Source: Patescibacteria group bacterium (GTDB lineage: Bacteria > Patescibacteriota > Microgenomatia > JAMCZE01). Taken from it: a DNA stretch of 64,000 nt. Within the stretch, counting starts at the first letter, position 1. Each line of letters begins with the position of its first letter. The notes below the pieces were generated by a model. The model saw only the letters and a program-made list of their open reading frames with translations, was not told the DNA's origin and did no database searches. Below, one piece after another: positions 1-64,000 of this stretch. The stretch is from positions 89,448 through 153,447 of the forward strand of contig JAMCZE010000010.1 of NCBI GenBank assembly GCA_023485845.1, in the 5' to 3' direction. The translations under genes were made by a program, and so were the position numbers.

Positions 1-3
1 GCA

Positions 4-1011
4 ATGTCTAAAAAAAAGATAATTATCATCGGGATTTTGCTGGCCGGGGTGGCTATCTTGGCAAAGTTTTTTATTTTTAAATCCCCGGCCGTTGGGGCAA
101 CGTATACCGTTAAGCGGGAGACGCTGACACAGACGTTGTCGCTCTCGGGGCAAATTGCTGCTGATCAGGACGAGGTGCTGACTTTTCAAACCGGCGGCCA
201 ACTGGCTTGGGTGGGCGTGAAAGTTGGCGACCATGTCCAAAAATACCAAGCGATCGCCTCTCTGGACCAACGGGTGCTGCAAAAAAATTTGGAGACGGCG
301 CTTAATTCCTACCTCACCAATCGCTGGACTTTTGAACAAACTAAGGATAACTATAACGGCCAGGCGGTCACCACGGCGATCCAGCGTATTTTGGACCAGT
401 CGCAATTCTCGTTAAATAACACTGTGATTTCCGTGCAGTTGGCTGATCTGGCCAAACAGTTCGCCAACCTCTATGCTCCTTTCTCAGGCATCGTCGTTCG
501 CGTTGACGCGCCCGATCCGGGCGTTAATGTCACCGCTCTGACCACCGGCTTTGAAATTATTAATCCTGACTCGCTCTATTTCTCCGCCACCGCCGACCAA
601 ACCGATGTGGTTAACCTGTCCGCCTCCGCTGCCGGGCAAATCACGCTGGATGCTTATCCCGACCAAAATTTAGATTCCCGCATCACCAGCATTGCCTTCA
701 CTCCCAAGACCGGAGAGACCGGCACCGTTTATGAAGTAAAGATGACCCTGCCCTCCTATCAGCTGTCAGCTACAAGCTATAAGCTACGTCTGGGTATGAC
801 CGGCGATGTCAACTTTGTGACCCGCGAAACCCCCGATGCCCTGGCGGTGCCCACCAAGGACATCCACACCAATCCGGACGGCAGCAAATATGTTTTAGTG
901 AAGCAACAAAATAAATCCGTGGTTCGGCCAATCACCATTGGTGAAGTCTATGATAGCCAAACCCAGATTAACAGTGGCCTGGTGGTTGGCGACCAAGTCA
1001 TTGAACAATAA
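4..1011 (+). CDS. Periplasmic adaptor (HlyD/MacA-like membrane-fusion protein) of a tripartite efflux system
   Basis: N-terminal TM helix (IIIIGILLAGVAILAKFFIF), then a long periplasmic body. The stop overlaps the start of the downstream MacB-like ABC ATPase (ATGA at 1011). Confidence 0.6.
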   Translation: MSKKKIIIIGILLAGVAILAKFFIFKSPAVGATYTVKRETLTQTLSLSGQIAADQDEVLTFQTGGQLAWVGVKVGDHVQKYQAIASLDQRVLQKNLETALNSYLTNRWTFEQTKDNYNGQAVTTAIQRILDQSQFSLNNTVISVQLADLAKQFANLYAPFSGIVVRVDAPDPGVNVTALTTGFEIINPDSLYFSATADQTDVVNLSASAAGQITLDAYPDQNLDSRITSIAFTPKTGETGTVYEVKMTLPSYQLSATSYKLRLGMTGDVNFVTRETPDALAVPTKDIHTNPDGSKYVLVKQQNKSVVRPITIGEVYDSQTQINSGLVVGDQVIEQ

Positions 1012-1682
1012 TGATTGCTTTAACCAACGTCTCCAAAACCTACACCATCGATTCTGATCAGAAGTTCACCGCTTTACGTGATGTGAGTTTAACCATTGGT
1101 GACGGTCAGTTTTGCGCCATCACCGGCCCATCCGGCAGCGGCAAATCAACCTTGATGCACATCATCGGCTTGTTGGACCTGCCCACCGCCGGCAAAGTGA
1201 TCATTGAGAACACTGACGCTTCCCGCCTGTCTGACAGTCGGCTATCAAGGCTGCGCAACGAGCACATTGGTTTTGTTTTTCAGCAGTTTAACCTGTTACC
1301 TAAACTGTCAGTGCTAGAAAATATTCTACTGCCTTCTGTTTATGCTCGACATAAATTAACCTATGATCCGGTAAAAAAAGCCCACTATTTGTTGGAACGT
1401 TTTGGCATCGCTGAGAAAGCCCACTCCTTCCCCAACAAACTTTCCGGTGGGCAGCAACAGCGCGTTGCCATCGCTCGGGCACTTATCATGGAACCGAAAC
1501 TGGTTTTGGCTGATGAACCCACCGGCAATCTGGACACCGCCACCGGTGACGAAATCATGAAGTTATTGGCAGAACTAAACAAAGAAGAAAAAATTACTAT
1601 CATTATCGTTACCCACGAACATGATATTGCCAAAAAAACCAAACGGATCATAAAAATAAAAGACGGAATGATCGAGAAATAA
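1011..1682 (+). CDS. ABC transporter ATP-binding protein, MacB/LolD/FtsE family
   Basis: Walker [13 protein letters not shown] signature [15 protein letters not shown], Walker [13 protein letters not shown]. Confidence 0.9.
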
Positions 1683-1683
1683 T

Positions 1684-1776
1684 TTAAAATTCAAAAATCA
1701 AAATGCAAAATTGCAATTCAAAATTAAAAATTTTAACTTGGCCTTTAACTTTTAATTTTTGACTTTTGATTTTGTG
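1684..1776. repeat. Copy A of a ~95-bp AT-rich near-palindromic intergenic repeat
   Basis: TTCAAAAATCAAAATGCAAAATTGCAATTCAAAATTAAAAATTTTAACTTGGCCTTTAACTTTTAATTTTTGACTTTTGATTTTG. Its 43-nt core is identical to copy C. Confidence 0.8.
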
Positions 1777-1778
1777 TC

Positions 1779-2981
1779 GTGAATTATTTTATTTTTATCC
1801 TTAAATCAGCGGTTTTTGATTTCTCCCGCAACAAGGGACGGACGTTTTTAACGTCCTTGGGGATTCTGATCGGTGTTTTTGCCGTGGTGTTATTGGTGGC
1901 CCTGGGCTTGGGGTTAAAAAAATATATTGATCAGCAATTCCAAAGCTTAGGCAGTAACCTCATCATGGTGATGCCCGGCAATGTGGTTTCCAACGGCAGT
2001 TTCTCCGGTTCCGCCCCGATCGGCATTTCTTTTGATAACAAAGACGTGGCTACTTTGAAGCGGGTGCCAAACGTTGATGCCGTTCTGCCATTTTATGTCA
2101 AATTTCTCACCGCCTCGGCCAACGGCAACAGCAAAAGTCTGGAAATGCTGGGCAGCACGGCCGATGTGGTCACTGCCATGAACTTGGAAATCGAATATGG
2201 TGAGCCGTTCACCAAAGCCGATTTTGAACGCGGGGCCAAAAGGGTGATCATTGGGCCCAACGTGGCGGACAAGCTCTATGGCAGCAGCCCCAACGCCGTG
2301 GGCCAGCCAATTAAGCTTTCCGATCAAGCCTACACGGTCGTTGGAGTGACCAAGAGCAAAGGGGGTGGTGGCATCGGCGGTTCCAGTATTGATGATCGGG
2401 TGTTTACTTCTTACACGGCTATGTACAGTCTTAACCCCGGAAAAAAATTCTACGCTATTTATTTAACAGTGAATTCGCAAGATAATCTCACTCAAGTTAA
2501 AACCGACAGTCGGACGGCTCTGCTTAAACGTTATAAACCGGATGATTTCTCGGTGGTGGAAGCGTCGGAATTTCTTTCCGCCATTAATTCCATTTTTGGC
2601 ATCATTAACTCCATTCTGGTCGCTATCGCCGCCATTTCCCTTCTGGTCGGCGGCATCGGGATCATGAATATCATGTATGTCACCGTCACCGAGCGAATCC
2701 GGGAAATCGGCATCCGCCGAGCGGTTGGGGCAACTCGCTCTGACATTCTGACACAATTCTTAGTGGAGTCAGTAATTTTATCAGTGTTCGGCGGTTTAGC
2801 CGGACTGATCCTGGCCTTTTTGGCCACCCTGGCCGTGCAAAGTGCTTTCCCGGCCTACATTGACACCCAATCTGTCGCTCTTGCTCTAGGAGTTTCTTCC
2901 GCCATTGGAATAATCTTCGGCGTTTTGCCCGCCCGCCGGGCGGCTAACCTTTCCCCCATCGAAGCCATCAGATACGAGTGA
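1779..2981 (+). CDS. ABC transporter permease, FtsX/MacB type
   Basis: N-terminal TM, large periplasmic domain, C-terminal FtsX-like 3-TM bundle (GIGIMNIMYVTVTERIREIGIRRAVGA). GTG start. Confidence 0.8.
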   Translation: MNYFIFILKSAVFDFSRNKGRTFLTSLGILIGVFAVVLLVALGLGLKKYIDQQFQSLGSNLIMVMPGNVVSNGSFSGSAPIGISFDNKDVATLKRVPNVDAVLPFYVKFLTASANGNSKSLEMLGSTADVVTAMNLEIEYGEPFTKADFERGAKRVIIGPNVADKLYGSSPNAVGQPIKLSDQAYTVVGVTKSKGGGGIGGSSIDDRVFTSYTAMYSLNPGKKFYAIYLTVNSQDNLTQVKTDSRTALLKRYKPDDFSVVEASEFLSAINSIFGIINSILVAIAAISLLVGGIGIMNIMYVTVTERIREIGIRRAVGATRSDILTQFLVESVILSVFGGLAGLILAFLATLAVQSAFPAYIDTQSVALALGVSSAIGIIFGVLPARRAANLSPIEAIRYE

Positions 2982-2989
2982 TTTCTTAC

Positions 2990-3121
2990 CTACTTTCTTG
3001 CTTTCCTACTTTTAGCTTTCCTGTGGCTCGGGTGATCGCACTTGGTGCAGACTTCAATGATCCCCAGTCCCTTGCCCGTGCGGCACATTAGACATTCGCA
3101 ATGCCAACCGTGTTTGGTCAT
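2990..3121 (-). CDS. Possible 43-aa zinc-ribbon-like small protein (MTKHGWHCECLMCRTGKGLGIIEVCTKCDHPSHRKAKSRKARK)
   Basis: Not in the ORF track because it is under 60 aa. Preceded by GGAGGTGAGAAT Shine-Dalgarno with correct spacing. Six Cys plus His in CxC/CxxC spacing, basic tail. Confidence 0.3.
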   Translation of the reverse strand: MTKHGWHCECLMCRTGKGLGIIEVCTKCDHPSHRKAKSRKARK

Positions 3122-3152
3122 ATTCTCACCTCCTGATATCAGTGTAACATTT

Positions 3153-3770
3153 TTACCGCAGTAATTCTTCCAGCCAAATCCACCAACTACCGGTCTTATC
3201 TAAAAATGCTGATGTTATCAGCTGAAACGTCCGGAATAAATCAAAGCCGCCAGGCACGTCTTTACTGGCGGCCACTCCTAACCCGCGATTGCACAGCCAA
3301 TTTTTGCCAACCACGTGGCCGGGCAGATCCCGCATAATCACACTTTTAATCCCCAATCCTGGCGCCAGCCTTACCAACTCGGCTGCTTTTGTCGCCGACC
3401 CCTTGGCCGCCGGCAGCCAATCAACATCTTGCGGCACCACGCCGTCTGATTGCAGGCGGGTGTTGACAGTTAAGCGATCAGCTCCTGTCCATTCGGGTTG
3501 GTCAAAAACTGCCACCCGACCGGCTCGTTTCGCACCATAATCCCCGGCCGCCTGATCCAGCAGTTCCATTTGTGTCGGGCCAACGTTTCCATCCACTCCC
3601 ATCACCACCACCGCATCCGCTCTCTTCCCCGAAAAACAACTAATCCGCGCCCCGGAAACCAAATAGTTCTCCACCCGCCAGGCACTGGGCTGGTCAACAT
3701 TAACCACTACGATCGCTAAAAGGCCAACCAAGGCCCCAATTTTCACCATTCTCGCCCATTCCGCAGTCAT
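3153..3770 (-). CDS. Membrane-anchored protein, possibly DUF218/YdcF-SanA family
   Basis: N-terminal TM, then ADAVVVMGVDGN... resembling the DUF218 core. Weak by-eye similarity only. Confidence 0.35.
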   Translation of the reverse strand: MTAEWARMVKIGALVGLLAIVVVNVDQPSAWRVENYLVSGARISCFSGKRADAVVVMGVDGNVGPTQMELLDQAAGDYGAKRAGRVAVFDQPEWTGADRLTVNTRLQSDGVVPQDVDWLPAAKGSATKAAELVRLAPGLGIKSVIMRDLPGHVVGKNWLCNRGLGVAASKDVPGGFDLFRTFQLITSAFLDKTGSWWIWLEELLR

Positions 3771-3953
3771 AGCCTATAATACCATATTGACATTTCGAGA
3801 TTTTCTGGTAAACTACAGCTAACAATTTAATAATAAGCGCCCGACTGGAGTCACGATCCAGGAGCTGAGAGCCAAAATGCTCTACGGAAGTTGAACCGTA
3901 AAAATACAACAACTGGTGTCGTTGTAAGACGGAGCCTGAAATAAGGTTAATTA

Positions 3954-3981
3954 ACCAGCCAACGGGCTGGTCTTTTTATGC
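3954..3981 (+). terminator. Intrinsic terminator (CCAGCC-AACG-GGCTGG, then TCTTTTTAT)
   Basis: GC stem, 4-nt loop and T-run, seen directly. About 190 nt downstream of a TTGACA/TAAACT promoter-like pair at 3789-3817. Confidence 0.55.
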
Positions 3982-4017
3982 CTTCTTTATTCCCCGTCTT
4001 TGCTCCAGTTTGAAGAT

Positions 4018-4091
4018 GGTGGCGGAAGTCCAACGGTTGAGACATCCGGCTGTGAACCGGATTCTGGCGGGTTCAATTCCCGTCCGCCACC
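4018..4091 (+). tRNA. tRNA-His (anticodon GTG)
   Basis: Cloverleaf folded by eye. Extra G-1 pairs with C73. Acceptor GTGGCGG/CCGCCAC. Anticodon arm TCCGG-CTGTGAA-CCGGA. T arm GCGGG-TTCAATT-CCCGT. CCA not fully encoded. Confidence 0.85.
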
Positions 4092-4094
4092 CAT

Positions 4095-4352
4095 ATGGAA
4101 AGAGAGCAAAAATTTATGCCCGAACTCTGGCAATTAAAACTTTACCCTGGCACAAGCGAGTCTAAAACAATTAGACAGGTTCTTGCTGAGGAAAACGAAA
4201 GGAAAGCCACAGAGGTTGTCGGGCGGTGGAATATTGCTATCAACATTAATCCAGAGGATATTTTAGCGAAAGTCAAACCCAGGGCCGAAAGTTGGAATAG
4301 CAATACCAGACTAACAGACTTTAGTAGATTGGCAACACTTGATCTTCTCTAA
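4095..4352 (+). CDS. Hypothetical protein (85 aa), tRNA-His-adjacent
   Basis: ORF only. Overlaps the next ORF by 14 nt in another frame. Confidence 0.3.
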   Translation: MEREQKFMPELWQLKLYPGTSESKTIRQVLAEENERKATEVVGRWNIAININPEDILAKVKPRAESWNSNTRLTDFSRLATLDLL

Positions 4353-4818
4353 TTGGTTATCTAACGTTATTGCTTATGAGACCCGTCGGGCAATTAAAGC
4401 CCGCCAAACAGCAACAGTCGAGAAAAGTAAATTTCAAGACCTTGCACTAAAAGCGACAATTCTTGAACTTAAAGGCAAACCAAGCGTTCGATATGGCGAC
4501 AGCTTTAACGAAACGGTTTGTCGGGAAGCCGATATTGAACGGACCGATCTGAAAACAGCTGAAGGGATAACCATAGCAAAGATTCGAGATGCGCAAACTG
4601 ATGCCGACCTCATCAAATTCTTAGCTGCCAAGTCAACCAAAGAAGAGGCTGCCAAGTTAATAAGACTAAACAATCAGGTTCAGAGATTTCTCCCCAACCA
4701 AGAGGCAGTTTTGCGATTTATCGCTCTCACGTTTGACAACAACGGGGGATACTCTGCATTGTCAGACCTAGACGCATATAAATCTGACCCAAAACTTGAG
4801 CCAGTCCCGGTTATATAA
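4339..4818 (+). CDS. Hypothetical protein (159 aa). May be a frameshifted continuation of 4095-4352.
   Basis: ORF only. No recognisable motif. Confidence 0.35.
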   Translation: MIFSNWLSNVIAYETRRAIKARQTATVEKSKFQDLALKATILELKGKPSVRYGDSFNETVCREADIERTDLKTAEGITIAKIRDAQTDADLIKFLAAKSTKEEAAKLIRLNNQVQRFLPNQEAVLRFIALTFDNNGGYSALSDLDAYKSDPKLEPVPVI

Positions 4819-4985
4819 GTATTATGGGGTTCCAGCTAATCTGACTATTTTTATCTCGGACACATTCCAGATACTGCAGCAATGTAAGGCAATTTGTCCA
4901 AGCGCGAAACCCAGCAGTCAAGGTCGCCCCTATATCAGAGGCAACCGCTGACAACCCGCTGTACACCCAGGTTAAAGAACGGGTT

Positions 4986-5348
4986 TTGGGGGCAGTTACC
5001 ACATTTCAAGATCGTGACTTTCGAGATAAATGGGCCGCTAAGTTCGAGGATGCCTTCGAAAAGATTTCTGAGAGCCAGGTAAAACGCAAACTCTTCCCTC
5101 CCGAACAAATGAGATCCGCCTCGCTGCGAATCGCCAAAAACATTTGGGCGGTCAACGCTGCCCAAGGAGCTATTTTCAGTCAGATGGGGGCTAACACTAT
5201 CTTATTAAGCACCGAAAAACGAGCTAGAGATCAAAACTACGTCATTAATAGTGAAACCGCGCAAGACTTTCCCCCTGTGCTTTATATTCTAAGCGCTGCG
5301 GAAAAATGGAATAGAAAACTAACTGCTGGTTTTTTTGATATTATTTAA
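4986..5348 (+). CDS. Hypothetical protein (120 aa)
   Basis: ORF only. Ends 4 nt before hisS. Confidence 0.35.
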   Translation: MGAVTTFQDRDFRDKWAAKFEDAFEKISESQVKRKLFPPEQMRSASLRIAKNIWAVNAAQGAIFSQMGANTILLSTEKRARDQNYVINSETAQDFPPVLYILSAAEKWNRKLTAGFFDII

Positions 5349-5351
5349 CTG

Positions 5352-6602
5352 ATGGCTAAATTAATTGAGCCGAGAACCCTGCCGGGATTCCGGGATTTTT
5401 TGCCGGAAGACATGGCCGTGCGAAAAAAAGTCATTACCACCCTCACCGGAGTCTTTGAAAAGTTCGGTTTCCAGCCGTTGGAAAACCCCACCCTTGAATA
5501 CCAGGACATTCTTTTGGGCAAAAGCGGGACGGAAGCGGAAAAATTAATGTATCTCTTTTCTGATCCTGGCGGCCGTGATGTCGGCATGCGTTATGAACTG
5601 ACGGTTTCCACCGCCCGGGTTTTGGCCCAATATCCCCAGCTGCCAAAACCGTTCAAGCGCTACCAAATTCAGCCGGTTTGGCGCGCCGACAAGCCACAAA
5701 AGGGCCGCTACCGGGAAATCACCCAATGCGACATTGATATTTTTGGAACCACCTCACTCCTGGCGGACGCGGAAATTCTGGCCGTGGTTTATGAAGGGCT
5801 GAGAGCTTTAGGCTTTGGGCAATTTACAATCCGCGTCAACAGTCGGGAGATTCTCTTTGCGACCATGGCTAATGCCGGGATATCATCCGCTAGCCAACAA
5901 TTAAGTGCGATTCAATCAATCGACAAGTTGGACAAAAAAGCCGAGGATGAAGTGCGAAATGAACTCTCCAAAAAGGATTTTGGCGCACCAATAATTGACA
6001 GGATTTTTGAGAATATAAAAATAAGCAAACCAAACAAAAATATCGCCGAGTTGCTAGACCTGGCAGAAAAACTTGGCGTGCCCAACGATTTTCTTAAATT
6101 TGATCCGACATTGTCACGCGGCTTAGATTATTATACCGGCGTGGTTTTCGAAACAGCTGTCACCCAGCCGAAAATTGGGTCGGTCACCGGGGGCGGCCGC
6201 TACGACAAACTCATTGGCAAATTCACCGGCCAGGACATGCCCGCCACGGGCACGTCGTTTGGCATTGACCGGATCTGTGATGTGATTACAGAGTTGAATC
6301 TTTGGCCGGATTTGCCCAGAACGGCCACAAAAATCCTGGTGACGATTTTTTCTTTGGAGTTATTTGACCAATCACTGAAATTGACTGACCAGTTGCGAAA
6401 GAAAAATATTAACGCCGAAATTTATCTTGACCCGGCCGCCAAGTTGGACAAACAGCTCAAGTATGCCGACCAAAAAGGCATTCCCTTTGCCGCCATCGTC
6501 GGCCCGGAGGAAGCGGCCAAAAACCAGGTGACGATTAAAAACCTAGCTACTAAACAGCAAAAAACGGTTCCGGCAGAGAACCTAACCGATGAACTTCGAT
6601 AG
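5352..6602 (+). CDS. hisS: Histidine--tRNA ligase
   Basis: Class II aaRS motifs. N-terminal FRDFLPEDM, RYELTVSTARV, QPVWRADKPQKGRYREITQCDIDIFG and C-terminal anticodon-binding domain all align with HisRS. Confidence 0.9.
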   Translation: MAKLIEPRTLPGFRDFLPEDMAVRKKVITTLTGVFEKFGFQPLENPTLEYQDILLGKSGTEAEKLMYLFSDPGGRDVGMRYELTVSTARVLAQYPQLPKPFKRYQIQPVWRADKPQKGRYREITQCDIDIFGTTSLLADAEILAVVYEGLRALGFGQFTIRVNSREILFATMANAGISSASQQLSAIQSIDKLDKKAEDEVRNELSKKDFGAPIIDRIFENIKISKPNKNIAELLDLAEKLGVPNDFLKFDPTLSRGLDYYTGVVFETAVTQPKIGSVTGGGRYDKLIGKFTGQDMPATGTSFGIDRICDVITELNLWPDLPRTATKILVTIFSLELFDQSLKLTDQLRKKNINAEIYLDPAAKLDKQLKYADQKGIPFAAIVGPEEAAKNQVTIKNLATKQQKTVPAENLTDELR

Positions 6603-7521
6603 CCGCGCCAAGGCCATCATCGCCGTTTTTGCCGCCCAAATTATCTGGGGCGTGGCCGGGCTCCTGGTGAAGATTGTCCTGGCCGATGTTCCCCCATTTA
6701 GCCTGCTTTTTTTCAGGAGCCTTCTGACCTGTCTGATTCTCTACCCCATCCTGGAATACCGAGTCATCAAAGGCGAACGTTTGCAAACGATCTCTTCCCA
6801 AGACAAATGGACCATTTTTTGGGCCGGGTTTACCGGGGTTTTTCTTAATATTGCCCTCTACTTTATCGGTCAAAAATTAACCACCGTCATCGATGCCTGG
6901 GTTATCAACTCCACCGGAGCACTCTTTGTTATCCTTATTTCCTATATTTTCATTCGCGAGCGGCTCAACAGAATAGTCTACTTTGGGGTTGCCCTGGCTT
7001 TTGTCGGCACACTGGTGATCATTGGCACCCCCGTTCTGGGCATTGGCAGCGGCAGCATTCCTGGGAACCTCCTTATACTTGGCAGCACGCTGGTTTTAGG
7101 CATTTCCTATGTTCTCACCAAAAGATTGATGGACCGCTTTTCACCCCTCCTGCTTGCTTACTATTTTTTCCTTATCGGGCTGTTTTTTTCTTTGCCTTTT
7201 TTCCTCTGGGAATATCTTCAAAATCCCGGTTGGATAGCCGCTTTATCCACTGGCTCTTGGTTAATTATTGCCTACCTTACCATCGGCTCTTCCATCATCG
7301 CCTACGCTCTGGATAACTTTGCTCTCATTCGCCTTTCCGCTTCTGCCGTGGCCACTGCCGGCTATATCAGTGTCGTTATTGCTCTGGGCCTAGGAATAAT
7401 TTTCCTTCATGAACAAATGACCCCCTTCTTTATCGCCGGCACCATCATCACCTTCTGCGGCCTTTTCCTAGCCGAAACCCGTCACCCTAACCATCCTCTT
7501 CACAAGCTCCGGAGGAAATAG
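6589..7521 (+). CDS. EamA/DMT-family transporter (10-TM)
   Basis: Two repeated 5-TM EamA-like halves. Highly hydrophobic. Confidence 0.75.
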   Translation: MNFDSRAKAIIAVFAAQIIWGVAGLLVKIVLADVPPFSLLFFRSLLTCLILYPILEYRVIKGERLQTISSQDKWTIFWAGFTGVFLNIALYFIGQKLTTVIDAWVINSTGALFVILISYIFIRERLNRIVYFGVALAFVGTLVIIGTPVLGIGSGSIPGNLLILGSTLVLGISYVLTKRLMDRFSPLLLAYYFFLIGLFFSLPFFLWEYLQNPGWIAALSTGSWLIIAYLTIGSSIIAYALDNFALIRLSASAVATAGYISVVIALGLGIIFLHEQMTPFFIAGTIITFCGLFLAETRHPNHPLHKLRRK

Positions 7522-7533
7522 TATAATCATCCT

Positions 7534-7836
7534 ATGAAGACAGGCATCCATCCCCAATATTACCCGGCGGCGCAAGTTGTTTGCGCTTGCGGTAACACGT
7601 TCACCACCGGCTCCACTAAGCCGCAAATTCGGGTGGAAATCTGTGCCAAATGCCATCCTTTTTACACCGGACAACAAAAATTCGTGGACACCGTCGGCAA
7701 AATTGAGCGCTTCCAAGCCAAACAAAAAGCCGCCGCCGCCAAACAGGCCGTGGCCAAACAGAAGAAAGTGAAACAGCAGGAAGAAGACAATCGCCCCAAG
7801 ACTCTTCGGGAAATGCTTTTGGCCGCCAAAGACTAG
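7534..7836 (+). CDS. rpmE: 50S ribosomal protein L31 with Lys/Ala-rich C-terminal extension
   Basis: [10 protein letters not shown]...CACGN...[10 protein letters not shown] matches the L31 zinc-ribbon signature. Confidence 0.9.
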
Positions 7837-8709
7837 ATGGACTATCTCGAAAATCTCATTGCTGATCTGGACCAAAAAATTGCCCAGGCAAAACAACTGG
7901 CGCAAGATCCGGAGATGGCGGAAATGGCCCAGGAAGAAATTAAAAAACTGGAGGAAGAGAAAAGTGCCCTGGTTAAGCCGGCTGCTAGTCCCGAGCAGTC
8001 ACTTAACTCCCGCGATATCATAATCGAAATCAGGGGCGCGGCCGGGGGCGAAGAAGCCAAACTCTGGGGGCAAGATTTGCTGCGGACGTATTCCCGCTTT
8101 GCTCAAGCGCAAGGTTGGCGGGTAACCCCGGAAGGACCGCTCGCCATTAAAATTTCCGGTCGTGGCGTTTATGGCAAGCTGAAATATGAGTCCGGCGTCC
8201 ACCGGGTCCAGCGGGTGCCGGTGACAGAGTCATCAGGGAGAGTCCACACCTCCACCGCCACCGTGGCGGTTTTGCCGGAGTTGGAAGACGTGGACATTCA
8301 CATTGATCCGGCCGACATTCAGGAAGATTTCTACCGTTCCGGGGGTCACGGAGGTCAAAACGTGAACAAGGTGTCCTCAGCCGTCCGTCTCACCCACAAA
8401 CCCAGCGGTTTAGTTGTCACCTGCCAAGAAGAACGAGATCAGCCGAAAAACCGGGCTAAAGCTATGGAAAAACTGCGCCAACTGCTCTGGGAAGCGGAAC
8501 AAAACCGCCAACTGGCGGAAATGTCTGCCGACCGGCGGGCCCAGGTGGGCACGGGCATGAGAAACGAGAAAATCCGCACCTACAACTTCCTTCAGGACCG
8601 GGTCACAGACCACCGTCTTGACCAAAACTTCCACAACCTTGAAAAGATTATGGAGGGAGACCTAGAAGAAATAATTAAGAGCTTGACAGATAAGTTTGGG
8701 GCAATATAA
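7837..8709 (+). CDS. prfA: Peptide chain release factor 1 (short form)
   Basis: GGQ motif (SGGHGGQNVNK) and RF1-type PVT tripeptide (RVQRVPVTESSGRVHTS). Confidence 0.85.
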   Translation: MDYLENLIADLDQKIAQAKQLAQDPEMAEMAQEEIKKLEEEKSALVKPAASPEQSLNSRDIIIEIRGAAGGEEAKLWGQDLLRTYSRFAQAQGWRVTPEGPLAIKISGRGVYGKLKYESGVHRVQRVPVTESSGRVHTSTATVAVLPELEDVDIHIDPADIQEDFYRSGGHGGQNVNKVSSAVRLTHKPSGLVVTCQEERDQPKNRAKAMEKLRQLLWEAEQNRQLAEMSADRRAQVGTGMRNEKIRTYNFLQDRVTDHRLDQNFHNLEKIMEGDLEEIIKSLTDKFGAI

Positions 8710-8717
8710 TAAGGCAA

Positions 8718-9032
8718 ATGACTGAATTGCGAGAGTCGATTCCAATAAAAGGCCAGAAGCTTTGTAAACACCTATATGCTTGTGGCAATTGCCCAGTCGC
8801 CCAACGGCATCTCGGCATCGGAGCAATAATCCCCTTTGACCCCGAAGCAAATATGGAGTTGCCTCCGATGGCAATCACCGCCGCCGGAGACCACGGCTAT
8901 GAACTAAGAATTGGCGTGACAGGTCTTGGCTCCGGCGAAAGTCTACTTAGAGTAAACGCTTGCGACACGCCCGCGGCTAACGGCATCCAGGGTAGAGTCG
9001 GACTTTGCACCATACAGTGCTATCGTCAATAG
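8718..9032 (+). CDS. Hypothetical Cys-containing protein (104 aa)
   Basis: ORF only. Confidence 0.3.
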   Translation: MTELRESIPIKGQKLCKHLYACGNCPVAQRHLGIGAIIPFDPEANMELPPMAITAAGDHGYELRIGVTGLGSGESLLRVNACDTPAANGIQGRVGLCTIQCYRQ

Positions 9033-9069
9033 GCATAAACTTGCCGCCGGTTAGAAACGCCAAGACAAC

Positions 9070-9825
9070 ATGCAGGAAACTAAGAAAGATTATCGAATCC
9101 GCCAAGCAACCATTAGCTACCGATCGGCCGAGCTCCACGGAGCAAAAGTCATTCAGGGTGTTTGCAGAGCTCAATGCTCTAAAGCAGACGGTTGCCAGCC
9201 AGACAGCAAGGTTACTTCTAAAGAGGCTTGCAGTGTTGGTGGTTTAAGAATGCACTATTGGCCAGTAATAATCGGTTTTGACGCTACCGGAACGAAACCT
9301 TGCCTTCTGGAATGGGAAGGATATTCACAAAGATATTGGCCGATGAAAGAGATTGAGAAAAATATGTCTGAGGATCCGGCTCTTCAAGAATTTGGTAAGG
9401 CAATTAAGACCTTGGCGACTAACACCTTTCTGGAATATCTCAACGATTTAAGAGGTCAACCATCTCCCAAGCGCCTGTCCGCTTCAACCCGATGCGGGCG
9501 CACCGTCAATCTAAAAGATGTGGTTGCCTACCTTGAACTGGTAGCAGATGAATCGGCGCCGCAGGTGGAAACGGATCAGCAGCTAGACAAAGGACTTATC
9601 CAGTATTACCAATGGCTAGAATCGCTCGGGAAGACGAGATTGCTTAATCTTTATTCAAGCGCGCTTCAAACACTTACAGGCGAAAAGAATCCCACAAAAG
9701 AAGAGGTTGCCAAACTACAACTTATTGGCCAGCGACTGGAAGAACTTGGAGTAACTACTTTTCAAGTGACTCCTGAATCGCATCAACCTGCCGTTTCCCA
9801 AAAGCAGCTTCCCACCGGAAAATAA
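9070..9825 (+). CDS. Hypothetical protein (251 aa)
   Basis: ORF only. A hairpin CTTTTG-GTTG-CAAAAG follows the stop. Confidence 0.4.
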   Translation: MQETKKDYRIRQATISYRSAELHGAKVIQGVCRAQCSKADGCQPDSKVTSKEACSVGGLRMHYWPVIIGFDATGTKPCLLEWEGYSQRYWPMKEIEKNMSEDPALQEFGKAIKTLATNTFLEYLNDLRGQPSPKRLSASTRCGRTVNLKDVVAYLELVADESAPQVETDQQLDKGLIQYYQWLESLGKTRLLNLYSSALQTLTGEKNPTKEEVAKLQLIGQRLEELGVTTFQVTPESHQPAVSQKQLPTGK

Positions 9826-9891
9826 CTTTTGGTTGCAAAAGAAATTTGGGGCGGTATAATTGGAATCTGCTTTCTTCAAAAATAAAAGCTG

Positions 9892-11055
9892 TTATTGTGA
9901 AGCCTCGGACAAAGTGGCTTTGAGAGTTTGGGTTTGACTGTCGCGATAGATTGTTAGAGAAACGGTGTCCCCAGGTTTTTTGGAAGAAATTATTGCCGCC
10001 AGTCCCCCACCGGCGTCACGGACATTTTGATTATCAATTTTCGTGATAATGTCCCCCTGGGCCACCCCCGCTTGATCAGCCGGACTGCCGGAAACCACCG
10101 ACTGAACATAGGCTCCCTCGGGAATGTCATTTAAGATAGAAAGCTGTTGGGAAATCATGGTGTAATTGACGCCCAGAAATGCCTTGGCCGGAAATTTTCC
10201 TCCATTGGCCTCGAAAGTGTTGATCTCCTGTTTCACCAGATTAATCGGCAGGGCAAAACCAATGTTTTGGGCGTTTTGGGCCACAGCCACATTAACCCCG
10301 ATCACCTGGCCGGCCGAGTTAAGTAGCGGCCCGCCGGAGTTGCCGGGGTTAATCGCCGCCGACGTCTGAAGAATATTAGACAACTGTTCACCGGCGCCGG
10401 AGAATCCGTCCGGCGCGCCGGCAGTGATGAACCGGCCGATGCCGGAAATGACCCCGGTGGTCACGGTGGAGCGAAATTCTCCCAGCGCCGTGCCGATGGC
10501 CAAGGCAAACTGGCCCACCTGCAATTTATCACTATCCCCTAATTCCACTGTCGGCAAACCGTTCGCGGCGATTTTTAAAATTGCCAGGTCATTATTTGGA
10601 TCGCGATAAATCTGGGTCACATCATAGGTTTTATTATCTGAGGTGATCACCCGATATTTGGCCGTGGTGTCGGAAACGACGTGTTTGTTGGTCACAATCA
10701 GCCCGTCACTTCTGATAACAAACCCGGAACCAATATCCTGTTTAATCGGCTGGCTTGGCTGTTGGGGCATCATTTGGGGGAAAAAGTTACCAAAAGGGCC
10801 AAAATCAAAGTTCGGCGAGGAAACGGCCGGCGCGGTGGTGGTGATCCCCACTGTCACCACCGCCGGGGTGACTTTTTTAACTACATCAATCGTCGCCGAC
10901 TCTTCCGTTTCCACCCGCGTGGTCCCTGCCGGCGCTGGTCCCACCATCGGCCCGGACAAAAATTGCAACTGTCCGAACCGTTCCGATCCAAGGGCCAAGA
11001 GCACCACAATTACCAGAAGGCTGATGGCCAAAAGAATTTTCCTTGCATTATTCAT
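9892..11055 (-). CDS. htrA: HtrA/DegP-family serine protease with PDZ domain
   Basis: N-terminal TM, catalytic GNSGGPLLN, C-terminal PDZ. Confidence 0.85.
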   Translation of the reverse strand: MNNARKILLAISLLVIVVLLALGSERFGQLQFLSGPMVGPAPAGTTRVETEESATIDVVKKVTPAVVTVGITTTAPAVSSPNFDFGPFGNFFPQMMPQQPSQPIKQDIGSGFVIRSDGLIVTNKHVVSDTTAKYRVITSDNKTYDVTQIYRDPNNDLAILKIAANGLPTVELGDSDKLQVGQFALAIGTALGEFRSTVTTGVISGIGRFITAGAPDGFSGAGEQLSNILQTSAAINPGNSGGPLLNSAGQVIGVNVAVAQNAQNIGFALPINLVKQEINTFEANGGKFPAKAFLGVNYTMISQQLSILNDIPEGAYVQSVVSGSPADQAGVAQGDIITKIDNQNVRDAGGGLAAIISSKKPGDTVSLTIYRDSQTQTLKATLSEASQ

Positions 11056-11073
11056 AAATTATTCGCAAAAAGA

Positions 11074-12306
11074 TTAGGACGACGGACTGAGAATAACCTG
11101 AACCGCCTTGTCCAACTGCAAGTCTTGGGTTGGGTCGGCACTGTTATTCTCAACTTTAACGTCCGGGGTTAACCCCTTCCCATTAATCCAGTTGCCGTTG
11201 GACAGCAGCCATTTGGCAACAGTGACATGCAGCCCCGTTCCGTCCGGCAAATCCTCCGCTTGCTGAACACTGCCTTTGCCAAACGTCTGGTCGCCAACCA
11301 GTTTGGCCCGGCCGGCCGCCTGCAGCGCTCCCGCCAAAATCTCACCGGCCGAGGCCGTTCCCCCATTAACTAAAACCACCATCGGCACCGAAAGCAATTT
11401 GCCGGTGCGGTTAACGGAGAAGGTCTCATTGCCGGTTGTCCCTTGTTGAGTAACAACCACCCCGGAAGGGAGAAATTCACTGGCCGTGTAGACCGCCCCG
11501 TCCAAAAGTCCGCCGGGATTATTGCGCACGTCCAACACCAGGCCCACTGGTTTTGCCGATGACGTGGCTAAATAATCAGCGATTTGACTGACCGTTGTGT
11601 CCCACTGGAGATCGGTTTGATCGCCAAACCGAGCCAAATTAAGATAGACCACCGACTTGTTAATCACTTTCCAACTGACACTTTGAAGAATAATCGTGTC
11701 CCGGGTGACGACAACATCCACCGACTGGCTCCCTCCGGAGTGCAACACATTTAGGGTCACCTTGGTTCCTTTTGGACCGCGAATCAGATTAACCACTTCC
11801 GGCAAGGTCAAAGCGGAGATGTCCTGACCGTTAACTTTAATGATCCAATCGGCGGTTTTAATCCCCGCTTTTTGGGCCGGAGAATCTGGAAGAGGAGCAA
11901 TCACCACAGTTTTGTTGTCTTTGACTCCCAATTCCGCACCAACACCGTCAAAAGTCCCGTTCAGGGAATCCTTAGTCTGCTCATTGGCCGTCGGCGGCAA
12001 GAAAACCGTGTAGGGATCGCCAATAGCCGCGACCATTCCGGAGATGGCCCCATAGACCATTTTTTGGGTGTCCAGTTTTGACTTGTCAACATATTTATTT
12101 TCCAGCTCGTCCCAAACGCTCCAGAACAGGGAAAAATCCACGGGATTGCCGGATGGTGCTAATTTATTCACCACCGCCACATGTGGGGAAAAATTTTGCC
12201 AACTGACTTTGACTTGGTTGGTCCCCAATTTATAGCCCACCAACCCAAACAGCAACCCAATGGCCAAAATTAACGAAAATTTTCTAATAAATTCAAGACG
12301 AAACAT
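11074..12306 (-). CDS. ctpA: Carboxyl-terminal processing protease (S41)
   Basis: S41 motifs (GGTASAGEILAGAL, GDQTFGKGSVQ) and PDZ. N-terminal TM. Confidence 0.85.
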   Translation of the reverse strand: MFRLEFIRKFSLILAIGLLFGLVGYKLGTNQVKVSWQNFSPHVAVVNKLAPSGNPVDFSLFWSVWDELENKYVDKSKLDTQKMVYGAISGMVAAIGDPYTVFLPPTANEQTKDSLNGTFDGVGAELGVKDNKTVVIAPLPDSPAQKAGIKTADWIIKVNGQDISALTLPEVVNLIRGPKGTKVTLNVLHSGGSQSVDVVVTRDTIILQSVSWKVINKSVVYLNLARFGDQTDLQWDTTVSQIADYLATSSAKPVGLVLDVRNNPGGLLDGAVYTASEFLPSGVVVTQQGTTGNETFSVNRTGKLLSVPMVVLVNGGTASAGEILAGALQAAGRAKLVGDQTFGKGSVQQAEDLPDGTGLHVTVAKWLLSNGNWINGKGLTPDVKVENNSADPTQDLQLDKAVQVILSPSS

Positions 12307-12385
12307 AATATATATTTGAAATTATCGGCGAGACAGGTATCCTAGTGAGCGAGCATGTCACACAGAAAGTGACGCCGGGAGTGAA

Positions 12386-12733
12386 CTAGGATGTCGAGCC
12401 GAGAATTTTATTATCTCCATCAATTTCTCCGTTTTTTCCATCCATCTTCTCTAATTTTTCCGCCAGCTCTTTGCCGGCGTCCTGGTCGCCAAATTTCAAT
12501 AATACTAGTACAGGGAAATCACCTAAGTTCTGGAAATATTCAAAATCCCGCCAGTGCATCGTTGGCACCACCACCCCAACCGCTCCCACCACGCCCGCTT
12601 TCTCCAGGGTCGCCCGGGGAACAAAGCGGGTGAACACGGCGATTTTGCCTTCCAGCTCCAAGTTCACTTCTGGATCAACGGCGATTTTGCCGGAAACTTT
12701 TGCCCCAAAACCGATTTTGCCGGTGATAGTCAT
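12386..12733 (-). CDS. Hypothetical protein (115 aa). Gly/Val/Ile repeats are faintly bactofilin-like.
   Basis: ORF only. GKIGFGAKVSGKIAV...GKIAV repeats. Confidence 0.35.
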   Translation of the reverse strand: MTITGKIGFGAKVSGKIAVDPEVNLELEGKIAVFTRFVPRATLEKAGVVGAVGVVVPTMHWRDFEYFQNLGDFPVLVLLKFGDQDAGKELAEKLEKMDGKNGEIDGDNKILGSTS

Positions 12734-13107
12734 AGCTTCACAATTAACTTAGACTTGCCCATTCCGCTCCAGGAAAATGGCCTGACGTTAATTTTTGTTT
12801 TTTGTTCCGGGTTAAGAAGAAAAATTTCCACTTGGCCGGCAACCACCTCCCGATTTTTCTGGCCAGACACGCACACAGTTACTTTTGGCTTTTTCCCCTC
12901 GGGGACGACAATTAAATAATCCTTTTCATCAATCACCCCGGTGCCCAAGGTCGTGATCAGAGAACCCATTTGATAGGCCTCTTCCATCTCATCACTGTCC
13001 TTTTCCGGGCCGAAGATTTCCCGGTTGGCCACCCAATCTTCCAGTGTCACCGGATCCGGCGGAGATGTTAGAAAATGAGCCATCAATGAGTAATCAACCA
13101 TACACAA
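12730..13107 (-). CDS. Hypothetical protein (125 aa)
   Basis: ORF with 4-nt overlap onto the downstream gene. Confidence 0.35.
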   Translation of the reverse strand: MCMVDYSLMAHFLTSPPDPVTLEDWVANREIFGPEKDSDEMEEAYQMGSLITTLGTGVIDEKDYLIVVPEGKKPKVTVCVSGQKNREVVAGQVEIFLLNPEQKTKINVRPFSWSGMGKSKLIVKL

Positions 13108-13258
13108 TAATCAATAAAACCAATCATCCAATATCCAATTGAATTCAATACTCAATATTACCAATTACCAATCAATTTTGAAACCACGTAAATTGCGCAT
13201 TGGAAATTGTGGATTGGAGATTAAAAAATTGGAGATTGGTATTATTGGATTTATTGAT

Positions 13259-13492
13259 TCAAAGACCGCCGACAAAGGGGAGATAGGCCAGGTGACGGGC
13301 ACGTTTAATTTGGGTGGCAATGCGCCGCTGGTGTTTGGCACAAATTCCGGTGCGCGCGCGGCTAAGGATTCGCCCCCGCTCCGTCATAAAAGTCCGCAGT
13401 TTACTAATTTCTTTATAGTCCGGCTCCTTGTCCTCCTTACAAAAAGAACAATTCTTGGGCACCGGTTTAGGTTTGATAAATTTTCTATACAT
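13259..13492 (-). CDS. rpsR: 30S ribosomal protein S18
   Basis: [32 protein letters not shown] matches the S18 core. Confidence 0.9.
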
Positions 13493-13501
13493 AAATTCAA
13501 T

Positions 13502-14065
13502 TTAAAAAGGAATGTCGTCGATATTCACATCCTCGCCCGCCGGGGCTTGGGCGGAGACAGGTTCATCCTTCTTTTCAGATTTGGCAGCCTTCTTAGTTTT
13601 TGGTTTGGTTTCTTCCGCTTTTTCTTCTTTTTCTTCTGCTGGCTCAGCCGGTTCAGCAGTTGGAGTCACCGGCGCTGGGGCCGAGGCACTTTGCGCTGTC
13701 GCTCCCGCCCCCGGCGCTCCGGCACCCATCCGGGAATCCAGAAGAATCATGTCATCAATGACAATCTCGGTGATCGTGTGTTGGGCTTGGTCAGAGCCGG
13801 TGAATGTCCGAGTTTGGAGCCGACCCTCAACATAAATCTTGCGGCCTTTGGTGATTAACTGGCTGCAGAGTTCCGCCAGTTTATTCCAGGCCACCAGCCG
13901 GTGAAACTCTGCCTCTTCGCGGATTTCCCCGCCTTCCGTTTTCCAACTGCGGTTGGTCGCCAGCCCAAAAGTGGCAACCGCGTTGCCCTGGGGCGTGTAG
14001 CGCAACTCGGGATCACGGGTCACGTTCCCAATCAGCATGACTTTATTTAGTGACTTGCTTGACAT
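13502..14065 (-). CDS. ssb: Single-stranded DNA-binding protein
   Basis: OB fold (NKVMLIGNVTRDPELRYTPQG), acidic tail ending DDIPF. Confidence 0.9.
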   Translation of the reverse strand: MSSKSLNKVMLIGNVTRDPELRYTPQGNAVATFGLATNRSWKTEGGEIREEAEFHRLVAWNKLAELCSQLITKGRKIYVEGRLQTRTFTGSDQAQHTITEIVIDDMILLDSRMGAGAPGAGATAQSASAPAPVTPTAEPAEPAEEKEEKAEETKPKTKKAAKSEKKDEPVSAQAPAGEDVNIDDIPF

Positions 14066-14069
14066 GATA

Positions 14070-14162
14070 TTAATTTAAAATTTAAAAGGTAAAATGCAAA
14101 ATTACAATTAAAAATTAATAATTTTAACTTGGACTTTTAACTTTTAAATTTTGACTTTTGAA
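14070..14162. repeat. Copy B (diverged) of the AT-rich repeat. Its right arm supplies the last codons of rpsF.
   Basis: AAAATGCAAAATTACAATTAAAAATT...TTAACTTGGACTTTTAACTTTTAAATTTTGACTTTTGAATT. Confidence 0.7.
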
Positions 14163-14437
14163 TTAACTAACAAGTGTCGTAACACATTATCCATCAGCCG
14201 CAACTTCTTGTCCACCGTGGAAACCTTATCCGGAGCCATGGACACTTCAAAATAGAGATAAAAGGCCTCGCGCTGCTTCCCCACTTCATAAGCCAAGGGC
14301 TTTTTTGCCGGGTCTTTCTTGGACTTAATTTTTGCTCCTTGATCAGCAATTAGATCAGTCAGGTCCTTAACCGCTTTGTCCAATTCTTTCTGGGTCAATG
14401 TTGGTGCCAAAAGCACCGTCAGTTCATAATCTCTCAT
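14144..14437 (-). CDS. rpsF: 30S ribosomal protein S6
   Basis: MRDYELTVLL... S6 signature. The last codons lie in the repeat element. Confidence 0.9.
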   Translation of the reverse strand: MRDYELTVLLAPTLTQKELDKAVKDLTDLIADQGAKIKSKKDPAKKPLAYEVGKQREAFYLYFEVSMAPDKVSTVDKKLRLMDNVLRHLLVNSKVKI

Positions 14438-14486
14438 TCGGTACGATTGTACTTTACAAATCTCTCATAGTCAATATAATAAATGC

Positions 14487-15347
14487 ATGACCAGAGACTT
14501 CTTTCAGATTTTAGGTGTAAGCCGAAACGCCACTGACCAAGAAATTAAACAAGCATATCGGAGGTTAGCCAAAGAATTTCATCCCGATTCTAACCCGGGC
14601 GATAAAATCGCTGAGGAAAGGATGAAGGAGATTAACGTTGCTTTTGGCACAATTGACGAGGCAGACAAAAGAGAGGCCTACCTAGTAGAACTAATAAGAA
14701 GGGACTCTCAACCAAAAGTGGAAACCGCTGCCCCACGATGGCGTCCAGCCTACCAACCGCCACCAAAGACCAAGGTTTACGTCAATGATTTCACCGCTGA
14801 AGAATGGCAAAGCTTCGACCCAACCAAAGTTGAGAGCTGGGAAGAAATTTTTGGAACCACAGGTTTTGGGAAAATGATGGCTGAGGGCACTGCCGAGTTC
14901 CACCGCACTTGGGCTAAAACCTGGCTCTCGGAAAAACCAAGCTCGTTGCAAGACCTCTTCGCTCAGTCTCCAATTACAGAAGCCAAGGTTGCCCAGCATC
15001 CCTTTGGCATACTTGAGCAGAGACTCCAGTTGGGTAAAAATAACGCTCGTCTCTTAGCCATCCTAGTAAATCTCTACGAAACGGGTGAACACAAGAGTGT
15101 CGCCATCCCTCAAAAAGAAAACCATCTTAGTGAGAGGCAGGAATGGGCAAAATTATTTGGTAAAACCCCGTTTGCCTACATCATCAACAGACTCCAGGAT
15201 GAACCTAGAATCGACATCAATCCTTTGCAGCTTCTAACAAAACTACCTCAAATCGTTAGATATGACCGCCGTGTATCCGGAAACTACACTGGCAACGAAA
15301 AACTTCAGCGATTATCACTGGGCAATCGAAGCGATTCGCGGAATTGA
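14487..15347 (+). CDS. J-domain (DnaJ-like) protein with unknown C-terminal region
   Basis: J domain with HPD motif (YRRLAKEFHPDSNPGD). An overlapping +1 ORF at 15262-15540 hints at a frameshift or longer product. Confidence 0.65.
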   Translation: MTRDFFQILGVSRNATDQEIKQAYRRLAKEFHPDSNPGDKIAEERMKEINVAFGTIDEADKREAYLVELIRRDSQPKVETAAPRWRPAYQPPPKTKVYVNDFTAEEWQSFDPTKVESWEEIFGTTGFGKMMAEGTAEFHRTWAKTWLSEKPSSLQDLFAQSPITEAKVAQHPFGILEQRLQLGKNNARLLAILVNLYETGEHKSVAIPQKENHLSERQEWAKLFGKTPFAYIINRLQDEPRIDINPLQLLTKLPQIVRYDRRVSGNYTGNEKLQRLSLGNRSDSRN

Positions 15348-15542
15348 TTCTCTGGCCAAAGCTATCGCCAGAAATGACCAGGGCAACAACCTATCAAGAG
15401 AGATTACTGCAATCCAAACCTGGGAAAATCTCGTCAGAAATCCCGATACTGCATCTATAGAATTTGCCAATATTAAAACTCAGCTTGAACGAGTTACCCA
15501 GGAAGGAGTACCCGTACGGCCTGAGCAGCAAAGGAGATAGCA

Positions 15543-16553
15543 TCAAGTTCCCACTTTAAATTCCACCACGTCCCCGTCCTGCATTTCATAGTCTTTCCCT
15601 TCCAGTCGTGTTTTTCCTTGATCCCGGCAATTTTTCCAACCACCTTGACTAACAAAATCTACATAATTCACCACTTCGGCTTTAATGAAGTTTTTTTCAA
15701 AATCGGTGTGGATTACCCCGGCCGCCGCCGGGGCCTTGGTTCCCCGGGCAATAGTCCAGGCCCGAACCTCTTTGACGCCAGCGGTTAAAAATGAGATTAA
15801 ATTCAAAGACGCGTAAGTGGTGCTGATCAGCTGATCAACGCCGGAATCCTTGACTCCCAGGCTCTCCAGATATTCCTCCCGCTCATCGGCGGTCAGCACC
15901 CCCAGCTCCGCTTCCAATTTGGCGTCAATCACTACCGCGTCTTTGCCGTTATTCCGTAGATTATTCACTATTTCCTGTAATCCTGCCCACTGTGATGTGG
16001 TGTTCACATTAAGAACATAAATAATTTTCTTGGCCGTCAACAGTTGCAGCGGCTTCCCCGCTTCCCCCGCCATCTCCCCCCGATTTAGTCTTTGTTCAAG
16101 CTCAGAATTTTGAATTTTGAGTTTTGCCTTTTGATTTTCTATTGTCTGCAAATCTGCCAAAATTAACTCCGTGTTAATCACGTCGATATCCGACTTTGGC
16201 TCGCTGCTGCCCTCGCGAATCACGTCGTCATCGGGAAACGCCCGGACTACTTCGCAAATTAAATCCACCTCCCGAATGTGGGACAGAAATTTATTGCCCA
16301 GCCCCGCTCCGGTGGAAGCCCCCTTGACCAAGCCGGCAATATCCACAAACTGCACCGTCGCCGGAACAATCGGCGAATTATAAATCGCCGCCAGCTTATC
16401 CAGCCGCCCATCCGGCACCGGGACAATCCCCACATTGGGGTCAATGGTGGCAAAGGGATAATTGGCCACCAACGCCTGCTGCCGCCGCAAAAGAGCATTA
16501 AATAAAGTTGATTTTCCGACGTTTGGTAAGCCGACGATCCCTACTTGCAGCAT
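15543..16553 (-). CDS. ychF: Ribosome-binding ATPase YchF (Obg-like ATPase)
   Basis: [28 protein letters not shown]-terminal TGS-like [10 protein letters not shown]...HTDFEKNFI. Confidence 0.9.
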
Positions 16554-16719
16554 ATAAGCAATATTTTAGCAGAAAATACGTCACTTTACGGACATACAAT
16601 TATAGGATATAATTTAGCCATGCTGGCGATTAAGCAGGAAATAGCGAAGAAATTAGTTCGGGACTTGTCGATGGGAATTACCCAAAGGGTGAAAAAGACG
16701 CCGCACGGATAAAGAGTAA

Positions 16720-16968
16720 CTAAGTCCTAACCCCATTTTCTTTCAGGAATCTTTTATACCAGTATTTATCTCCCACCCAGGAGGGACAATCTCCGTCATT
16801 GCCGATTCCCAATTCCGGATCGCCGCCCAGATCGGGGAATTTTTCTATTATTTCCGGCGCGTTGCCAATATCGCCCGGTTCGATTGGCCTTAGCCCTATA
16901 ACATTCAAGGCCTCTTTAATGGCCCCCGGCCGATGCAGTCCCAAATCACCATCTCTTGCTGCTTCCAT
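16720..16968 (-). CDS. Hypothetical acidic Gly/Asp-rich protein (82 aa)
   Basis: ORF only. Confidence 0.25.
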   Translation of the reverse strand: MEAARDGDLGLHRPGAIKEALNVIGLRPIEPGDIGNAPEIIEKFPDLGGDPELGIGNDGDCPSWVGDKYWYKRFLKENGVRT

Positions 16969-17448
16969 ATTTATATTTTACTCTGCTATACTTTTTTTGT
17001 GAAGAAGATTTGGCCAGTCGTGGTCTGGGTTGGAGTTTGCGAAGCGGCGGGGTTGGCAGCCACGCCGTTCACGGCCTCCGCGATCCCCGCCTGGTATGCC
17101 ACCCTGGCTAAGCCCTCATTTTCCCCACCTAACTGGGTTTTCGGGCCGGTGTGGACCACTCTCTATTTTTTAATGGGCCTGGCCGCCTGGCTGGTTTGGA
17201 AAAAACATAAATCCTTGGCGCTCTTCTATCTCCAACTGGCTCTTAATTTTCTCTGGTCGCTGCTGTTTTTTGGCTTACACTCCCCGATTTTGGGCCTAGT
17301 CGACATTATTTTTCTTTGGACTTTTATTCTTCTGACAATCAACCAATTTAAAAAAGTTTCCCGACCGGCCGCCTATTTACTCCTGCCTTATCTTCTCTGG
17401 GTCTCCTTTGCTGCCATTCTCAACCTTGCAATTGTGATTCTCAACTAA
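16933..17448 (+). CDS. tspO: TspO/MBR family (tryptophan-rich sensory protein). The true start is probably an internal GTG near 16999.
   Basis: PAWYATLAKPSFSPPNWVFGPVWTTLYFLMGLAAW matches the TspO signature. Five TM segments. Confidence 0.7.
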   Translation: MQSQITISCCFHIYILLCYTFFVKKIWPVVVWVGVCEAAGLAATPFTASAIPAWYATLAKPSFSPPNWVFGPVWTTLYFLMGLAAWLVWKKHKSLALFYLQLALNFLWSLLFFGLHSPILGLVDIIFLWTFILLTINQFKKVSRPAAYLLLPYLLWVSFAAILNLAIVILN

Positions 17449-17793
17449 CGTATAATAGAAACATATGGCGATGGATATTGAAACCACCGGGGCCGGACCG
17501 ACAAACTGCGCGGGATGTTTAAAAAACGCTGACAGTCTGGAAGCCGGTGGGCCGGTGCAATTACCCAAGGGCATCCCCGCCATCATTGCTTCCAGACACG
17601 CCTTATCCGGCAATGACTTCGTGAATGACTCCCTATCGGAAGATGAGCGAAAATCCATTCACGCCCAAGTTGTGGTTAATGTCAGTCCATGGCTTAGTGA
17701 CAAAGAAGCCTCGCCGACGTCACCGCATTGGGAATCACTTTGTCATCTATCTCCTGAAAAGCCAAAACCGAATAATTAGTCCTTCTTATCCTC

Positions 17794-17823
17794 TTGACAA
17801 CTATGTTATTCTGAAACTAATAA
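17794..17823 (+). promoter_or_regulatory. Sigma70-like promoter (TTGACA-18-TAATAA) upstream of the Cys-rich ORF
   Basis: Hexamers seen directly. Confidence 0.3.
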
Positions 17824-17854
17824 CAAAAACAAAGTGAAGGAGGTGAAAGAAAGA

Positions 17855-18049
17855 ATGAATTGTAATTGCGCTAATTGCAAACAATTAAATTGCGGTTGTA
17901 CCACTGGCGGCAAATCATGCACTTGTTCGCAAGGTTCTTGCGACGCCACTTGCCCGCAATGCGGCGACCATTGCATGAATGTTGATGGTTCCTGCTGCTG
18001 CGGCAAACCGGCAACAACACCCGCCGGACCCTCCGCGCCGACGGAATAA
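17855..18049 (+). CDS. Metallothionein-like Cys-rich small protein (64 aa from the second ATG)
   Basis: 14 Cys in CxC/CxxC/CCC arrays, no hydrophobic core, GAAGGAGGTGA Shine-Dalgarno. Confidence 0.5.
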   Translation: MNCNCANCKQLNCGCTTGGKSCTCSQGSCDATCPQCGDHCMNVDGSCCCGKPATTPAGPSAPTE

Positions 18050-18050
18050 A

Positions 18051-18350
18051 TTAATAGACCCTGATGTGATGGCGATGAAAGAAGCCAAAGGTGTGGTTCT
18101 GTTTTGCCAGTGGCCGAACGGGGCTATAGTTTAGGTTTTGGTCATGCACCCACCGATTTGTTGCCAAGTCCAATCGTTCATATCTTTGCTGCATTAATCC
18201 ACCATCTTGGGCACCAATCACCACCGTCACCAGGCGTAGGCTCTTACTAAGGTTTATTATCGCTGCTAAATATTCTTCGTTAGTCGGCAGGAGGTGCATG
18301 GGGGTTCTCGCAAACCGCCCTAGAGTGCTTTCAGACACTTCAACTGTCAT
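18051..18350 (-). CDS. Hypothetical protein (99 aa), convergent with the Cys-rich ORF
   Basis: ORF only. Confidence 0.25.
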   Translation of the reverse strand: MTVEVSESTLGRFARTPMHLLPTNEEYLAAIINLSKSLRLVTVVIGAQDGGLMQQRYERLDLATNRWVHDQNLNYSPVRPLAKQNHTFGFFHRHHIRVY

Positions 18351-18389
18351 AATATTAATGGGCAGTGTGCATATAATACAATATTAACT

Positions 18390-18995
18390 ATGAAAACTCT
18401 ACTCGCTTTTATTTTTTCCATTTTATCCGCCTTTTCGCCAAAACCAACCATTGCCCCGATTCCAGCTCCTGCTTTTTATTATCCAATTACTAATTATGCC
18501 TCCCGGTTGCAATTGCGGCCGTTTGGGCAATATATCAGCACTACCGACCAAAAAACCGTTGTCTGCGGAGCTGCTTTTGTTGGCTGGCACACCGGCGACG
18601 ATTTGGAAACCACCCCGGCGGAAAAAGACTCGCCCGCCCCCGTCTATTCCATTGCCGCCGGAAAAATTCTCCAGGTTTCCGCCGTGTCCGGTTATGGCGG
18701 CCTAATCGTCGCCGCCTACACTTTGGCCGGGCAAGATGTCACCGCCTACTATGGCCACGTTAATCTAACTAGTGCGCTGGCCGCACCCGGCGACAACGTT
18801 GCGGCCGGACAAAAATTGGCTGATTTGGGCGCGGCCTGCTCCGCCCAAACCGACGGCGAACGCAAACATCTGCACTTTGCCATCCACAAAGGCCCGACTA
18901 TTGATGTTCGGGGCTACGTGTCCACTCAATCAGAGCTATCCAACTGGCTCAACCCCGCTTTGGAACTTGCTAAACTTGGCGCGCATCAGATATAA
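18390..18995 (+). CDS. Secreted M23-family (LytM-like) metallopeptidase
   Basis: Signal/TM N-terminus. HTGDD, GHVNL, HLHFAIH match M23 HxxxD/HxH motifs. Confidence 0.75.
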   Translation: MKTLLAFIFSILSAFSPKPTIAPIPAPAFYYPITNYASRLQLRPFGQYISTTDQKTVVCGAAFVGWHTGDDLETTPAEKDSPAPVYSIAAGKILQVSAVSGYGGLIVAAYTLAGQDVTAYYGHVNLTSALAAPGDNVAAGQKLADLGAACSAQTDGERKHLHFAIHKGPTIDVRGYVSTQSELSNWLNPALELAKLGAHQI

Positions 18996-19003
18996 TAAAA
19001 GCT

Positions 19004-19216
19004 ATGAGTTTAGTGAAAACCGCCGAGATGTGCCGTCCTTGTGACCACTGCGGCGAAAAGGGGAAATGCGTTCTGAGCCACATATCCACCGCCGAACAAA
19101 TCAAACGTGAGAGAGACGGAGCTTGCGGCGACGCCCAGCAATCTGAAGCGAAAGAAAGGGTTGTCTATTTGCAAAGAGCTCTTGTTGACGGGAAGTGGGT
19201 TTGGGTTACCTGTTAA
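19004..19216 (+). CDS. Hypothetical small Cys-containing protein (70 aa)
   Basis: ORF only. Confidence 0.3.
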   Translation: MSLVKTAEMCRPCDHCGEKGKCVLSHISTAEQIKRERDGACGDAQQSEAKERVVYLQRALVDGKWVWVTC

Positions 19217-19218
19217 GG

Positions 19219-19905
19219 TTATTGCGTCACGATGCGGATGCGGGCGGAAGAGAGATAGCCGGTGGTGATGGTGGAATACATCTGCACCCGGTAGGTTTTA
19301 GATCCGGCGGAAAGAGCGATTGGGACAGAAAGATATTGATCGGTGTTGGAAGCGGAAGAAACCTCACTGCCCCAGATGATTGCCGGGGTGGTGGCATCAA
19401 AGAGGCGGGCATGAACTTCCCCGGAGGAAACATGCAGGGTGGCTTCAAAATAGGCTTGTTTAATCGTCCCGAAATTACTGGTGTCCAGCGTCACCTGGGT
19501 GGCCGTCAAATCTGTCCAGTTATTTGTTTGGCTCACACTTCCCGATCCGAGAAAAACGGATGACTCGCCTTTGGTGGAAACTGGAGCCGGGACACTGGCG
19601 GCGGGAACAGACACGGTTTTGGGAAGAGAATTAATTAAACTGACGCAGCTTTGGGGGCAGGAGTTATCGGTGGCCGCCGGAGTTGGTTGGGCGCCGCTCA
19701 GAGGGCTCTGCCCGGCGGGCGCGGTGGAAATGGTGGCCAAACGGTTGCCCAACTGGCTGAAACTGTCGGACAACGTTGCCAGCCGTGTTTGAAAATCACT
19801 TAAATCCCCGCCTTGCTTGACCACCATAAAATCAAGCAGCAAAATATTGGCGGCAAAAATGAAGCCAACGACACCAAGAACGATGGGCAGTCTACTTTCC
19901 CACAC
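19219..19905 (-). CDS. Membrane-anchored secreted hypothetical protein
   Basis: N-terminal TM, Ser/Thr/Pro-rich linker, C-terminal beta-rich domain. Confidence 0.45.
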   Translation of the reverse strand: MWESRLPIVLGVVGFIFAANILLLDFMVVKQGGDLSDFQTRLATLSDSFSQLGNRLATISTAPAGQSPLSGAQPTPAATDNSCPQSCVSLINSLPKTVSVPAASVPAPVSTKGESSVFLGSGSVSQTNNWTDLTATQVTLDTSNFGTIKQAYFEATLHVSSGEVHARLFDATTPAIIWGSEVSSASNTDQYLSVPIALSAGSKTYRVQMYSTITTGYLSSARIRIVTQ

Positions 19906-21208
19906 GGTTATCTTTTATTGTAAACCCTTTTTCTTCGATTTGCTTCCTAATCTCATCCGCCTGGTCATACTTGCCCTGTGCCCGCAATTTCTCCCGTTTT
20001 GCCAATAGTTCCTTAATCTCCACCGGCGTTTCTTTGATCGCGTCAAGTTTTAATCCCAACACTTGATCCATTTTTAGCAGGCTTTCATAACTGTTGGTTT
20101 TCCAGGCCACCGCCAGGGCTTTCGGCAAATTTAAATCATCGTTGACCGCCGCCAAAAATTCCACTTCATCTGCAGGGGTTGAACTCCTGTTTGTGGCTTT
20201 AAGATGCTCCGCTCGCTCCCGCAGGCGGTTTAAGGCAGTTTGCGCCCCTTCCAGAGATTGCCAGGTGAAATTTAGCCCGGTGCGATAGTGGGAATTAAGA
20301 ATTAAATAACGGTGGGCCAGGGGGTCAAAACCCTTAGCGATCAAATCCTGCACCGTCACGTTATTGCCCAAACTCTTGCTCATTTTCTCGCCGTTTATCA
20401 CCAGCCACTCGTTATGAAGCCAAAAGTTGGCCGTCTGGTGGCCAAACGCGCCATAGGCTTGGGCGATTTCGTCGGTGTGGTGGACCGGGATATGCTCCTT
20501 ACCGCCGGTGTGAATGTCAAACGTTTCCCCCAGATATTTGACGGACATGGCCGTGCACTCGATGTGCCAGCCGGGAAAGCCGACGCCCCAAGGGCTGTCC
20601 CATTTCATCACGTGCTCCGGCTGGTTGGTCACCCAAAGGAGAAAGTCCCAGGGCTGTTTTTTCCCCGGATCCACCGCCACCCGCGCCCCGGCCTCCTGTT
20701 TTTTTAAATTTAACTTAGCAAATCGCGCATAATCGGGGAATTTTGCCGTGTCAAAAACCAAACCGGTGGCCGTTTTATAGGCAAATCCGTTCGCTTCAAT
20801 TTTTTTAATTAATTCGATTTGTTCGGGAATATGCTGCGTCGCCCGGCACAAAACATCCGGCTGTTGGACATTTAAAGCCTCCATGCTATCGATGAATTGG
20901 GAAATATATTTGTCGGCAATCTGCCAGACGGACAGACCTTCCCGCTTAGCGCCCTTTTCCATTTTGTCTTCACCGGCGTCTTCGTCGGAAGTCATGTGGC
21001 CAACGTCGGTGATGTTCATCACCCATTTAACCGCCACTTTCTCAAAACGCAGCGCCCGCACCAAACAATCCCAGTGGACATAGGCATACATGTGGCCCAG
21101 ATGCTGGTTCCAATAAACCGTCGGGCCGCAGGAATAGATCCCGACCTGGCCCTCTTTGATCGGTCGAAATTCCTCAATTTTCCGAGTTAAAGTATTAAAT
21201 AATTTCAC
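19892..21208 (-). CDS. cysS: Cysteine--tRNA ligase
   Basis: HIGH-type HLGH and KMSKS motifs, class I CysRS architecture. Confidence 0.9.
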   Translation of the reverse strand: MKLFNTLTRKIEEFRPIKEGQVGIYSCGPTVYWNQHLGHMYAYVHWDCLVRALRFEKVAVKWVMNITDVGHMTSDEDAGEDKMEKGAKREGLSVWQIADKYISQFIDSMEALNVQQPDVLCRATQHIPEQIELIKKIEANGFAYKTATGLVFDTAKFPDYARFAKLNLKKQEAGARVAVDPGKKQPWDFLLWVTNQPEHVMKWDSPWGVGFPGWHIECTAMSVKYLGETFDIHTGGKEHIPVHHTDEIAQAYGAFGHQTANFWLHNEWLVINGEKMSKSLGNNVTVQDLIAKGFDPLAHRYLILNSHYRTGLNFTWQSLEGAQTALNRLRERAEHLKATNRSSTPADEVEFLAAVNDDLNLPKALAVAWKTNSYESLLKMDQVLGLKLDAIKETPVEIKELLAKREKLRAQGKYDQADEIRKQIEEKGFTIKDNRVGK

Positions 21209-21632
21209 CTGAATGGATTATATATTTTTACTTCCTTGCTGGCCGAAAAGTGCTTATCTTCGCTAACTAAAAAATCCATCGTATGAGCCTGGGCGGTCGC
21301 CATTAAAAAAAGGTCCATCACGTGCAATTTGCTACTTTTAAGATATTTACTAAAAATATTAATCGTTTCCTGGTTCGGATAAATGACTGTCAGCTCAGAA
21401 ATAAGTTTCTCAATACCCACCGAGATAGAAGTGCCATCCACATGATAGGTGTTTTGTAGGACGGATGATAATTCTAAAATATTCTGCGAAGAAATAAAGC
21501 CAGACAGTTCACCATCAGAAATCCTTTCAAACAGAGGCCGCACCAAACTATGCTTTTGCGATTGTGCATTTAAATATGCTACTAAAATGTTAGTGTCCAA
21601 CAGGCACTTTGCGCCGGAGGTAGGAATCATAG
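21205..21632 (-). CDS. vapC: PIN-domain toxin (VapC-like). Start ambiguous (ATG at 21632 or TTG at about 21599).
   Basis: LLDTNILVAYL N-terminal PIN signature with later acidic residues. Overlaps the upstream small ORF. Confidence 0.7.
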
Positions 21633-21835
21633 AGCTCCTCTCTGGACGGGGGGTTCTTCCCGCCAAGATTGTATTTACCAGCAAGATCCATTAACTTACT
21701 TGCCTTGGGCCTAGTTCCACCCAATTTTTTCTGGACTATCCCAGAAAAGGACGTTCTTTGTTGAAACGCCTCAAGGCGCAAAGTTTCATACAGATCTTGC
21801 GGCATAGTGATGGTGGTGCGGACTAATGCGTTCAT
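21590..21835 (-). CDS. Putative antitoxin (VapB-like) of the PIN toxin
   Basis: 81-aa ORF immediately upstream of the PIN gene and overlapping it. Confidence 0.5.
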   Translation of the reverse strand: MNALVRTTITMPQDLYETLRLEAFQQRTSFSGIVQKKLGGTRPKASKLMDLAGKYNLGGKNPPSREELYDSYLRRKVPVGH

Positions 21836-21866
21836 ACTTGAATATTATCATACAATCATACTCTTG

Positions 21867-22265
21867 TCAACCACCAACTGCTCCTTTAAACTCCCCCGTG
21901 GATTTGGAGGACTTGAGCATTTTGGCGACAGCGTCATCGGCTGGTTTTTGAACCGGTGCCGGTTCCACTGTCTGGTTTGTCTGATTAGTCTGGTTCATCT
22001 GCGATGTCTTTAAGCGCTGGCGCGCTAGCTCTTCGCGGACTTTTTTGATGCGCATCTGTGCCAACTGGGCCACCTGCTGATTGAGTTTTGTCAGCACTGG
22101 CTTGCTGGGAACCGGCTTGCCTGTGACCAAGTCTTTCTTGTCATCCGGCGACGGTGGCGCTGGTTTGGCAGTCACCTGCTTTTTGACCACCCGCACCCCC
22201 TCTTCCAGTTTTTCCCCCAATTCGTCAGAGAATTTATTTTGCAAATTATTACTATCCATTACCAA
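21867..22265 (-). CDS. Hypothetical Lys/Gln/Pro-rich protein with NQTNQTNQT repeat
   Basis: ORF only. Low complexity. Confidence 0.3.
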   Translation of the reverse strand: MVMDSNNLQNKFSDELGEKLEEGVRVVKKQVTAKPAPPSPDDKKDLVTGKPVPSKPVLTKLNQQVAQLAQMRIKKVREELARQRLKTSQMNQTNQTNQTVEPAPVQKPADDAVAKMLKSSKSTGEFKGAVGG

Positions 22266-22373
22266 TTATTCTACTACAGCGATAACGGTTTGAGCGAGTA
22301 AAAAGCGCAGACGGGGCACCGCGAGCGCAGCGAAGTGGTCAAAGAGCGAGCATTTTTACCGCGAAAACCTCGA

Positions 22374-23336
22374 TCAGATAACCGCCGGCTCCAGAATTTC
22401 CAACCGCATTTTCTTTGTGTCCATCCCCGCCACCACCCCCACCGGCACGGTGGCTTGCGGGACTTCATGGCCGAAATCCACACCATAAATAATCGGGAAC
22501 CCGAACGGCTCGGTGGCTTCCAAAAGCAGCTCTTTTTTGGTCGGGAAATTTTGATAGTCAAGCTCTTTAACCGCTGTTAATTTGCCCACCAGCATCCCGG
22601 CCACCCGTTTGAGAAACCCGCTGTTGCGAATCTGCCAAAAGTTGCGCATGATCTCACTAAACTGATCATAACCCTCCTCCCAGAAGAAGATAAATTTCTG
22701 GTCTTTGCCAAAAACCCGGTCCAAGGCGGCAATCGGATCCCATGGTGTGCCCAAAAGTTTGCAGATACAGCTTAAATTGCCGCCGAACAAAACTCCCTGG
22801 GCTGCGCCATCGCGCATTGATTGCCACACCGACTGCGGCTCAATCACTTCTTCGCCAGAAGTGGTCGTCAGCATTTTCCAAAAGCAACTCACCGTGTAGC
22901 CGGTGATCTTTCGCGTCGGGAAGAAAGCCGCGTTGGGACTATGGAAAGTGACCATGGCGCATTTAACCAGCAGAGCCATCTGGATGGTGGTCGCGTCGGA
23001 ATAACCGGCGAAGATTTTGGGGTTTTTGCAAATCGCGTCGAAATCCAGCAATTCCAACTCCTGGGAGCCGACAAAACCGCCGACGGCGGAGAAAACGGCC
23101 TTCACATTGGGATCGGCAAAAGCGGCGTTGAGGTCATCCGCCCGCTGCCGAGCGGAACCGGCGCTGTAGTCCCCCACACTGGCCATGATGTTAGCGCCAA
23201 ACTTAATCTCGTGGTTAAATTTGCGAAAAAATGCTTCCATCCCTGCTTTTTCCGAAGCTAAAATCGGCTCCGACGGCGCCACCACGGCCACGACGTCCCC
23301 CTTCTCGAGCGCTTTTGGTTTAACAATCCCGGCCAT
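22374..23336 (-). CDS. LD-carboxypeptidase (peptidase S66, LdcA/MccF-like)
   Basis: VVAPSEP..., GYSDATTIQMAL nucleophile region, C-terminal catalytic-triad region. Confidence 0.75.
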   Translation of the reverse strand: MAGIVKPKALEKGDVVAVVAPSEPILASEKAGMEAFFRKFNHEIKFGANIMASVGDYSAGSARQRADDLNAAFADPNVKAVFSAVGGFVGSQELELLDFDAICKNPKIFAGYSDATTIQMALLVKCAMVTFHSPNAAFFPTRKITGYTVSCFWKMLTTTSGEEVIEPQSVWQSMRDGAAQGVLFGGNLSCICKLLGTPWDPIAALDRVFGKDQKFIFFWEEGYDQFSEIMRNFWQIRNSGFLKRVAGMLVGKLTAVKELDYQNFPTKKELLLEATEPFGFPIIYGVDFGHEVPQATVPVGVVAGMDTKKMRLEILEPAVI

Positions 23337-23345
23337 GAACCTATT

Positions 23346-23951
23346 TTACTCGTAATCCCGTCTTCCTTCCAGTGCCCGACTTAGGGTGGTTTCGTCGGCA
23401 TACTGGATATCTCCGCCGGTGGGCATACCCATCCCCAAACGTGTCACCTTTAGCTTGTAGCTTTTAGCTTGTAGCTTTTTAGCGATGAACATCGCGGTCG
23501 CTTCACCCTCCATCGTCGGATTCAACGCCAAGATGATCTCACTTACCTGCTCTCCTGCTATCCTGCTTACTAGACTTTCTATATACAATTCTTCCGGCCC
23601 GATGTTATGCAGGGGATCAATCACCCCATGAAGAACGTGGTAGAGGCCGTTATATTTGCCCACCTTTTCCAAGCTGAAAACGTCCAACGGCGTCTCCACC
23701 ACACAGATTATCCGCTGATTTCGCCGATCATCGACGCATATTTCGCAGACTTCAGTTTCGCAAAAGTTTTTGCAAACCGAGCACAGCTGAATGCCAGATT
23801 TGAGATTAAGCACCGCTTCCCCGAATTTTTTCACTTCCGGCTCCGGCATATGGAGAAGATAGAACGCCAGCCGGGCGGCGCTCTTTGGCCCCACTCCCGG
23901 GAGGCGTTCAAACGCCTCGGTTAGATCCTGGATTTGTTTGGGAAAGGTCAT
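23346..23951 (-). CDS. recR: Recombination protein RecR
   Basis: HhH N-terminus, C4 zinc finger CSVCKNFCETEVCEIC, Toprim domain. Confidence 0.9.
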   Translation of the reverse strand: MTFPKQIQDLTEAFERLPGVGPKSAARLAFYLLHMPEPEVKKFGEAVLNLKSGIQLCSVCKNFCETEVCEICVDDRRNQRIICVVETPLDVFSLEKVGKYNGLYHVLHGVIDPLHNIGPEELYIESLVSRIAGEQVSEIILALNPTMEGEATAMFIAKKLQAKSYKLKVTRLGMGMPTGGDIQYADETTLSRALEGRRDYE

Positions 23952-24241
23952 TGTGCCACCCCACCCATTCCGCCGGACAGCTGTTGAAGTTTGCCGGCCG
24001 CGACCATCTGCGATTTATAGAGCACTTCCCCCAGCGCCGCTTCCAGTTCATAGTCCCGGGTGCCGTCAACGGACACCTCCACCACTTTTTGGTCCCCGGT
24101 TAAAACAATTTTCAGTAACCCCTTAGCCGTTTGCTTGGTCACCTCCACTTGCTCGGCCGCCAGCTGCTGCTGGATTTTCTGTGCTGTTTGGCGCATCTGA
24201 TTAAGATCGCCAAGTTGTTTTAAGCCATCAAACATTCCCAT
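23948..24241 (-). CDS. ybaB: Nucleoid-associated protein YbaB/EbfC
   Basis: About 97 aa, MGMFDGLKQLGDLNQMRQTAQKIQQQL... as in YbaB. Lies between dnaX and recR. Confidence 0.85.
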   Translation of the reverse strand: MGMFDGLKQLGDLNQMRQTAQKIQQQLAAEQVEVTKQTAKGLLKIVLTGDQKVVEVSVDGTRDYELEAALGEVLYKSQMVAAGKLQQLSGGMGGVAQ

Positions 24242-25545
24242 TATTTCTCACCTCTTTCTTTTTGTCCCTGGACAAATTTCACTTTAATTGTCCGACCCAT
24301 TATATCAGAAATAGCCTTTTCCAAAATCTCCCGATTCTTGGCCTCCTCCAGCCGATCCTTGTGAAATTTATAAAACACTTCCAGGGTTAAAAACCCATCG
24401 GTCAGCTCTTTTGGCCGGCTGGCCCGAAGCAGGGCCACCAAACCATGATTGTGTTCCTTGGTTTTAACTAAAATTTCTTCCCAGGGAACGGGCGAAACGG
24501 ACGGATCGGGGCGTTTGGGCTTATCCGGAATACTGGAGGCAATTATAGAATCTTGTTTACCACACCATTCGATCACCACCATTTCTAATGGCAGTGACGG
24601 CACCGGACAATCACGCATCAAGCTATAAGCCCCGATCAATTTATTTATTAGATCGGTGGTGTTAACCATATCAACACTTCCGGATAATAATTTATTTCTA
24701 AGATTGCTAATTAGTTCACTAATAAGCTCTTTTATTTTTCCATCACCGGCAGCATAGTCACCAATTAATTTTAACGCCGCTTTTGAATCCTTGTTTTCCA
24801 GAGATTGCAGGAGCTTATCCGCCAAATCGGGACTAACCCGGTTAATCGCGTCCAGGTCCGCCATTTTAATGTTAGCACTCATCATGGACAACTGCTCAAA
24901 TAGTTTCTGCGCGTCCCGATGCGCCAAACCCACCATTTCCACGATCCGTTCCAGAACTCGGTCCTCCACGGTGATTTTTTCCTGTTTAGAGATTAGCTTT
25001 AGCTTGTCAATAACGTCTTGCCGGCTGGGAGTGAAATCATAAACCAAGCAGCGGGACGTCACCGTGGCCGGAAGTTTCTGGGGATCGGTCGTCGCCAAAA
25101 CAAAAACCACATGGACCGGTGGCTCCTCTAAAATTTTAAGCAGGGCGTTGAAAGCAGAGTTGGAGAGCATGTGAACTTCGTCGATGATGTAGACTTTATA
25201 ACGGCTGGAGCTGGGGGTCAGCTTGGCTTTCTCCCGCAGATCACGGATATCATCCACGCCGGTGTTGGATGCGGCGTCGATTTCAATCACATCCAACGAC
25301 GAACCAGCGGTGATTGCCCGGCAGGAGTCACATTTATTGCACGGCTCCTGCCCAATTTGGCGCTTCTCGCAATTAAGGATTTTGGCAATCAGCCGGGCCG
25401 TGGTGGTCTTGCCCGTGCCCTTTGGGCCAATTAGCAGATAGGCATGTGCCCACTTATTCTCCAATAGCGCCTTGCCCAGTGTTTCCCGGACCCGTTTGTT
25501 GTCCAACTCACCAATGGTTTGCGGCCTATATTTAAGAAAGAACAT
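24241..25545 (-). CDS. dnaX: DNA polymerase III subunit gamma/tau
   Basis: AAA+ clamp loader. GPKGTGKTT Walker A, CxxC zinc module (CEKRQIGQEPCNKCDSC), SRC motif. Confidence 0.9.
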   Translation of the reverse strand: MFFLKYRPQTIGELDNKRVRETLGKALLENKWAHAYLLIGPKGTGKTTTARLIAKILNCEKRQIGQEPCNKCDSCRAITAGSSLDVIEIDAASNTGVDDIRDLREKAKLTPSSSRYKVYIIDEVHMLSNSAFNALLKILEEPPVHVVFVLATTDPQKLPATVTSRCLVYDFTPSRQDVIDKLKLISKQEKITVEDRVLERIVEMVGLAHRDAQKLFEQLSMMSANIKMADLDAINRVSPDLADKLLQSLENKDSKAALKLIGDYAAGDGKIKELISELISNLRNKLLSGSVDMVNTTDLINKLIGAYSLMRDCPVPSLPLEMVVIEWCGKQDSIIASSIPDKPKRPDPSVSPVPWEEILVKTKEHNHGLVALLRASRPKELTDGFLTLEVFYKFHKDRLEEAKNREILEKAISDIMGRTIKVKFVQGQKERGEK

Positions 25546-25898
25546 TATTCGTGGTGGATGCCAAGCAGATGTAACACGCCGTGGGAAACCAGCTCCCCGA
25601 TCTTGGTGTCCACCAAAACATTATCGTCGTTTGCCTCCCGTTGCGCCAGGGGGTAACAAACAGCAATGTCTCCCAACACCGGGAAACCTTCCTGGGGAAA
25701 CGACAAAACGTTATGGGGAGTGTTGTCCCGCAGATATTTTTTGGCCAGTGCCTGGCTTTTGCGCCGGCCGCAGATTAAAACGGAAACTTCCACTTCCGAA
25801 GTCACCCGCCGCTCCCGCAGCGTTGCTTCCACCGCCGCCTTAATTTTGGCTTTGTTCACCGGAAACTTTGAGTCCGCAGAAATCAGAACATGTGCCAT
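25545..25898 (-). CDS. ybeY: Endoribonuclease YbeY (rRNA maturation factor)
   Basis: HGVLHLLGIHHE zinc-binding motif. Confidence 0.75.
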   Translation of the reverse strand: MAHVLISADSKFPVNKAKIKAAVEATLRERRVTSEVEVSVLICGRRKSQALAKKYLRDNTPHNVLSFPQEGFPVLGDIAVCYPLAQREANDDNVLVDTKIGELVSHGVLHLLGIHHE

Positions 25899-25918
25899 AA
25901 GTGACTAGGTTCTAGGCT

Positions 25919-26365
25919 CTAGTCACTAGCCACTAGAACCTCTTTCGTTATTTGTGCAATTATTGCCCCGTCGGCTTTGCCGCGCAGCTCCCCCATGGCC
26001 AGTTTCATCAGGGTCGGAAAATCGGCAGTTTGGTTCTGGGTTTTTAGATCTTTGATCTTAGATCTTATATCTTCCTCGGACATTTGCGCCGGCAAATAGC
26101 TTTGAAGAATTGCCAGTTGAGCTGACTCCCGCTCCACCAAATCCGTCCGTTTGGCCTGGGTGAACATCTCAATTGACTCTTTATGAGTTTTCACCTGTTT
26201 GGCAACAACCGATAAAACATCGGCGTCGGTGGCCACATAATCCTTGCCTTTCTCTATTTGGAAGTTAAAAATTGCCCCCAAGAGAAAACGCAACGTATCG
26301 ACCCGCGTCTGATCCCTGTTCTTCTGTGCTTGTGCCAATTCTTGTTGAATCTGATCTAACAACAT
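25919..26365 (-). CDS. GatB/YqeY-domain protein
   Basis: Full-length similarity to YqeY-type proteins. Confidence 0.7.
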   Translation of the reverse strand: MLLDQIQQELAQAQKNRDQTRVDTLRFLLGAIFNFQIEKGKDYVATDADVLSVVAKQVKTHKESIEMFTQAKRTDLVERESAQLAILQSYLPAQMSEEDIRSKIKDLKTQNQTADFPTLMKLAMGELRGKADGAIIAQITKEVLVASD

Positions 26366-26462
26366 GACAGAAATTCAAAACTCAAAAATCAAAATGCAAA
26401 ATTGCAATTCAAAATTAAAAATTTAAGCTTGAATTTTTGACTTTTAAATTTTGATTTTTAAC
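26366..26462. repeat. Copy C of the AT-rich repeat (between rpsU stop and the YqeY-like gene start)
   Basis: CTCAAAAATCAAAATGCAAAATTGCAATTCAAAATTAAAAATTTAAGCTTGAATTTTTGACTTTTAAATTTTGATTTTTAACTT. Confidence 0.8.
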
Positions 26463-26645
26463 TTAGTACGTTCGTCGGTTCGGGTGCTTGCGCGCCATTG
26501 CTTTATTCTTCTTAATTGTCGCCGGCTTTTGGTAATATTCCCGCTTTTTGAGCTCCCCTAAAATATCCTCGTTCAAAACTTTCTTTTGAAAGGCGCGAAT
26601 AACCTGATCTGATGATTGCCCCGGTTGTGCTTTGACCATGACCAT
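26463..26645 (-). CDS. rpsU: 30S ribosomal protein S21
   Basis: 60 aa, basic. IRAFQKKVLNEDILGELKKREYYQKP and C-terminal ...KHPNRRTY. GGGAGGTG Shine-Dalgarno. Confidence 0.85.
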   Translation of the reverse strand: MVMVKAQPGQSSDQVIRAFQKKVLNEDILGELKKREYYQKPATIKKNKAMARKHPNRRTY

Positions 26646-26761
26646 TTTTCATAACACCTCCCTTAGAAGCTCTTTGCGGTTATGCTTCAGCAAAGAGCAT
26701 TAGAGCTTCTTAGGTCCGTCCGAAGTCCCGATGGACATCGGGACGAAGGCGGACCACATTT
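26646..26761 (-). promoter_or_regulatory. Structured rpsU leader: nested palindromes GGTCCG..TCCCGAT-GGAC-ATCGGGA..CGGACC and CCTAAGAAGCTC..GCTCTTTGC-loop-GCAAAGAGC..GAGCTTCTTAGG
   Basis: Seen directly. Lies between the HIT gene stop and the rpsU Shine-Dalgarno. Confidence 0.4.
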
Positions 26762-27127
26762 TCATACCTTTTCCGCAACATTTATTGGCGCCAGCAGATG
26801 AAAATGCAGGTGCGGCACTCCCATGGCCGCTCCCCCATTCACTTCCACCCGGTAACCTTGTTTTGCCAGCCCTATGTTGTTAATCAAGTCGGTAATTTTG
26901 TTTTTAATTGCCACCAGAACGTCTGCCGAAACCTGCGTAAAGTCCGCAACGTGCTCGGTGGGAATGACCAGAAAATGCGTTGGTTTAACTGGGTTTGCGT
27001 CCTTAAAAACTAAAATTTTGTCATCACGATATATTTCCGTGGCCGGAATTTCCCCCTTCACAATCTTGCAAAACACGCAATCTTCCATGTCAAGAAGGAT
27101 TTTAGTCCAGAAGGCTGGCAATATCAA
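26762..27127 (-). CDS. HIT-family (histidine triad) hydrolase
   Basis: CVFCKIVKGEIPA... and HLHFHLL histidine triad. Confidence 0.8.
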   Translation of the reverse strand: MILPAFWTKILLDMEDCVFCKIVKGEIPATEIYRDDKILVFKDANPVKPTHFLVIPTEHVADFTQVSADVLVAIKNKITDLINNIGLAKQGYRVEVNGGAAMGVPHLHFHLLAPINVAEKV

Positions 27128-28262
27128 TAAGCTTTATTGCTTCACTGTCCCGGCGCTTGGCTTCAATCTTGTCCCCCGTTTTGTCAGAAACAACTAGACG
27201 GATGGGGCAACCTAGCAAATCGGCGTCGGCGAATTTCTCTCCGGCCGAAACGTCCCGGTCATCAAAAAGAACATCATCACCGAGCTTTTTATAAACATCT
27301 TCCCCTTTTCCATTAAGTCCGACCAGATGATACTTAAACGGTGCCACCGACCCCGGCCAGATTATTCCTTTGTCATCATGGAAAATTTCCACAATCGCCC
27401 CCATCAGTCGGGTTTGACCAATTCCATAGCTGCCAAACCACACCGGCTTCTTTGTCCCATCCTTGTCGGTGAAATCAACGCCCATTTTTTCGCTGTAATA
27501 AGTCCCAAAAGAAAAAATGTTCCCCACTTCAATCGCCTGGACTTTTTTATAATCTTTTTCTTCCCCCGCAAAAATCTCTTTATTAATCCCGGTGCCCGTT
27601 TTGGGATCAACATAAATCACGTCCTCGCCGGACGAGGCAGCCACTTGGAACTCATGGGTGTGGTTGCCGGTGAAAACACCACCAGCCGCCTCCGTGACAA
27701 TGACATCTAACCCCACCCGCTTGAAAATCTTTAGATAAGCTTGCTTAACTTCCTCGTAATATTTCCAAAAATCCTCTTCGCTGGCATGAAGACTATAAAG
27801 ATCCTTCATTAAAAATTCCCGACCGCGCAAAATGCCGCCAGTGGCCCGGGCCTCATTGCGAAACTTGGTCGAGAAATGATAGATTTTAATCGGCAGATCT
27901 AAATAGGACTCGAGGTGCTTGCGGACTAAATCTAAAACCACTTCTTCATGTGTGAAGGCCAGACCAAAATTGTCCAATTGGTACATCACTTCGGCGGCAG
28001 ATTCCCAGCGGCCTGTTTCCTCCCAAACCTCTTTGGGGTGCAAGAGCGGCATGAGCATTTCCTGCGCCCCAGTGGCGTTCATTTCTTCCCGAATAATCTG
28101 CGTGATTTTGGCCACCACCCGCCAGCCAAGCGGCAAGAGCGTCCAGGAACCGGCCATTAACTGATCAATATAACCGCCCCGGACCAGTAGCTTGTGATTA
28201 GCCGCCACCGCGTCTTTAGGCGCGTCCCGTTTAGTTTTGGGAAAAAGTTGCGAATAGCGCAT
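27102..28262 (-). CDS. proS: Proline--tRNA ligase, compact form without editing insertion
   Basis: N-terminus MRYSQLFPKTKRDAPKDAVAANHKLLVRGGYI... aligns with ProRS. Class II motifs and C-terminal anticodon-binding domain. Only 386 aa. Confidence 0.85.
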   Translation of the reverse strand: MRYSQLFPKTKRDAPKDAVAANHKLLVRGGYIDQLMAGSWTLLPLGWRVVAKITQIIREEMNATGAQEMLMPLLHPKEVWEETGRWESAAEVMYQLDNFGLAFTHEEVVLDLVRKHLESYLDLPIKIYHFSTKFRNEARATGGILRGREFLMKDLYSLHASEEDFWKYYEEVKQAYLKIFKRVGLDVIVTEAAGGVFTGNHTHEFQVAASSGEDVIYVDPKTGTGINKEIFAGEEKDYKKVQAIEVGNIFSFGTYYSEKMGVDFTDKDGTKKPVWFGSYGIGQTRLMGAIVEIFHDDKGIIWPGSVAPFKYHLVGLNGKGEDVYKKLGDDVLFDDRDVSAGEKFADADLLGCPIRLVVSDKTGDKIEAKRRDSEAIKLIDIASLLD

Positions 28263-28266
28263 GGCC

Positions 28267-29394
28267 TTATCTTACCAAAAATTTCTTCACGTCGTTGAAG
28301 CTGATTAGAAAGATCAACCCCAACAGCAAGAACATCCCGATCTGGTTAATCAAATTTTCTTTTTTGGCGGATAGCTTTTTTCCGGAAACGGCTTCCACCA
28401 GGAGAAAAGCCAGTCGGCCGCCATCCAGCGCCGGAATTGGTAAAATGTTCATAAAGGCCAGGGACAAGGACAACAGGCCGACAAAATTAAGCATGGTGGT
28501 CACCGCCGCCGTGCCGCCTAGACCAATAATTGTTCCCACCGCCCCGGCAATGCCCACCGGGCCGGAAACGTTTTCGGACAGCGGCGCGATGTTTTTCTCT
28601 TGGACGGAGACACTGCCGAGATGAACAAGAACTTTAATATTGTAGGCCAGCATATCCCAAGAATAGGACAAACCGGAAAAGATCTTTTGCGTCGGGCTGG
28701 CAAAACTTAGTTCCACCGCTTCGTCAATCCCCACCCCCATTGGTCCCTGGCCAAACGGCGGGGAAATCCGCGGCGTGATTGTCACCACCCGCGAGGCGCC
28801 AAAATTTTCATCGGTCAATCTTAGCGCAACCGGTTTGCCCGCTTGCGTCTTGGTGTATTTTTGGAAATCAGTTAAACTACTGAAATTTTTCCCATCCGCC
28901 GCCAACAACACATCGCCGGGATTAATTTTTGCCGTTTGGGCCGGAGAATTAGGTTGGACATAAGTGATCACCACATATTGATGACTTGGACTGGCAAAAT
29001 TATAGTCCGCCAACCGGGGAACCAAAACTTTGAAGCCAGAGGAAATTAGGAAAGCATAAAAAAGCGCCACGGCCAAAACCAGATTCATTGTCACCCCCGC
29101 CACCACCACGGCAATTCGCGCCCAGACGTTCTTTTGGCTAAAAGAGTTTTTTGATTTTTCATCCGATTCCTCACCCAGTAGTCTCACAAAACCCCCAAAA
29201 AGAACCGGATATAGGGAAACTTTCATCCCACCCTTAAGGGTTTTTGACCAAAGCGGTTTAGTAAACGGCAATCCCAGGGCAAATTCCAGCACCCCAATCC
29301 CCGCCAACCTCCCCACCACAAAATGCCCAAACTCATGGACTAAAACCAAAACCGAGAGCACCAGGAGAAAAATTATGACCGTCAAAATCATCAC
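28267..29394 (-). CDS. rseP: RIP metalloprotease RseP (site-2 protease, M50)
   Basis: HEFGHFVVGR HExxH in a TM segment, PDZ domain, LDGG motif. Confidence 0.8.
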   Translation of the reverse strand: MMILTVIIFLLVLSVLVLVHEFGHFVVGRLAGIGVLEFALGLPFTKPLWSKTLKGGMKVSLYPVLFGGFVRLLGEESDEKSKNSFSQKNVWARIAVVVAGVTMNLVLAVALFYAFLISSGFKVLVPRLADYNFASPSHQYVVITYVQPNSPAQTAKINPGDVLLAADGKNFSSLTDFQKYTKTQAGKPVALRLTDENFGASRVVTITPRISPPFGQGPMGVGIDEAVELSFASPTQKIFSGLSYSWDMLAYNIKVLVHLGSVSVQEKNIAPLSENVSGPVGIAGAVGTIIGLGGTAAVTTMLNFVGLLSLSLAFMNILPIPALDGGRLAFLLVEAVSGKKLSAKKENLINQIGMFLLLGLIFLISFNDVKKFLVR

Positions 29395-29960
29395 TACAAT
29401 GTTAACAGTTCTTTCTCTTTTTCTAAAGCCAGGAGATCAAGTTCGGCGACGGTTTTGTCCGTTTGTTCCTGAATGTCTTTTTCTAGCCGTTTCATGGAAT
29501 CTTCGTCCAAATTAGCTTTTGCCGCGTCTTCCATCGCGTCGTGTCGGGCTTGGCGGGCCATCACCTTGCCACCTTCAACCTTAGTTTTGGCCAGTTTCAC
29601 ATATTCTTCCCGTCGCTCCTGGGACAATGGCGGCACCACCACCCGCACTTTGGTGTCTTCAACGGTGGCGGTCAGTCCCAAATTGGCCACCTGGATTGCT
29701 TTGGCAATCGCTTCACTATTGGCAACATCAAAGGGAGTGATCAAAAGAGTGGTCGGGTCGGTGGCGGCCACCGAACTCAGCTCCACCAATCTCATTTTCG
29801 TGCCATAAGCCTCAACAAAAAGATTTTCCACCAGGGCCGGCGAAGCCTTGCCGGTGCGGATCGTTGCCAGATCTTGCTTAACAAGCTCCAGAATTCTAGC
29901 GAACTTAGATTGTAATTCGGCTAAATTCATTGACTTTAATATTTTCCCCCAATTTTCCAA
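29394..29960 (-). CDS. frr: Ribosome recycling factor
   Basis: Full-length RRF similarity. Lies in the conserved frr-tsf-rpsB neighbourhood. Confidence 0.9.
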   Translation of the reverse strand: MENWGKILKSMNLAELQSKFARILELVKQDLATIRTGKASPALVENLFVEAYGTKMRLVELSSVAATDPTTLLITPFDVANSEAIAKAIQVANLGLTATVEDTKVRVVVPPLSQERREEYVKLAKTKVEGGKVMARQARHDAMEDAAKANLDEDSMKRLEKDIQEQTDKTVAELDLLALEKEKELLTL

Positions 29961-30351
29961 TCACGGTTTTCACCATCGCGTCAATCGTTAATTTCGGGTC
30001 GCGAATATATTCTTGTTGCAATAATTGTTCAACATTTTTGGGATCCATCGAGGCCACCTGCAAACAGATTTCTTTGCCAAGATTGGCAAAGTCGTCGGTC
30101 TTGGCCACAAAATCCGTTTCGCAAGCCAACGACACCAGCACCCCAATTTTGCCGCCGTGGACATAGGAAAACACTCGGCCTTGGCTTGTTTGCCGACCAG
30201 ACTTTTTCTCCGCTTTCTCAATCCCCTTCTTCTTCAAAAACTCCTGGGCCTCTTTCAAATTTCCGGCCGTTGCCTCCAGTGCTTCCCGACAATCGGCCAC
30301 ACCAGCACCAGTTACTTCTCTCAATTTTTTGATGTCATCAATTTTTATCAT
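29905..30351 (-). CDS. tsf: Elongation factor Ts (short form)
   Basis: N-terminal UBA-like IKKLREVTGAGVADCREAL. Adjacent to rpsB. Confidence 0.85.
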   Translation of the reverse strand: MIKIDDIKKLREVTGAGVADCREALEATAGNLKEAQEFLKKKGIEKAEKKSGRQTSQGRVFSYVHGGKIGVLVSLACETDFVAKTDDFANLGKEICLQVASMDPKNVEQLLQQEYIRDPKLTIDAMVKTVIGKLGENIKVNEFSRITI

Positions 30352-30441
30352 GATTACAATTACTAATTATTAACTTCTAATTTCTAATTAAATTTTAAGA
30401 TTTAGAAATTAAATAGTAATTAATAATTAAAAATTAGTAAT

Positions 30442-31152
30442 TTATTTCTCTATTTTATCTTTACTCTGCTGACCCTCAACCCATGCCTCGACTAGGTAGT
30501 CAATGATTATTTTAATACTTCCCACGGCGTCGTCGTTAGCCGGGATGGGATAAGTAACCGGCGTGGGGTCGGTGTTGGTGTCCACCACACCGACAATTGC
30601 CACCCCGGTGCGCATCGCTTCCCGCACGGCTCCGTCTTCCCGTTTAACATCCACAAAAAACACGGCGTCCGGCAATTTTGTCAGCCCCACCAAGCCGCCA
30701 TAGACCCGGGTGTATTTATCCAGCAGCCGTTGGGCCAATAGTTTCTCTTTTTTGGTAACAAACCGGTTCACCTCAATATCCTCGCGCAGTTTTAAAATGG
30801 CATCCAGATTATTCTTTTTCAGAATTTCAAAATTCGTTAAGAGGCCGCCCGGCCAGCGCTCCAATAAATAGTAGAAGTTTTTGTCGGCGCCCACCTTGTT
30901 CTTGGCTTCCTCCACCACGCTCTTGGCCTGCCGTTTTGTCCCGACAAAAAGCACCGAACCGCCGGATTTAGCCAAATCCGAAAGATATTTTGCTGCTGCC
31001 AGCAAACCATCGCGGGTTTTAGCTAAATCAATAATATGAACGCCTTCGCGCTCCCCATAAATATAGCCGGCCGCTTTCGGATGCCAACGATTGGTCTGGT
31101 GCCCAAAATGACACCCGGCCTCTAATAGTTCTTTTAGAGTAATATCTTTCAT
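30442..31152 (-). CDS. rpsB: 30S ribosomal protein S2
   Basis: LLEAGCHFGHQTNRWHPKAAGYIYGER... S2 signature. Confidence 0.9.
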   Translation of the reverse strand: MKDITLKELLEAGCHFGHQTNRWHPKAAGYIYGEREGVHIIDLAKTRDGLLAAAKYLSDLAKSGGSVLFVGTKRQAKSVVEEAKNKVGADKNFYYLLERWPGGLLTNFEILKKNNLDAILKLREDIEVNRFVTKKEKLLAQRLLDKYTRVYGGLVGLTKLPDAVFFVDVKREDGAVREAMRTGVAIVGVVDTNTDPTPVTYPIPANDDAVGSIKIIIDYLVEAWVEGQQSKDKIEK

Positions 31153-31865
31153 ACCTTGCTGATTTTAGCAGCCTCGAAGACATTTTCCAAGAGGCAAGCA
31201 ACAGTGAGAGGACCGACGCCCCCGGGAACGGGAGTGATGGCACCAACGGCCGCCGCCGATGGATCCACTTCCGGTCTGGGTGCTCCACAGTCAATAACAA
31301 TGGCATTCTTTTTAACCATCTCCGCCGTGATTAATCTTTCCTGTCCCGTCGCCACCACCAAGACATCAGCACTTAGTGTTTGCTCTTTCAAATCCGGCGT
31401 GTTCACGTCACAACGGACGACAGACAATCCCATATTCTCCCAATAATCGGCCAGCGGCTTGCCAATTAGTCTCCCCTGGCCCACAATGACAATTGTCTTG
31501 CCCGTCACATCACCGGCGCAAATTAAAACAGCACTGACGGCTGCCGGAAGAAACTTACTTTTACCCGTTAGCCCGTCAACGTCTTTTTCCGGCGGAATCT
31601 GGGCAATCAGTTCGTCAGCCTGGGGATGGGGCAGTTGGACAATAATCCCGTCAGCGGCTAAATCAATTTTATCGGTGACTGTCACGCCAATCCCCACTTC
31701 TTGCCCTCGGGCCATTTTTTGCCGGACGAAAACCGAATCCGGCTGATCCGTCACAATATTTAATTTTGGTCTAATCCCAAGTGTTTGGATCTTAGATTTT
31801 AGATCTTCCAGTTTCTGTGTGGCAATTTTTTTTCCATCAATGATCATATCGGAAACTTTCTGCAA
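31149..31865 (-). CDS. folD: Methylenetetrahydrofolate dehydrogenase/cyclohydrolase FolD (short)
   Basis: NAD(P) Rossmann GKTIVIVGQGRLIGKP and ITPVPGGVGPLT motif. Confidence 0.8.
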   Translation of the reverse strand: MQKVSDMIIDGKKIATQKLEDLKSKIQTLGIRPKLNIVTDQPDSVFVRQKMARGQEVGIGVTVTDKIDLAADGIIVQLPHPQADELIAQIPPEKDVDGLTGKSKFLPAAVSAVLICAGDVTGKTIVIVGQGRLIGKPLADYWENMGLSVVRCDVNTPDLKEQTLSADVLVVATGQERLITAEMVKKNAIVIDCGAPRPEVDPSAAAVGAITPVPGGVGPLTVACLLENVFEAAKISKV

Positions 31866-33064
31866 AGGTCCAACACATCTTTTTTAACCGCCCCGACGGG
31901 ACGGCGGGAGAAAATCACGTCGGCAATCCAGTCTCCGATTAGTTTCATTTCCGGCTCTTTCATTCCCCGGGTGGTGATTGCCGGGGTGCCCAACCGAATC
32001 CCGCTGGAAATTGCCGGCGGCAGCGGGTCATTGGGCACTGCGTTTTTATTGGTCACAATCCCCGCTTCCTCAAGTTTTTCCGCCGTGTCTTTTCCGGTCA
32101 AGCCAAAATTTTTTAAATCAATCATTATCAAATGATTATCCGTCCCGCCAGAAACCAAAGCGATTTTATTTTTAATTATGACCTCCGAGAGGACTTTGGC
32201 GTTAGCAACAATTTGCTTGGCATATGCTCTAAATTCACTTGTTCCTGCTTCTTTAGCCGCCACTGCCATAGCGGCAATCACGTTTTCGTGCGGGCCGCCC
32301 TGCAAACCGGGAAAAACCGCCCGGTCAATTTTAGCGGCCATCTCCTCATTATTCGTCATCAGAATCGCCCCCCGGGGGCCGCGCAAAGTTTTGTGGGTTG
32401 TCGTCATCACCACATCGGCAAACGGAATGGGACTGGGATGAACACCGGCCACCACCAATCCGGCAATGTGGGAAATGTCTGCCAAAAGAATCGCCCCGAC
32501 ACTGTCGGCAATTTTTTTAAATCTTGCAAACTCCAGAACCCGGGGGTAGGACGTCGTTCCACAGACAAGGATCTTTGGCTTTTCGATCAGAACCTGTTCT
32601 TGCAACTTGTCGTAGTTGATCCAACCGTTTTCATCGACCGTGTATTGAACGCTATTAAAATATTTTCCGGAAAAAGTAATTTTCGGATGGCCGTGGGTCA
32701 AGTGCCCGCCAGAAGACAGCGCCATTCCCATAATTTTATCCCCAAGGGCAAGAAGGGCAAAATAGACGGCGGCATTGGCCGGACTGCCGGAATAGGGCTG
32801 GACATTAACAAAGGCAACATTAAAAAGTTTCTTGAACCGGGCAATCGCCAGATTTTCAATGGCATCAATAATGCCGTTGCCTTGGTAGTAGCGCTTTCCC
32901 GGATAACCTTCGGAGTATTTATTGGCCAACACCGAACCAGTCGCCTGCCGCACGGCCGCGGAGACATAGTTTTCCGACGGGATCATCTCCAGCCCTTCCC
33001 GCTGTCTTTTTTCCTCTCGGCCAATCAGTTTGGCAATCTCCGGATCACTTTTCTGAAGTGTCAT
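31844..33064 (-). CDS. glyA: Serine hydroxymethyltransferase
   Basis: PLP-lysine motif TTTHKTLRGPRG, full-length SHMT similarity. Confidence 0.9.
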   Translation of the reverse strand: MTLQKSDPEIAKLIGREEKRQREGLEMIPSENYVSAAVRQATGSVLANKYSEGYPGKRYYQGNGIIDAIENLAIARFKKLFNVAFVNVQPYSGSPANAAVYFALLALGDKIMGMALSSGGHLTHGHPKITFSGKYFNSVQYTVDENGWINYDKLQEQVLIEKPKILVCGTTSYPRVLEFARFKKIADSVGAILLADISHIAGLVVAGVHPSPIPFADVVMTTTHKTLRGPRGAILMTNNEEMAAKIDRAVFPGLQGGPHENVIAAMAVAAKEAGTSEFRAYAKQIVANAKVLSEVIIKNKIALVSGGTDNHLIMIDLKNFGLTGKDTAEKLEEAGIVTNKNAVPNDPLPPAISSGIRLGTPAITTRGMKEPEMKLIGDWIADVIFSRRPVGAVKKDVLDLCRKFPI

Positions 33065-33073
33065 GAAGCAATT

Positions 33074-34285
33074 TTAGCACAAACTTATCCCACCCTGGCT
33101 CCCGAACTCATCTTCAACGGCTTTAAGTATCTCTTCATGAACGGATTCTGGTGATGACATGCCGTTAATCTTAACAACGTTATTGAGCTTTCCTAAAATT
33201 TCTCTATATCTTTTTCGACAACTTTCTATTTTAGCTAGGCTTTCAAATTTGCTGAATGGTTTATTTTCTTCAGTAAGTCTTCTTTCTATCCTCTTTATTG
33301 CCTCCTCCGGCTCAACATCCACCCATAAAATGAGATCCATATCTGGTACGAAAGCGTGCAAGAAACGAACTAAAGCCTCTTCTTGCTTCGTCTCGGCCTC
33401 ATAAACTTGTGTGTCAATCCAACTTCTCACATCAATAACCGTCTCCCCAGCTCTTAATGCAGGCAAAATTTCCTTACTCATAATTCTTCTTCGATCGGCA
33501 ATATAAAAGAACATATCCATAAAGTGATCGTCAATCTCACTTCGCCAACTGGCGAGGGTCGGCTTTGTGTCCGGAGTTGGCTCATGAACTAGCCTAACTT
33601 TTATTCCTTGTTTCCTATACCAGCCAACCAACATCTCAGCTTGGACATCTTTTCCGGAACCGCTTGTTCCCTCTATAACAATATATTTCCCGGTTAATTT
33701 CTCCGTTTCCAGTGAAGTGGGTTCTTCTAAGAGCGACAGAAAAAGTTCAACGAATCGGTATTGCCTTTCCGCTATTTTCTTGCTCTCGGGAAACTCCAAG
33801 CCGGCAATCCTTGCCGGCATTTTCACTCTTAACCGGTGCATAGTTTCTTCCATGGTTTCGCCTCTCTCACCGGACCACAGTAGAGTGCGAAGAATTCCTC
33901 TGGCTCCAAAACCATCCAAAAAGTCAGCCTCTTTGAGAATTTTCCCCTCAATCGTAGAGGGAGTAAATTCCGGTTGGTCATGTTCAGATATTGCTTGGCA
34001 GACAGCATCAATTTTTTCTTTTGGAAAACCAGTTTCTTCAAGAACTAACCTTGCCCGATGGACCGACTCTAAAGCACTTTCTTTCCCTCGCAATTGCTTA
34101 TCTGCTCGACCCAGATCGTGGAGAATAGCTGCAGCAGTAATTATTTCTTCATCGCCGCCATACAATCTCTGGAATCGTAATCCAGTGGCTACGACCCGTT
34201 TTAGATGATCATCCGAGTGGCTTGCTCCCACCACTGCATTGTCCACCCCTTGCCAAAGTTTATTTTCAATTTCTAATCTTTCCAT
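33074..34285 (-). CDS. tmk: Fusion protein: N-terminal HD phosphohydrolase domain, C-terminal thymidylate kinase
   Basis: HD motif (HSDDHLKRV...ILHDLGR) in residues about 1-190. Tmk P-loop IVIEGTSGSGKDV, HEPTP and DRR motifs in residues about 200-403. Confidence 0.7.
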   Translation of the reverse strand: MERLEIENKLWQGVDNAVVGASHSDDHLKRVVATGLRFQRLYGGDEEIITAAAILHDLGRADKQLRGKESALESVHRARLVLEETGFPKEKIDAVCQAISEHDQPEFTPSTIEGKILKEADFLDGFGARGILRTLLWSGERGETMEETMHRLRVKMPARIAGLEFPESKKIAERQYRFVELFLSLLEEPTSLETEKLTGKYIVIEGTSGSGKDVQAEMLVGWYRKQGIKVRLVHEPTPDTKPTLASWRSEIDDHFMDMFFYIADRRRIMSKEILPALRAGETVIDVRSWIDTQVYEAETKQEEALVRFLHAFVPDMDLILWVDVEPEEAIKRIERRLTEENKPFSKFESLAKIESCRKRYREILGKLNNVVKINGMSSPESVHEEILKAVEDEFGSQGGISLC

Positions 34286-34289
34286 CTGA

Positions 34290-35786
34290 TTAATCTTTCT
34301 TCCCTGGCTCCCTTATTCCGCTTGAACCCAAGGGTGAATAATCCCTATAGAAAAAATAACGACAGTTTTCTTCAGTAACTGGCACTTGCGAAAACCCGGA
34401 AATATCAGGAAAAGATTGTAAATCTGGAAAACGGAACCGCCGTTTATCCATTTCTGGTGGCACACCCTCGTGTATAGTAACTTCTTCCCATCGTAGCGGC
34501 AAAGGAATTAAAGGAAAGCGATCCGGGACATCGGAAACAACTACCGTTCTTGCTCGAGAAATTCCCAGTTTATCTGTTAACAAAAATCTATGTAGTCCAT
34601 CTATCAATAGGCATCTATTCCCGTCTGGTCCGGAAACCTCAACCGTAGGTGGAGAAATCACAAAATTCTTTCCCCCCATCCGGAATTCAATCGTCCCCGA
34701 CAGATCAAGAAAATCCAAAGCATAATTCGCCAAAAACAATTTTCTAAGCTTTTCGTGGAGATCAATCTGCCCAGCAAGAGCATAAAGGGAAAGCGGTGCA
34801 ATTTCATCAATGCTTAAGACCTTACTCTCTATTCTTGCTGCCGCATAAGGAAAAAGAGTTGGGTCCCCATTAAGCTTTACTCTTCTTAGAGCTCCTTCCA
34901 ACTCTTCCCAGGGGTGGACTTTTGTAATCTCCAGATCATCAGAAAAATATTCATGCTCAATTAGTTCTAACGTCTCTAAACCTAACTCCGGATGGTATGG
35001 CACTGCATTTCGCTCGCACTCTTTTCTTATTAACTCCTCCGCTTCAAGGTAGCCTTGCCAAGCAATTTTTTTTCCAGTCGCTGTTCTGGCATCCAATAAA
35101 GCTCTTTTGGCAGCCAATCTAACACTTCCCACAATTGATTCTCCCCACATCCATGCCCTCAACGGATCGCCTCTGGCAAACAATGGGAGACTCTGTTCTA
35201 AGTTAAAATCAAATGTTCTTTTGGCGCCGTCAGCTCCTGTCCCTAAACGACTGTCAGCCTCTTTAATAACTGCCAACATTGCTTTTGATCGTGGATCACT
35301 ATCCATCTCCTGCTCTGCCTCTTTCACCCATCCGCGGGTGATAGCAGGACTTCCCCCCCTCCCCTTACTTGGAAACAGATAATTAGTGTTATCGTGATTT
35401 AAAACGAGATATAAAACTTGCTTCAGTCTTTGGGGGTCCTCAGCAAAACCGGGAATCCTCAAAAGAATTTCGTTGGCGATTCTCATACTTTCGTGGACAT
35501 GCTCCCGTTTATCTTCAGACCAATCAACTTTCCTTTGAGAGAAACCAGCATCATGAAGCAGCGCCGCCACCGATAAAGCTGTTAGGTCAAGATCGAGCGA
35601 CGAGTACTCGGGTTCTCGAGCGATTTCCAAAACTAGCCTCTCGGCACTCTTAACATGATCCATCCCATGAATTCTTTCATTAGAAGGATAATAGCAAGCC
35701 ATTTGTTCAGTCACAACTTCACGCCAAGGAGAAAATAAGAGTCTTTGCTTCCTATCTTTTTCAGAAAAATTTTCTGCAACAGTCAT
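34290..35786 (-). CDS. HD-domain protein with about 350-aa uncharacterised C-terminal region
   Basis: HGMDHVKSAERL...LLHDAGF HD signature. Remainder unrecognised. Confidence 0.6.
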   Translation of the reverse strand: MTVAENFSEKDRKQRLLFSPWREVVTEQMACYYPSNERIHGMDHVKSAERLVLEIAREPEYSSLDLDLTALSVAALLHDAGFSQRKVDWSEDKREHVHESMRIANEILLRIPGFAEDPQRLKQVLYLVLNHDNTNYLFPSKGRGGSPAITRGWVKEAEQEMDSDPRSKAMLAVIKEADSRLGTGADGAKRTFDFNLEQSLPLFARGDPLRAWMWGESIVGSVRLAAKRALLDARTATGKKIAWQGYLEAEELIRKECERNAVPYHPELGLETLELIEHEYFSDDLEITKVHPWEELEGALRRVKLNGDPTLFPYAAARIESKVLSIDEIAPLSLYALAGQIDLHEKLRKLFLANYALDFLDLSGTIEFRMGGKNFVISPPTVEVSGPDGNRCLLIDGLHRFLLTDKLGISRARTVVVSDVPDRFPLIPLPLRWEEVTIHEGVPPEMDKRRFRFPDLQSFPDISGFSQVPVTEENCRYFFYRDYSPLGSSGIREPGKKD

Positions 35787-35806
35787 CTCTTCATATCTAA
35801 GTAAAA

Positions 35807-36535
35807 CTACCCCTCATGAATCTTCATTCTTCCATAACGTTCCCTCAATGCTGGAAAAGCTTCCTTTGACCAAAAGGACATTCTCTCAATCAATTTCTCC
35901 GCTTCATCCCAAGTTACAAATTTACCTTCAATTACTCCTTCATCACCACTGTCCTCGAAAATTGCTCTATCCCCAAGATATGCCCAAACAAGACCTGCAT
36001 GGACCATGTTCACCTGGTTTGTTTGTAAATTCACCACCCCAACAAATTCTCGCTTCAAAACAGTTCCGAGGTACCTTGTCTCCTCATTAAATTCTCTCTC
36101 GGCTGCCTTTCCAATATCCACGTCCCCTTCTTCCACATGACCACCAAGAAATATCGGCCATAAATCATGAAGACGATCTTCCGAACCGGTTACTGGAATC
36201 CTATGAACAAAAACCTGATTTTGAGCAATCAATATTACCTGAGGAATAATTTGCTTCCAAGACGGATCATCTTCCACCTCCGCCCGCCGCTTGTATTCAC
36301 CATATCTGTTGATAAGCCCAAAAACTGTCTGAAAATCATCAATGGGGCGAAATCCTTCCCACACTCCGTCCGGGAAAAGCTTATTCGTGGGAACAACTAA
36401 CACCTTTTGTTCAAGTTTATCCATCTCCGGCAATTTAGCTCGGAAGAGATTCTTTTGCAACGGGTCAAAATAGATCAGGAGATCTCCCAGTACTTCTATT
36501 TCCTCAGCAGTCTCAAGAATAATTATAAATCGCAA
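35807..36535 (-). CDS. Nudix hydrolase
   Basis: Nudix box GGHVEEGDVDIGKAAEREFNEETRY. TTG start. Confidence 0.75.
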   Translation of the reverse strand: MRFIIILETAEEIEVLGDLLIYFDPLQKNLFRAKLPEMDKLEQKVLVVPTNKLFPDGVWEGFRPIDDFQTVFGLINRYGEYKRRAEVEDDPSWKQIIPQVILIAQNQVFVHRIPVTGSEDRLHDLWPIFLGGHVEEGDVDIGKAAEREFNEETRYLGTVLKREFVGVVNLQTNQVNMVHAGLVWAYLGDRAIFEDSGDEGVIEGKFVTWDEAEKLIERMSFWSKEAFPALRERYGRMKIHEG

Positions 36536-36681
36536 TCACCTTCTCCAGTTGTTTATCGGAAAGGTGCTTCTTTGTTCTCATAAATCCCTGCATCTGCGGT
36601 GTTATTGTAATCTTCTTCTTGGTTTTATCAATTTTATGTTTCATTCTTTAATTATACATTCCCCGTGATTAATATAATAAC

Positions 36682-37119
36682 ATGACAAGAGTTTCGGCAG
36701 GTTTACTGATGTTTCGAAGATGCGCCAAAGACATCGAGGTTTTTTTAGTCCATCCCGGCGGGCCGTTTTTTGGACGAAGGGACAACGTTTGGGGCATTCC
36801 TAAGGGAGAGCGGCACGATGACGAAGATTTATTAACCTGCGCTAAGCGGGAATTTACTGAAGAAACGGGTATCGATCCTGGGCAAGCGGCAATGACGCCG
36901 CTGGGATCGATTCAATATAACAACAAAACTATTTATTGTTGGACCTTTGAAAAAGATTTGCCAGAAAATTTTAAGCTAAAAAGTAATCTTACACCATATG
37001 GTTGGCCGGAAATTGACAAGGGGGAATTTTTCAATCTCGGTGCCGCCGCTTCCAAAATCCTCCCGGGCCAAAAAATTTTTTTAGAGAGACTATTTGAGTA
37101 TTGCAAAGTTAATAATTAG
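36682..37119 (+). CDS. Nudix hydrolase
   Basis: Nudix box GIPKGERHDDEDLLTCAKREFTEETGI. Confidence 0.75.
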   Translation: MTRVSAGLLMFRRCAKDIEVFLVHPGGPFFGRRDNVWGIPKGERHDDEDLLTCAKREFTEETGIDPGQAAMTPLGSIQYNNKTIYCWTFEKDLPENFKLKSNLTPYGWPEIDKGEFFNLGAAASKILPGQKIFLERLFEYCKVNN

Positions 37120-37136
37120 GATTTACTATCTCCAGG

Positions 37137-37964
37137 ATGACAGGTAACCAAGAATACTCCGGCTCAATTGAGAACCAATACCTTAGTCTTCTTGATGATA
37201 TCCTCACAAACGGATACCAATCCGGTGACCGCACCGGAACCGGGACAAGAAAAGTTTTTGGTCGGACGCTACGAGCTGACCTTACCCAAGGATATCCGCT
37301 TTTAACAACAAAGTCCGTTCATTTCCCTTCAGTGGCCCATGAGTTGATATGGTTCATCAGTGGTAGCACCAACATTAAATATCTCCACGATCGTGGCATC
37401 ACCATTTGGGACGAATGGGCTGATGCAAACGGCGAGGTTGGAAGAATGTATGGTGTCCAGTGGCGCCATTGGGTTGGCCCGGATGGGAAAGAAACCGACC
37501 AACTCCAAAAAGCAATTGATAAAATTCACTCCTCACCAAACGACCGAAGAATTATTGTCTCTGCTTGGAATCCCGCAGAAGTGGATAAGATGGCACTCCC
37601 CCCATGTCATGCCCTTTATCAATTTGATGTTCAAGGAGAAAGACTTTCTTGCGCGATGTTCCAGCGATCTATCGACACATTCCTCGGCCTCCCATTTAAC
37701 ATTGCAAGTTACGCCGCTTTGACAAAAATGATTGCCAGTTTAACAGATCTGACCCCCCACGAATTAATTCTATTTCTTGGAAACACGCACCTTTATCTGA
37801 ATCATCTCGCTCAAGCTAAAATACAACTAGAGAGAGACTCGAGACCACTGCCAAAATTAGAAATTATTCATCACAGAACAAAAATTGATGATTTTGTCTT
37901 TGAAGATTTCAGACTTTTAGACTATAACCCACACCCCAAAATCAGAGCACCAATTTCAAAGTAA
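37137..37964 (+). CDS. thyA: Thymidylate synthase (ThyA, folate-dependent)
   Basis: Near-colinear with E. coli ThyA, including RRIIVSAWNPAEVDKMALPPCHALYQF catalytic Cys region and DRTGTGT. Confidence 0.9.
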   Translation: MTGNQEYSGSIENQYLSLLDDILTNGYQSGDRTGTGTRKVFGRTLRADLTQGYPLLTTKSVHFPSVAHELIWFISGSTNIKYLHDRGITIWDEWADANGEVGRMYGVQWRHWVGPDGKETDQLQKAIDKIHSSPNDRRIIVSAWNPAEVDKMALPPCHALYQFDVQGERLSCAMFQRSIDTFLGLPFNIASYAALTKMIASLTDLTPHELILFLGNTHLYLNHLAQAKIQLERDSRPLPKLEIIHHRTKIDDFVFEDFRLLDYNPHPKIRAPISK

Positions 37965-37968
37965 TGAA

Positions 37969-38631
37969 CTAACACCACATTCTTAGTCTTGGGTGGCCGG
38001 GAACACGATGGTGCAATGGACAGACTGCCTGATACTGTTCTTCGGCTCCAACTACAATAACTTTATCATCGAAGTCCGCTGGTTCACCATCCTTAAACCG
38101 CTGTGTTTGGGTTGCTTTCTTTCCGCAAATTTCGCCAAGAGAAACCTCATAAGAGCAAATGGCAAATCTTCTGTGAACTTTATGCGCCTGTGCTTCCAAT
38201 ATTGGAAAACAACCAAATGGTTCACCTCTAAAATCTGTCGGGAGACCAGTCAAAATCACCCCGATACCGGACTGTGATAATTCCTGAACAACAAATGGCG
38301 TTTCCTCATCAAGGAATTGTGCCTCATCAATGCCAATAATCCTCACTCCTGTCTTTAAATGTTGAAAGATATCTCGCGCCTTATCAACTGATATTGCCGG
38401 ATAGCGTACTCCATTATGTCCTTCTATCTCATCCGCCGCACTACGGGTGTCACCCGTCCATTTAAATGCCTGCACTGTCAGTTTGGCAAAACTGGCAAGT
38501 TCCAGACGGTGAATCATTTCGTTTGTTTTGTCAGCGAACATGGGTCCGCTAATAGCAGTTACTTTCCTTGGGCCTTTTTCTCTATGGTTCTTCATGCGAT
38601 TCACCTTACCCCCCCCAACCAATTTTTTCAA
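37969..38631 (-). CDS. tdk: Thymidine kinase (TK1 type with C-terminal zinc ribbon)
   Basis: GPMFADKTNEMI P-loop, GIDEAQFL, C-terminal Cys/His ribbon (CSYEV...CGKKA...CPLHHR). Confidence 0.85.
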   Translation of the reverse strand: MKKLVGGGKVNRMKNHREKGPRKVTAISGPMFADKTNEMIHRLELASFAKLTVQAFKWTGDTRSAADEIEGHNGVRYPAISVDKARDIFQHLKTGVRIIGIDEAQFLDEETPFVVQELSQSGIGVILTGLPTDFRGEPFGCFPILEAQAHKVHRRFAICSYEVSLGEICGKKATQTQRFKDGEPADFDDKVIVVGAEEQYQAVCPLHHRVPGHPRLRMWC

Positions 38632-38646
38632 CTAGATCTTTATAGG

Positions 38647-39078
38647 TCAATGGTAACCGGTTGTTCCCAACATTCCACGGGACCTCTTTGCCCGCATCTT
38701 GTCAACTTCCTCAAACTGCGCAATAGCTATTCGAACAAAAATTCCCTGGGCAATTCTGGTGCCGGACGCAATTTCCACCTCTTTATCGGTGATGTTTAAC
38801 GCTTGGATGTGAATCTCGTCCTTATCACCGGAAAAATCCTGATCGACAATACCGGGAATTATCATTAATCCAAATTTATGTGCAGTAGATCCCCGACTAT
38901 TAACCAGAAGAAAATGCCCCTTGGGAACAGCAACAGCAATATTTGCCGGCACCACCCTAAACTCACGTGGGGCAAATTTTTCATTGTTCCGAAGACTTAA
39001 ATCAAAACCCACTGCCCCGGGAGTTTTATATCCCGGCAGCGGTAAATTTTTATCAAACCTTTTTACCTCAATTTTCAT
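38647..39078 (-). CDS. dut: dUTPase / dCTP-deaminase-fold protein
   Basis: GFDLSL, RSS-like and GIVDQDFSGD motifs typical of the trimeric dUTPase fold. Confidence 0.7.
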   Translation of the reverse strand: MKIEVKRFDKNLPLPGYKTPGAVGFDLSLRNNEKFAPREFRVVPANIAVAVPKGHFLLVNSRGSTAHKFGLMIIPGIVDQDFSGDKDEIHIQALNITDKEVEIASGTRIAQGIFVRIAIAQFEEVDKMRAKRSRGMLGTTGYH

Positions 39079-39331
39079 TTTTTATTTTAAGACAGGCTTC
39101 GAGAAATCCTAGAACCAGGGGGCAGAGGGTTTTTCTTCAGACGTTTCCGGGGGTGGTGAGGCGTAGCCCCCTCTTAATCTAATAATATTTGCTACTTTCA
39201 TAGCCCGAATCTGTTCTTGCTTCAACATCTCAGACACACCACTTGGGGTAACATCTGAGAGGAGAAGTCTTTTTCCGTTTTCCCCACAAGGAAGTAATTT
39301 AATTTCAGTGCGCATGATAAAAGATAACAAA

Positions 39332-41239
39332 TTATTTGGGTTTTGTCCAGGAGGCAAAATCACAATCTGGGTAGCGGGAGCAGCCATAGAAGGACCTTTT
39401 GCTGCGAGTCTTTCTGATAATCACGTCGCCCTGGCCGCACTTCGGGCATTTCATTTCCAACTTTTGCTGGAACGCCTTAGTGAATTTGCAATCAGGAAAT
39501 TTGCTGCAGGCCAAAAACTTGCCGAACCGGCCGAGGCGCACCACCAGCGGCGCCCCATCGTTGGGGCAGACCTCATTGGTCGTTTCCACGGCCACTTTCA
39601 CCCGGGCGGCTGTTTCCCCGACTTCTTCCAATTGCTTGGCAAAGGGCTCGTAAAACTCACGGATGACCGGAACCCACTTAACTTCCCCGTTGGCAATCTG
39701 GTCCAGCTCATCTTCCATTTTAGCCGTGAACTGATAGTCCAGGATATTAGAAAAATTAGTCATGAGGAAATCCGTCACCGCATCACCCAACGTTGTCGGC
39801 AACAGTTTCTTGTCGGTCTTTTCCACATACTGACGGTCCTGGATGGTGGAGATAATCGGGGCATAAGTGGACGGCCGGCCGATGCCATATTCCTCCAGGG
39901 TCTTAATCAAGGACGCTTCCGTGTATCTTGTCGGGGGCTCAGTGTAATGCTGACTGGGAACAAGTTCCAATAATTTTAAAATTTGTCCCGTTGTTAATGT
40001 CGGCAACTCCGTTCCCTCATCTCGGACAAATAATTTCTGCCAGCCGTCAAACACCTGCTTATTGCCATTGGCTCGAAATAAATAGTCACCGGCTTTAATG
40101 TCCACCCCCGTTTGTTCATAAACGGCCTCGGCCATTTGACAGGCCACGAACCGATTCCAGATTAATTCATAAAGCCGCTTTTGATCCCTATCTAGTCCCT
40201 GATCCCTAGAACCTAGAACCTGGGTGGGTCTGATTGCTTCGTGCGCCTCTTGGGCCACTTTTGATTTGGTTTTGAAAAAACGCGCCGCCGCCGGCAGATG
40301 GTTTTGACCATATTGGCTGGAAATAAACTGACGGACAGCATCAACGGCGGCCGCCGCCAGATTTAAAGAATCGGTGCGGTGATAGGTGATCAGTCCCTGC
40401 TCATAAAGATTCTGGGCAATTTGCATCGTCCGGCGGGCACTCCAACCAAAAAGATTGCTGGCCGCCTGTTGCAAGGTGCTGGTGGTGAACGGCGGATAAG
40501 GTGATTTTTTAATCTCTCTTTTCTCCACCGTCTCCACCCTAAACTCGGCCGTCTTTAGGCCTTCAATTATTTTATCGGCCTCTTCTTTATTTTTAATTTC
40601 CGTTTTTGTCAGCTTGGCCTCAAAACCGGCAAATTTGGCCATTATTTCCCAATATTCCTGCGGGGCAAACGCTTTAATCTCCCGTTCCCGTTCCACAACG
40701 AGGCGAACCGCCACCGACTGCACCCGGCCGGCGGACATCCCTTTGCGCACTTTGCGCCAAAGCAGGGGTGAGAGTTTATAGCCCACTAACCGGTCCAGAA
40801 TCCGACGCGCCTGTTGGGCGTCAACCAAGGGCATATTAATTTCTCCAGGGTGGGCCAGGGCCTCTTTAATCGCGCTCTCGGTAATTTCATGGAAAGTTAT
40901 CCTCTGAAAATCTGGTGATCGTCTGGTTTTCATCTGGTTATCTGATAGTGTCTGTGCCAAGTGCCACGCGATCGCTTCTCCTTCCCGATCCGGATCGGTG
41001 GCCAGAATCACCGATTTGGTTTTTTTGGCCGCCGCCTCCAACTTGGCCACAGTTTCTTTATGCTTGGCGGAAACAACATAGGTGGGCGCAAACTCGTGCT
41101 CTATGTCAATTCCTAACTTGCTCTTAGGAAGGTCCCGAACATGGCCCATTGACGCTTCAATTTGGTAGCCCTCACCCAAAAATCGCGCCAGCGTCTTCGC
41201 CTTGGTTGGCGACTCAACAATTATCAGGTCCATAGCCAT
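39332..41239 (-). CDS. topA: DNA topoisomerase I
   Basis: Toprim N-terminus LIIVESPTKAKTL, catalytic Tyr region, C-terminal zinc ribbons. Confidence 0.9.
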   Translation of the reverse strand: MAMDLIIVESPTKAKTLARFLGEGYQIEASMGHVRDLPKSKLGIDIEHEFAPTYVVSAKHKETVAKLEAAAKKTKSVILATDPDREGEAIAWHLAQTLSDNQMKTRRSPDFQRITFHEITESAIKEALAHPGEINMPLVDAQQARRILDRLVGYKLSPLLWRKVRKGMSAGRVQSVAVRLVVEREREIKAFAPQEYWEIMAKFAGFEAKLTKTEIKNKEEADKIIEGLKTAEFRVETVEKREIKKSPYPPFTTSTLQQAASNLFGWSARRTMQIAQNLYEQGLITYHRTDSLNLAAAAVDAVRQFISSQYGQNHLPAAARFFKTKSKVAQEAHEAIRPTQVLGSRDQGLDRDQKRLYELIWNRFVACQMAEAVYEQTGVDIKAGDYLFRANGNKQVFDGWQKLFVRDEGTELPTLTTGQILKLLELVPSQHYTEPPTRYTEASLIKTLEEYGIGRPSTYAPIISTIQDRQYVEKTDKKLLPTTLGDAVTDFLMTNFSNILDYQFTAKMEDELDQIANGEVKWVPVIREFYEPFAKQLEEVGETAARVKVAVETTNEVCPNDGAPLVVRLGRFGKFLACSKFPDCKFTKAFQQKLEMKCPKCGQGDVIIRKTRSKRSFYGCSRYPDCDFASWTKPK

Positions 41240-41317
41240 AATGCTCCGCTAAGATTAGCACCCTTGTCAAGAACCAAATAATCTGATAGCATTCTCCTAT
41301 ACTCTGCCCCCAGGGAG

Positions 41318-41620
41318 GTGAAAACATTGAATTCCCAAACATTAACTATCGCCGTCGAACACGGACCGCAAGCTACTGTAAACATTCGTGAAGATGGTCG
41401 GGTTCACCTACACCTAGGTGGTCCGGAAGACTTGATGGCTCCAGGAATCATATTTGAGAAAGAAGGTAACCGAATAAACCTGACTTTAGGTGGTATTGGT
41501 TACGCTGACCCACAAGATGGAAAGCAGATAAAGACAGTCTCTAGCCCAGAGCCAGGGCAAACATTACAAGATGTGTTGGGCCACGTTCACTTTATGGTCA
41601 TGAACCACAAAAGTTTATGA
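41318..41620 (+). CDS. Hypothetical protein (about 97 aa; start likely TTG at 41327)
   Basis: ORF with GGGAGGTG Shine-Dalgarno. Confidence 0.4.
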   Translation: MKTLNSQTLTIAVEHGPQATVNIREDGRVHLHLGGPEDLMAPGIIFEKEGNRINLTLGGIGYADPQDGKQIKTVSSPEPGQTLQDVLGHVHFMVMNHKSL

Positions 41621-41723
41621 GGTAGAACCGGCTCCTTGAGAAATCAGATAATCGCACCCCGCTGAACCGGGGACGGTGAGGGCTTCGCGGCCTTGGTCTA
41701 ACGCCTGCCGGGCTTGTTGATGG
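41621..41723 (-). pseudogene. Degenerate duplicate of the dprA 3' end (about 34 codons)
   Basis: The minus-strand reading gives HQQARQALDQGREALTVPGSAGCDYLISQGAGST. The real DprA C-terminus at 42655-42760 reads ARLALDQGREVLAVPGSPGCDYLIAQGA. They share the 13-nt DNA identity CTTCGCGGCCTTG. Confidence 0.5.
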
Positions 41724-41804
41724 TTTAACGATTATCAAATCTGGCTGATCTGGCTGAATTCCCTAATTGACTTTTCGTTAAATAAAGGATATTATACAAG
41801 CACT

Positions 41805-41850
41805 GATTGGGCTGGATGGTGAATCCTGCACTGAAAAGTGCAGGTGCACC
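41805..41850 (+). ncRNA. Long imperfect hairpin with GAAA tetraloop (GGATGGTG-AAT-CCTGCACT-GAAA-AGTGCAGG-TG-CACCCATCC)
   Basis: Seen directly. No flanking U-run, so not a classical terminator. Confidence 0.3.
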
Positions 41851-41877
41851 CATCCGATAAAGCTCAATCTTTTTTTG

Positions 41878-42327
41878 TCACAAAACTAAACTTAAGATAT
41901 CTCCCGCTTTAACTATCTTATCCGCTTTTACCGTCTTTCTTAATACCGAAATAGCCAAAATATGACAATTTCTATTGCGTCCTACTAAGCCAAAGACAAT
42001 TTTCTCGCGGTCAAAACTTCTGTGCCCTGCCGCGCGAATAACTTGCAGAAGAAAATCTTTAATAAGACTCTCTTTCCTCCAATATTCTTTATCAATGACG
42101 AAACACGATGTTTTGTTTAGACTATCCTTAATTAACAGGTATAAAAGGGCAGTAAAAGTTTTATAAACAAAAATCTCAGGTTTTCCCGCCTGGCGGAACG
42201 AATTTTGAATTTTTCGCTTCTCTGACGCTTTAATTTTTAAACTAGCGCTCCCTCCATTTGATAAGGCCACCACTGTGTCCTGACTCGTGTACTCGACTTT
42301 TCCCGACTGGTCAATATAAACTTTCAC
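41878..42327 (-). CDS. Hypothetical protein (149 aa)
   Basis: ORF only. Confidence 0.4.
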   Translation of the reverse strand: MKVYIDQSGKVEYTSQDTVVALSNGGSASLKIKASEKRKIQNSFRQAGKPEIFVYKTFTALLYLLIKDSLNKTSCFVIDKEYWRKESLIKDFLLQVIRAAGHRSFDREKIVFGLVGRNRNCHILAISVLRKTVKADKIVKAGDILSLVL

Positions 42328-42654
42328 TCAGTCTAATGGTCTTCTAACCTTAACACTGCTGTCAAGGGCAAACTTAATCTTGACAATCCAAACAGCCTGT
42401 AATAATATTCAGTTATCTATTCTATAACTCTATGCCCGAAGACAGAAAAGAACATTTCCCAATTATTTCACTGACTCTTGCCTGTAAACATTACCTCCGA
42501 TATTTTGGCGGCCACAACCGCTTACTCCTTCTCCAAAATCCCGGCGAGCAACATATTTGTCCAGCTCATCCCGACGCGACTCAAAATTTCATAATAAATT
42601 CTAAAGAAGCCAGTCGGTTCACCTGCACAGGTTGCGCACTCAGCCACCACAAGG

Positions 42655-43269
42655 TCACAAAATCTTTACAGCCCCTTGCGCAATTAAATAGTCACAGCCG
42701 GGGGATCCCGGGACAGCGAGGACTTCGCGGCCTTGATCCAGAGCAAGTCGGGCGGTGATCAGCGCTCCGGATTTGAGCGGGGCTTCAATCACAATCACTG
42801 CTTGGGACAATCCCGAGATGATCCGGTTGCGGGCCGGGAACAGTTCCCGACTGACCCGCCGCCCGGGCGGCACTTCGGCGATAATCGCCCCACCGTGGGC
42901 GAGAATACTATTATATAGTTCCCGGTGCTGGGGCGGATAAACCACGTCCACCCCGGCGCCCAAAACGGCGATGGTTTGGCCATTGTTTTCAATCGCCGTT
43001 TGATGCGCCACCCCATCAATGCCCAAGGCCATGCCAGAACAAATTATAAATCTTTGTTTCACCAGCTCTTTAGTTATTTTCGCAGTATTTTTTTCTCCTT
43101 TTTTTGTCATTTTTCTTGTTCCCACTATGGCAATAATTTTCCCAGTGACTAACTTCCTCACTTCCTCACTTCCTAACTGGCTTTTAACGTATAGTGTTTT
43201 CGGCGGACAAAAAATATTTTTAAGCTGGGGCGGATAGCCTGCATCAGTGATTTTAAGAACTTCTACCAC
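42655..43269 (-). CDS. dprA: DNA-processing protein DprA/Smf (Rossmann core only)
   Basis: IAIVGTRKMT...GMALGIDGVAHQTAIENNGQTIAVLGAGVDVVYP signature. Confidence 0.8.
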   Translation of the reverse strand: MVEVLKITDAGYPPQLKNIFCPPKTLYVKSQLGSEEVRKLVTGKIIAIVGTRKMTKKGEKNTAKITKELVKQRFIICSGMALGIDGVAHQTAIENNGQTIAVLGAGVDVVYPPQHRELYNSILAHGGAIIAEVPPGRRVSRELFPARNRIISGLSQAVIVIEAPLKSGALITARLALDQGREVLAVPGSPGCDYLIAQGAVKIL

Positions 43270-43304
43270 TTCCTCAGATTATTAGGGAAAGTAATATCAC
43301 CATA

Positions 43305-43790
43305 ATGTCACCGAAAGATAAAGAACAACGCCTAAAAGAAGTCTACCACAATCTTAAAACCATGGTTGCTGCACACCCCGGGATCCATATTGAGGAAGTA
43401 GAGCAATTGCTCAGAACAGATTATAGATATAGTCTTGACGAGATTGTTGGCGCACTTGACCATGGGCTCGCGAACGATAACCGTATGACAAAGCGCTTGG
43501 GCGAGTCGGAAATGGTCTTTCAAGTTGATCGATCTGGACCAAGTGGGCAAAGGATCGGACGGCGGCTCTTCCTGCGCCAGGATGCTCCAGGACCGGAGAT
43601 GAATGTCATGGTAAGCGCGTTTAAAGTTGAAGGGGCTGATGATCTTGTGGCAACAACGGTGTCTCTATACCAACGTAAAGAGAGAATAGACCTACGGGGT
43701 TCTTCTGATGCTGGTGCCATAGAGCTTCTATCAAAACTTCTTGGGCGAAAAATAAATATTGACAGTTTACCTACTGAACCAGGCCGTTAA
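43305..43790 (+). CDS. Hypothetical protein (161 aa)
   Basis: ORF only. Confidence 0.4.
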   Translation: MSPKDKEQRLKEVYHNLKTMVAAHPGIHIEEVEQLLRTDYRYSLDEIVGALDHGLANDNRMTKRLGESEMVFQVDRSGPSGQRIGRRLFLRQDAPGPEMNVMVSAFKVEGADDLVATTVSLYQRKERIDLRGSSDAGAIELLSKLLGRKINIDSLPTEPGR

Positions 43791-45302
43791 AATGTTTTTG
43801 ACCAGGGGGGCGGCAACGGTGTCCCCTTCACCCCCACCTTCAACAAGCACAGTGACGGCAACCTGCCTGCCGGCAGGCAGGTCAGCTGGCCCATAGCCGG
43901 TTAGCCAGGCATGAGTTCGGTCCTGGGGATCACCGTATTCCGCCGTTCCCGTTTTACAGGCCAATTGATAGGGCGTGTTATGGACGGTAAAGTTAAACAG
44001 CGGCCAGGCTGTTCCCCCGGTGGCGCAAGCCGCCAACAGCCCCTGCCGAACCAAGTCTAAATTTCGCGGTTGGATGCCAATGTTTCGGCAGTTTGGCTGA
44101 CCAAGCAAATGCGGCTGGCAAACACTGCCGCCATTGGCAATCGTGGCGGTCCAGGAGTTAACTTGCAGGGGGGTGACCAGGAGATTCCCCTGGCCAATGG
44201 CCAGATGATAGGTGTCGCCCAAGAACCAATCCGATTTGAGCGCCAGATTGCCCCCCGCTTCTCCCGGCAGATCCACGCCCAGCGGCGCGTCTAATCCGAA
44301 CTTTTTTCCCCATTCGATGATTCCCTGAGCCCCAACCAAGCCGCCCACTTCATAGAAGAAAATGTCATTACTCTTTTGCAATGCCGACACGACATTTAGA
44401 TCACCTTGAGTCCCGCCGCCCCGCAAATAGAGCCAATTGGGAAATTTATACGGGCCAATAATTAATATGCCCGGATCAGTGATTTGGAAATTGGCGTCAA
44501 TCTTGCCCATCTCCAACCCAGCGGTGGCGGTGATGATCTTAAACGTTGAGCCGGCGGGATAGGTCCCAGCAATGGCCCGATCAAACAATGATTGGTTTGG
44601 ATCAGTGAAAATCTCCTTAATTTTGACCTGCCGATAGTCAGCCGGCAAAGTCAGGTCGGTGAAAACGTTCGGGTCAAAGGACGGAGCGCTGGCCAGCGCC
44701 AAAACCTCCCCGGTGGCGGGATTGGTGACCACCACCGCGCCGGTCACGTCCTTAATCTGCCCATAAGCGGCTTTTTGCAATTGGGCGTCTAGGCTGATCG
44801 TTAGGTCCTGGCCCGGGGTGGGCGGGACGGTCGCCAAAGTGCGCAGTTTATTTCCCATCGCGTCCACTTCAACAATCTCCTGCCCATCCTTGCCGGCCAA
44901 TCGATCTTCATATTGTTGTTCCAAACCGGACAGGCCAACAATTTTGTCGCCGGCAAAACCCACATAGCCCACCACATGGGCCGCGGCCGGACCCAAGGGA
45001 TAGCTTCTGGTGGAATCGGTTTCCGCAATCTGGCCATGGGCCATAGCCGCAATTGCCTGGGACTTGGAGATCTGCTGGCCAGAAAGTCGATAGGCCGGTA
45101 AATTAATGGTTAACGGCAGGCCGTTTCGATCATAGATAATACCGCGGGGGGCATGGATGGGGATGCGGCGCACCCGGTTGCCATCAGCCAGGGCACGAAA
45201 ATAGTTGCCTTGGAAAATTTGCAGGCGAAACAGTCCGGCCCACAGGACCAGAAACGCGGCCACCAAGACCACTTTGGCAAAGTTAGTAGGGAAGGAAACC
45301 AT
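43767..45302 (-). CDS. mrdA: Penicillin-binding protein 2-like transpeptidase
   Basis: N-terminal TM, STFK, SND-like KSND and KTGTA motifs. Lies in the mreBCD neighbourhood. Confidence 0.85.
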   Translation of the reverse strand: MVSFPTNFAKVVLVAAFLVLWAGLFRLQIFQGNYFRALADGNRVRRIPIHAPRGIIYDRNGLPLTINLPAYRLSGQQISKSQAIAAMAHGQIAETDSTRSYPLGPAAAHVVGYVGFAGDKIVGLSGLEQQYEDRLAGKDGQEIVEVDAMGNKLRTLATVPPTPGQDLTISLDAQLQKAAYGQIKDVTGAVVVTNPATGEVLALASAPSFDPNVFTDLTLPADYRQVKIKEIFTDPNQSLFDRAIAGTYPAGSTFKIITATAGLEMGKIDANFQITDPGILIIGPYKFPNWLYLRGGGTQGDLNVVSALQKSNDIFFYEVGGLVGAQGIIEWGKKFGLDAPLGVDLPGEAGGNLALKSDWFLGDTYHLAIGQGNLLVTPLQVNSWTATIANGGSVCQPHLLGQPNCRNIGIQPRNLDLVRQGLLAACATGGTAWPLFNFTVHNTPYQLACKTGTAEYGDPQDRTHAWLTGYGPADLPAGRQVAVTVLVEGGGEGDTVAAPLVKNILTAWFSR

Positions 45303-45480
45303 AAAGGATAATAATCATCACGAGAAAGACAGCTATTGTCAAGGCGTTTAGATGGAAACGCCGACGGTATTGCTTGAGAACAAAAACCGCCAGCAGCAGG
45401 AAGGCACTAGAAACCCCCAGCGTCCGGCCAGACACCACGTCGGCGATAAACCCCAGGATAAATACTAATAGGAAATAAAT
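45283..45480 (-). CDS. Possible short MreD-like two-TM membrane ORF with non-canonical start
   Basis: Hydrophobic 50-65-aa reading frame (IYFLLVFILGFIADVVSGRTLGVSSAFLLLAVFVL...) sits exactly between mreC and pbp2 and overlaps the pbp2 start. Only ATT or internal GTG starts are available. Confidence 0.3.
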   Translation of the reverse strand: MYFLLVFILGFIADVVSGRTLGVSSAFLLLAVFVLKQYRRRFHLNALTIAVFLVMIIILYGFLPY

Positions 45481-46232
45481 ACGGTCCCTAGCCTTTCAAA
45501 ATCCAGCGGAAAAGTAACGCTTGCTTGCTTGAAAAGGGCCGTCGAATCATTTTTGATTTCCCCCACCTGGCCGACGATTAAGCCGGGCCGGTAGGTCCCG
45601 CCCTCGCCGGACGTCATAATGGTGTCCCCAGATTGCAAATTTTCATTCTGGGCAATCTGGGTAATTATTGCTGAGGAATTAAATTGTCCTATAACAAGAC
45701 CGTGGGCTGTCCCAATAACCACCGGCACCTTGCTGTCTGAGTCGGTGGGCAGGGCCACAAAGCTTTCTCGGCCGGAAATCTTGGCCACCCGACCAATTAA
45801 ATAGTTCAAGTAAACCACCGTTTGCCCGACGGCCACCTTGTCCCCCGCTCCGACGCCAATTTCCAGATAGCGGCCCTGGCCCAAAACCGGGGCGGGCAGA
45901 AGTTTCTTCCCTAGTGATGCCGGCGCTCCCAACTGGGCGCGCAGGTCGGCGTTTTCTTTGGCCAAGGCATCGGCCCGGGCCTGCTGGCTGCCGGCCTCCG
46001 CCAGCCGCAGCTCCAAATTTTTAATTCGCGCCTCGCCAGATTTCCAGAAAGTCAAAAAAGAAAAAAGGTCAAAAGTGCTTTGTTGGACACTGTAAAGCGC
46101 CCCTTGCACCGGCACTGTCACCACCGTTGCCGCTGTTCTCACCGGTCCCAGCACCCCCACTTTATCCCCAATGAATATTAGTCCCGACAAAGTAAGAAGA
46201 ATAAGAAATATTCTCATCTGTTGTCTTGGCAT
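45465..46232 (-). CDS. mreC: Rod shape-determining protein MreC
   Basis: N-terminal TM, coiled-coil (LELRLAEAGSQQARADALAKENADLRAQL), two beta-rich lobes. Downstream of mreB. Confidence 0.7.
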   Translation of the reverse strand: MPRQQMRIFLILLTLSGLIFIGDKVGVLGPVRTAATVVTVPVQGALYSVQQSTFDLFSFLTFWKSGEARIKNLELRLAEAGSQQARADALAKENADLRAQLGAPASLGKKLLPAPVLGQGRYLEIGVGAGDKVAVGQTVVYLNYLIGRVAKISGRESFVALPTDSDSKVPVVIGTAHGLVIGQFNSSAIITQIAQNENLQSGDTIMTSGEGGTYRPGLIVGQVGEIKNDSTALFKQASVTFPLDFERLGTVFISY

Positions 46233-46541
46233 ACTTAATATAATAGCACTTAGCTTAATATGGCTTCACCTGTAAAGACTTGACTTTATCTTCCCCATAG
46301 TAAGTACTATCATTTTTAATTCTATTGGGGGTGACAAAATGCCGGAAGTGAAATCAGAAAAAAGGAGACCATATATCGGAGAAGTTGCACCGGGTGTTAT
46401 TTCTACCGGATGGTGAAACCATTTAGCTGGGATGAATTGGTCGAAAGGTTCGGTGAACAATATGGCGAGTGTACTGTGGATCATTCTGGAGAAGAAGGAT
46501 ATCAAACAGTTACTCCCCTTGTGAAGGGGTTGTGAGCAAGC

Positions 46542-47594
46542 CTATCTTAGTCCGCCGGTAACCCTGATGCGCTCGAGGAGTTTTTCGTCCATCAGGACTT
46601 TGCCCGTGCCGCGAACAACGGCCGTCATGGGGTCATCGGCCACCCACACCGGCATCTTAGTGGCATCGGCAATTGCCAGGTCAACATGGCGCAACAGACT
46701 GCCACCCCCCGCCAGCGCAATGCCGCGATTAAGCAGATCGGACACCAGCTCCGGCGGCGTTTCTTCAATTAAAGCGGTAATGGCGGCGATAATTTGCTGG
46801 ACCACCGGGGTCAACGCCTCGCGCAGGTCAGCGGAAGAGATCTTAATCGACTTAGGAAGACCTGTTTCCAAATCCCGGCCGCGAATAACTGCATACCTTT
46901 CTTCCTCTTTCTTGCCGGGAAAAGCATTGCCAATCTCAATTTTCACCGCCTCCGCTGTCGGCTGGCCAATTAAAACACCATAGCGCAGCCGCAAATAGGA
47001 AATGATCGCCTCGTCCATTTCGTCGCCGGCGATGCGGATGGATTTTTTCACCACAATTCCACCCAGGGAGGTGACGGCAATTTCCGTGGTCCCCCCGCCG
47101 ATGTCCACAATGATGCTGCCGGAAGATTCATTAATGGGAAGCCCGATGCCAATGGCCGCCGCCATGGGCTCTTCAATTAAGTAAGCTTTGCGCGCTCCGG
47201 CCGCCAGGGCCGCTCCCTGAACCGCCCGGCGCTCCACCTCGGTGACGCCGGAAGGAATCCCCACCACCACTTTTGGTTTGGGAATCTTGGGGATCATCCC
47301 CGGACTTTCATGAACTAGTTTGATATAGTGACTGAGCATCGCCGCCGTGGCGTCAAAATCGGCAATCACCCCGTCGGCCAAGGGGCGAATGATCTCCAGC
47401 GTCTCCGGTGCCCGGCCAAGCATTTTTTTGGCCTCTGAGCCAATGGCAATTGCCTTTTTGCTCTTCTTGTGCATGGCCACCACCGACGGTTCCCGGATAA
47501 TGATCCCACCGTCGCGGACCATCACCAGAGTGTTAGCCGTTCCCAAATCAATCCCCATGTCCCGGGTCAAAAGGCCGAAAAGGAAGTCAAACAT
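46542..47594 (-). CDS. mreB: Rod shape-determining protein MreB (actin-like ATPase)
   Basis: DLGTANTLV, GGGTTEIAV, full-length MreB similarity. Confidence 0.9.
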   Translation of the reverse strand: MFDFLFGLLTRDMGIDLGTANTLVMVRDGGIIIREPSVVAMHKKSKKAIAIGSEAKKMLGRAPETLEIIRPLADGVIADFDATAAMLSHYIKLVHESPGMIPKIPKPKVVVGIPSGVTEVERRAVQGAALAAGARKAYLIEEPMAAAIGIGLPINESSGSIIVDIGGGTTEIAVTSLGGIVVKKSIRIAGDEMDEAIISYLRLRYGVLIGQPTAEAVKIEIGNAFPGKKEEERYAVIRGRDLETGLPKSIKISSADLREALTPVVQQIIAAITALIEETPPELVSDLLNRGIALAGGGSLLRHVDLAIADATKMPVWVADDPMTAVVRGTGKVLMDEKLLERIRVTGGLR

Positions 47595-47782
47595 GACACG
47601 TTTATCCTATCATGAAGCAGAAATTTTTGACATATGCTAGCATTAAACTCGATGGATGAATTTAGGGGCTACAAAAGTCTGCCGTTTTATTGCCAGCAGG
47701 ATGATTTTATTAAAAACGGTGGCTTTCGGGAAAATCTGTTAAAAAAGAGACTGGAGTTTCGAAATAATGTTAGAATAAAATA

Positions 47783-49714
47783 ATGGAATATCTGTATTAT
47801 CTCCTCTTCTTTTTGGTGCCGCTGATTTTCACCGCCGCTAACTCGGAGCTTTTTGAATTTAACAAAATGGTCCTTGTCTATTCGCTCACGGTGATTATTG
47901 CCGCGGCATGGTTAGTGAAGATGATTCGTTTAAAAAAGTTTGTTTACAGACACACACCTCTGGAAATTCCCCTGCTTGCCTACTTACTTGCTCACCTACT
48001 CTCGACTATCTTTTCCATCGACCCTCATGTCTCCGTTTGGGGCTACTACTCCCGTTTTCACGAAGGCCTATTAGCTTCAATTTCCTATGCCCTGCTTTAT
48101 TTTGCTGCCGTTTCCAATCTGCGCCGGGAGCATGTTATCAAAATGCTAACCGCCGCGTTTGTCAGCGCCGCCGTTGTGTCCTTCTGGGCCATCCTGGAGC
48201 ATTTTGGCCATTCTTTCTCCTGCCTGTTTATCACCGGCGATTTCAACGACGCTTGTTGGGTTCAGGACGTCGCTGGCCGGGTGTTTGCCACCCTGGGCCA
48301 ACCAAACTGGCTGGCTGCCTATTTGGACGTGATTATCCTGACCGCTGTTGGTTTTCTCCGATCAAAAAAAACTAACCTGCCTACCTACTTATTGCTCGTC
48401 ATCTCGCTGGCTGCTCTCTGGTTCACCAAATCCCGATCCGGGTTGTTGGGCCTGGGAGCGGGAGCAGCCGTGTTTTTTCTTCTGGTTTGGAAATCGGACA
48501 TTAAATTAAAAGCTCTTGTCTGTGCCGCTGTCCTTCTGGTGGGCAGTTTTTGGGGTTGGCAACAGTTTCAAAAATTGGTGGCCGCTCCGACAGCTGGCGG
48601 ATCCGGCGGCGTGACCGACTCGGAAACCATCCGCCTGCCGGTTTGGGAAGGGGCCATCAAAGTTTGGCAGCGCTATCCGGTTTTTGGCTCCGGGGTGGAA
48701 ACCTTCGGTTATTCTTTTTACAAAGACCGGCCGGCTTCCAAAAATCTCGATTCCGAATGGGACTTTCTTTATAACAAAGCGCATAACGAATATTTAAACA
48801 TGCTAGCAACCACCGGCACGGTTGGGATACTGGCCTACCTGGCCCTTATCGGCGCAGTCTTGTGGTTCCTTCGCAAGAATCCGGCGCTTTTAGCCGCCTA
48901 TATTTCTATTCTTGTGACAAACTTTTTTGGTTTCTCGGTGGTGATCATTGGCCTGTTTTTCTTTTTAATTCCGGCTTTTTACTTTATTCTTAACTTCCCC
49001 GACATTGAGCCGGAAAAAACCGAGCCACCAAATTGGTGGTTAATCGGGGCCGTTATTGCCGTTGCCCTTTATTTGGAATGGGGGCTGGTCAATTTGTGGT
49101 TGGCGGACAAAGATTATGCCCTGGGCCAACGGTTTGATCAGGCCCAACAGTTTCCCAGCGCATATCAACCGATCAAAGATGCGGTGGCCACCAACCCCGA
49201 CGAGCCGACATATCGGGACGAGTTGTCTTTTAACGAATCGGTCTTGGCAGTGGCCCTGACTGCCGAGGGAAACAGTCAAGCCAGCGCCTCCGCCCAGCAG
49301 CTGACCCAAGCGGCCATTGCCGACTCTAATCAAGTGGTCGCCGGTTCCCCCAACGCCGTGCCGTTTTGGAAAACCCGGGTGAAGGTTTTTTATGAACTGG
49401 CCCAGATTGATCCACAATATTATTATCAGGCCCTGGCCGCCATCGAAAAAGCCGCCGACCTGGCCCCCACCGACGCCAAAATCCACTATAATCTGGGGCT
49501 GCTTCTGGGCCGGACCGGGCAGACCAGCGCCGCCATCCAAGCCTTTGCCGAAACGGTGGCGCTCAAACCGGACTACCGCGACGCCCACTATGCCCTGGGG
49601 CTCTACCTTAAAGAGGCCGGCGACATCAAATCTGCCCGCGCCCAAATGGAGTTTATCATTAATAAAATCGGCCCCGACCAAGACGCCCAACAATTTTTAC
49701 AGGAGAATAAATGA
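47783..49714 (+). CDS. O-antigen ligase/polymerase-family (Wzy_C-like) polytopic membrane protein with C-terminal TPR repeats
   Basis: About 10 TM helices with a large external loop, then TPR-like repeats (AHYALGLYLKEAGDIKSARAQ). Confidence 0.65.
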   Translation: MEYLYYLLFFLVPLIFTAANSELFEFNKMVLVYSLTVIIAAAWLVKMIRLKKFVYRHTPLEIPLLAYLLAHLLSTIFSIDPHVSVWGYYSRFHEGLLASISYALLYFAAVSNLRREHVIKMLTAAFVSAAVVSFWAILEHFGHSFSCLFITGDFNDACWVQDVAGRVFATLGQPNWLAAYLDVIILTAVGFLRSKKTNLPTYLLLVISLAALWFTKSRSGLLGLGAGAAVFFLLVWKSDIKLKALVCAAVLLVGSFWGWQQFQKLVAAPTAGGSGGVTDSETIRLPVWEGAIKVWQRYPVFGSGVETFGYSFYKDRPASKNLDSEWDFLYNKAHNEYLNMLATTGTVGILAYLALIGAVLWFLRKNPALLAAYISILVTNFFGFSVVIIGLFFFLIPAFYFILNFPDIEPEKTEPPNWWLIGAVIAVALYLEWGLVNLWLADKDYALGQRFDQAQQFPSAYQPIKDAVATNPDEPTYRDELSFNESVLAVALTAEGNSQASASAQQLTQAAIADSNQVVAGSPNAVPFWKTRVKVFYELAQIDPQYYYQALAAIEKAADLAPTDAKIHYNLGLLLGRTGQTSAAIQAFAETVALKPDYRDAHYALGLYLKEAGDIKSARAQMEFIINKIGPDQDAQQFLQENK

Positions 49715-50016
49715 GTTATTTACAGTGGCTAGAGATTTTCTTCGGGATTCCCATTATTCTGTTCCTCTTGGTTGATTATCATATTTTCTGGGACCATCGA
49801 AAAATATTCCTTCGAATTTGGATCGGCTCATTTATTTTCGCTTTCCCATGGGACATTCTGGCCGTTGCCCGAAAAGCCTGGGAGTTTCCCCAGGGACTCA
49901 TCGGAATAAACATCATCAATTTGCCGATTGAAGAGTTTGTTTGGGGAGCCATGTTCACTGTTATTGTTTGTTATCTGACAATTCTTCTGGTAAAACAGCA
50001 GGGAAAATATGTCTAA
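49711..50016 (+). CDS. Small membrane protein, lycopene-cyclase-domain-like (PxEE motif)
   Basis: 101 aa, 3 TM, NLPIEEFVWGAMF resembles the CrtYc/Yd hPhEE motif. 4-nt overlap with the upstream gene. Confidence 0.4.
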   Translation: MSYLQWLEIFFGIPIILFLLVDYHIFWDHRKIFLRIWIGSFIFAFPWDILAVARKAWEFPQGLIGINIINLPIEEFVWGAMFTVIVCYLTILLVKQQGKYV

Positions 50017-50359
50017 CGATTATTCTAATATTATTCTCTTGTTTATCTTTGGCATTATTCCCCTGGCTGTGATTATTTATTTCCACCGCCGGACGTTTCT
50101 AAAAAATATCCAAATAATAATCAAAATTAATCTGTTTATTTACCTAGTTTGGATTCTGGGCGGCTCGGTGGCTTACCGACAAAACGTTTGGTTAGTTTCT
50201 TATGACCGGATCCTAAACCAGCCATTCATCGGGGTCTGGGTTGGCGATGTTTTTCAGTCAATTGTCGGCACAACACTGATTTCGATGGTCACATTGCTCA
50301 TGTTGGATGCCTACTCGCGCAATCTTCGTTTCCGTGACCTTTTCTTCAAGAAAGAGTAA
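50009..50359 (+). CDS. Small membrane protein, partner of the preceding ORF
   Basis: 116 aa, 3 TM, overlaps the upstream ORF by 8 nt. Confidence 0.4.
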   Translation: MSNDYSNIILLFIFGIIPLAVIIYFHRRTFLKNIQIIIKINLFIYLVWILGGSVAYRQNVWLVSYDRILNQPFIGVWVGDVFQSIVGTTLISMVTLLMLDAYSRNLRFRDLFFKKE

Positions 50360-50369
50360 AATTAGCCTC

Positions 50370-50918
50370 ATGTATTCCATTGTTAAAGCGCCAAGCGAGA
50401 TTTTGCGAACGCCGGTCGGACCGGCGGATTTGCCCGCGGCCAAGTTGGCCAAGATCATCGCCGAGATGAAAGCGACCTTGATCGCCCAGAAAGACCCGGA
50501 GGGGGTGGGCCTGTCTGCTAACCAAGTGGGGCTCCCCTACCTGCTCTTTCTCGCCCGGTTTGATACTAAACCAAACTCGCCGATTCATGTTTTCATTAAC
50601 CCGGAAATCGTCAGCCATTCCGAGGAACTTCAGGAGGAAAATGAAGACAAGTCCCCCCTGGAGGGCTGCCTGTCACTGCCGAAATATTATGGTTTTGTCA
50701 AACGCTGGAAGACCGTGGAGCTGCGATATCAGGATGAAAATTGTAAATTGAAAACTGAAAATTTTCGTGGCTTTCCCGCCGTGGTGATCCAACACGAAAT
50801 GGACCACCTGGAGGGCAAGATTTTTGTGGAGCGGATTCTGGAACAGTCCGGAAAACTCTATAAAGTGGCCGGAAAAAATAAAAAAGGCAAAGACACCTGG
50901 GAAGAGGTGGAAATCTAA
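50370..50918 (+). CDS. def: Peptide deformylase
   Basis: GVGLSANQVG, EGCLSLP, HEMDHLEG motifs. Start at the MYSIVKAP ATG. Confidence 0.85.
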   Translation: MYSIVKAPSEILRTPVGPADLPAAKLAKIIAEMKATLIAQKDPEGVGLSANQVGLPYLLFLARFDTKPNSPIHVFINPEIVSHSEELQEENEDKSPLEGCLSLPKYYGFVKRWKTVELRYQDENCKLKTENFRGFPAVVIQHEMDHLEGKIFVERILEQSGKLYKVAGKNKKGKDTWEEVEI

Positions 50919-52459
50919 TCTTTATCTTGACTATGTTTACTGCCAATAAGTTTTTCCTTTTTCCCAGCTTCCAAATAGTCCGCATATAATTCATCTTGAT
51001 AGCTGCCCACTCGTTCCCAATCAACCACTCCCAAATGGGCTGACACCTCACCAACACTTTTAGCAATTGCCTTTAAAATATGTTCCGTTAAAACTCCGCT
51101 TTCTGCGGCCCGCCGATAACCATAATAGTCCGTCCCGATTACCAAAAAACGACGGCCGTCAGGGTTCTCTTCAATTGCACTTTCACGGCGCTTGCCCAAT
51201 TGCTCTCGTTTTATCCCGGCAAAAACACTGTTCCCTAAACGCTCTCTTTTCCCCACCGCCTGCTCCGGCGCATGACTTGTGGGCACATTGGGCCGTGTCA
51301 CCTGGGTCCGTCCGTGACTCTCGTTTATCCTGTTGCCTTCTCCATGACTCCGCTCTGGCCGAGCAGTTCCCATCGTCATGTCGCCTTGACCCAATGCAAC
51401 AATCCGCATAATTTTTTCGGCGATCAGGAAAGCTTGCTTCTCCTTGCCTCCAATTCGCACTGAGTGGTGCTCCGCCAAGATTAAAGCCACTCTAGATCCG
51501 AGAATTTCGTGCATTTTGGCAGAAATCTCCCCCCATTCTGTACTCTCCTCAACCTCGTTCTTACCCAATGCCAAGCCCAATGTCGAGGATTCGATATCCA
51601 CTTCCCCGAAAAGCGTTCCCATCCCCGGAACACTCTCAGCAGTGGGATGACCAGCCATCCATGCTTCTTGAATCAAACGTCCAAACATTGACACGGCCAG
51701 CCCCGGCCGCAATTCCCGTGGCAAGGATTTACTCTCGGGCAGTTGATCAATCCAGAAGCGGACTCTTGTCGCCGCCCCCACCTGAAATTCACCTTCGTCA
51801 CACTCTTTGCCATAAGGACGTGGTAGTGCTTCCACATCCTTCCCATTAAGATTAACGATAATTTTCTTTTCCAAGATTGCCCTGCTATAGACCTTTCCTA
51901 TATGGTTGCGCAGTCGATTCGGATCTAATGAAGCACGAAGTTTGTTAATCTCCAGATGGGTGAACCCTGGACCTGGTCGCGTCTTTACCCGTTCATACGG
52001 GTGCCGACGGAACTGCTCCCGCGGGCCACCAATGTCAAATGTCACTTTAATCTCTTCTGTCTCCCCCCGGCCAGCACAAATCATCCTTGCCCCACCACCA
52101 GCGAGATATTCCACTGCAGCCTTGCCGCCATAGCCATTTCGGCCCAGCGATCCGCCATAATTGACCGTCTCGCGAAAACCGCTGGCTTTATCAGAAGAAC
52201 CCCATTTGCTCCACCGTTGGAGTCGCTCAAAATTCATGCCCACACCACCACTATCCTCGTAAATAAACCTTCCATCTTTATCAATGGTTAAATTCACCAC
52301 TAGCGGCCCAGTGCCGCGTGAGTCATAGGAGTTATCTAGAAGCTCATCAATTGCCGCCTCTGGACGCGGAAATGTGGCTAACCGATCCAGCAACCGGGGT
52401 TCAACACTCTCCTCTAAATATTGTGGTCCGGTATCAGGTTTATTCGACACGTTTATCAA
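50915..52459 (-). CDS. GHKL-superfamily (HATPase_c / MORC-MutL-like Bergerat-fold) ATPase with about 350-aa uncharacterised C-terminal region
   Basis: N-box IDELLDNSYDS, G1 box YEDSGGVGM, G2 box GRNGYGGKAA. No HisKA, no MutL C-terminal dimerisation domain. Confidence 0.6.
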   Translation of the reverse strand: MINVSNKPDTGPQYLEESVEPRLLDRLATFPRPEAAIDELLDNSYDSRGTGPLVVNLTIDKDGRFIYEDSGGVGMNFERLQRWSKWGSSDKASGFRETVNYGGSLGRNGYGGKAAVEYLAGGGARMICAGRGETEEIKVTFDIGGPREQFRRHPYERVKTRPGPGFTHLEINKLRASLDPNRLRNHIGKVYSRAILEKKIIVNLNGKDVEALPRPYGKECDEGEFQVGAATRVRFWIDQLPESKSLPRELRPGLAVSMFGRLIQEAWMAGHPTAESVPGMGTLFGEVDIESSTLGLALGKNEVEESTEWGEISAKMHEILGSRVALILAEHHSVRIGGKEKQAFLIAEKIMRIVALGQGDMTMGTARPERSHGEGNRINESHGRTQVTRPNVPTSHAPEQAVGKRERLGNSVFAGIKREQLGKRRESAIEENPDGRRFLVIGTDYYGYRRAAESGVLTEHILKAIAKSVGEVSAHLGVVDWERVGSYQDELYADYLEAGKKEKLIGSKHSQDKD

Positions 52460-53801
52460 TTAATAGATTAGTGTCTCCCAAAAAGCGTGCTACCGGATGG
52501 CAAATGGCATCGATTAACTGTCGCCTCTTTTCCAGGCCAAGTGGCATTGCCGCCCGCAGCACCTCGGCAACGATATAACTGTAATACTCGTTCCCGTGGT
52601 GAGCATAGCGTTCATCCCGAACTTTGTTCAGGCTTTTGGCGGCAATCAATGACCGCAGTTTACGCTCGATTGAGTCACAGGCCTCTTTCGGATCAAGGGC
52701 AGCAACTTCCCCGCTGGAAACTTGGTTATTATACTCATCCCAAGCCCGCTGACACTCGGTCAGAAGCGCTGAATCAAATTCCACCGCTAATTTCTTCGCT
52801 TTCCCATTCTCTTTTGGTAACAACAATAATTTGTTAGCTAACACTGCCTCCTCTTGTTTGGTAAACGGATCCACTAATTGCCAGGGCTGCTCACCCTCTG
52901 ATTTGGGTTTTCGCGAGAATAACCGCTCCACAATTCCTTTCACAGTTGACTGCCGCAATTTTGCTCCTTTGGTCTCCCGACGAATAAGCTGCAGACGATT
53001 TAGTCCGGAACCGGTAACGACAATTTGTTTTCTGGCACCACCGCGCACTTCCGCGTAATCAATCCCCACCCGCAATGCCCCCCAATTAATATAGTTCTTC
53101 ACCGTCGATGGGGACAAATTAGCTTTGGCAGCAGTCTCCTGCAGCGAAAGCTCCAATGCCGGCTTGCCTCCGGCACTTTGCAAGGCTGTTTTATCAGGAA
53201 GCAGGCTATAACCACCCGAGCGGCTGCTAACTAGCACCGTTTGATGATCAGGATCTGGGTTAACCTTATTTCGAAGGCGCATAAGTGTGTTGTAGAAATT
53301 ACCCAATTCCCGTTCCGAAGGCTTCCGCCCTTTAGTAATTTCCTGAAGTAGGTCTTTTGCCAGAACAAATCTTCCCTGGTGCGCTTTTAGCACCTGCATC
53401 GCTTCCGCTTCTTTAGAACCAGTCAGTTTGATTTTAGTGGCACCAATTATAAAGACTCGCGATTCGGGGTCAACACGAACATCCACTAATTGGCCAGCCA
53501 CCTCTTCGGCTGGTTTTGGTGTGTTTGCTGTCGGCGCTTTTTCTGGCAAAAAAGTCACCTGGAGTTCACCCGATTCCGGGTCACGCAGTCCCCGCGCTGA
53601 CAGCTTTTGTAGAATATCAGAAAGACCCTCCTCAATAATTCTGGCTGTTTCTTCTGTGGCCGCGACCCGGGCTGTGAACGGACGAACTAATTCTGACCCG
53701 ACTCCAAATTTATTTCCGAGCCGTTTCTCTTCGGCTCGCAAATCGACAGCGTTTAGTCGCAAAGCACCAATTATTGGTTTTAGTGATCGTTCAACAGCCA
53801 T
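52440..53801 (-). CDS. Hypothetical 453-aa protein with HTH-like segment, co-operonic with the GHKL ATPase
   Basis: 20-nt overlap with the downstream ATPase gene. ETAAKANLSPSTVKNYINWGALRV looks like a helix-turn-helix. Basic, no other motif. Confidence 0.5.
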   Translation of the reverse strand: MAVERSLKPIIGALRLNAVDLRAEEKRLGNKFGVGSELVRPFTARVAATEETARIIEEGLSDILQKLSARGLRDPESGELQVTFLPEKAPTANTPKPAEEVAGQLVDVRVDPESRVFIIGATKIKLTGSKEAEAMQVLKAHQGRFVLAKDLLQEITKGRKPSERELGNFYNTLMRLRNKVNPDPDHQTVLVSSRSGGYSLLPDKTALQSAGGKPALELSLQETAAKANLSPSTVKNYINWGALRVGIDYAEVRGGARKQIVVTGSGLNRLQLIRRETKGAKLRQSTVKGIVERLFSRKPKSEGEQPWQLVDPFTKQEEAVLANKLLLLPKENGKAKKLAVEFDSALLTECQRAWDEYNNQVSSGEVAALDPKEACDSIERKLRSLIAAKSLNKVRDERYAHHGNEYYSYIVAEVLRAAMPLGLEKRRQLIDAICHPVARFLGDTNLLIDKRVE

Positions 53802-53865
53802 GAGTTATCTTATAACATTTAAACCTCACCTTGTCAATAAGTTTTAGCCGTGGCAAAATTATACT

Positions 53866-54624
53866 ATGACCGTTATCTTTTTTGGTTCATCAGATTATTG
53901 CCTGCCGGTTCTGGAAGCACTGAAGAATTATTTTGACTTAGAGTTAGTTGTCACCCGGGAAGATAAACCGGTGGGGAGAAAGCAAATTGTAACGGCGTCG
54001 CCGACAAAAACTTGGGCAATAAAAAATAATATCCGCGCTGGTGAAGAATTAGACATTGATTGTGATTTAGCCATTGTTGCCGATTACGGGAAAATTATTC
54101 CCGAGGAAATTTTTACTCGGCCGCGGCTGGGAACGTTTAACATTCACTTTTCTAGACTGCCCGACCTGCGCGGGGCATCGCCCGTCCAGGCCACCCTTCT
54201 TCGCGGGGACACAACTGCCTGGATCACCATCTTTAAGTTAGAAAAAACCCTGGACACCGGGCCGATTCTCTGGCAAAAAGAATATCCTATCGCGCCGGAT
54301 GATACTGCCGGCACTCTTTACACCCGATTGTTTCAAGAAGTGGCTAGGGAGTTACCAAAAATCGATTTTTTCGGCCCGCTGACACCCCAATCCAGCCCAC
54401 CAACCTATTGCAAAACACTCACCCGCAATGATGGATTCATAAAATATGAGGACCTAACTAATCAGCAAAATTACAATAAATATCGCGCTTATTTTCCCTG
54501 GCCAGGAGTTTGGTCTATCAAGAATGGCAAAAGAATGAAAATTCTTAAGTGCCACTTGGAGGATAATAAACTCATTCTCGATCTTATTCAGTTTGAGGGG
54601 AAGAAGCCGACCCTTTATCACTGA
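53866..54624 (+). CDS. fmt: Methionyl-tRNA formyltransferase (short form)
   Basis: NIHFSRLPDLRGASPVQATLL formyltransferase core and C-terminal Fmt-specific domain. Confidence 0.85.
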   Translation: MTVIFFGSSDYCLPVLEALKNYFDLELVVTREDKPVGRKQIVTASPTKTWAIKNNIRAGEELDIDCDLAIVADYGKIIPEEIFTRPRLGTFNIHFSRLPDLRGASPVQATLLRGDTTAWITIFKLEKTLDTGPILWQKEYPIAPDDTAGTLYTRLFQEVARELPKIDFFGPLTPQSSPPTYCKTLTRNDGFIKYEDLTNQQNYNKYRAYFPWPGVWSIKNGKRMKILKCHLEDNKLILDLIQFEGKKPTLYH

Positions 54625-54841
54625 CTTTATTAGGAAGGATCCTCCTTCCCAGTTGATCAAAGTATCGCACCCCTGGTGGGTTTTGGAACTTTAGGTCTAC
54701 TCGAACAATCGCCTTAGGGTTCCGACTATTTTGTAATATCGTCTCGATCATCCTAAGGGGATCGGCGCAAAAATCATCCCAATCCCTTTTGTCTGTTATT
54801 GGGTAGTCCACTTCTTCTGCCGATCGAATATTAAATGCCAT
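54584..54841 (-). CDS. Hypothetical protein (85 aa)
   Basis: ORF only. Overlaps the fmt 3' end on the opposite strand. Confidence 0.3.
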   Translation of the reverse strand: MAFNIRSAEEVDYPITDKRDWDDFCADPLRMIETILQNSRNPKAIVRVDLKFQNPPGVRYFDQLGRRILPNKVSDKGSASSPQTE

Positions 54842-54845
54842 GAGA

Positions 54846-55070
54846 TTAAGGTTTTATTCCAAGTTGGTATTTGACTCCGTATTGAGCCAGACAGGAGGCA
54901 CAGGCGCGGACGTTTTTGACCACGCCGCCAATTAACACCTTGCCGTTGTGCAAATTAGGACGAAAAAGCCGTGGATTTTTGGTGGCCCGCTTCATCCATT
55001 GCCCCGTATGGGTGTGGCGGATCAAATTCCCATGCATCAGTCCCTTGCCGCAGATATCACAAGTTGTCAT
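54846..55070 (-). CDS. rpmB: 50S ribosomal protein L28
   Basis: CDICGKG...GNLIRHTHTGQ...RLFRPNLH matches L28. Confidence 0.8.
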   Translation of the reverse strand: MTTCDICGKGLMHGNLIRHTHTGQWMKRATKNPRLFRPNLHNGKVLIGGVVKNVRACASCLAQYGVKYQLGIKP

Positions 55071-55102
55071 ATGATAAGATTATATACGAATAAGCCACAA
55101 AT

Positions 55103-55504
55103 GTGAATATACAAATACCCACAGGTAAAAATACTAAGATTATTGAAAAGGATTTGAGTTACAAAATTGTTGGACTGCTTTATGAAGTGCACACTAAACT
55201 TGGGGGAAGATATCAGGAAAAAATCTATCAAAAGGCAGTTGAAAAGGTTCTTCAGCGGGAAAAAATTAATTACCAAAGGGAACTTCCGGTTGATCTGATT
55301 TTTGAAGGTGCTAAAATAGGCAAGTATTATTTAGACTTTTTGATCGAGGAGCGAGTTATTTTGGAACTTAAAGCAGTTTACCGTTTCCATCCAGAACACT
55401 TTCGCCAGGTTCAGTCGTATTTAAAAACAAATAACATTAAGCTTGGCATCCTGGCTAACTTTAAAGGCCCAAAGTTAATCTACGCCCGAATTCTAAATTC
55501 GTAG
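55103..55504 (+). CDS. GxxExxY-family protein (PD-(D/E)xK-like)
   Basis: YKIVGLLYEVHTKLGGRYQEKIYQKAV...DFLIEERVILELKA matches the family consensus. Confidence 0.7.
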   Translation: MNIQIPTGKNTKIIEKDLSYKIVGLLYEVHTKLGGRYQEKIYQKAVEKVLQREKINYQRELPVDLIFEGAKIGKYYLDFLIEERVILELKAVYRFHPEHFRQVQSYLKTNNIKLGILANFKGPKLIYARILNS

Positions 55505-55538
55505 CTAATTTGTATAACTTAATTTGTAGTTAATTCGT

Positions 55539-56126
55539 ATGTTTCTTTTACAGTTGGCAATCCTGATCTATTCGGTGATCCTGCATGAGATCAGCCATGG
55601 CTGGGTTGCTGATCATCTTGGCGACCCCACCGCCCGACTGGCCAAACGCCTAACACTCAATCCCATCCCCCACATTGACCCCCTAATGACTGTCGCCCTG
55701 CCCCTTTTATTGGTTCTTTTGTCTAGTCCGATCATTTTTGGCGCCGCCAAACCGGTGCCCATTGACCCGTTTAATTTCCGGGAACCAAAAAAGGACACCG
55801 CTCTAACAGCCGCTGCCGGACCAGTGACGAACCTATTAATTGCTCTTTTATTTGCCATCGGCTTTCGAATTTTGCCTCTGGATATTTTTGCTTACGGTGT
55901 GCAGATTAATGTCATTCTAGCTATTTTCAATCTCCTGCCCATTCCCCCGCTGGACGGGTTTAAAGTGGTCGGCGGCGTGTTGCCCGATGATCTGGCCGCC
56001 GCTTGGTTTTCTCTGGAACGGCTCGGTCTGACTTTTGTTATTTTGATCCTGTTTTTCTTTAACTCCATCGTTAATTCAATCATTTTCCCCCTGACTCGCA
56101 CCATTTTAAAAATTCTGCTACCATAA
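55539..56126 (+). CDS. Site-2-protease-like zinc metalloprotease (M50B) membrane protein
   Basis: HEISHGWVADHLGD HExxH in TM1. Polytopic. Confidence 0.7.
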   Translation: MFLLQLAILIYSVILHEISHGWVADHLGDPTARLAKRLTLNPIPHIDPLMTVALPLLLVLLSSPIIFGAAKPVPIDPFNFREPKKDTALTAAAGPVTNLLIALLFAIGFRILPLDIFAYGVQINVILAIFNLLPIPPLDGFKVVGGVLPDDLAAAWFSLERLGLTFVILILFFFNSIVNSIIFPLTRTILKILLP

Positions 56127-56130
56127 ACTT

Positions 56131-56763
56131 ATGAAACCGGTGGCCGTCATCTCCGGGGGTTCCGACGGGTTGGGCAAAGAAATCGCCCGCCAACTGATCG
56201 GTGACTATCAAGTGGTCATCCTCTCACCCCACGCCGAAAAACTTCAGGCCGCCGCGGCTGAGCTTGGCGTTGACTATCGCCTTTGCGACGTAGCCAACTG
56301 GGGCCAGGTTGACGCCGCTGTCCGCGATATCCTAGCCAAATATCAGCAAATCAACGCGCTTATTAATTGCGCCGGTGTCTGGATCGAGGGTGAACTGGAC
56401 ACCAATGACCCGGCCCAGATTAAACGGGTGCTGGAAGTAAATTGCCTGGGAACAATTCTTCTCTCCCGGGCCGTCATTCCCGCTATAAAAGCCCAAAAAT
56501 CCGGCAAGATCATTAACATAATTTCCGATGCCGGGCTAAAGACTAAAGCCCAGCGCAGTGTTTATTGCGCATCAAAATGGGCCATCACCGGGTTCACCAA
56601 GTGTCTAGAGTTAGACCTGTCTCCATATGGAATTTCCGTCTCGGCCGTCTACCCCGGACCGATGAAAACCAAATTTTTTGAAAAAGCCGGCATCAACCGC
56701 GATTTAACCGATGCCGCCGATCCGGTTTCCGTCGCCTCCGAAATTGCCGCTTCCCTATCTTGA
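56131..56763 (+). CDS. SDR-family short-chain dehydrogenase/reductase
   Basis: GGSDGLGKEIARQL dinucleotide motif, YCASKWA catalytic YxxxK. Confidence 0.85.
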   Translation: MKPVAVISGGSDGLGKEIARQLIGDYQVVILSPHAEKLQAAAAELGVDYRLCDVANWGQVDAAVRDILAKYQQINALINCAGVWIEGELDTNDPAQIKRVLEVNCLGTILLSRAVIPAIKAQKSGKIINIISDAGLKTKAQRSVYCASKWAITGFTKCLELDLSPYGISVSAVYPGPMKTKFFEKAGINRDLTDAADPVSVASEIAASLS

Positions 56764-56977
56764 CGAGGGTGTTAAAATAGTATGTAGAGTTCCCTGGAGA
56801 CGCGGCGGAGTTGAGGACATATTCCTCGACAGCGTTCAAACGGAAAGACATCCGCCAACCGGCGGATCGACGAAGTTTTGCGGCTACGCCACAAGCTAAG
56901 GTCGCAAACAGTCGAAGTCACAATTTTTCGGGGAAACGCTTCAATTTCTGCCCTTCCCTTCGGGGAACTTGTGTTTG

Positions 56978-57049
56978 AGCCGATGGTCAGAATCGGACTG
57001 ACAACCTGCTGTTTACAAAACAGCCGCTCTACCATTGAGCCACATCGGC
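56978..57049 (-). tRNA. tRNA-Thr (anticodon TGT)
   Basis: Folded by eye. Acceptor GCCGATG/CATCGGC, D arm GCTC-AATGGTA-GAGC, anticodon arm GCTGT-TTTGTAA-ACAGC, T arm GTCAG-TCCGATT-CTGAC. TATAAT lies 9 nt upstream. No encoded CCA. Confidence 0.8.
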
Positions 57050-57089
57050 ACCTCTTGAATTATACCCCATTTCCGTTTAATCTGAATCC

Positions 57090-57641
57090 ATGAAGCGTGG
57101 ATTCTCGTCCGTTATTGCCGTTGCCCTGGTGGCCGCTTTGGGCGTTGCCTCATTGTTGTTTATTTTTCTGGTGGCTCGGTCCGGCCCGGGCACCACCCAG
57201 TCCCAAGCCACCCCCATTGTCACCGACACTTTGCCGCCGGTGGCGCCGATCACCCAAGCCACTCCTGCCGCCCAACCAATCGCCCCGACTCCGATCCCCG
57301 TTGCCTCAGTGGCCGCCGGTCCCAGTGTCACCAATAACAACATTGCCACCGTCACTAATCTCACGCCCGACGCTTTCACCGTCCAAACCATGCTTTCCAC
57401 CGACCGGACAACGTTTGTGATTGATTTTTCTTCCCAGGATTGGTCCGGCATCAGCACCATCACCTACACGCTATCTTACGACACGACCAGCGCCGCTTCC
57501 GGACGGGTTATCTCCGGCACCTTCACCCCATCATCGGTTTTGTCTAACCGCAAGACTTTAACTCTGGGAACCTGCTCACAAGGAGTTTGCACCTATGACA
57601 TCTATCCTCACAATTTCCGCCTCACCGTGTCCGGAAGTTAA
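57090..57641 (+). CDS. Membrane-anchored Pro/Thr/Ala-rich secreted hypothetical protein
   Basis: N-terminal TM, low-complexity linker, C-terminal domain with two Cys. Confidence 0.5.
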   Translation: MKRGFSSVIAVALVAALGVASLLFIFLVARSGPGTTQSQATPIVTDTLPPVAPITQATPAAQPIAPTPIPVASVAAGPSVTNNNIATVTNLTPDAFTVQTMLSTDRTTFVIDFSSQDWSGISTITYTLSYDTTSAASGRVISGTFTPSSVLSNRKTLTLGTCSQGVCTYDIYPHNFRLTVSGS

Positions 57642-57880
57642 ATCCCAATTAAATGCCTATTTCGAAAAGCAAATCCGGACCCAGACTTGAGATATTTTTC
57701 AAAAGCCAGTGCTTTATGCTTGGATTTAAAAGCGGTATAACCAATCAGTTCGCAAGGTAAAAATCTCTTAGTCGTAGCATCCTGACCGGTTTGGTGTTCA
57801 TGGTATCTTCTTTTGAGATCTTCAGTAAAGCCAACATAAGTTTCTTTGTTGGTGAGACTTAGAAGATAAACGTAATACAT
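57638..57880 (-). CDS. GIY-YIG nuclease-family protein (UPF0213-like, 80 aa)
   Basis: YYVYLLSLTNKETYVGFTEDLKRRYHEH... GIY-YIG core. GAAGGAGGG Shine-Dalgarno. Confidence 0.8.
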   Translation of the reverse strand: MYYVYLLSLTNKETYVGFTEDLKRRYHEHQTGQDATTKRFLPCELIGYTAFKSKHKALAFEKYLKSGSGFAFRNRHLIGI

Positions 57881-57968
57881 TTATTTGCCCTCCTTCGCTG
57901 AAGCTACGGACGGCCCTACACTATTTATATCGTAGGGCGCAGCCCTACGAAGCTTTAGCGGAGTAGGG

Positions 57969-58053
57969 TGCCGAGGCTAGGATTCGCACCTAGGTAGCCC
58001 TTTCGAGCGCCAGATTTACAGTCTGGTGTGATTGTCTGCTCCACCACCTCGGC
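57969..58053 (-). tRNA. tRNA-Tyr (anticodon GTA), type II with long variable arm
   Basis: Acceptor GCCGAGG/CCTCGGC, anticodon arm CCAGA-CTGTAAA-TCTGG, long variable arm, T arm CTAGG-TGCGAAT-CCTAG. GCGACA-18-TATAAT promoter upstream. A GTAGGGC-TGC-GCCCTAC hairpin lies downstream. Confidence 0.8.
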
Positions 58054-58216
58054 TTAGGAGCTAATTATAGCTTATTTCCTCACCTTCTGTCGCCGGCGCT
58101 CCCGTTCCACAGTCCGTTCCTTTTTGTCAGCTGTAATTTTGACCCGGCGCCACAATCTATATAGTCTTTGCTCATAGCTTCGCCAGCTCTGCGCCGCTTG
58201 CTCCAAGCCTTTCAAC

Positions 58217-59170
58217 TTATTCATTCTTCTTAAAGAAGTTCAGCGTGTCGGCCACGGCGGCGTTCCAGTCCGGGACCATGTTATGGTTCGCCCCCGGGTA
58301 GACGATATAATTTTCAATTTTCAATTTTAATTTTTCATTTAATTTATCTGACCAGCTTTTGGGAACCCACTCATCGGCTCCTGCCTGTTGCAACAGAATT
58401 GGCGCGTTAATCCAGCCGTAGAAGTTAGGAGTTGAATACTTTTCCACATCATAAAGCGCTTCAAATCTTGCCAAGGCAGCCCGCAGCCATTTCCCATGAT
58501 CGGCATAAGTGTTAGTGAAAAAGAGAATGTTATACGGGAACGATTCGGACACCGGGTTCCAAAGAACCGTGGGATAGTCCGCCCCCGTTATTTCTAAAAC
58601 CGATAAGGCGATTTGACCCCCATTACTGTGTCCCCAGATCATTAATTTTGCATTTTGATTTTTGAATTTTGAATTTTGCTCGATTGAAGCAATGAGATCG
58701 AGCGTCACGGTGTAGGTTTGAAACCGGTCGGCAAAGACATCGGGCACGGATTTATCCGAGGTGCCATAGCCGAAAAAGTCTGGAGCATAGGTGGTGAAAC
58801 CGTTTTTGGCTAACACCGCCGCCACTGGTTGGGTGCCAAAGCCGGGGAAATACTCTCCCAAATCGGCCGAACCGTGAAGCATCACGACATAGCCGCGAAA
58901 TTTTCCCTGCGCGTAGTTAACCGTTCCGGAAACCCGCCGCCCGTCGGAAAAATAGTGGAATAGGCCATTGCCGTCGTCAATCAGATGGCTGGCCTTCCCG
59001 CCGCGCTTTTTGAGGTTTTCAAAGGTGTATTGGTCCAGCGGCCGAGCCACGATTGTCCCGACCGGAGATTTGATGGTGATCTCCCCCATCTGATGCCAGC
59101 CCCACACCGCCGCCGCCAGGATAGCGACCAGAAGAACCAGAATTAAAGAAATTAATTTTTTATTCTTCAC
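58217..59170 (-). CDS. Alpha/beta-hydrolase fold esterase/lipase, secreted
   Basis: N-terminal TM/signal, GHSNGG nucleophile elbow, His/Asp later. Confidence 0.75.
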   Translation of the reverse strand: MKNKKLISLILVLLVAILAAAVWGWHQMGEITIKSPVGTIVARPLDQYTFENLKKRGGKASHLIDDGNGLFHYFSDGRRVSGTVNYAQGKFRGYVVMLHGSADLGEYFPGFGTQPVAAVLAKNGFTTYAPDFFGYGTSDKSVPDVFADRFQTYTVTLDLIASIEQNSKFKNQNAKLMIWGHSNGGQIALSVLEITGADYPTVLWNPVSESFPYNILFFTNTYADHGKWLRAALARFEALYDVEKYSTPNFYGWINAPILLQQAGADEWVPKSWSDKLNEKLKLKIENYIVYPGANHNMVPDWNAAVADTLNFFKKNE

Positions 59171-59201
59171 ACAATTATGATATCATCTCTTTGGAAGTTG
59201 T

Positions 59202-59273
59202 GCCGGGATGGCTCAGTGGCAGAGCGAGTCATTGGTAATGACTAGGTCGTGGGTCCGATTCCCACTCTCGGCT
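59202..59273 (+). tRNA. tRNA-Thr (anticodon GGT)
   Basis: Acceptor GCCGGGA/TCTCGGC, D arm GCTC-AGTGGCA-GAGC, anticodon arm AGTCA-TTGGTAA-TGACT, T arm GTGGG-TCCGATT-CCCAC. No encoded CCA. Confidence 0.85.
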
Positions 59274-59296
59274 CCGTTTTCTGATATAATACCACT

Positions 59297-60118
59297 ATGG
59301 GTCACAAGGATTCAGAAGTCTATGAACGGCGCAATCCCTTCGAGAACGAAGAGATTCTAAAAAAACTAGCTCATATCACTGACATCGCCATTAAAGCGGG
59401 TATTCCCGTGGAGCAAATTGTCCATGTCGGGGGTATTGCCCCAATGATTCACACCTGCATCGCCACCGGCAGTGCCCGATATGCCATCAACTGGCGGGGC
59501 ACCCGCGACCTGGACTTTGCCCTGACAATAAATAATGGTCCCCAACGCTTGGCTGACGCTTTGGAAGGTGCCGGTGTGCAAGTCACCAACCGGCGGCCAT
59601 CGAAAAGTATCCCCCATAAACACGCTGTTGAGATCGAACTCACAACCGGAAAAGGATTGTTTCCCTCCGGAAGGATCCTGGAAATCGACGTCTATGGCGG
59701 TGACTCCAAGGGCAGAGCTCGGATTAACGATCGGATTGCTCACCCATACCCGGGAAAATTTATCCGTGACCAGGCAATAACTCACACATGTTGGGGGCAC
59801 CAATTCACTGTCCCCAGCCTGATTGACACCTTAACTCTAAAAATGGACGTGGCAAAGGAAACCGACCGGCCGAAGGACACAATTGACATTTCTTCTCTCA
59901 TCTTCTCCGCCGAGCAATCCGGAGTGGCACCAGGCGACCTAATTAAGGCTCTAACGGAAGCTTATTCCACTCATGGCATTCCCCACCCAACCTGGACACT
60001 TCAGGTGGCACCAACCCTGAGAGCAATCATTGATAAAACACCCAACCTCAGAAGGTTTGACTTCGCTCCGGTAGCATCCCGGGGCTATATCAGCAAAATA
60101 GCCGAGTCAATAAAGTAG
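59297..60118 (+). CDS. Nucleotidyltransferase-fold protein, AbiEii-like (possible type IV TA toxin), orphan
   Basis: VHVGGIAPMIH...ARYAINWRGTRDLDFAL resembles the AbiEii GGTAL...SEDLDF core. About 270 aa. No AbiEi-like partner seen. Confidence 0.4.
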   Translation: MGHKDSEVYERRNPFENEEILKKLAHITDIAIKAGIPVEQIVHVGGIAPMIHTCIATGSARYAINWRGTRDLDFALTINNGPQRLADALEGAGVQVTNRRPSKSIPHKHAVEIELTTGKGLFPSGRILEIDVYGGDSKGRARINDRIAHPYPGKFIRDQAITHTCWGHQFTVPSLIDTLTLKMDVAKETDRPKDTIDISSLIFSAEQSGVAPGDLIKALTEAYSTHGIPHPTWTLQVAPTLRAIIDKTPNLRRFDFAPVASRGYISKIAESIK

Positions 60119-60271
60119 GCCTTGACTCGTTCATATCAACCCCCTAGAATTCTAGCAGTAGATCGTTAGAAAAGGGCTCCCGCAAGGGTCGACTCTATTC
60201 GAAAATCGTCGATTTTGTCGTGGAGTTTTTTTATATCCAAAAAAGTATAACTATAGGAGGGGGTGACAGAT

Positions 60272-60430
60272 TATGTCAGAAAATAAACCAGCCAAACAGC
60301 GCAAAGATGAAGCCATAAAAGCGGTGCAGCGTGAGCAGGCAGAATTGCTGCGCCAGGAATTACAAGCCGGACACAGGCAGGTTGTGTCGCCGGTAATCGA
60401 ACCGGAGAAGAAAGACGCTGTTAGCGCCTA
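60272..60430 (+). CDS. Small hypothetical protein (52 aa)
   Basis: Strong GGAGGGGGTGA Shine-Dalgarno 7 nt upstream. Charged helical sequence. Confidence 0.4.
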
Positions 60431-60464
60431 AAAAAATTAACCAAAAGTCAGGGGGTGAAAATTT

Positions 60465-60677
60465 ATGCAAGTCATAAACAATTGTGAGGGGTGTATATCA
60501 GAACATGCTGGTGTCAGACCTCCAAAAGGGGTGTGTGAAGCCTGTTGGAGAGTTTCCGTGAGGAATATGCGCGATGATGATGCGCATAGTACAAGTGTCA
60601 AGGCCGAAACGATAGGTCTTGTCACAGCAAGCCAAATTCGAATACAAGGTGGAGGTAGAATAGTAACTCAATTATAA
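60465..60677 (+). CDS. Small hypothetical Cys-containing protein (70 aa)
   Basis: AGGGGGTGA Shine-Dalgarno. CEGC...CEAC pattern. Confidence 0.4.
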   Translation: MQVINNCEGCISEHAGVRPPKGVCEACWRVSVRNMRDDDAHSTSVKAETIGLVTASQIRIQGGGRIVTQL

Positions 60678-60682
60678 TTATT

Positions 60683-61624
60683 TTATACCTCTATTCTCTT
60701 AATCGTTGGGTTGAAGTGGACTAGGAGATCATAAGGGATCGTGCCGGCTTGCCGGGCAGTTTTTTTAATGTCCGGATAGATGTCCCAGTCGTCTCCCCGC
60801 CGGACCCGCCGTCCGGTCGCGTCCACCGTCGTCATGTTCATGTTCACCCGGCCGACAATCGGCGGCACATTAGAGAGGCGTCGGTCCACCCCTTCGTTAT
60901 AGCCCGCCGGCAAAAGCGCCAGCGTCATGTCTTTTTTAGCAGTAAAGGCAAAATCATAACCCACCCGGTCCCCCTTCTTAATCTTTTTAATCTGAACAAT
61001 TTTGGCAATAAAACGCAGGGCCGGCCGGTGTAAATATAACTCCAGCCCCACCCGCCGGACGTTAACGCCGTGCACCCATTTTGGGGAGATAATTTTTCGG
61101 GCTTGGTTAAAAACCCGCCATTGTCCCGGATCATCGGCAACGGCAAAATGGGTCATTAAACCGGCAATTCGTGAATTCCTGTTATGTCTGACAATGTCTG
61201 ATAGTTCTTCTAAATTCATCCCCTCCCGGTTCATCCCGGTGTCCACAAACAAATGGATCGGGGCCTGGGGTTGATATTTTTTAATCATCAAGAAAGTTTC
61301 CCGGTCATAAGCGGCAAAAGCAAACGGCAACCGTTTATGTTTCAGGTTGTTTTCCCCGACATAGCCCATGATTAAAATTTCGCTTTTAATCCCCGCTTTA
61401 GAAAGTTCATAGGCTTCATAGAGGCTGTCCACGCACAAAAACGGCGGGTTTAGTTTCTCGAAGATTTTGGCGGTTAACACTAACCCGTGGCCGTAGGCAT
61501 TGCTTTTAAGAACCGGGCCCACCGGCATTTTTGCCGACAACGCCCGGTAGTTTTGCGCCAGAATTGCCCCATTAACTTCAATCCGGCACAAATTGTCATA
61601 TTGCCCAAACATCGGAACTTTCAC
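60683..61624 (-). CDS. alr: Alanine racemase (short form)
   Basis: PLP-lysine motif VLKSNAYGHG, full-length similarity. Confidence 0.85.
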   Translation of the reverse strand: MKVPMFGQYDNLCRIEVNGAILAQNYRALSAKMPVGPVLKSNAYGHGLVLTAKIFEKLNPPFLCVDSLYEAYELSKAGIKSEILIMGYVGENNLKHKRLPFAFAAYDRETFLMIKKYQPQAPIHLFVDTGMNREGMNLEELSDIVRHNRNSRIAGLMTHFAVADDPGQWRVFNQARKIISPKWVHGVNVRRVGLELYLHRPALRFIAKIVQIKKIKKGDRVGYDFAFTAKKDMTLALLPAGYNEGVDRRLSNVPPIVGRVNMNMTTVDATGRRVRRGDDWDIYPDIKKTARQAGTIPYDLLVHFNPTIKRIEV

Positions 61625-61951
61625 TATACCATCCCTTAATAAAAATCAAAAGGCTTTACAAAAAAATTTAATTGCTTCAGGATTAATTTATGGAACGGTC
61701 ACGAGACGACAGGGGCAATCGGCGCAATCACCACAAACACTACGAACAAACCCTACAACAAAAATTTTTCTCTCCGGGTGAACAAAAAGATCCCTCACGA
61801 AGTCACCGTGGTCGGAAAGGCTTGTTTACAGGAATCTGGAAGCACGGCGGTCCAAGACATAAGGATGTGGAGCAAGCCAAACATGACCGTCTAACTCTTC
61901 TGGCCCCCGTTTTAGAAAATCCCAACGAAAATCAGGTATAATTAGAAGGAT

Positions 61952-62022
61952 AGGGCTATAGTTCAATGGCAGAACGGTGGTCTCCAAAACCATTAATGGT
62001 AGTTCGACTCTACCTGGCCCTG
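61952..62022 (+). tRNA. tRNA-Trp (anticodon CCA)
   Basis: Acceptor AGGGCTA/TGGCCCT, D arm GTTC-AATGGCA-GAAC, anticodon arm GTGGT-CTCCAAA-ACCAT, T arm GGTAG-TTCGACT-CTACC. TATAAT lies 9 nt upstream. Confidence 0.85.
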
Positions 62023-62601
62023 CACAGCTGGATTTTGAAGCCACAAGGACTCCAATTGGGCCGTTGATATGCCCTGTTTTTCAGGTTCGAACTCTCCTGA
62101 AGCTGTCGGTTCCACCTTTATAATCTCTCCAAAGAATAAATATGGCCTTTGCACGTCCAGATGCAACGTTTGACCTTCTAAAATTAGGTTCGAACCAATT
62201 GTGTTGAGGATGTCCCGCTTCTCCTCCAAACTCCCTATGGAAAATTTGTAACGGGCTTGCACGGCGAAATCCAAGGCTCTTTCCAAGTTCTCGATCCAAT
62301 TCTCAATCCGCTTGCCGGTATTACCCATTCGCTCTTCTAGCTGTCGTTTTTCGCTAACAATAGATTCCTTTTGGGACTTAAATTCGTCATCCGAAAGCAA
62401 TGAACCATCAGTATTCTGCGGAGAAATTTTTAATTTAACTAAATTATCCAACCTTTGAATACAACTATCATAATTCTTTTGCACTTCTTGTAGAACGGTG
62501 TTTCTATCTTGAACCTCTTCTGTAGTGACACTCCTCGCAGCAAGCTGCGAGGCATCTGCATTGCTAAAATAGCCTGAGTTGGTCTTTTGATATTTGGACA
62601 T
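61993..62601 (-). CDS. Hypothetical protein (202 aa). Its 3' end runs antisense through the tRNA-Trp 3' half.
   Basis: ORF. Coiled-coil-like sequence. Confidence 0.4.
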   Translation of the reverse strand: MSKYQKTNSGYFSNADASQLAARSVTTEEVQDRNTVLQEVQKNYDSCIQRLDNLVKLKISPQNTDGSLLSDDEFKSQKESIVSEKRQLEERMGNTGKRIENWIENLERALDFAVQARYKFSIGSLEEKRDILNTIGSNLILEGQTLHLDVQRPYLFFGEIIKVEPTASGEFEPEKQGISTAQLESLWLQNPAVQGQVESNYH

Positions 62602-63037
62602 AGTCTTTTGGTCTTCCTTGGTTTCTGATGTACTTTTGGATGACTGTCTCAGAATTGCTTCGTCCTACTGAATTTACGAAATACCCGTCAGTCCAAAACT
62701 GGGCTCCCCAAAGGCTTTCCCTCAACCCGGCAACTCGTTTGAGAAGTTCCCGGGCCAGGATACTTTTGACCGTTCTGGCAATTTTGGTAGGAGAATATGT
62801 AGGCACTGACTGGATCAAAAAATGGACATGATCACCGTCGGCCCCAATCTCCACAAAATGCATCTCGTACCTTTGGGAAATTTCCTGACAGATCTGTTTT
62901 AGTTGGGCATCCACCTCTGTCGAGATCACGAGTTGCCTTCCCTTGGCCACACAAACCAGATGGTACAAAAGCACCGAGACATTGTGCGCTTTGTGTATGT
63001 AGATACTCACGCATACAATTTTACCCTCTCGCGGCAA
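62564..63037 (-). mobile_element. tnpA: IS200/IS605-family transposase TnpA (Y1 HUH)
   Basis: HUH motif DHVHFLIQ and catalytic Tyr region TDGYFVNSVG. 157 aa. Confidence 0.85.
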
Positions 63038-63055
63038 AGCCGCGGGGAATGAACC

Positions 63056-64000
63056 CTAAAAGAGATTCAATTCGTTAAAATACTTCAGCGCCCATTGTTT
63101 AAACTCATCACTAATTCCCGAATGCCTTAATATTTCATCAACCTGTGGTTCGAGTTTTTCTAATCTAACCGACTTTTCCTTACAGTCCGGATTTATTTTT
63201 CGTGTGCAATGATAATAAATGTAATTAAGAATTGTAGGGTTGTCCATATTCTCCACTCTGGTATTGCATTTGGGACAAGCTTCTCTGTTAAGAGATGAAA
63301 ATTTGTTATGGCAGATCGTACAAATGGTCTGCCACTTTTCTTCGGCGGTGATTGCCGACCCACAGACGCAACGAATCAAACAAGTAAAAGCAAATGTTTT
63401 ATGTTTTGGTTTGGGCAGATATTTAGCTCCAAGGAGCATTTGAACCCTGGTAAACTCTTCTTCTGTCAGCATTACTTTACCCCGCCATTTATGCCAGTTA
63501 CCACTCCCCGTCGGATATTCAAACCAACCACAATAAAATCGAGTGTGAAACATTACATATAACTCACTCAAATGCATGGGTTTACCACCTAGTTTGCCTC
63601 TTAATGGTGTTCGGTATCCCCATTCATTATTAAGTAAGGCTAAAATTTGTGGAACACGATACTTTCCGGTAAGCATTGCCCGCCAAGCCTTTTCAATAAG
63701 TTCGTACGTTCCGGGAATAGGGATCAAATCTTTCTCACCTTGCGGTGCCAGTGGATCATAACGATAGCCCGGTTGCTGACTACCAACATACATTCCTTGT
63801 TGTGATTTCTCTTTTAAACCACGTCTGACGTTTACCCCTTTGTCATCCGACTCCTTTTTACTCATCATAAAACACATTGCCAGCCAGCTCTTGTCATCTG
63901 GAGTATTTGTGTACATTTTTCCTGGCTTTCTTATCTCTACAATCTGACCAAGATCAATCATATAAATTACCCTGCCACCATCAAACGAGTTTCTGGCAAT
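63056..64000 (-). CDS. Large serine recombinase (recombinase and zinc-ribbon domains), 5' end beyond the window
   Basis: Reading frame is open to the window edge. C-terminal Cys cluster (CLIRCVCGS...CTICHNKF...CPKCNT) typical of serine-integrase zinc ribbon. Catalytic N-terminal domain not in window. Confidence 0.55.
   Translation of the reverse strand: MARNSFDGGRVIYMIDLGQIVEIRKPGKMYTNTPDDKSWLAMCFMMSKKESDDKGVNVRRGLKEKSQQGMYVGSQQPGYRYDPLAPQGEKDLIPIPGTYELIEKAWRAMLTGKYRVPQILALLNNEWGYRTPLRGKLGGKPMHLSELYVMFHTRFYCGWFEYPTGSGNWHKWRGKVMLTEEEFTRVQMLLGAKYLPKPKHKTFAFTCLIRCVCGSAITAEEKWQTICTICHNKFSSLNREACPKCNTRVENMDNPTILNYIYYHCTRKINPDCKEKSVRLEKLEPQVDEILRHSGISDEFKQWALKYFNELNLF

Follow-up and report, generated by a model that had tools for sequence, protein, structure and literature searches.

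Three copies of an AT-rich repeat, each about 95 bp long and each filling one intra-operon gap in the 64-kb stretch of DNA that we analysed (the window), are best explained as "solo stems", copies without an ORF that derive from a small selfish cassette which encodes a PF05635/TIGR02436 (S23p) protein and is of the type known from rRNA intervening sequences (IVSs). We put the probability of this reading at roughly 0.6. The copies are listed in Table 1, along with a partial left arm that is an inverted 97% match to the left arms of copies A and C over 32-33 nt.

Table 1. Copies of the repeat in the window, with their strand and genomic context.
Feature	Position	Strand	Context
Copy A	1681-1776	+	Gap between ABC ATPase (1011-1682, +) and MacB/FtsX permease (1779-2981, +); sense to operon
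Copy A, left arm	~1681-1733		A-rich, 7-nt repeats
Copy A, right arm	~1734-1776		T-rich
Copy B	14072-14166	+	Gap between rpsF (14437-14144, -) and ssb (14065-13502, -); antisense to operon
Copy C	26372-26466	+	Gap between rpsU (26645-26463, -) and yqeY (26365-25919, -); antisense to operon
Partial left arm	58644-58675	-	32 nt, inside alpha/beta-hydrolase ORF (58217-59170, -)

An earlier note on this DNA had placed the repeats between the genes for an ABC ATPase and a permease, for S6 and SSB, and for S21 and YqeY, and both the sites and the gene pairs hold up. A profile built from the three copies recovers all of them with nhmmer at E-values of about 1e-20 to 1e-22 (1682-1773, E = 2e-22; 14073-14164, E = 1.8e-20; 26373-26466, E = 3.7e-22), mean column identity in a MAFFT alignment is 85%, and the 43-nt core that A and C had been said to share exactly is found at 1691 and 26382. 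One might suspect chance similarity between low-complexity spacers, given their extreme composition (G+C of 0.19, 0.14 and 0.18 in A, B and C, respectively, against 0.48 for the window) and a 7-nt periodicity that makes many registers alike. However, a 27-mer from the arm, allowing up to three mismatches, has three matches in the window where shuffles predict 0.00, and the exact 27-mer recurs with matching flanks in 150 other stretches, 46 from GTDB and 104 from metagenomes. Together with the E-values and the exact 43-mer, these results already refute chance, to which we assign a negligible probability. They also bear out the view that this is a dispersed, inserted, palindromic repeat, whose family occupies non-homologous sites in many genomes.

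In the conserved A-rich arm, 7-nt units such as AAAATTC or AAAAATC, which can be read directly in the sequences, are repeated in tandem and lead up to an ATG and ten codons (MQN[C/Y]NSKLKI). Arm, ATG and codons together make up the 5' end of genes in one PF05635/TIGR02436 subfamily ("23S rRNA intervening-sequence protein"). In a complete cassette, an A-rich arm of imperfect tandem 7-nt repeats leads into the ATG of an ORF of about 120 codons, which specifies a four-helix bundle, and the stop codon of this ORF is where the T-rich arm, built from complementary 7-nt repeats, begins. This arm-ORF-arm layout is found at loci L081, L115 and L136, whose hosts have a G+C content of 57%, 30% and 43%, with the left-arm ATG starting a PF05635 ORF (E = 3e-21 to 3e-22) and the right arm beginning at its stop; L156, L162 and L006 (3946-4317) are laid out alike. 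Among the 120 best homologues of the L136 protein, more than 100 have MQN[Y/H]NSKFKSDL at their start, which makes the ten codons of the arm the native N-terminus of the subfamily. Left arms in the window are 67-82% identical to cassette 5' ends (ungapped, over 60 nt), and a single operon at L006 harbours five ORF-less copies and one ORF-bearing copy. In the 64-kb window, tblastn with six PF05635 proteins detected no PF05635 ORF, only the arm-encoded N-terminal peptide. With no such ORF between their arms, the window copies are to be read as ORF-less derivatives rather than complete cassettes. On its own strand, copy C consists of ATG, ten codons, TAA and the right arm, while the ATG of copy A, at 1703, opens a 19-codon mini-ORF (MQNCNSKLKILTWPLTFNF, then stop).

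PF05635-bearing IVSs have been described in the 23S rRNA of Coxiella burnetii, Leptospira and Brucella and as insertions in 16S and 23S rRNA of CPR bacteria (PMC4990558, PMC11270868), where they are reported to carry 23S_rRNA_IVP ORFs (PMC11270868). The Coxiella IVS contains an S23p ORF with tandem heptamers (GACAGAT, two to three times) upstream of its ATG and is cut by RNase III in the stem (PMC4990558); ORF decay has been reported as well (PMC4990558, PMC11270868). The present family resembles these IVSs in the complementary terminal arms that surround the PF05635 ORF of its cassettes and in the heptameric repeats before the ATG, although the latter match is one of architecture only, the repeat sequence being different from that of Coxiella. 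In addition, one member sits at an rRNA helix tip: in a Portnoybacteria MAG (L005), helix 6 of 16S rRNA is interrupted at its tip by a 138-nt insert that is a full copy and folds at -41 kcal/mol (z -8.2). The window copies differ in that they lie in mRNA spacers between protein-coding genes and not in rRNA, and in that they are ORF-less and multicopy, with a 7-nt-repeat arm nearly identical across phylum labels. Moreover, RNase III excision has been shown for rRNA IVSs, whereas for the window copies we infer it by analogy; the 64-kb window yielded no rnc signature, which is uninformative on this point. Searches against Rfam 15 returned only five tRNAs and no match to the element in the window (gathering thresholds), and only rRNA, tRNA and spurious miRNA-type matches at five element-bearing loci (E <= 1).

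The long imperfect hairpin that the earlier note had proposed is predicted to form, but the hairpins in the window are modest. On the transcribed strand, minimum free energies are -11.8 (z -0.6), -15.4 (z -3.8) and -24.5 kcal/mol (z -3.9) for A, B and C, so that copy C forms the strongest hairpin and copy A folds no better than shuffles. The stems are irregular and AU-only, and much of the pairing potential is compositional, with an A-rich arm followed by a T-rich one. The sequence that had been given as the left arm, CAAAATCAAAAGTCAAAAATT, does not occur in the window, where only its reverse complement is present, as the right arm at 1754; the actual left arm of copy A matches the given sequence at 16 of 21 positions at best (ungapped). 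Nor do we find evidence of compensatory changes in the stem: a given left arm pairs with its own right arm no better than with foreign right arms, which follows from how little the left arm varies in a set chosen by exact 27-mer. The two arms are asymmetric, the left conserved and the right specific to each genome.

Might the stems nevertheless be maintained by the host? An AU-rich hairpin can bring the upstream stop and the downstream start together, and one could imagine an intercistronic attenuator, bidirectional terminator, mRNA stabiliser or translational-coupling device kept for differential expression of rpsF and ssb, rpsU and yqeY, and ATPase and permease. The element does run from stop to start irrespective of orientation, as a palindromic terminator would, in a relative, the equivalent ATPase-permease gap is occupied by another palindrome, also 95 nt long (-41.6 kcal/mol), and in the window itself the rpsB-tsf gap is taken up by a 90-nt AT palindrome (30352-30441) that is unrelated to the element. 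However, the earlier suggestion of a terminator or attenuator is not supported, as none of the copies has a T-run behind a G+C-rich stem, A, B and C are each free of terminator-like sites, and the three have no promoter or terminator consensus in common. Relatives, too, manage with rpsF-ssb spacers of 0-11 nt, and the element sequence turns up within coding regions and within an rRNA helix as well, and is ORF-bearing elsewhere. We regard selection for a regulatory role as improbable.

Copy B is an insertion, judging from the rpsF-ssb junction of three relatives, which is short or overlapping (1 nt, 11 nt or a 20-nt overlap) where the window has an element-filled gap. Insertion into very short operon spacers is directly shown for this junction. 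The right arm of copy B was correctly said to encode the C-terminal residues of S6: the protein ends in LLVNSKVKI, with the last codons (KVKI, following NS) and the stop supplied by the element, compared to LLVNSD or LLVKAE in relatives. At its other end, the left arm of copy B stops about 6 nt from the ssb ATG. The partial arm in the hydrolase gene is in-frame and encodes 13 residues just before the GHSNGG nucleophile elbow, and the TsaD gene of L062 likewise contains a copy within its coding region. The Logan contig carrying yqeY breaks 36 nt upstream of that gene, inside the copy C element.

Beyond the window, GTDB records with the exact 27-mer are labelled as Patescibacteria lineages, Omnitrophota (including the closed chromosome CP070655.1), Nitrospirota, Zixibacteria, Ignavibacteria, Actinomycetota and Gammaproteobacteria, bearing in mind that this phylum spread rests on record labels and that taxon labels of MAG contigs can be wrong. 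Flanking genes are co-directional for 80 of 91 copies, compared to 762 of 1052 background gene pairs (OR 2.8, p = 8e-4). Note that these context counts, like the orientation counts below, are based on crude longest-ORF gene calls and include some loci that are related to one another. Given their location between co-directional operon genes, the window copies are expected to be co-transcribed with their neighbours, a prediction from gene layout. Among full hairpins, 22 are sense and 27 antisense, without any orientation bias; in the window, all three copies lie on the + strand and only copy A is co-oriented with its flanking genes.

Multiple copies in both orientations, presence/absence between relatives, contig breaks in assemblies and imperfect inverted arms would also be expected of a classical MITE or a REP-like element if a transposase or RAYT-type enzyme encoded elsewhere moved it in trans, and "TA" or "TAA" often precedes the left end. 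As in a MITE, the termini of a longer coding element are kept and its interior is deleted, with both forms present in the L006 genome. In this sense the MITE label of the earlier note stands; yet the only longer form found encodes PF05635/TIGR02436 and no recognisable transposase. Target-site duplications, which the note had suggested checking, are not consistent across the three copies: B can be read as flanked by TA or TTAA, A and C are without duplication, and 7-nt slippage renders the ends fuzzy. The asymmetry of the arms is a further argument against this scenario, which we hold to be of low probability. As for the REP label, REP/BIME elements are short (about 20-40 nt), G+C-rich, imperfect palindromes with a GTAG-type head and are associated with RAYT; at 95 nt and 14-19% G+C, without such a head, the present element is not one of them. 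Integron attC sites were rejected as well. Their R''/R' cores stand at the 3' ends of promoterless cassettes, and by eye we see no such cores (RYYYAAC ... GTTRRRY) at the ends of the element, which has housekeeping flanks and occurs in both orientations.

Among other known repeats, the ERIC/IRU sequences of enterobacteria come close in behaviour. They are imperfect palindromes of about 100-130 bp, sit in either orientation in intergenic stretches of operons that are transcribed, come in shortened and enlarged forms, and are present in some relatives and absent from others. The element described here is also palindromic and intra-operon, is found in both orientations and is variably present in relatives. 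In contrast, its sequence is unrelated, and its family occurs in records labelled with many phyla; ERICs are, to our knowledge, confined to a few related families of Gammaproteobacteria and have no ORF-bearing parent that we know of. The hydrolase loop (58644-58675), TsaD in L062 and the S6 tail resemble what is seen with Rickettsia palindromic elements (RPEs), small repeats of palindromic form whose in-frame insertion into coding genes, too, lengthens the encoded proteins by a peptide. RPEs differ in sequence and host range, and we know of no ORF-bearing form associated with them. Finally, the Correia elements of Neisseria and the intercistronic sites of phage T7 are hairpins that are transcribed together with the cistrons on either side and can be processed by RNase III, which is the action we propose here. 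Correia elements differ in having defined terminal inverted repeats, TA duplications and IS-like ends, T7 sites in not being mobile repeats.

Some copies consist of the arm only, and these behave differently from full hairpins: 27 are sense and 7 antisense (p = 8e-4), and in 17 of 39 an ORF of 60 aa or more starts at the arm ATG. Genes started in this way include Def, Fmt, a prepilin, POR, FmdE and PF05635 proteins. In three orthologous permease-def loci, a 35-nt core is 100% identical even though third codon positions are only 44-54% identical. The arm could thus be a portable expression module, in which an unstructured A-rich leader or promoter-like 7-nt run, an AUG and ten A-rich codons drive translation of the downstream gene without Shine-Dalgarno, palindromic copies being a by-product. 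The genome of the window would provide a suitable setting, as Shine-Dalgarno-like motifs are found at only 9 of 71 genes and many genes have a TATAAT box a few nucleotides upstream of the start codon. However, the full hairpins are unbiased, no promoter consensus unites A, B and C, and two of these copies are antisense, the sense copy, A, leading into the dead-end ORF described above. The sense bias of half-copies can also arise by survivorship, in that deletion of a gene's own start would be viable only if the arm ATG replaced it in frame. As a general explanation we consider such a module unlikely, albeit somewhat less so than a trans-mobilised MITE or a host regulator. Nonetheless, the invariant core in the def loci and the bias of arm-only copies, neither of which is predicted by a purely selfish model, suggest that the arm itself is under selection, for instance as a start module.

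Under the cassette model, the window copies would have lost the ORF body and retained the arm, the ATG, about ten codons, a stop (copy C) and the second arm. Once co-transcribed, the AU stem would probably be cleaved by RNase III, as rRNA IVSs are, which would cut the polycistronic transcript between cistrons. The effect of the insertions on the host is probably near-neutral or mildly modulatory. That they are tolerated may be attributed to stops in all frames on the T-rich arm and to the next start codon being left intact. With regard to spread as DNA copies, we found no transposase, target duplication or phage carrier.

A bolder version of the same idea, to which we give little credence at present, would be that PF05635 cassettes and gene-less stems form one cross-phylum, IVS-like family that colonises any transcribed spacer, be it an rRNA helix tip or an operon gap, with the encoded Avd-like four-helix-bundle protein as its mobility or processing factor. 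In Shine-Dalgarno-poor, leaderless-type genomes, of which this would be one, stems might then have been co-opted as RNase III sites at which polycistronic RNAs are cut next to the following start codon, and the arm as a ready-made gene start module.

After some 30 years, IVSs and S23p proteins still have no established origin, mobility mechanism or function (PMC4990558). The link drawn here between PF05635 cassettes with 7-nt-repeat arms, CPR rRNA insertions and a dispersed, gene-less miniature repeat is absent from the literature that we searched. The gene-less repeat lies between essential genes of ultra-small genomes, and its arm is conserved almost base for base across several phylum labels. 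If the link is correct, filled and empty sites, pairs with and without the ORF, and copies in different phyla would offer a way to study how IVSs spread. It would also account for a class of contig breaks and of odd N- and C-terminal peptides in MAG annotations and, by analogy with rRNA IVSs, would suggest that the use of RNase III to process transcripts of operons may be widespread among CPR bacteria.

The earlier note placed three related repeats in the window, and they are there. A profile built from copies A, B and C recovers each of them, their alignment has a mean column identity of 85%, and A and C do have an exact 43-mer in common (at 1691 and 26382). Allowing up to three mismatches, the 27-nt core of the left arm matches the window three times, against 0.00 matches expected from shuffles. 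Chance low complexity, the alternative raised in the earlier note, is excluded by the profile E-values, the shuffles and the 27-mer matches found elsewhere. All three copies are far poorer in G+C than the window (48%), and Pfam confirms the neighbouring genes as ABC ATPase and MacB/FtsX permease, S6 and SSB, and S21 and YqeY.

Coordinates of the repeats and of other features. Positions refer to the window unless a fetched locus of another genome or metagenome (L-number) is named; folding energies of window features are for the transcribed strand.
Feature	Position	Context	G+C	E-value	MFE, kcal/mol (z)
Copy A	1681-1776	ABC ATPase/permease gap; + orientation, sense to operon	19%	2e-22	-11.8 (-0.6)
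Copy B	14072-14166	rpsF/ssb gap; + orientation, antisense to operon	14%	1.8e-20	-15.4 (-3.8)
Copy C	26372-26466	rpsU/yqeY gap; + orientation, antisense to operon	18%	3.7e-22	-24.5 (-3.9)
Left-arm piece, 32 nt	58644-58675	in frame in hydrolase gene 58217-59170 (-); 97% match, inverted orientation			
Match within ychF	16095-16138	encodes 12 residues		0.055	
AT palindrome, 90 nt	30352-30441	exactly fills gap of rpsB (30442-31152, -) and tsf (29905-30351, -)	9% (core)		-20.1 (-4.1)
G+C-rich stretches, 83 nt each	41631-41713; 42671-42753	72% identical, 1040 nt apart			
TAATTTC-type repeats	L152 10555-10584; L107 886-915	in L152, 31-nt ssb-rpsR spacer of a relative			
Different palindrome, 95 nt	L152 17790-17884	ABC ATPase/permease gap			-41.6 (-8.8)
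Arms enclosing cargo	L007 1700-2060	Actinomycetota-labelled MAG Yes71-11			
tsaD with left-arm insertion	L062 11026-11977	in frame, between NHxxGH and VSGGHT motifs			
Weak group I intron match	L005 6211-6792	same 16S rRNA gene as a full copy, downstream			

Hairpin folding is predicted for all three copies, as had been proposed, albeit at modest strength. The left arm quoted in the earlier note does not occur in the window, and the best match of the real arms is 16/21. Nor did we find the compensatory changes that conserved pairing might leave: across the set carrying the exact left-arm 27-mer, where the test has low power, duplexes with a copy's own right arm are no stronger than those with a foreign one (-18.3 vs -18.8 kcal/mol, permutation p = 0.87). 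Choosing copies by the 27-mer fixes the left arm, and much of the pairing is compositional.

Other identities fare poorly. The terminator or attenuator suggested earlier lacks a consensus common to A, B and C, as does a promoter; the defining features of REP elements, also suggested earlier, and of integron attC sites are absent. IHF sites, boxA and T7 epsilon-like motifs, sought by eye, are either missing from the consensus of the family or, in B and C, would fall on the strand that is not transcribed. TIGR-Tas arrays are a misfit to the 7-nt period in that their guide RNAs are reported as 36 nt, and the window copies are instead single elements between housekeeping genes. Under DGR-type adenine mutagenesis the A-runs should vary most; they are the most conserved columns. 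A MITE mobilized by a transposase is unlikely: we found no partner element, no transposase associated with the element and, on checking for the target-site duplications that the earlier note had in mind, no consistent duplication.

That the element inserts is clearest for copy B. The window genome groups with Microgenomates and other Patescibacteria, and the best relatives of its SSB are about 70-73% identical. In three relatives rpsF and ssb are separated by 1 nt or 11 nt or overlap by 20 nt, and S6 ends in ..LLVKAE* or ..LLVNSD* rather than the ..LLVNSKVKI* of the window. Copy B is thus an insertion at rpsF-ssb and, as proposed earlier, the S6 tail is element-encoded; tail and stop both come from the element. 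Since the T-rich 7-nt repeats of the right arm contain TGA in all three frames, insertions at gene ends add only a short tail, as in S6, and mini-ORFs opened by the arm ATG always end in the right arm. These mini-ORFs stop after 5 to 25 codons in variable places, and we rejected a small conserved peptide as their product. A Logan contig carrying the window yqeY breaks within copy C, the kind of break that repeats are expected to cause.

Coding sequence holds related pieces too. The hydrolase piece lies in an alpha/beta-hydrolase gene whose loop directly ahead of the GHSNGG nucleophile elbow is an insertion hot spot among homologues: short homologues lack an insert, several carry CKLKI..NCKL peptides resembling the element's NCNSKLKI, and others have longer inserts suggestive of translated palindromes. 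The tsaD of L062 carries ..GHIYGNFLIQKSKIKMQNYNLKLKIDK..; an apparent frameshift upstream (~11317) may mark a pseudogene or an assembly error. The ychF match is probably chance similarity in a lysine-rich segment, YchF being no longer than in relatives.

Beyond the window, GTDB species-representative genomes have the exact 27-mer (AAAATGCAAAATTNCAATTNAAAATTA) in 46 stretches and metagenomes in 104, with flanks that are also alike. The left arm consists of imperfect 7-nt repeats in a row (consensus ..AAATTCAAAATTCAAAATTCAAAATGCAAAATTACAATTCAAAATTAAAAATT); a variable centre comes next, and after it T-rich 7-nt repeats of TTTTGAC and TTTTAAC types. By record title the hosts span many Patescibacteria lineages, Omnitrophota (including the closed chromosome CP070655.1), Nitrospirota, Zixibacteria, Ignavibacteria, Actinomycetota (one MAG with seven copies, at contig ends) and Gammaproteobacteria (MAGs), keeping in mind that MAG labels may reflect binning errors. 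Neither the exact nor a relaxed pattern matched anything in IMG/VR, hence no phage carrier is in evidence. Rfam returned no family for the element, either for the window at gathering thresholds or for five loci at E <= 1, and literature searches found neither the sequence string in such a context nor anything relevant on CPR palindromic repeats or MITEs.

Some copies are more elaborate. In L007 a conserved non-coding cargo of ~155 nt lies between the two arms, as it does in the related metagenome contigs L003, L014, L016, L027, L032, L044, L063, L102, L106 and L137; GACCGCC-type short-period repeats precede these elements, many of which lie at contig ends. In L016, L069, L078, L086 and L098 a different repeat, with GTCATTGCGAG, follows the left arm in some copies; it has the look of a further small palindromic repeat of wide distribution, either nested in the element or adjoining it. 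Other palindromes occur as well. The one between rpsB and tsf, unrelated to the element, consists of TAATTTC-type 7-nt repeats, and the L152 palindrome, in a relative, built of ACGAATAT/ACAAATAT 8-mers and the only one of its kind in the 20 kb fetched, occupies the gap where the window has copy A. The two G+C-rich stretches probably represent paralogous coding segments in adjacent genes.

Where does the element come from? The window repeats descend from a PF05635 cassette. The arm ATG leads in frame into an ORF of >=60 aa in 25 of 125 non-redundant instances, and the genes so headed include Def, Fmt, prepilin, a POR subunit and FmdE. Three arm-started ORFs, in hosts of 57%, 30% and 43% G+C, are PF05635 ('23S rRNA intervening sequence protein', S23p; E = 3e-21 to 3e-22) and also TIGR02436, and at all three loci the T-rich right arm begins at the ORF stop and ends a few nt before the next gene's ATG. 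Among the 120 best homologues of one of these proteins (61-72% identical, mostly Patescibacteria-labelled), more than 100 share the N-terminus MQN[Y/H]NSKFKSDL; the arm's ten codons thus encode the N-terminus native to a large subfamily of four-helix-bundle proteins. The arm-ORF-arm layout recurs in two further homologues with contigs, and L006, a Terrybacteria contig, holds one ORF-bearing and five ORF-less copies. Set beside the cassette, copy C reads ATG, ten codons, TAA and right arm, and is, by this alignment, the cassette minus its ORF body; the 64-kb window contains no PF05635 ORF. Complementary arms of short-period repeats also flank a PF05635 gene of more distant kinship (L080), but this pair is a different one; the architecture therefore seems general and the arm sequence specific to the subfamily.

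The element sits inside operons, between co-directional genes, and has hairpin potential. Among ~110 non-redundant copies, on contigs of which some are related and with ORFs called only crudely, neighbours are co-directional for 80 of the 91 copies with two called neighbours, compared to 762 of 1052 gene pairs in the background (OR 2.8, p = 8e-4). The six copies in L006 fall within 8 kb in one shared orientation, and at least four span the stop codon of one gene to near the next start. Full hairpin copies show no strand preference (22 sense, 27 antisense, p = 0.57), whereas arm-only copies are mostly sense (27 vs 7, p = 8e-4) and supply the downstream gene's start codon in 17 of 39 cases. At three orthologous permease-def loci the 35-nt arm core is identical, while third codon positions are 44-54% identical. 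Identity of the core and sense bias do not fit a purely selfish element; they suggest that the arm is selected as a start module, or else that in-frame fusions survived preferentially, with conversion from other copies acting as well.

How might the element act? By analogy with rRNA intervening sequences (IVSs), the AU stem would be a substrate for RNase III, which would cut the operon RNA between cistrons. Of 71 genes called in the window only 9 are preceded by a Shine-Dalgarno-like motif, and in many a TATAAT box lies a few nt ahead of the start codon (e.g. starts 7534, 8718, 14487, 17465, 18390, 36682, 59297), which suggests that leaderless transcripts are widespread in this Patescibacteria genome. 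Cleavage close to the following start codon might for this reason, speculatively, be tolerated or even useful.

The 23S rRNA IVS of Coxiella burnetii, described as a selfish element, has terminal inverted repeats that pair into a stem cut by RNase III, an S23p ORF and tandem heptameric repeats directly upstream of the ORF's ATG (PMC4990558). Older hypotheses regarded IVSs as mobile elements with an ORF for mobility (PMC4990558), and when rRNA insertions of CPR bacteria were surveyed, 23S_rRNA_IVP ORFs turned up in 16S and 23S insertions alike, along with short RNase III-type IVSs at classical 23S sites (PMC11270868). In a Portnoybacteria MAG (L005) a full copy of our element forms a 138-nt insertion at the tip of 16S rRNA helix 6, with a predicted fold of -41 kcal/mol (z -8.2). 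The group I intron match downstream in that gene scores 24.8 bits, below the gathering score. Their architecture and their direct homology in sequence to ORF-bearing members fit the window repeats into the IVS class, but they differ in lying in mRNA spacers, lacking an ORF and being multicopy. The element is no categorically new system, but the IVS/PF05635 cassette in miniature, in an mRNA-borne, cross-phylum form.

Follow-up and report, generated by a model that had tools for sequence, protein, structure and literature searches.

Between a 104-aa hypothetical ORF and an antisense 99-aa hypothetical ORF, the window (the whole 64-kb stretch of DNA analysed here) carries a small Cys-rich ORF that is without annotation in public records. 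Its translation, MNCNCANCKQLNCGCTTGGKSCTCSQGSCDATCPQCGDHCMNVDGSCCCGKPATTPAGPSAPTE, corresponds to a 6.3-kDa protein of 64 residues, 14 of which are Cys, making up 21.9% of the full sequence and 28.6% of a 49-aa core. The spacing of these residues is C-x-C-x2-C-x4-C-x-C-x6-C-x-C-x4-C-x3-C-x2-C-x3-C-x6-CCC, and the translation thus agrees with an earlier sequence-only reading of this DNA, which had described 14 Cys in 64 residues arranged as CxC, CxxC and CCC. The same reading had found no aromatic or hydrophobic core, and indeed Phe, Trp, Tyr, Ile and Arg are absent from the protein, while Leu, Val and His occur once each. The Cys richness of the ORF is an extreme outlier and no product of chance. 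Of the 52-aa stretches in the 543 stop-free six-frame segments of the 64-kb window that reach 52 aa, the runner-up contains seven Cys; Cys averages 0.94% in the window's long ORFs; and the binomial probability of such a Cys content at the six-frame Cys rate is 7e-11. Read directly, the N-terminus shows no hydrophobic segment, and neither a signal peptide nor a leader is present in the protein; its first Cys is residue 3, and it therefore has no leader.

Table 1 Features at the Cys-rich locus of the window, and tRNA genes at the loci of four relatives.
Feature	Position	Strand	Remarks
104-aa hypothetical ORF	17465-17779	+	separates the Cys-rich ORF from a TspO/M23 neighbour
-35-like hexamer TTGACA (candidate promoter)	17794-17799	+	perfect -35; 61 nt upstream of ATG
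Weak -10 candidate TAATAA	17818-17823	+	18-nt spacer; matches TATAAT at 3/6 positions; assignment uncertain
Shine-Dalgarno AAGGAGGTGA	17837-17846	+	10 nt; 8 nt upstream of ATG
Cys-rich CDS	17855-18049	+	ATG at 17855, TAA at 18047-18049 included; 64 aa; no annotation in public records
99-aa hypothetical ORF M1484_03700	18051-18350	-	separates the Cys-rich ORF from a TspO/M23 neighbour
Long imperfect hairpin, possible terminator (uncertain)	18072-18147		76 nt; downstream of stop
tRNA-Glu(CTC)	L006 3353-3427		~340 nt upstream of Cys-rich gene
tRNA-Glu(CTC)	L008 485-557		~540 nt upstream of Cys-rich gene
tRNA-Glu(CTC)	L013 3589-3661		~60 nt upstream of Cys-rich gene
tRNA-Glu(CTC)	L014 737-808		~60 nt upstream of Cys-rich gene

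The ORF is preceded by a strong Shine-Dalgarno sequence, as had been claimed, and this element recurs in relatives of the gene (described below). Of the six other loci with DNA, five carry AAGGRGGTGA 7–8 nt ahead of the start, the remaining one (L014) having a weaker GAGGAGGTGA with a 5-nt spacer, and the full start context of AAGGRGGTGA, 7–8 nt and ATGAAT is seen in six of seven loci. An in-frame GTG at 17834 was considered as an alternative start and rejected, as it lies upstream of the Shine-Dalgarno sequence and overlaps it. The further claim that the gene has its own promoter holds for one half of that promoter: a perfect -35 hexamer starts 15 nt past the point where the preceding 104-aa ORF ends, but the -10 element is poor. 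Besides TAATAA, a second weak candidate (ACTAAT) lies at a 16-nt spacing from TTGACA, and a consensus promoter scan called no plus-strand promoter in the TTGACA region, TAATAA failing the criteria of the scan. A TTGAYW box is found ~55–65 nt upstream of the start in six of seven loci, it lies between a tRNA-Glu gene and the Cys-rich ORF in four loci, and in L007 it is preceded by a terminator-like hairpin with a T-run, as judged by eye. Going by these signals, the Cys-rich gene is probably an independent transcription unit.

The hairpin downstream of the stop codon has an RNA folding energy of -35.4 kcal/mol (z = -2.5 against shuffles), and a terminator scan reports a weak terminator-like site at 18110–18127. 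It lies inside the antisense 99-aa ORF, for which neither homologues nor domains were found, and either the hairpin or this ORF may be spurious. The hairpin may be a terminator shared by the convergent genes, and the 99-aa call may be spurious or overlong. The stop codon of the 99-aa ORF abuts that of the Cys-rich gene.

The Cys-rich gene is an annotation blind spot, despite strong selection and its 10-nt Shine-Dalgarno sequence. The window is 100% identical to contigs of GCA_023378825.1 and of three Logan assemblies, and in none of those contigs is a gene called between the two flanking hypothetical ORFs. Neither of the two NCBI records of the source organism annotates it, the PGAP locus tags on its two sides (M1484_03695 and M1484_03700) being consecutive, and a 15-billion-protein collection has neither its exact 64-aa form nor its exact 71-aa form. 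Among the nine sequences of the family, three have ever been called as genes. At one locus (L013), the cause of the omission can be seen, as the ORF (3727–3900) is masked by a YkuD L,D-transpeptidase call (3791–4573) that is over-extended upstream to a GTG, giving 260 aa where relatives have 226 aa. Three other contigs of the source organism show no difference at the locus (100% identity) and are thus uninformative on variation. The window bridges two contigs of GCA_023378825.1, JAMCSA010000003 and JAMCSA010000010, and so derives from a less fragmented assembly of the same organism, for which a 227.5 kb contig also exists.

Relatives of the protein are few. Searched exhaustively with phmmer, 1.84 billion representatives yielded three small proteins, P0002 (65 aa), P0003 (56 aa) and P0005 (73 aa), at E-values from 1e-16 to 3e-9, and a scan of metagenome DNA contributed the loci L007, L008 and L009, the last of them partial. 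Two uncalled copies were found via neighbouring genes, one in L013 and one in L014 (869–1054), the latter from a groundwater metagenome. In total, the family comprises nine distinct sequences, namely the window protein and eight metagenomic relatives. A word-indexed protein search with alignments yielded no relatives beyond P0002, P0003 and P0005, the same type of search with a single sequence as query gave no match, and no relative was found on viral contigs.

Comparison of these sequences indicates that the ORF is a gene. All 14 Cys columns are invariant in the protein alignment, with switching between TGT and TGC at every one of them. Among the seven full-length loci, dN/dS is 0.07–0.18 where computable, with dN of 0.07–0.37 and dS saturated between clades; nucleotide differences at codon positions 1, 2 and 3 number 174, 155 and 459, respectively; and the reading frame of the Cys-rich ORF, and no other, stays open at each of the seven loci for which there is full DNA. 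Because its Cys are conserved through codon flips, dN/dS is low, third-position differences are in excess and the start context is conserved, the Cys-rich ORF is a genuine gene, under strong purifying selection on its Cys. Eleven other residues (N2, N7, K9, G19, G27, D30, P34, M41, D44, G45 and G50) are invariant as well, and His39 is mostly conserved, with Val in its place in two members. Across the alignment of nine, the whole Cys-rich region is conserved and the C-terminal tail is variable. Family members have masses of 5.7–7.9 kDa, Cys contents of 19–25% overall and 27–29% in the core, and a neutral to acidic net charge of -7 to 0, and no Phe, Trp or Tyr occurs in the core of any of the eight full-length members. 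Low mass, high Cys content and few or no aromatic residues are the compositional features by which metallothioneins are operationally recognised, and the family shows all of them.

As judged by sequence and profile comparison, the Cys-rich protein belongs to no described family. An hmmscan against Pfam-A gave the window protein no family at E ≤ 1 and seven family members none at E ≤ 10, so that PF02069, the models of eukaryotic metallothioneins and those of ferredoxins and zinc ribbons all went unmatched at the latter threshold. Membership in PF02069, which the sequence-only reading had put forward for an HMM search, is therefore contradicted for all family members searched (zero matches at E ≤ 10), and its metallothionein-like label stands for the composition and the invariant, selected Cys but finds no counterpart in PF02069, in other Pfam models or in NCBIfam. 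NCBIfam, including its RiPP precursor models, had no match to any of nine members at E ≤ 10, and searches of PHROGs and of the PDB by sequence and by profile returned none for the family. AlphaFold2, run on a four-sequence alignment, produced a model with a pLDDT of 57.6 and almost no secondary structure, a low confidence that is expected for a metal-dependent fold; a Foldseek search of this low-confidence model against the PDB gave no matches and is uninformative. In the literature, nothing relevant was found on metallothioneins in Patescibacteria or on Cys-rich small proteins in CPR.

Two sets of apparent relatives were rejected. Among the matches listed in a genome pattern scan was an aldolase-like ORF of Neomoorella stamsii that shares the peptide CTCSQGSCDA-C with the Cys-rich protein, which we attribute to chance, there being no further shared Cys. 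The N. stamsii ORF (NZ_PVXL01000045.1, L001 7263–8288) encodes 341 aa, contains CTCSQGSCDASC, near-identical to residues 22–33 of the query, and is aldolase-like by eye; the small ORFs flanking it resemble microcompartment shell proteins. A Cys-rich insert in such an enzyme is itself odd, though the 8-mer match is judged to be chance. The second set (P0001, P0004, P0006 and P0007) consists of zinc-ribbon or RanBP-type finger repeat proteins, whose scores accumulate over their repeats.

Residues 27–62 of the window protein nevertheless align without gaps to the tandem CPxCG...CGCG repeats of three of these proteins (P0001, P0004 and P0007). The alignment spans 36 aa at 39% identity and scores 28.5 bits, and comparison with composition-matched shuffles gives z = 9.8. 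Since these repeats match many Pfam Zn_ribbon models, we describe the C-terminal half as zinc-ribbon-like: its sequence resembles a CPxCG...CxCG zinc ribbon, with the knuckles C33-P-Q-C36-G and C47-C-C49-G present in all family members. In their spacing, the CPQCG and CxCG knuckles resemble those of zinc ribbons (CPxCG...CxCG, ~10–15 residues apart) and small CPxCG zinc-finger proteins, whereas the window protein differs from these in matching no Zn_ribbon model, in having ten additional invariant Cys and in not being basic.

For comparison with known metallothioneins, we used textbook sequences rather than database records. In Smith-Waterman alignments with these sequences, the SmtA score fell short of the shuffled mean; z was 1–2.3 for MymT, human MT2, wheat Ec-1 and Neurospora CuMT, and yeast Cup1 reached z = 4.6, better than 500 of 500 composition-matched shuffles, through the spacing CxC...CxC...CP-CG...SCCxGK. 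Since no described metallothionein attains database-level significance (none at E ≤ 1e-3 in the exhaustive phmmer search), these likenesses probably reflect convergence. The fungal Cu metallothioneins Cup1 and Neurospora CuMT share with the window protein the repeated CxC, a terminal CC(C)xGK, and a similar length and Cys fraction; however, their hosts belong to a different kingdom, which makes convergence likely here too, and Cu binding by the window protein is only putative.

The bacterial BmtA/SmtA family (PF02069; SmtA, PflQ2 MT and PmtA) is a close parallel in kind, also consisting of small, cytoplasmic, Cys-rich bacterial proteins, but a sequence relationship to the window protein is absent, given the lack of Pfam matches and the sub-shuffle SmtA score. 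SmtA binds metal through nine Cys and two His. Members of that family have nine Cys and one or two His, compared with 14 Cys and no invariant His here; they carry aromatic residues in a zinc-finger fold, compared with none in the core here; and no SmtB-type repressor lies near the Cys-rich gene. A likeness of architecture does exist, in that SmtA has a zinc-finger-like element within its metal-thiolate cluster and the Cys-rich protein has a zinc-ribbon-like half, the SmtA zinc finger being embedded in a Zn4 cluster (Blindauer 2001, cited in PMC7387436).

The neighbourhood of the gene varies between clades. TspO (PF03073, 1.6e-48) and an M23 peptidase (PF01551, 1.1e-11) had been placed next door to it in the window; both are nearby, but one hypothetical gene intervenes in each case and neither is conserved in relatives. 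Because they are not conserved beside the gene, they carry no functional information, and we rejected a functional link to either. In L006, L008, L013 and L014 the order is GreA (minus strand), tRNA-Glu, the Cys-rich ORF, AbiEii in some cases, YkuD and AspRS; in L005 a LOG-family gene precedes the ORF; and in L007/L017 the ORF follows a GH26 gene and is convergent with a membrane protein gene. The 8-nt overlap of the YkuD and Cys-rich genes in L006 suggests that the two are co-transcribed in that subclade. A functional link to the YkuD L,D-transpeptidase was nonetheless rejected, as all four loci belong to one subclade and represent a single evolutionary event. No metal transporter and no ArsR/SmtB, CsoR or MerR regulator was found in the 64-kb window, and no metal transporter or metal-sensing regulator adjoins the Cys-rich gene in any locus.

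We hold with moderate confidence, based on sequence, that the gene encodes a cytoplasmic metallothionein-like metal-thiolate cluster protein with a zinc-ribbon-like core, representing a new family in Patescibacteria. The ORF would be translated efficiently into a cytoplasmic, leaderless mini-protein, the 49-residue core of which would be held together by metal bound to the 14 invariant Cys instead of by a hydrophobic core, with the invariant Asp30, Met41 and Asp44 and the mostly conserved His39 possibly assisting in metal binding. Within this core, the C-terminal CPQCG...CCCG would form a pair of zinc-ribbon knuckles using four Cys, and the CxC-rich N-terminal half would supply bridging thiolates for a metal-thiolate cluster, ten Cys lying beyond the ribbon. 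A fold dictated by metal is suggested because the protein is cytoplasmic and neutral to acidic, lacks aromatics and has a very Cys-dense core in which every Cys is selected, and the neutral to acidic charge additionally argues against a nucleic-acid-binding zinc finger.

Such a protein might hold ~5 Zn(II) or Cd(II) ions, or ~8–10 Cu(I) ions. The figure for divalent ions is predicted from the Cys-to-metal ratios of characterised metallothioneins, and that for Cu(I) rests on Cup1 and MymT. As to the preferred metal, Met41, CxC and CCC lean slightly to Cu(I), and the ribbon knuckles lean to Zn(II). For characterised proteins, the metal counts are 4 Zn in SmtA, 3 Zn or 4 Cd in PflQ2 MT and 6 Zn in Ec-1 (PMC10612145). 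Given the strong ribosome-binding site and the lack, at every locus, of a neighbouring metal-sensing regulator, we infer that the protein may serve as a constitutive buffer or store of Zn or Cu rather than as an inducible detoxifier. In Pseudomonas metallothioneins, too, the C-terminal tail is disordered and an adjacent or operon-encoded metal regulator is lacking, and constitutive buffering or storage has been proposed for them (PMC7387436).

Several observations sit uneasily with the metallothionein-like reading. There is no significant similarity to any described metallothionein family, nor does a metal transporter or metal-sensing regulator adjoin the gene at any of the loci. The even count of invariant Cys would also suit seven disulfides, and a VKOR gene is present in one locus. 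A Cys-dense zinc-ribbon core would equally suit a purely structural multi-zinc domain with no storage role. Finally, the family is very small, and its sole labelled member comes from a Patescibacteria MAG, NCBI listing the neighbouring proteins under a 'Patescibacteria group bacterium'.

If metal binding is true, bacterial metallothioneins would gain a third type, unrelated in sequence to the SmtA/BmtA family and to MymT, and, as far as we found, the protein would be the first metallothionein described from Patescibacteria (CPR), about whose metal homeostasis next to nothing is known. Because the family is tiny and its function putative, the gene is of modest practical importance. A new Cys-rich metal binder would overturn nothing; its value lies in providing a clean candidate and an example of a gene-calling blind spot. 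We accordingly describe the family as new, very small and unannotated, and its members as putative metallothioneins.

The best-surviving alternative, which we consider unlikely, is a structural multi-zinc mini-protein, that is, a zinc-ribbon-derived Cys-cluster adaptor or regulator that binds a protein partner, similar to archaeal small CPxCG proteins. The alignment of the CPxCG and CxCG knuckles with zinc-ribbon repeats speaks for it, as does the strict conservation of 11 non-Cys residues, from N2 to G50, and small CPxCG zinc-finger regulators are known, Brz being an example (PMC2253796). A zinc ribbon, however, explains just four of the 14 Cys, and a content of 27–29% Cys together with CCC and three CxC motifs goes well beyond ordinary zinc fingers. 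The protein is also not basic, and no partner gene is conserved beside it, the context varying between clades.

A bolder form of the metal-cluster idea would make the protein the founding member of an unseen prokaryotic class of metal-cluster proteins, specific to Patescibacteria and invisible to gene callers, with a new fold in which a ribbon is elaborated to 14 Cys, and serving as the main Zn or Cu store or as a polythiol redox buffer in place of low-molecular-weight thiols; we regard this as distinctly unlikely. Ultra-small Patescibacteria symbionts with reduced genomes may be unable to make such thiols.

Quite improbable, in our assessment, is a small iron-sulfur protein, either a mini-ferredoxin-like carrier or an Fe-S scaffold, with a [4Fe-4S] or [2Fe-2S] cluster. 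Many invariant Cys in a cytoplasmic protein would suit this, as would the probably anoxic habitats, one relative coming from the groundwater metagenome. Yet the Cys spacing lacks the ferredoxin motif CxxCxxCxxxCP, neither Fer4 nor any other Fe-S model of Pfam is matched at E ≤ 10, the phmmer search of 1.84 billion representatives returned no ferredoxin at E ≤ 1e-3, and hydrophobic residues that could shield a cluster from solvent are almost absent.

The sequence-only reading had also named a RiPP precursor as an alternative, which the data disfavour. We consider it very improbable that the gene encodes such a precursor or a secreted disulfide-rich peptide (a toxin or bacteriocin), with its maturase or exporter encoded elsewhere in the genome. 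The protein is short and Cys-rich like the Cys-rich RiPP precursors (SCIFF/ranthipeptides and lanthipeptides), its Cys count is even, its C-terminal tail is variable, and at L017 a VKOR-family gene (disulfide-bond formation; 825–1244, minus strand) lies two genes from the ORF, in this one context, as a single hint of an oxidised, extracytoplasmic form. Against this, the protein has neither leader nor signal peptide, no family member matches an NCBIfam precursor model, and it is the Cys-rich part that is conserved, the reverse of the usual RiPP pattern of a conserved leader and a variable core. Genes for radical-SAM, LanM, LanB/C, YcaO or a peptidase-ABC exporter were not found in the 64-kb window or in five other genomic contexts of relatives; the earlier statement that no radical-SAM or LanM gene lies in the window was thus correct, YcaO being absent too, and the maturases outside the window that were named as grounds for abandoning a metallothionein did not appear in those five contexts. 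Of negligible probability is a reading in which the ORF is there by chance or encodes a cis-acting leader peptide rich in Cys codons and not a functional protein. Prodigal-type callers and PGAP did skip this very short ORF of odd composition, but such a reading is effectively refuted by the comparative data, namely the low dN/dS with saturated dS between clades, the 3-fold third-position excess, a frame that alone is open in all seven loci and the conserved start codon and Shine-Dalgarno, while the downstream gene, being convergent in the window, leaves a leader peptide nothing to attenuate.

Elsewhere, the window contains housekeeping genes (ribosomal proteins, aminoacyl-tRNA synthetases, RecR, DnaX, MreBC, PBP2 and thymidylate metabolism) as well as toxin-antitoxin genes. 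Amid the housekeeping genes lie an IS200-like Y1 transposase (62564–63037, minus strand; PF01797, 4.7e-34), a weak AbiEii-like nucleotidyltransferase (59297–60118, plus strand) and a PIN toxin (21205–21835, minus strand) with an 81-aa putative antitoxin upstream. Starting 9 nt past the M23 peptidase gene, a 70-aa ORF (19004–19216, plus strand) contains the motif CRPCDHCGEKGKC (CxxCxxC-x5-C), finds no match in Pfam or NCBIfam and forms a single-member cluster; Logan assemblies call it, but the NCBI record does not. A further small zinc-binding protein without annotation may be encoded there.

What the first reader, a model, noticed from the sequence alone, without database searches (positions are those of the whole stretch)
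31149..39078. Complete thymidylate-supply island with an HD::Tmk fusion, a second large HD protein and two divergent Nudix genes
Within 8 kb sit folD and glyA (the CH2-THF donor system), an HD::tmk fusion, an HD protein, a Nudix gene, a second divergent Nudix gene, a canonical thyA (PPCHALYQF, near-colinear with E. coli), tdk and a dut-like gene. Every step from dUTP or thymidine to dTDP is co-localised. These genes are normally scattered. Two HD and two Nudix hydrolases embedded among them suggest a dedicated dNTP-pool sanitation or regulation module. The region reads like a self-contained 'T-nucleotide' cassette. I see no hydroxymethylase-type changes in ThyA, so I do not claim base hypermodification.
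Basis: partly seen in the sequence, partly recalled or inferred. Interest (0 to 1): 0.55.

Follow-up and report, generated by a model that had tools for sequence, protein, structure and literature searches.

The report
Thymidylate gene cluster hiding HD–ParB/kinase pair
A tiny-genome (Patescibacteria) bacterium packs nearly all its thymidine-nucleotide genes into one 8-kb block, and two of them form an uncharacterised, widely conserved gene pair (a nucleotide hydrolase fused to a ParB-like nucleotide-binding domain, next to the same hydrolase fused to a thymidylate-kinase look-alike) whose job in nucleotide-pool control is unknown.

Summary
Nine tightly packed genes lie between topA and rpsB-tsf-frr in a Patescibacteria MAG: short folD, glyA, HD::Tmk-like, a large HD protein, two Nudix genes, canonical thyA, tdk and dut. 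'Complete' is overstated, because no DHFR or NDP kinase lies in the window.

Together with HD::Tmk it forms a conserved two-gene module.
- All 10 independent full-length homologue loci have HD::Tmk immediately downstream.
- 10 of 13 HD::Tmk loci have ParB-CE next door.

The kinase domain is a Tmk paralogue. Its Walker A reads GK[D/E]T, and in other Patescibacteria it sits beside a canonical tmk. Both HD domains are YpgQ-class, the (d)NTP pyrophosphohydrolase/nucleotidase type. ParB-CE also occurs fused to Nudix.

In Patescibacteria the pair sits among interchangeable pyrimidine genes (ThyA or ThyX, dCMP deaminase, tdk, dNK, glyA). In Chloroflexota it stands alone or in defence-island-like settings. 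One degenerate relative adjoins 5-hmdU-type hypermodification genes.

Best reading: a pyrimidine dNTP-pool processing module. The mechanism is inferred, not shown. I found no paper on this pair in the held library; the module is uncharacterised.

The parts
31149..31865 (-). Short FolD-like methylene-THF dehydrogenase/cyclohydrolase (238 aa). Overlaps rpsB by 4 bp and glyA by 22 bp.
   Evidence: Pfam PF02882 1.8e-33 and PF00763 3.7e-10. NCBIfam FolD equivalogs score only 77-127 bits against cut-offs of 333-559. The L011 homologue is 270 aa.
31844..33064 (-). glyA, serine hydroxymethyltransferase (406 aa).
   Evidence: PF00464 2.8e-155. NF000586 558.5 bits against cut-off 335. Syntenic glyA in L011, L012, L032, L034, L035, L037 and L038.
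33074..34285 (-). HD::Tmk-like fusion (403 aa). YpgQ-class HD domain (about residues 1-195, coordinates 33701-34285) plus a Tmk-paralogue kinase domain (about residues 196-403, coordinates 33077-33700).
   Evidence: Pfam HD 5.8e-10 and Thymidylate_kin 1.6e-22. TIGR00041 84.2 against 83.25. PDB sequence hits: YedJ 1.1e-12, Tmk 1e-11, YpgQ 3.8e-8. Family alignment A3 shows invariant H23, H27, H56-D57, H102-D103, D121 and R133, Walker A GxSGxGK[D/E]TQA, and xRS in place of DRY. There are >=111 90%-identity clusters with this architecture.
34290..35786 (-). HD-ParB-CE protein (498 aa). YpgQ-class HD domain with a helical extension (about residues 1-280, coordinates 34947-35786) plus a ParB/Srx-fold 'ParB-CE' domain with a conserved C-terminal LGSSGxR tail (residues 281-498, coordinates 34293-34946).
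   Evidence: Pfam PF24392 1e-8 and HD 5.5e-4. A1 invariants: H44, H78-D79, H131-D132, D178, PPxxE383, D396-G-x-H399-R400, K448-R449, R452, S488-G490-R492. AF2 gives pLDDT 89 and pTM 0.87. Foldseek matches the HD part to YpgQ/YedJ/2pjq. The C-terminal model (pLDDT 92) matches SerK-like 1vk1, Noc, SerK, SbnI and Srx. The profile against PDB hits SbnI at 0.004 on the DGxHR motif. NCBI calls it 'hypothetical protein'.
35807..36535 (-). Nudix hydrolase of the TM1382 (PDB 3E57) family and first gene of the Nudix-HD-ParB-CE-HD::Tmk-glyA-folD-rpsB transcription unit. The likely true start is the ATG at 36424 (205 aa).
   Evidence: PF00293 1.8e-8. 3e57 at 2e-23 over residues 42-227. phrog_8902 2.7e-12. 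NCBI models it as 205 aa. The REFNEE catalytic core is read directly from the sequence.
36536..36681 (.). Divergent intergenic region between the two Nudix-led units. Contains a sigma-70-like site on the minus strand (36631 to 36604, TTGATA-16-TACAAT).
   Evidence: Promoter scan, 10/12 match. Inverted pair TGTTATTGTA/TATAATAACA at 36600-36609 and 36673-36682. No Rfam family hit. This is a consensus match only, not evidence of function.
36682..37119 (+). Small Nudix hydrolase (145 aa) with a canonical Nudix box, 17 bp upstream of thyA.
   Evidence: PF00293 6.7e-11. Weak PDB similarity to decapping and Ap4A Nudix enzymes, 2.7e-5 to 7.7e-4. phrog_1185 9.5e-11. No NCBIfam equivalog reached.
37137..37964 (+). 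Canonical thyA, thymidylate synthase (275 aa).
   Evidence: PF00303 4.6e-109. NF002497 385.4 against 327. E. coli and other solved TS at 1e-95 to 1e-97, colinear 13-274 against 2-263. PPCH, RS-D, N, H-Y and IWDEW motifs are present.
37969..38631 (-). tdk, thymidine kinase (220 aa as listed; the start is uncertain).
   Evidence: PF00265 3.8e-31. NF003296 181.5 against 183. tdk is the most frequent neighbour of the Tmk-like gene, in 13 loci.
38647..39078 (-). Trimeric-type dUTPase (143 aa).
   Evidence: PF00692 5.5e-21. NF001862 86.9 against 103, below cut-off. phrog_135 1.6e-27.

Best explanation
The region is a genuine, co-transcribed pyrimidine-deoxynucleotide (dTTP) supply cluster in the housekeeping core of a Patescibacteria genome: dprA-topA | island | rpsB-tsf-frr.

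Its distinctive element is a conserved two-gene module:
- (i) a YpgQ-class HD phosphohydrolase fused to a ParB/Srx-fold nucleotide-binding domain (ParB-CE);
- (ii) a paralogous YpgQ-class HD domain fused to a thymidylate-kinase paralogue.

Proposed working, all inferred:
- The two proteins act together, probably as a complex. YpgQ is a homodimer, the two HD domains are paralogues, and the genes are translationally coupled.
- The HD sites, and the Nudix enzymes encoded beside them, hydrolyse pyrimidine dNTPs (dCTP/dUTP or other unwanted dNTPs) to dNMP + PPi. This feeds dCMP deaminase/ThyA.
- The kinase domain re-phosphorylates dTMP or a related dNMP/dNDP.
- ParB-CE binds an NTP. It acts either as a phosphoryl donor/transfer site, like the ParB-fold kinases SerK/SbnI/Srx, or as a nucleotide-sensing switch that gates the hydrolase, like ParB-type NTP switches.

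The net effect would be control of flux and composition of the pyrimidine dNTP pool.

Shown here: gene content, domain identities, intact catalytic motifs, strict gene pairing, and recurrent linkage to thymidylate genes in Patescibacteria.

Not shown: substrates, complex formation, and the direction of flux.
For: Gene identities and packing.

Pairing:
- All 10 independent full-length HD-ParB-CE loci retrieved with the ParB-CE protein have HD::Tmk immediately downstream on the same strand, with gaps or overlaps of only a few bp.
- 10 of 13 loci retrieved with HD::Tmk have ParB-CE adjacent.

Linkage to dTTP genes in Patescibacteria-type loci:
- L011: tdk, glyA, folD.
- L012: glyA, rpsB.
- L014: dCMP deaminase, ThyX, dNK, TK.
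- L015: dCMP deaminase, ThyA-like, dNK.
- L037: Tmk-like + ParB-CE + tdk + glyA.
- L018: dCMP deaminase, ThyA, DHFR, two YfbR-like HD genes.

HD class: YpgQ/YedJ by sequence and fold. Metal ligands and the Arg 12 residues after the last Asp are invariant. For YpgQ and PenF activities see PMC8177086 and PMC11592144.

ParB-CE:
- ParB/Srx fold, nearest the ATP-using kinases SerK/SbnI and Noc.
- The fold is known to bind CTP, ATP or GTP and to be re-used through fusions (PMC12704722).
- It is fused alternatively to HD or to Nudix, two unrelated nucleotide-hydrolase folds.

Kinase domain: NMP-kinase motifs are retained, and lid arginines and the D-R motif are conserved.

Context: housekeeping flanks and uniform GC. 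No relatives in phage, plasmid or IMG/VR collections.
Against: - There is no biochemical evidence for any member of the ParB-CE or HD::Tmk families.
- In Chloroflexota the pair occurs with no thymidylate genes. Some loci look like mobile or defence islands, with toxin-antitoxin genes, D12 methyltransferases (one is PD-Lambda-5_B at 8e-102), a DUF772-Nudix protein and DUF499.
- A hydrolase and a kinase on one polypeptide would be futile if they act on the same nucleotide.
- The kinase paralogue sits beside a canonical Tmk in six related loci, so it need not be the dTMP kinase.
- Its Walker A lacks the usual Ser/Thr, and the DRY Asp is missing.
- dut already covers dUTP hydrolysis in this window.
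- thyA, dut and both Nudix genes of the window are not conserved next to the pair in the nearest relatives.
- HD::Tmk occurs without ParB-CE in 3 of 13 loci.
Confidence: 0.45

Rival explanations
1. The pair is primarily a module for non-canonical pyrimidine nucleotides, in either of two ways. It could support DNA thymidine (hyper)modification: excluding dTTP/dUTP through the HD hydrolase and phosphorylating a modified dNMP such as 5-hmdUMP through the Tmk paralogue, with ParB-CE acting on or regulating DNA-level steps. Alternatively it could act as an anti-phage nucleotide-pool weapon. On this view, its position among thymidylate genes in Patescibacteria reflects shared substrates, not housekeeping dTTP supply.
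For: - L010 (Ktedonobacterales): a degenerate HD-CE/ParB-CE gene is divergently adjacent to a Tmk-like kinase, a 5-hmdU DNA kinase helical-domain protein (PF18723, 2.4e-63), a divergent ThyA-like gene (phrog_5131, 2.7e-61) and dCMP deaminase.
- L015 and L037 carry divergent ThyA-like genes lacking the His after the catalytic Cys, the IWDEW tryptophans and the C-terminus.
- Non-CPR loci recurrently hold D12 DNA methyltransferases (6 loci), a DUF772-Nudix protein (5 loci) and toxin-antitoxin genes.
- The kinase domain hits the PADLOC candidates PDC-M51B (down to 3e-18) and VakA.
- ParB-like proteins regulate phage T-dioxygenases (title and abstract of PMC13229309).
Against: - The window's ThyA is fully canonical.
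- No HMUDK, glycosyl- or aminoacyl-transferase, or methyltransferase lies in the window island.
- The pair is co-transcribed with glyA-folD-rpsB in a streamlined genome.
- There are no homologues in 50,697 phage records, 72,556 plasmids or IMG/VR.
- ParB-CE has no PADLOC hit.
- The neighbouring methyltransferases are heterogeneous, which fits defence-island co-location rather than a fixed partner.
- L010's ParB-CE lacks the DGxHR motif and the tail, so it is not a typical member.
Confidence: 0.22
2. There is no special module. HD::Tmk is simply this lineage's housekeeping dTMP kinase with an accreted HD domain. The HD-ParB-CE gene is an unrelated neighbour, and the cluster is an ordinary operon of nucleotide genes of the kind common in reduced genomes.
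For: - PGAP names HD::Tmk 'dTMP kinase', and it just passes TIGR00041.
- No other Tmk is in the 64-kb window.
- Many Patescibacteria keep tmk-tdk-glyA-rpsB together without ParB-CE (L032-L036, L038, L039).
- HD::Tmk occurs with tdk but without ParB-CE in Roizmanbacteria and two other loci.
Against: - Adjacency of ParB-CE and the Tmk paralogue holds across phyla and across architectures (HD-fused or stand-alone), with translational coupling.
- The two HD domains are paralogues of one another.
- The kinase paralogue coexists with a much more canonical Tmk, 191-195 bits against 102-113 bits.
- Catalytic residues of all four domains are invariant.
Confidence: 0.18
3. HD-ParB-CE is a DNA-directed enzyme (ParB-like nuclease or DNA clamp plus an HD nuclease). 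It degrades or binds DNA, for example scavenged host DNA, and the resulting dNMPs are then handled by the kinase.
For: - ParB-fold proteins include nucleases and DNA clamps, and Noc and ParB are among the structural neighbours.
- Patescibacteria are thought to depend on salvaged nucleic acids (my own knowledge, not tested here).
- dprA lies nearby.
Against: - Pfam detects no HTH or other DNA-binding domain.
- PF02195 (ParBc) is not hit.
- The HD domain is of the small-molecule YpgQ class, not the Cas3 or RNase Y nuclease class.
- No signal peptide or secretion context is evident.
- The closest PDB sequence matches are small-molecule kinases.
Confidence: 0.1

Closest known systems
YpgQ (Bacillus subtilis) / YedJ (E. 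coli) / PenF subfamily of HD phosphohydrolases
   Same: Both HD domains hit this subfamily best, by sequence (YedJ 1.1e-12, 2pq7, YpgQ 3.8e-8) and by fold. They share the H...HD...D metal ligands and the Arg 12 residues after the last Asp. The characterised activities of the subfamily are (d)NTP to (d)NMP + PPi, and 5'-nucleotidase.
   Different: Here the domain is fused to a ParB/Srx-fold domain or to a Tmk-like kinase and occurs as a paralogous pair. It carries an extra invariant H-D pair (EHDQP in HD::Tmk, HHD in HD-ParB-CE). The substrate is unknown.
Canonical thymidylate kinase (Tmk; TIGR00041, e.g. E. coli 4TMK, A. aeolicus 2PBR)
   Same: The same P-loop NMP-kinase fold, with full-length colinearity. 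The D-R motif, Y-Q motif and lid arginines are conserved.
   Different: The score is borderline or low against the equivalog model: 84 bits here and 102-113 in relatives, against 191-195 for the canonical Tmk next door. Walker A is GK[D/E]TQ, which resembles adenylate kinase's GKGTQ (my own knowledge) rather than GK[ST]T. The Asp of DRY is absent. It is usually fused to HD and paired with ParB-CE.
ParB/Srx-fold NTP-binding proteins: SerK and SbnI (free serine kinases), sulfiredoxin, and the ParB/Noc CTPase clamps
   Same: About 100 residues superpose on these structures (Foldseek probability 1.0, E about 1e-3). The DGLHR motif aligns with SerK DGHHR and SbnI DGVHR.
   Different: It is not recognised by PF02195. 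It has no HTH or dimerisation domain. It has an extra N-terminal alpha/beta subdomain and a C-terminal extension ending in an invariant LGSSGxR tail. It is fused to HD or Nudix. The 2025 survey of the fold (PMC12704722) used PF02195 and does not mention these fusions.
Phage nucleotide-pool reprogramming cassettes, such as the thymidine-hypermodification pathways (dUMP hydroxymethylase + dNMP kinase + 5-HMUDK; PMC5889632, PMC8989533) and the DatZ/MazZ/PurZ Z-genome set (the latter from my own knowledge)
   Same: The same logic: a dNTP hydrolase is clustered with a ThyA-family enzyme and a dNMP kinase. One degenerate relative (L010) sits next to HMUDK_hel and a divergent ThyA-like gene.
   Different: The window's ThyA is canonical. 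No DNA-level modification enzymes are present. The context is cellular and housekeeping, with no phage homologues.
YfbR, Dgt/SAMHD1 and MutT
   Same: The superfamilies match: HD and Nudix.
   Different: The HD domains do not hit the YfbR-like models (PF12917/PF13023, which do hit separate genes in L018). They also do not hit the dGTPase-associated domains. Neither Nudix protein reaches any MutT/NudX equivalog. Nudix-242 belongs to the uncharacterised TM1382 family.

Membership tests
Thymidylate kinase (Tmk, TIGR00041 equivalog) | Score at or above the curated cut-off of the equivalog model | tested here: inconclusive
   84.2 bits against a cut-off of 83.25 for the window protein. Relatives score 102-113, while adjacent canonical Tmk genes score 191-195.
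Thymidylate kinase (Tmk, TIGR00041 equivalog) | Walker A GxxGxGK[S/T] and the D-R-[Y/F/H] motif | tested here: not met
   Family-wide GxSGxGK[D/E]TQA, with xRS in place of DRY (alignment A3). The window protein reads GSGKDVQA and VRS.
Thymidylate kinase (Tmk, TIGR00041 equivalog) | dTMP-specific phosphorylation; sole Tmk of the genome | not testable with these tools
   Only 64 kb of the genome is available, and no second Tmk lies in it. The paralogue coexists with canonical Tmk in L032-L034, L036, L038 and L039.
YpgQ/YedJ-class HD phosphohydrolase | H...HD...D metal ligands plus a substrate Arg about 12 residues after the last Asp; best sequence and fold matches within the class | tested here: met
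   HD::Tmk has H27, H56-D57, D121 and R133. HD-ParB-CE has H44, H78-D79, D178 and R190. PDB hits are YedJ, 2pq7, YpgQ, 2pjq and 3dto. Residue roles are taken from PMC8177086.
YpgQ/YedJ-class HD phosphohydrolase | (d)NTP pyrophosphohydrolase or 5'-nucleotidase activity | not testable with these tools
   Biochemistry is required.
ParB/Srx (ParB-CTPase) fold | Fold similarity and the phosphate-binding GxxR/DGxHR motif | tested here: met
   Foldseek hits to 1vk1, Noc, SerK, SbnI, Srx and ParB. DGLHR is invariant and aligns to SbnI/SerK.
Canonical ParB (chromosome/plasmid partition protein) | PF02195 N-domain, HTH DNA-binding domain, C-terminal dimerisation domain, ParA partner | tested here: not met
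   Only PF24392 and HD are detected. There is no HTH and no parA neighbour.
Thymidylate synthase ThyA (methylating, not hydroxymethylating) | Equivalog score; catalytic Cys-His, Arg pair, Asn177 equivalent, Tyr94, W80/W83 and an intact C-terminus | tested here: met
   NF002497 385.4 against 327. Colinear with E. coli TS at 1e-95. Motifs are present, in contrast to the L010, L015 and L037 ThyA-like proteins.
Known anti-phage defence systems (PADLOC-DB 2.0) | Hits to all components of a listed system | tested here: not met
   Only the kinase domain hits candidate PDC-M51B (6.7e-8) and, in relatives, VakA. ParB-CE has no hit.
Thymidine hypermodification cluster (5-hmdU pathway) | dUMP hydroxymethylase-type ThyA homologue, 5-HMUDK, aGPT-Pplase or other transferases | tested here: not met
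   Absent from the window. HMUDK_hel and a divergent ThyA-like gene are present only in locus L010.
Nudix hydrolases of defined specificity (MutT, NudI, RppH, Ap4A hydrolase) | Equivalog-level match | tested here: not met
   No NCBIfam hit for Nudix-242. Nudix-145 scores at most 20.6 bits against cut-offs of 116-475. The Nudix catalytic core is present in both.

The most novel reading that the evidence does not exclude
ParB-CE is a new functional branch of the ParB/Srx fold that works on free nucleotides. It may be a (d)NTP-sensing switch gating HD/Nudix pyrophosphohydrolases, or a phosphotransferase. Together with a Tmk paralogue it would form a previously unrecognised two-protein machine that edits or balances the pyrimidine dNTP pool. 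Two specific possibilities are supplying the dCMP/dUMP entry and the dTDP/dTTP exit of the thymidylate branch in ultra-small bacteria, and discriminating canonical from modified thymidine nucleotides.
Probability: 0.25. Interest if true: 0.8.

Novelty: new variant of a known kind. Interest (0 to 1): 0.6.

Why it matters
Patescibacteria lack most nucleotide biosynthesis (my own knowledge), so how they build and balance dNTP pools is central to their lifestyle.

The cluster shows that they keep the dTTP branch as one unit. It also exposes a conserved, unstudied enzyme pair:
- About 1,000 50%-identity clusters carry ParB-CE.
- At least 111 90%-identity clusters carry HD::Tmk.

Public annotation files these as 'hypothetical protein' and 'dTMP kinase'.

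The pair extends the recently recognised versatility of the ParB NTP-binding fold to fusions with nucleotide hydrolases. It also flags a likely mis-annotated Tmk paralogue, and it offers a testable link between dNTP hydrolysis and re-phosphorylation. If the module turns out to handle modified thymidine nucleotides, it would matter for DNA-modification and phage-defence biology.

Tried and rejected
- Base hypermodification in the window: rejected. ThyA is canonical and there are no HMUDK or transferase genes.
- Mobile or horizontally acquired island: rejected. GC is uniform and the flanks are housekeeping.
- Phage or plasmid origin: no tblastn hit for HD-ParB-CE in phages or plasmids, no IMG/VR relative of HD::Tmk, and only fold-level ParB matches in BFVD.
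- Known defence system: no PADLOC system.
- Riboswitch or other RNA element in the island: none at E<=1.
- Dgt/SAMHD1 or YfbR identity for the HD domains: not supported.
- Orthology of the window's Nudix genes with the DUF772-Nudix partner of Chloroflexota loci, or with ParB-CE-Nudix fusions: only Nudix-box-level similarity.
- Literature: no paper for 'ParB-CE', 'PF24392' or 'HD-CE', and none on Patescibacteria thymidylate salvage.
- Technical dead ends:
  - Alignment A2 was too divergent for locus scans.
  - The one context retrieved for a ParB-CE-Nudix protein was a 2.6-kb contig with no kinase.
  - I could not check the rest of the genome for canonical tmk, ndk, folA or dCMP deaminase.

Full report
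**1. What is in the sequence**

The interval 31149-39078 holds nine genes with almost no spacer. Gaps between same-strand neighbours run from -22 to +20 bp, and 96% of the span is coding.

Minus strand:
- dut (38647-39078)
- tdk (37969-38631)
- Nudix (35807-36535; NCBI starts it at the ATG at 36424)
- HD + ParB-CE protein (34290-35786)
- HD::Tmk-like (33074-34285)
- glyA (31844-33064)
- a short folD (31149-31865), which overlaps rpsB

Plus strand, transcribed divergently from the first Nudix gene: a second Nudix (36682-37119) and thyA (37137-37964).

Pfam and NCBIfam confirm each identity.
- glyA and thyA pass equivalog cut-offs.
- thyA is colinear with E. coli TS (E about 1e-95) and has all catalytic motifs.
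- tdk, dut and the Tmk-like domain are borderline or below equivalog cut-offs.
- folD is about 45 residues short and far below the cut-offs.

The flanks are housekeeping genes: dprA and topA on one side; rpsB, tsf, frr, rseP-like, proS, dnaX and recR on the other. GC content is uniform. No Rfam element is present.

The window comes from a 'Patescibacteria group bacterium' MAG. There the large HD protein is annotated 'hypothetical protein' and HD::Tmk 'dTMP kinase'.

Under any reasonable gene count, a run of nine such genes is not a chance event (illustration).

'Complete' is too strong. No DHFR, NDP kinase, dCMP deaminase or canonical tmk lies in the 64 kb.

**2.

The 498-aa 'second large HD protein' has a C-terminal domain matching Pfam PF24392 'ParB-CE'.

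Its homologues (41 clusters, 32-65% identity) conserve two sets of residues (alignment A1):
- the HD metal ligands H44, H78-D79, H131-D132 and D178;
- in the C-terminal half, PPxxE, D396-G-x-H399-R400, K448-R449, R452, and an invariant terminal LGSSGxR.

Structure predictions:
- AlphaFold2 gives a confident two-domain model (pLDDT 89, pTM 0.87).
- The HD half matches the YpgQ/YedJ/2pjq/3dto group.
- A separate model of the C-terminal half (pLDDT 92) matches ParB/Srx-fold proteins over about 100 residues. The ATP-using small-molecule kinases (SerK, its P. furiosus homologue 1vk1, SbnI) and Noc rank at the top.
- A sequence profile hits SbnI (E 0.004) and SerK on the DGxHR motif.

PF02195 does not detect this family. 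A 2025 survey of the ParB-CTPase fold that used PF02195 does not mention HD, Nudix or thymidylate associations (PMC12704722).

**3. The conserved unit is a gene pair**

Every independent full-length HD-ParB-CE locus I could retrieve has an HD::Tmk gene immediately downstream on the same strand, often overlapping by a few bases. That is 10 of 10:
- seven from metagenome or genome contigs;
- three from GTDB representative genomes of Ktedonobacteraceae, Anaerolineaceae and Chloroflexia.

Conversely, of 13 loci retrieved with HD::Tmk as query, 10 have ParB-CE adjacent, either HD-fused or as a stand-alone protein of about 220 aa.

The HD domains of the two proteins are paralogues. Both hit phrog_3921, and the HD::Tmk profile detects the HD of the partner.

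A profile of ParB-CE finds 1,046 representatives at 50% identity (E<=1e-3). Their architectures are HD + ParB-CE, stand-alone ParB-CE, and ParB-CE + Nudix. The domain is thus repeatedly joined to two unrelated nucleotide-hydrolase folds.

**4. The 'Tmk' is a paralogue**

The HD::Tmk family has at least 111 clusters, including Roizmanbacteria, Levybacteria, an Ignavibacteria-labelled MAG and Chloroflexota. Its kinase domain departs from canonical Tmk in two ways (A3):
- Walker A is GxSGxGK[D/E]TQA rather than GK[S/T]T.
- It has xRS in place of DRY.

It keeps the D-R and Y-Q motifs and the lid arginines.

In other Patescibacteria-type loci that share the tdk ... glyA-rpsB synteny, an HD-less version of this kinase sits directly beside a canonical Tmk: L032, L033, L034, L036, L038 and L039. 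In L037 it sits beside a stand-alone ParB-CE instead.

Against TIGR00041, the paralogue scores 102-113 bits, the neighbouring canonical Tmk 191-195, and the window protein 84.2 (cut-off 83.25). The step 'dTMP to dTDP' is therefore plausible for this protein but not established.

**5. Is the island conserved?**

Partly.

In the closest relatives (57-62% identity), the pair lies between topA and glyA-rpsB as it does here, but the accompanying genes change:
- L011: tdk, glyA, folD.
- L012: a small Tmk-like gene and glyA.
- L014: dCMP deaminase, ThyX, dNK and TK.
- L015: dCMP deaminase, a divergent ThyA-like gene, dNK and two further P-loop kinases.

A more distant locus on a 354-kb contig (L018) has dCMP deaminase, ThyA, DHFR, two YfbR-like HD genes, HD::Tmk and stand-alone ParB-CE, followed by pyrimidine biosynthesis genes.

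Replacement of ThyA by ThyX, together with the recurrent dCMP deaminase, argues for a functional link to the thymidylate branch.

The window's own thyA, dut and two Nudix genes have no detectable counterparts beside the pair in these relatives.

In Chloroflexota the pair occurs without any thymidylate gene (L001, L006-L008, L019). Some loci look like mobile or defence islands: L002/3, L004/5, L023-L026, L028 and L029. These carry toxin-antitoxin genes, D12 methyltransferases (one is PD-Lambda-5_B), a recurrent DUF772-Nudix protein and a 390-aa membrane protein.

**6. Mechanism**

The HD class has two characterised members:
- YpgQ, a Mn-dependent homodimeric (d)NTP pyrophosphohydrolase (PMC8177086);
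- PenF, a 5'-nucleotidase (PMC11592144).

The metal ligands and the substrate Arg are conserved in both window proteins. The kinase retains NMP-kinase motifs. ParB-fold domains bind CTP, ATP or GTP and act as switches or phosphotransferases (PMC12704722).

My best-supported reading (confidence 0.45):
- The module processes the pyrimidine dNTP pool.
- HD (and Nudix) sites convert dNTPs such as dCTP or dUTP to dNMPs, which enter the dCMP deaminase/ThyA step.
- The kinase domain returns dTMP (or a related nucleotide) to the di- or triphosphate level.
- ParB-CE supplies NTP-dependent control or phosphoryl transfer.

Complex formation is inferred from translational coupling, the paralogous HD domains, and the invariant glycine-rich tail of ParB-CE. 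That tail is absent from the ParB-CE-Nudix fusions examined. From memory, it resembles the phosphate-closing C-terminal motif V of dUTPases; this is a lead, not a test.

None of the activities has been measured.

**7. Rivals**

(a) *A module for non-canonical thymidine chemistry or defence (0.22).*
- A degenerate relative in a Ktedonobacterales genome (L010) is adjacent to a Tmk-like kinase, a 5-hmdU DNA kinase helical-domain protein, a divergent ThyA-like gene and dCMP deaminase.
- L015 and L037 have ThyA-like genes lacking features of methylating enzymes.
- Chloroflexota contexts are defence-island-like.
- The kinase hits the PADLOC candidates PDC-M51B and VakA.
- Against: canonical ThyA here, a housekeeping operon, and no phage or plasmid relatives.

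(b) *Ordinary housekeeping Tmk with an accidental neighbour (0.18).* This is contradicted by the cross-phylum pairing.

(c) *A DNA-directed nuclease or clamp (0.10).* There is no DNA-binding domain, and the HD is of the small-molecule class.

**8. Verdict**

- The 'T-nucleotide cassette with sanitation hydrolases' reading is partly supported for Patescibacteria. It must be re-centred on the HD-ParB-CE + HD-Tmk-paralogue pair.
- That pair is uncharacterised, widespread and mis- or un-annotated. It is a new variant built from known enzyme folds.
- Interest: 0.6.

Noticed in passing
L010:6345-11251 (Ktedonobacterales MAG DASVAA010000121.1): A cellular (or prophage) thymidine-hypermodification-like gene set: a Tmk-like P-loop kinase, a 5-hmdU DNA kinase helical-domain protein (PF18723, 2.4e-63), a divergent ThyA-like gene (best match phrog_5131) and dCMP deaminase. 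It is transcribed divergently from an HD-CE/ParB-CE protein whose DGxHR motif reads DGAAT and whose C-terminal part is missing. L009 has the same truncated variant next to a dCMP deaminase.
   Followed up: partly
L015:1327-2235 and L037:3-1523: Patescibacteria-type loci that carry ParB-CE also have highly divergent ThyA-like proteins (302 and 507 aa). These keep the catalytic Cys, R-S-x-D, Asn and H..Y. They lack the His after the Cys, the IWDEW tryptophans and the canonical C-terminus. They may be hydroxymethylase-type or archaeal-type enzymes.
   Followed up: partly
L004, L023, L024, L025, L026 (downstream of HD::Tmk): A recurrent protein of about 390-465 aa that fuses a DUF772 (transposase-type DNA-binding) domain to a Nudix domain. 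It is often accompanied by a 390-aa protein with C-terminal membrane helices and a nearby D12 N6-adenine methyltransferase (6 loci; L024's is PD-Lambda-5_B at 8e-102). Together with the pair, this may form a larger system in Chloroflexota-type genomes.
   Followed up: partly
L032-L039 (metagenome contigs syntenic with the window island): Many Patescibacteria carry a fixed run upstream of glyA-rpsB: HAD hydrolase, Tmk paralogue (GKETQA), canonical Tmk, tdk, a 230-aa P-loop protein, plus dNK, ThyA and DHFR nearby. That places two Tmk-family kinases and a thymidine kinase in a row.
   Followed up: partly
window:34290-35786: In a second NCBI MAG (locus tags M1345_01735 and M1345_01740), the same gene is split into 162-aa and 338-aa 'hypothetical proteins'. 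This is probably a frameshift or assembly error. The 498-aa form in this window is supported by all homologues.
   Followed up: yes
window:31149-31865: The FolD is unusually short (238 aa). It has a deletion in the N-terminal catalytic domain but retains the K, VQLP and KDVDG motifs. Its gene overlaps both glyA and rpsB.
   Followed up: partly
window:36600-36682: An inverted pair, TGTTATTGTA / TATAATAACA, lies 63 nt apart in the divergent intergenic region. Each arm overlaps a -10-like hexamer of one of the two divergent units. The plus-strand copy ends at the ATG of the 145-aa Nudix gene, so that gene's transcript may be leaderless or the protein may start at Met10.
   Followed up: no
window:34293-34340 (C-terminus of HD-ParB-CE): The invariant terminal LGSSGxR resembles, from memory, the glycine-rich motif V (GFGS[ST]G) of trimeric dUTPases, which closes over the triphosphate. 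It is absent from the ParB-CE-Nudix fusions examined.
   Followed up: no
window:41318-42327 and 43305-43790: Three ORFs between topA and dprA and next to dprA (100, 149 and 161 aa). The two that were scanned have no Pfam hit, and I did not examine them further.
   Followed up: no
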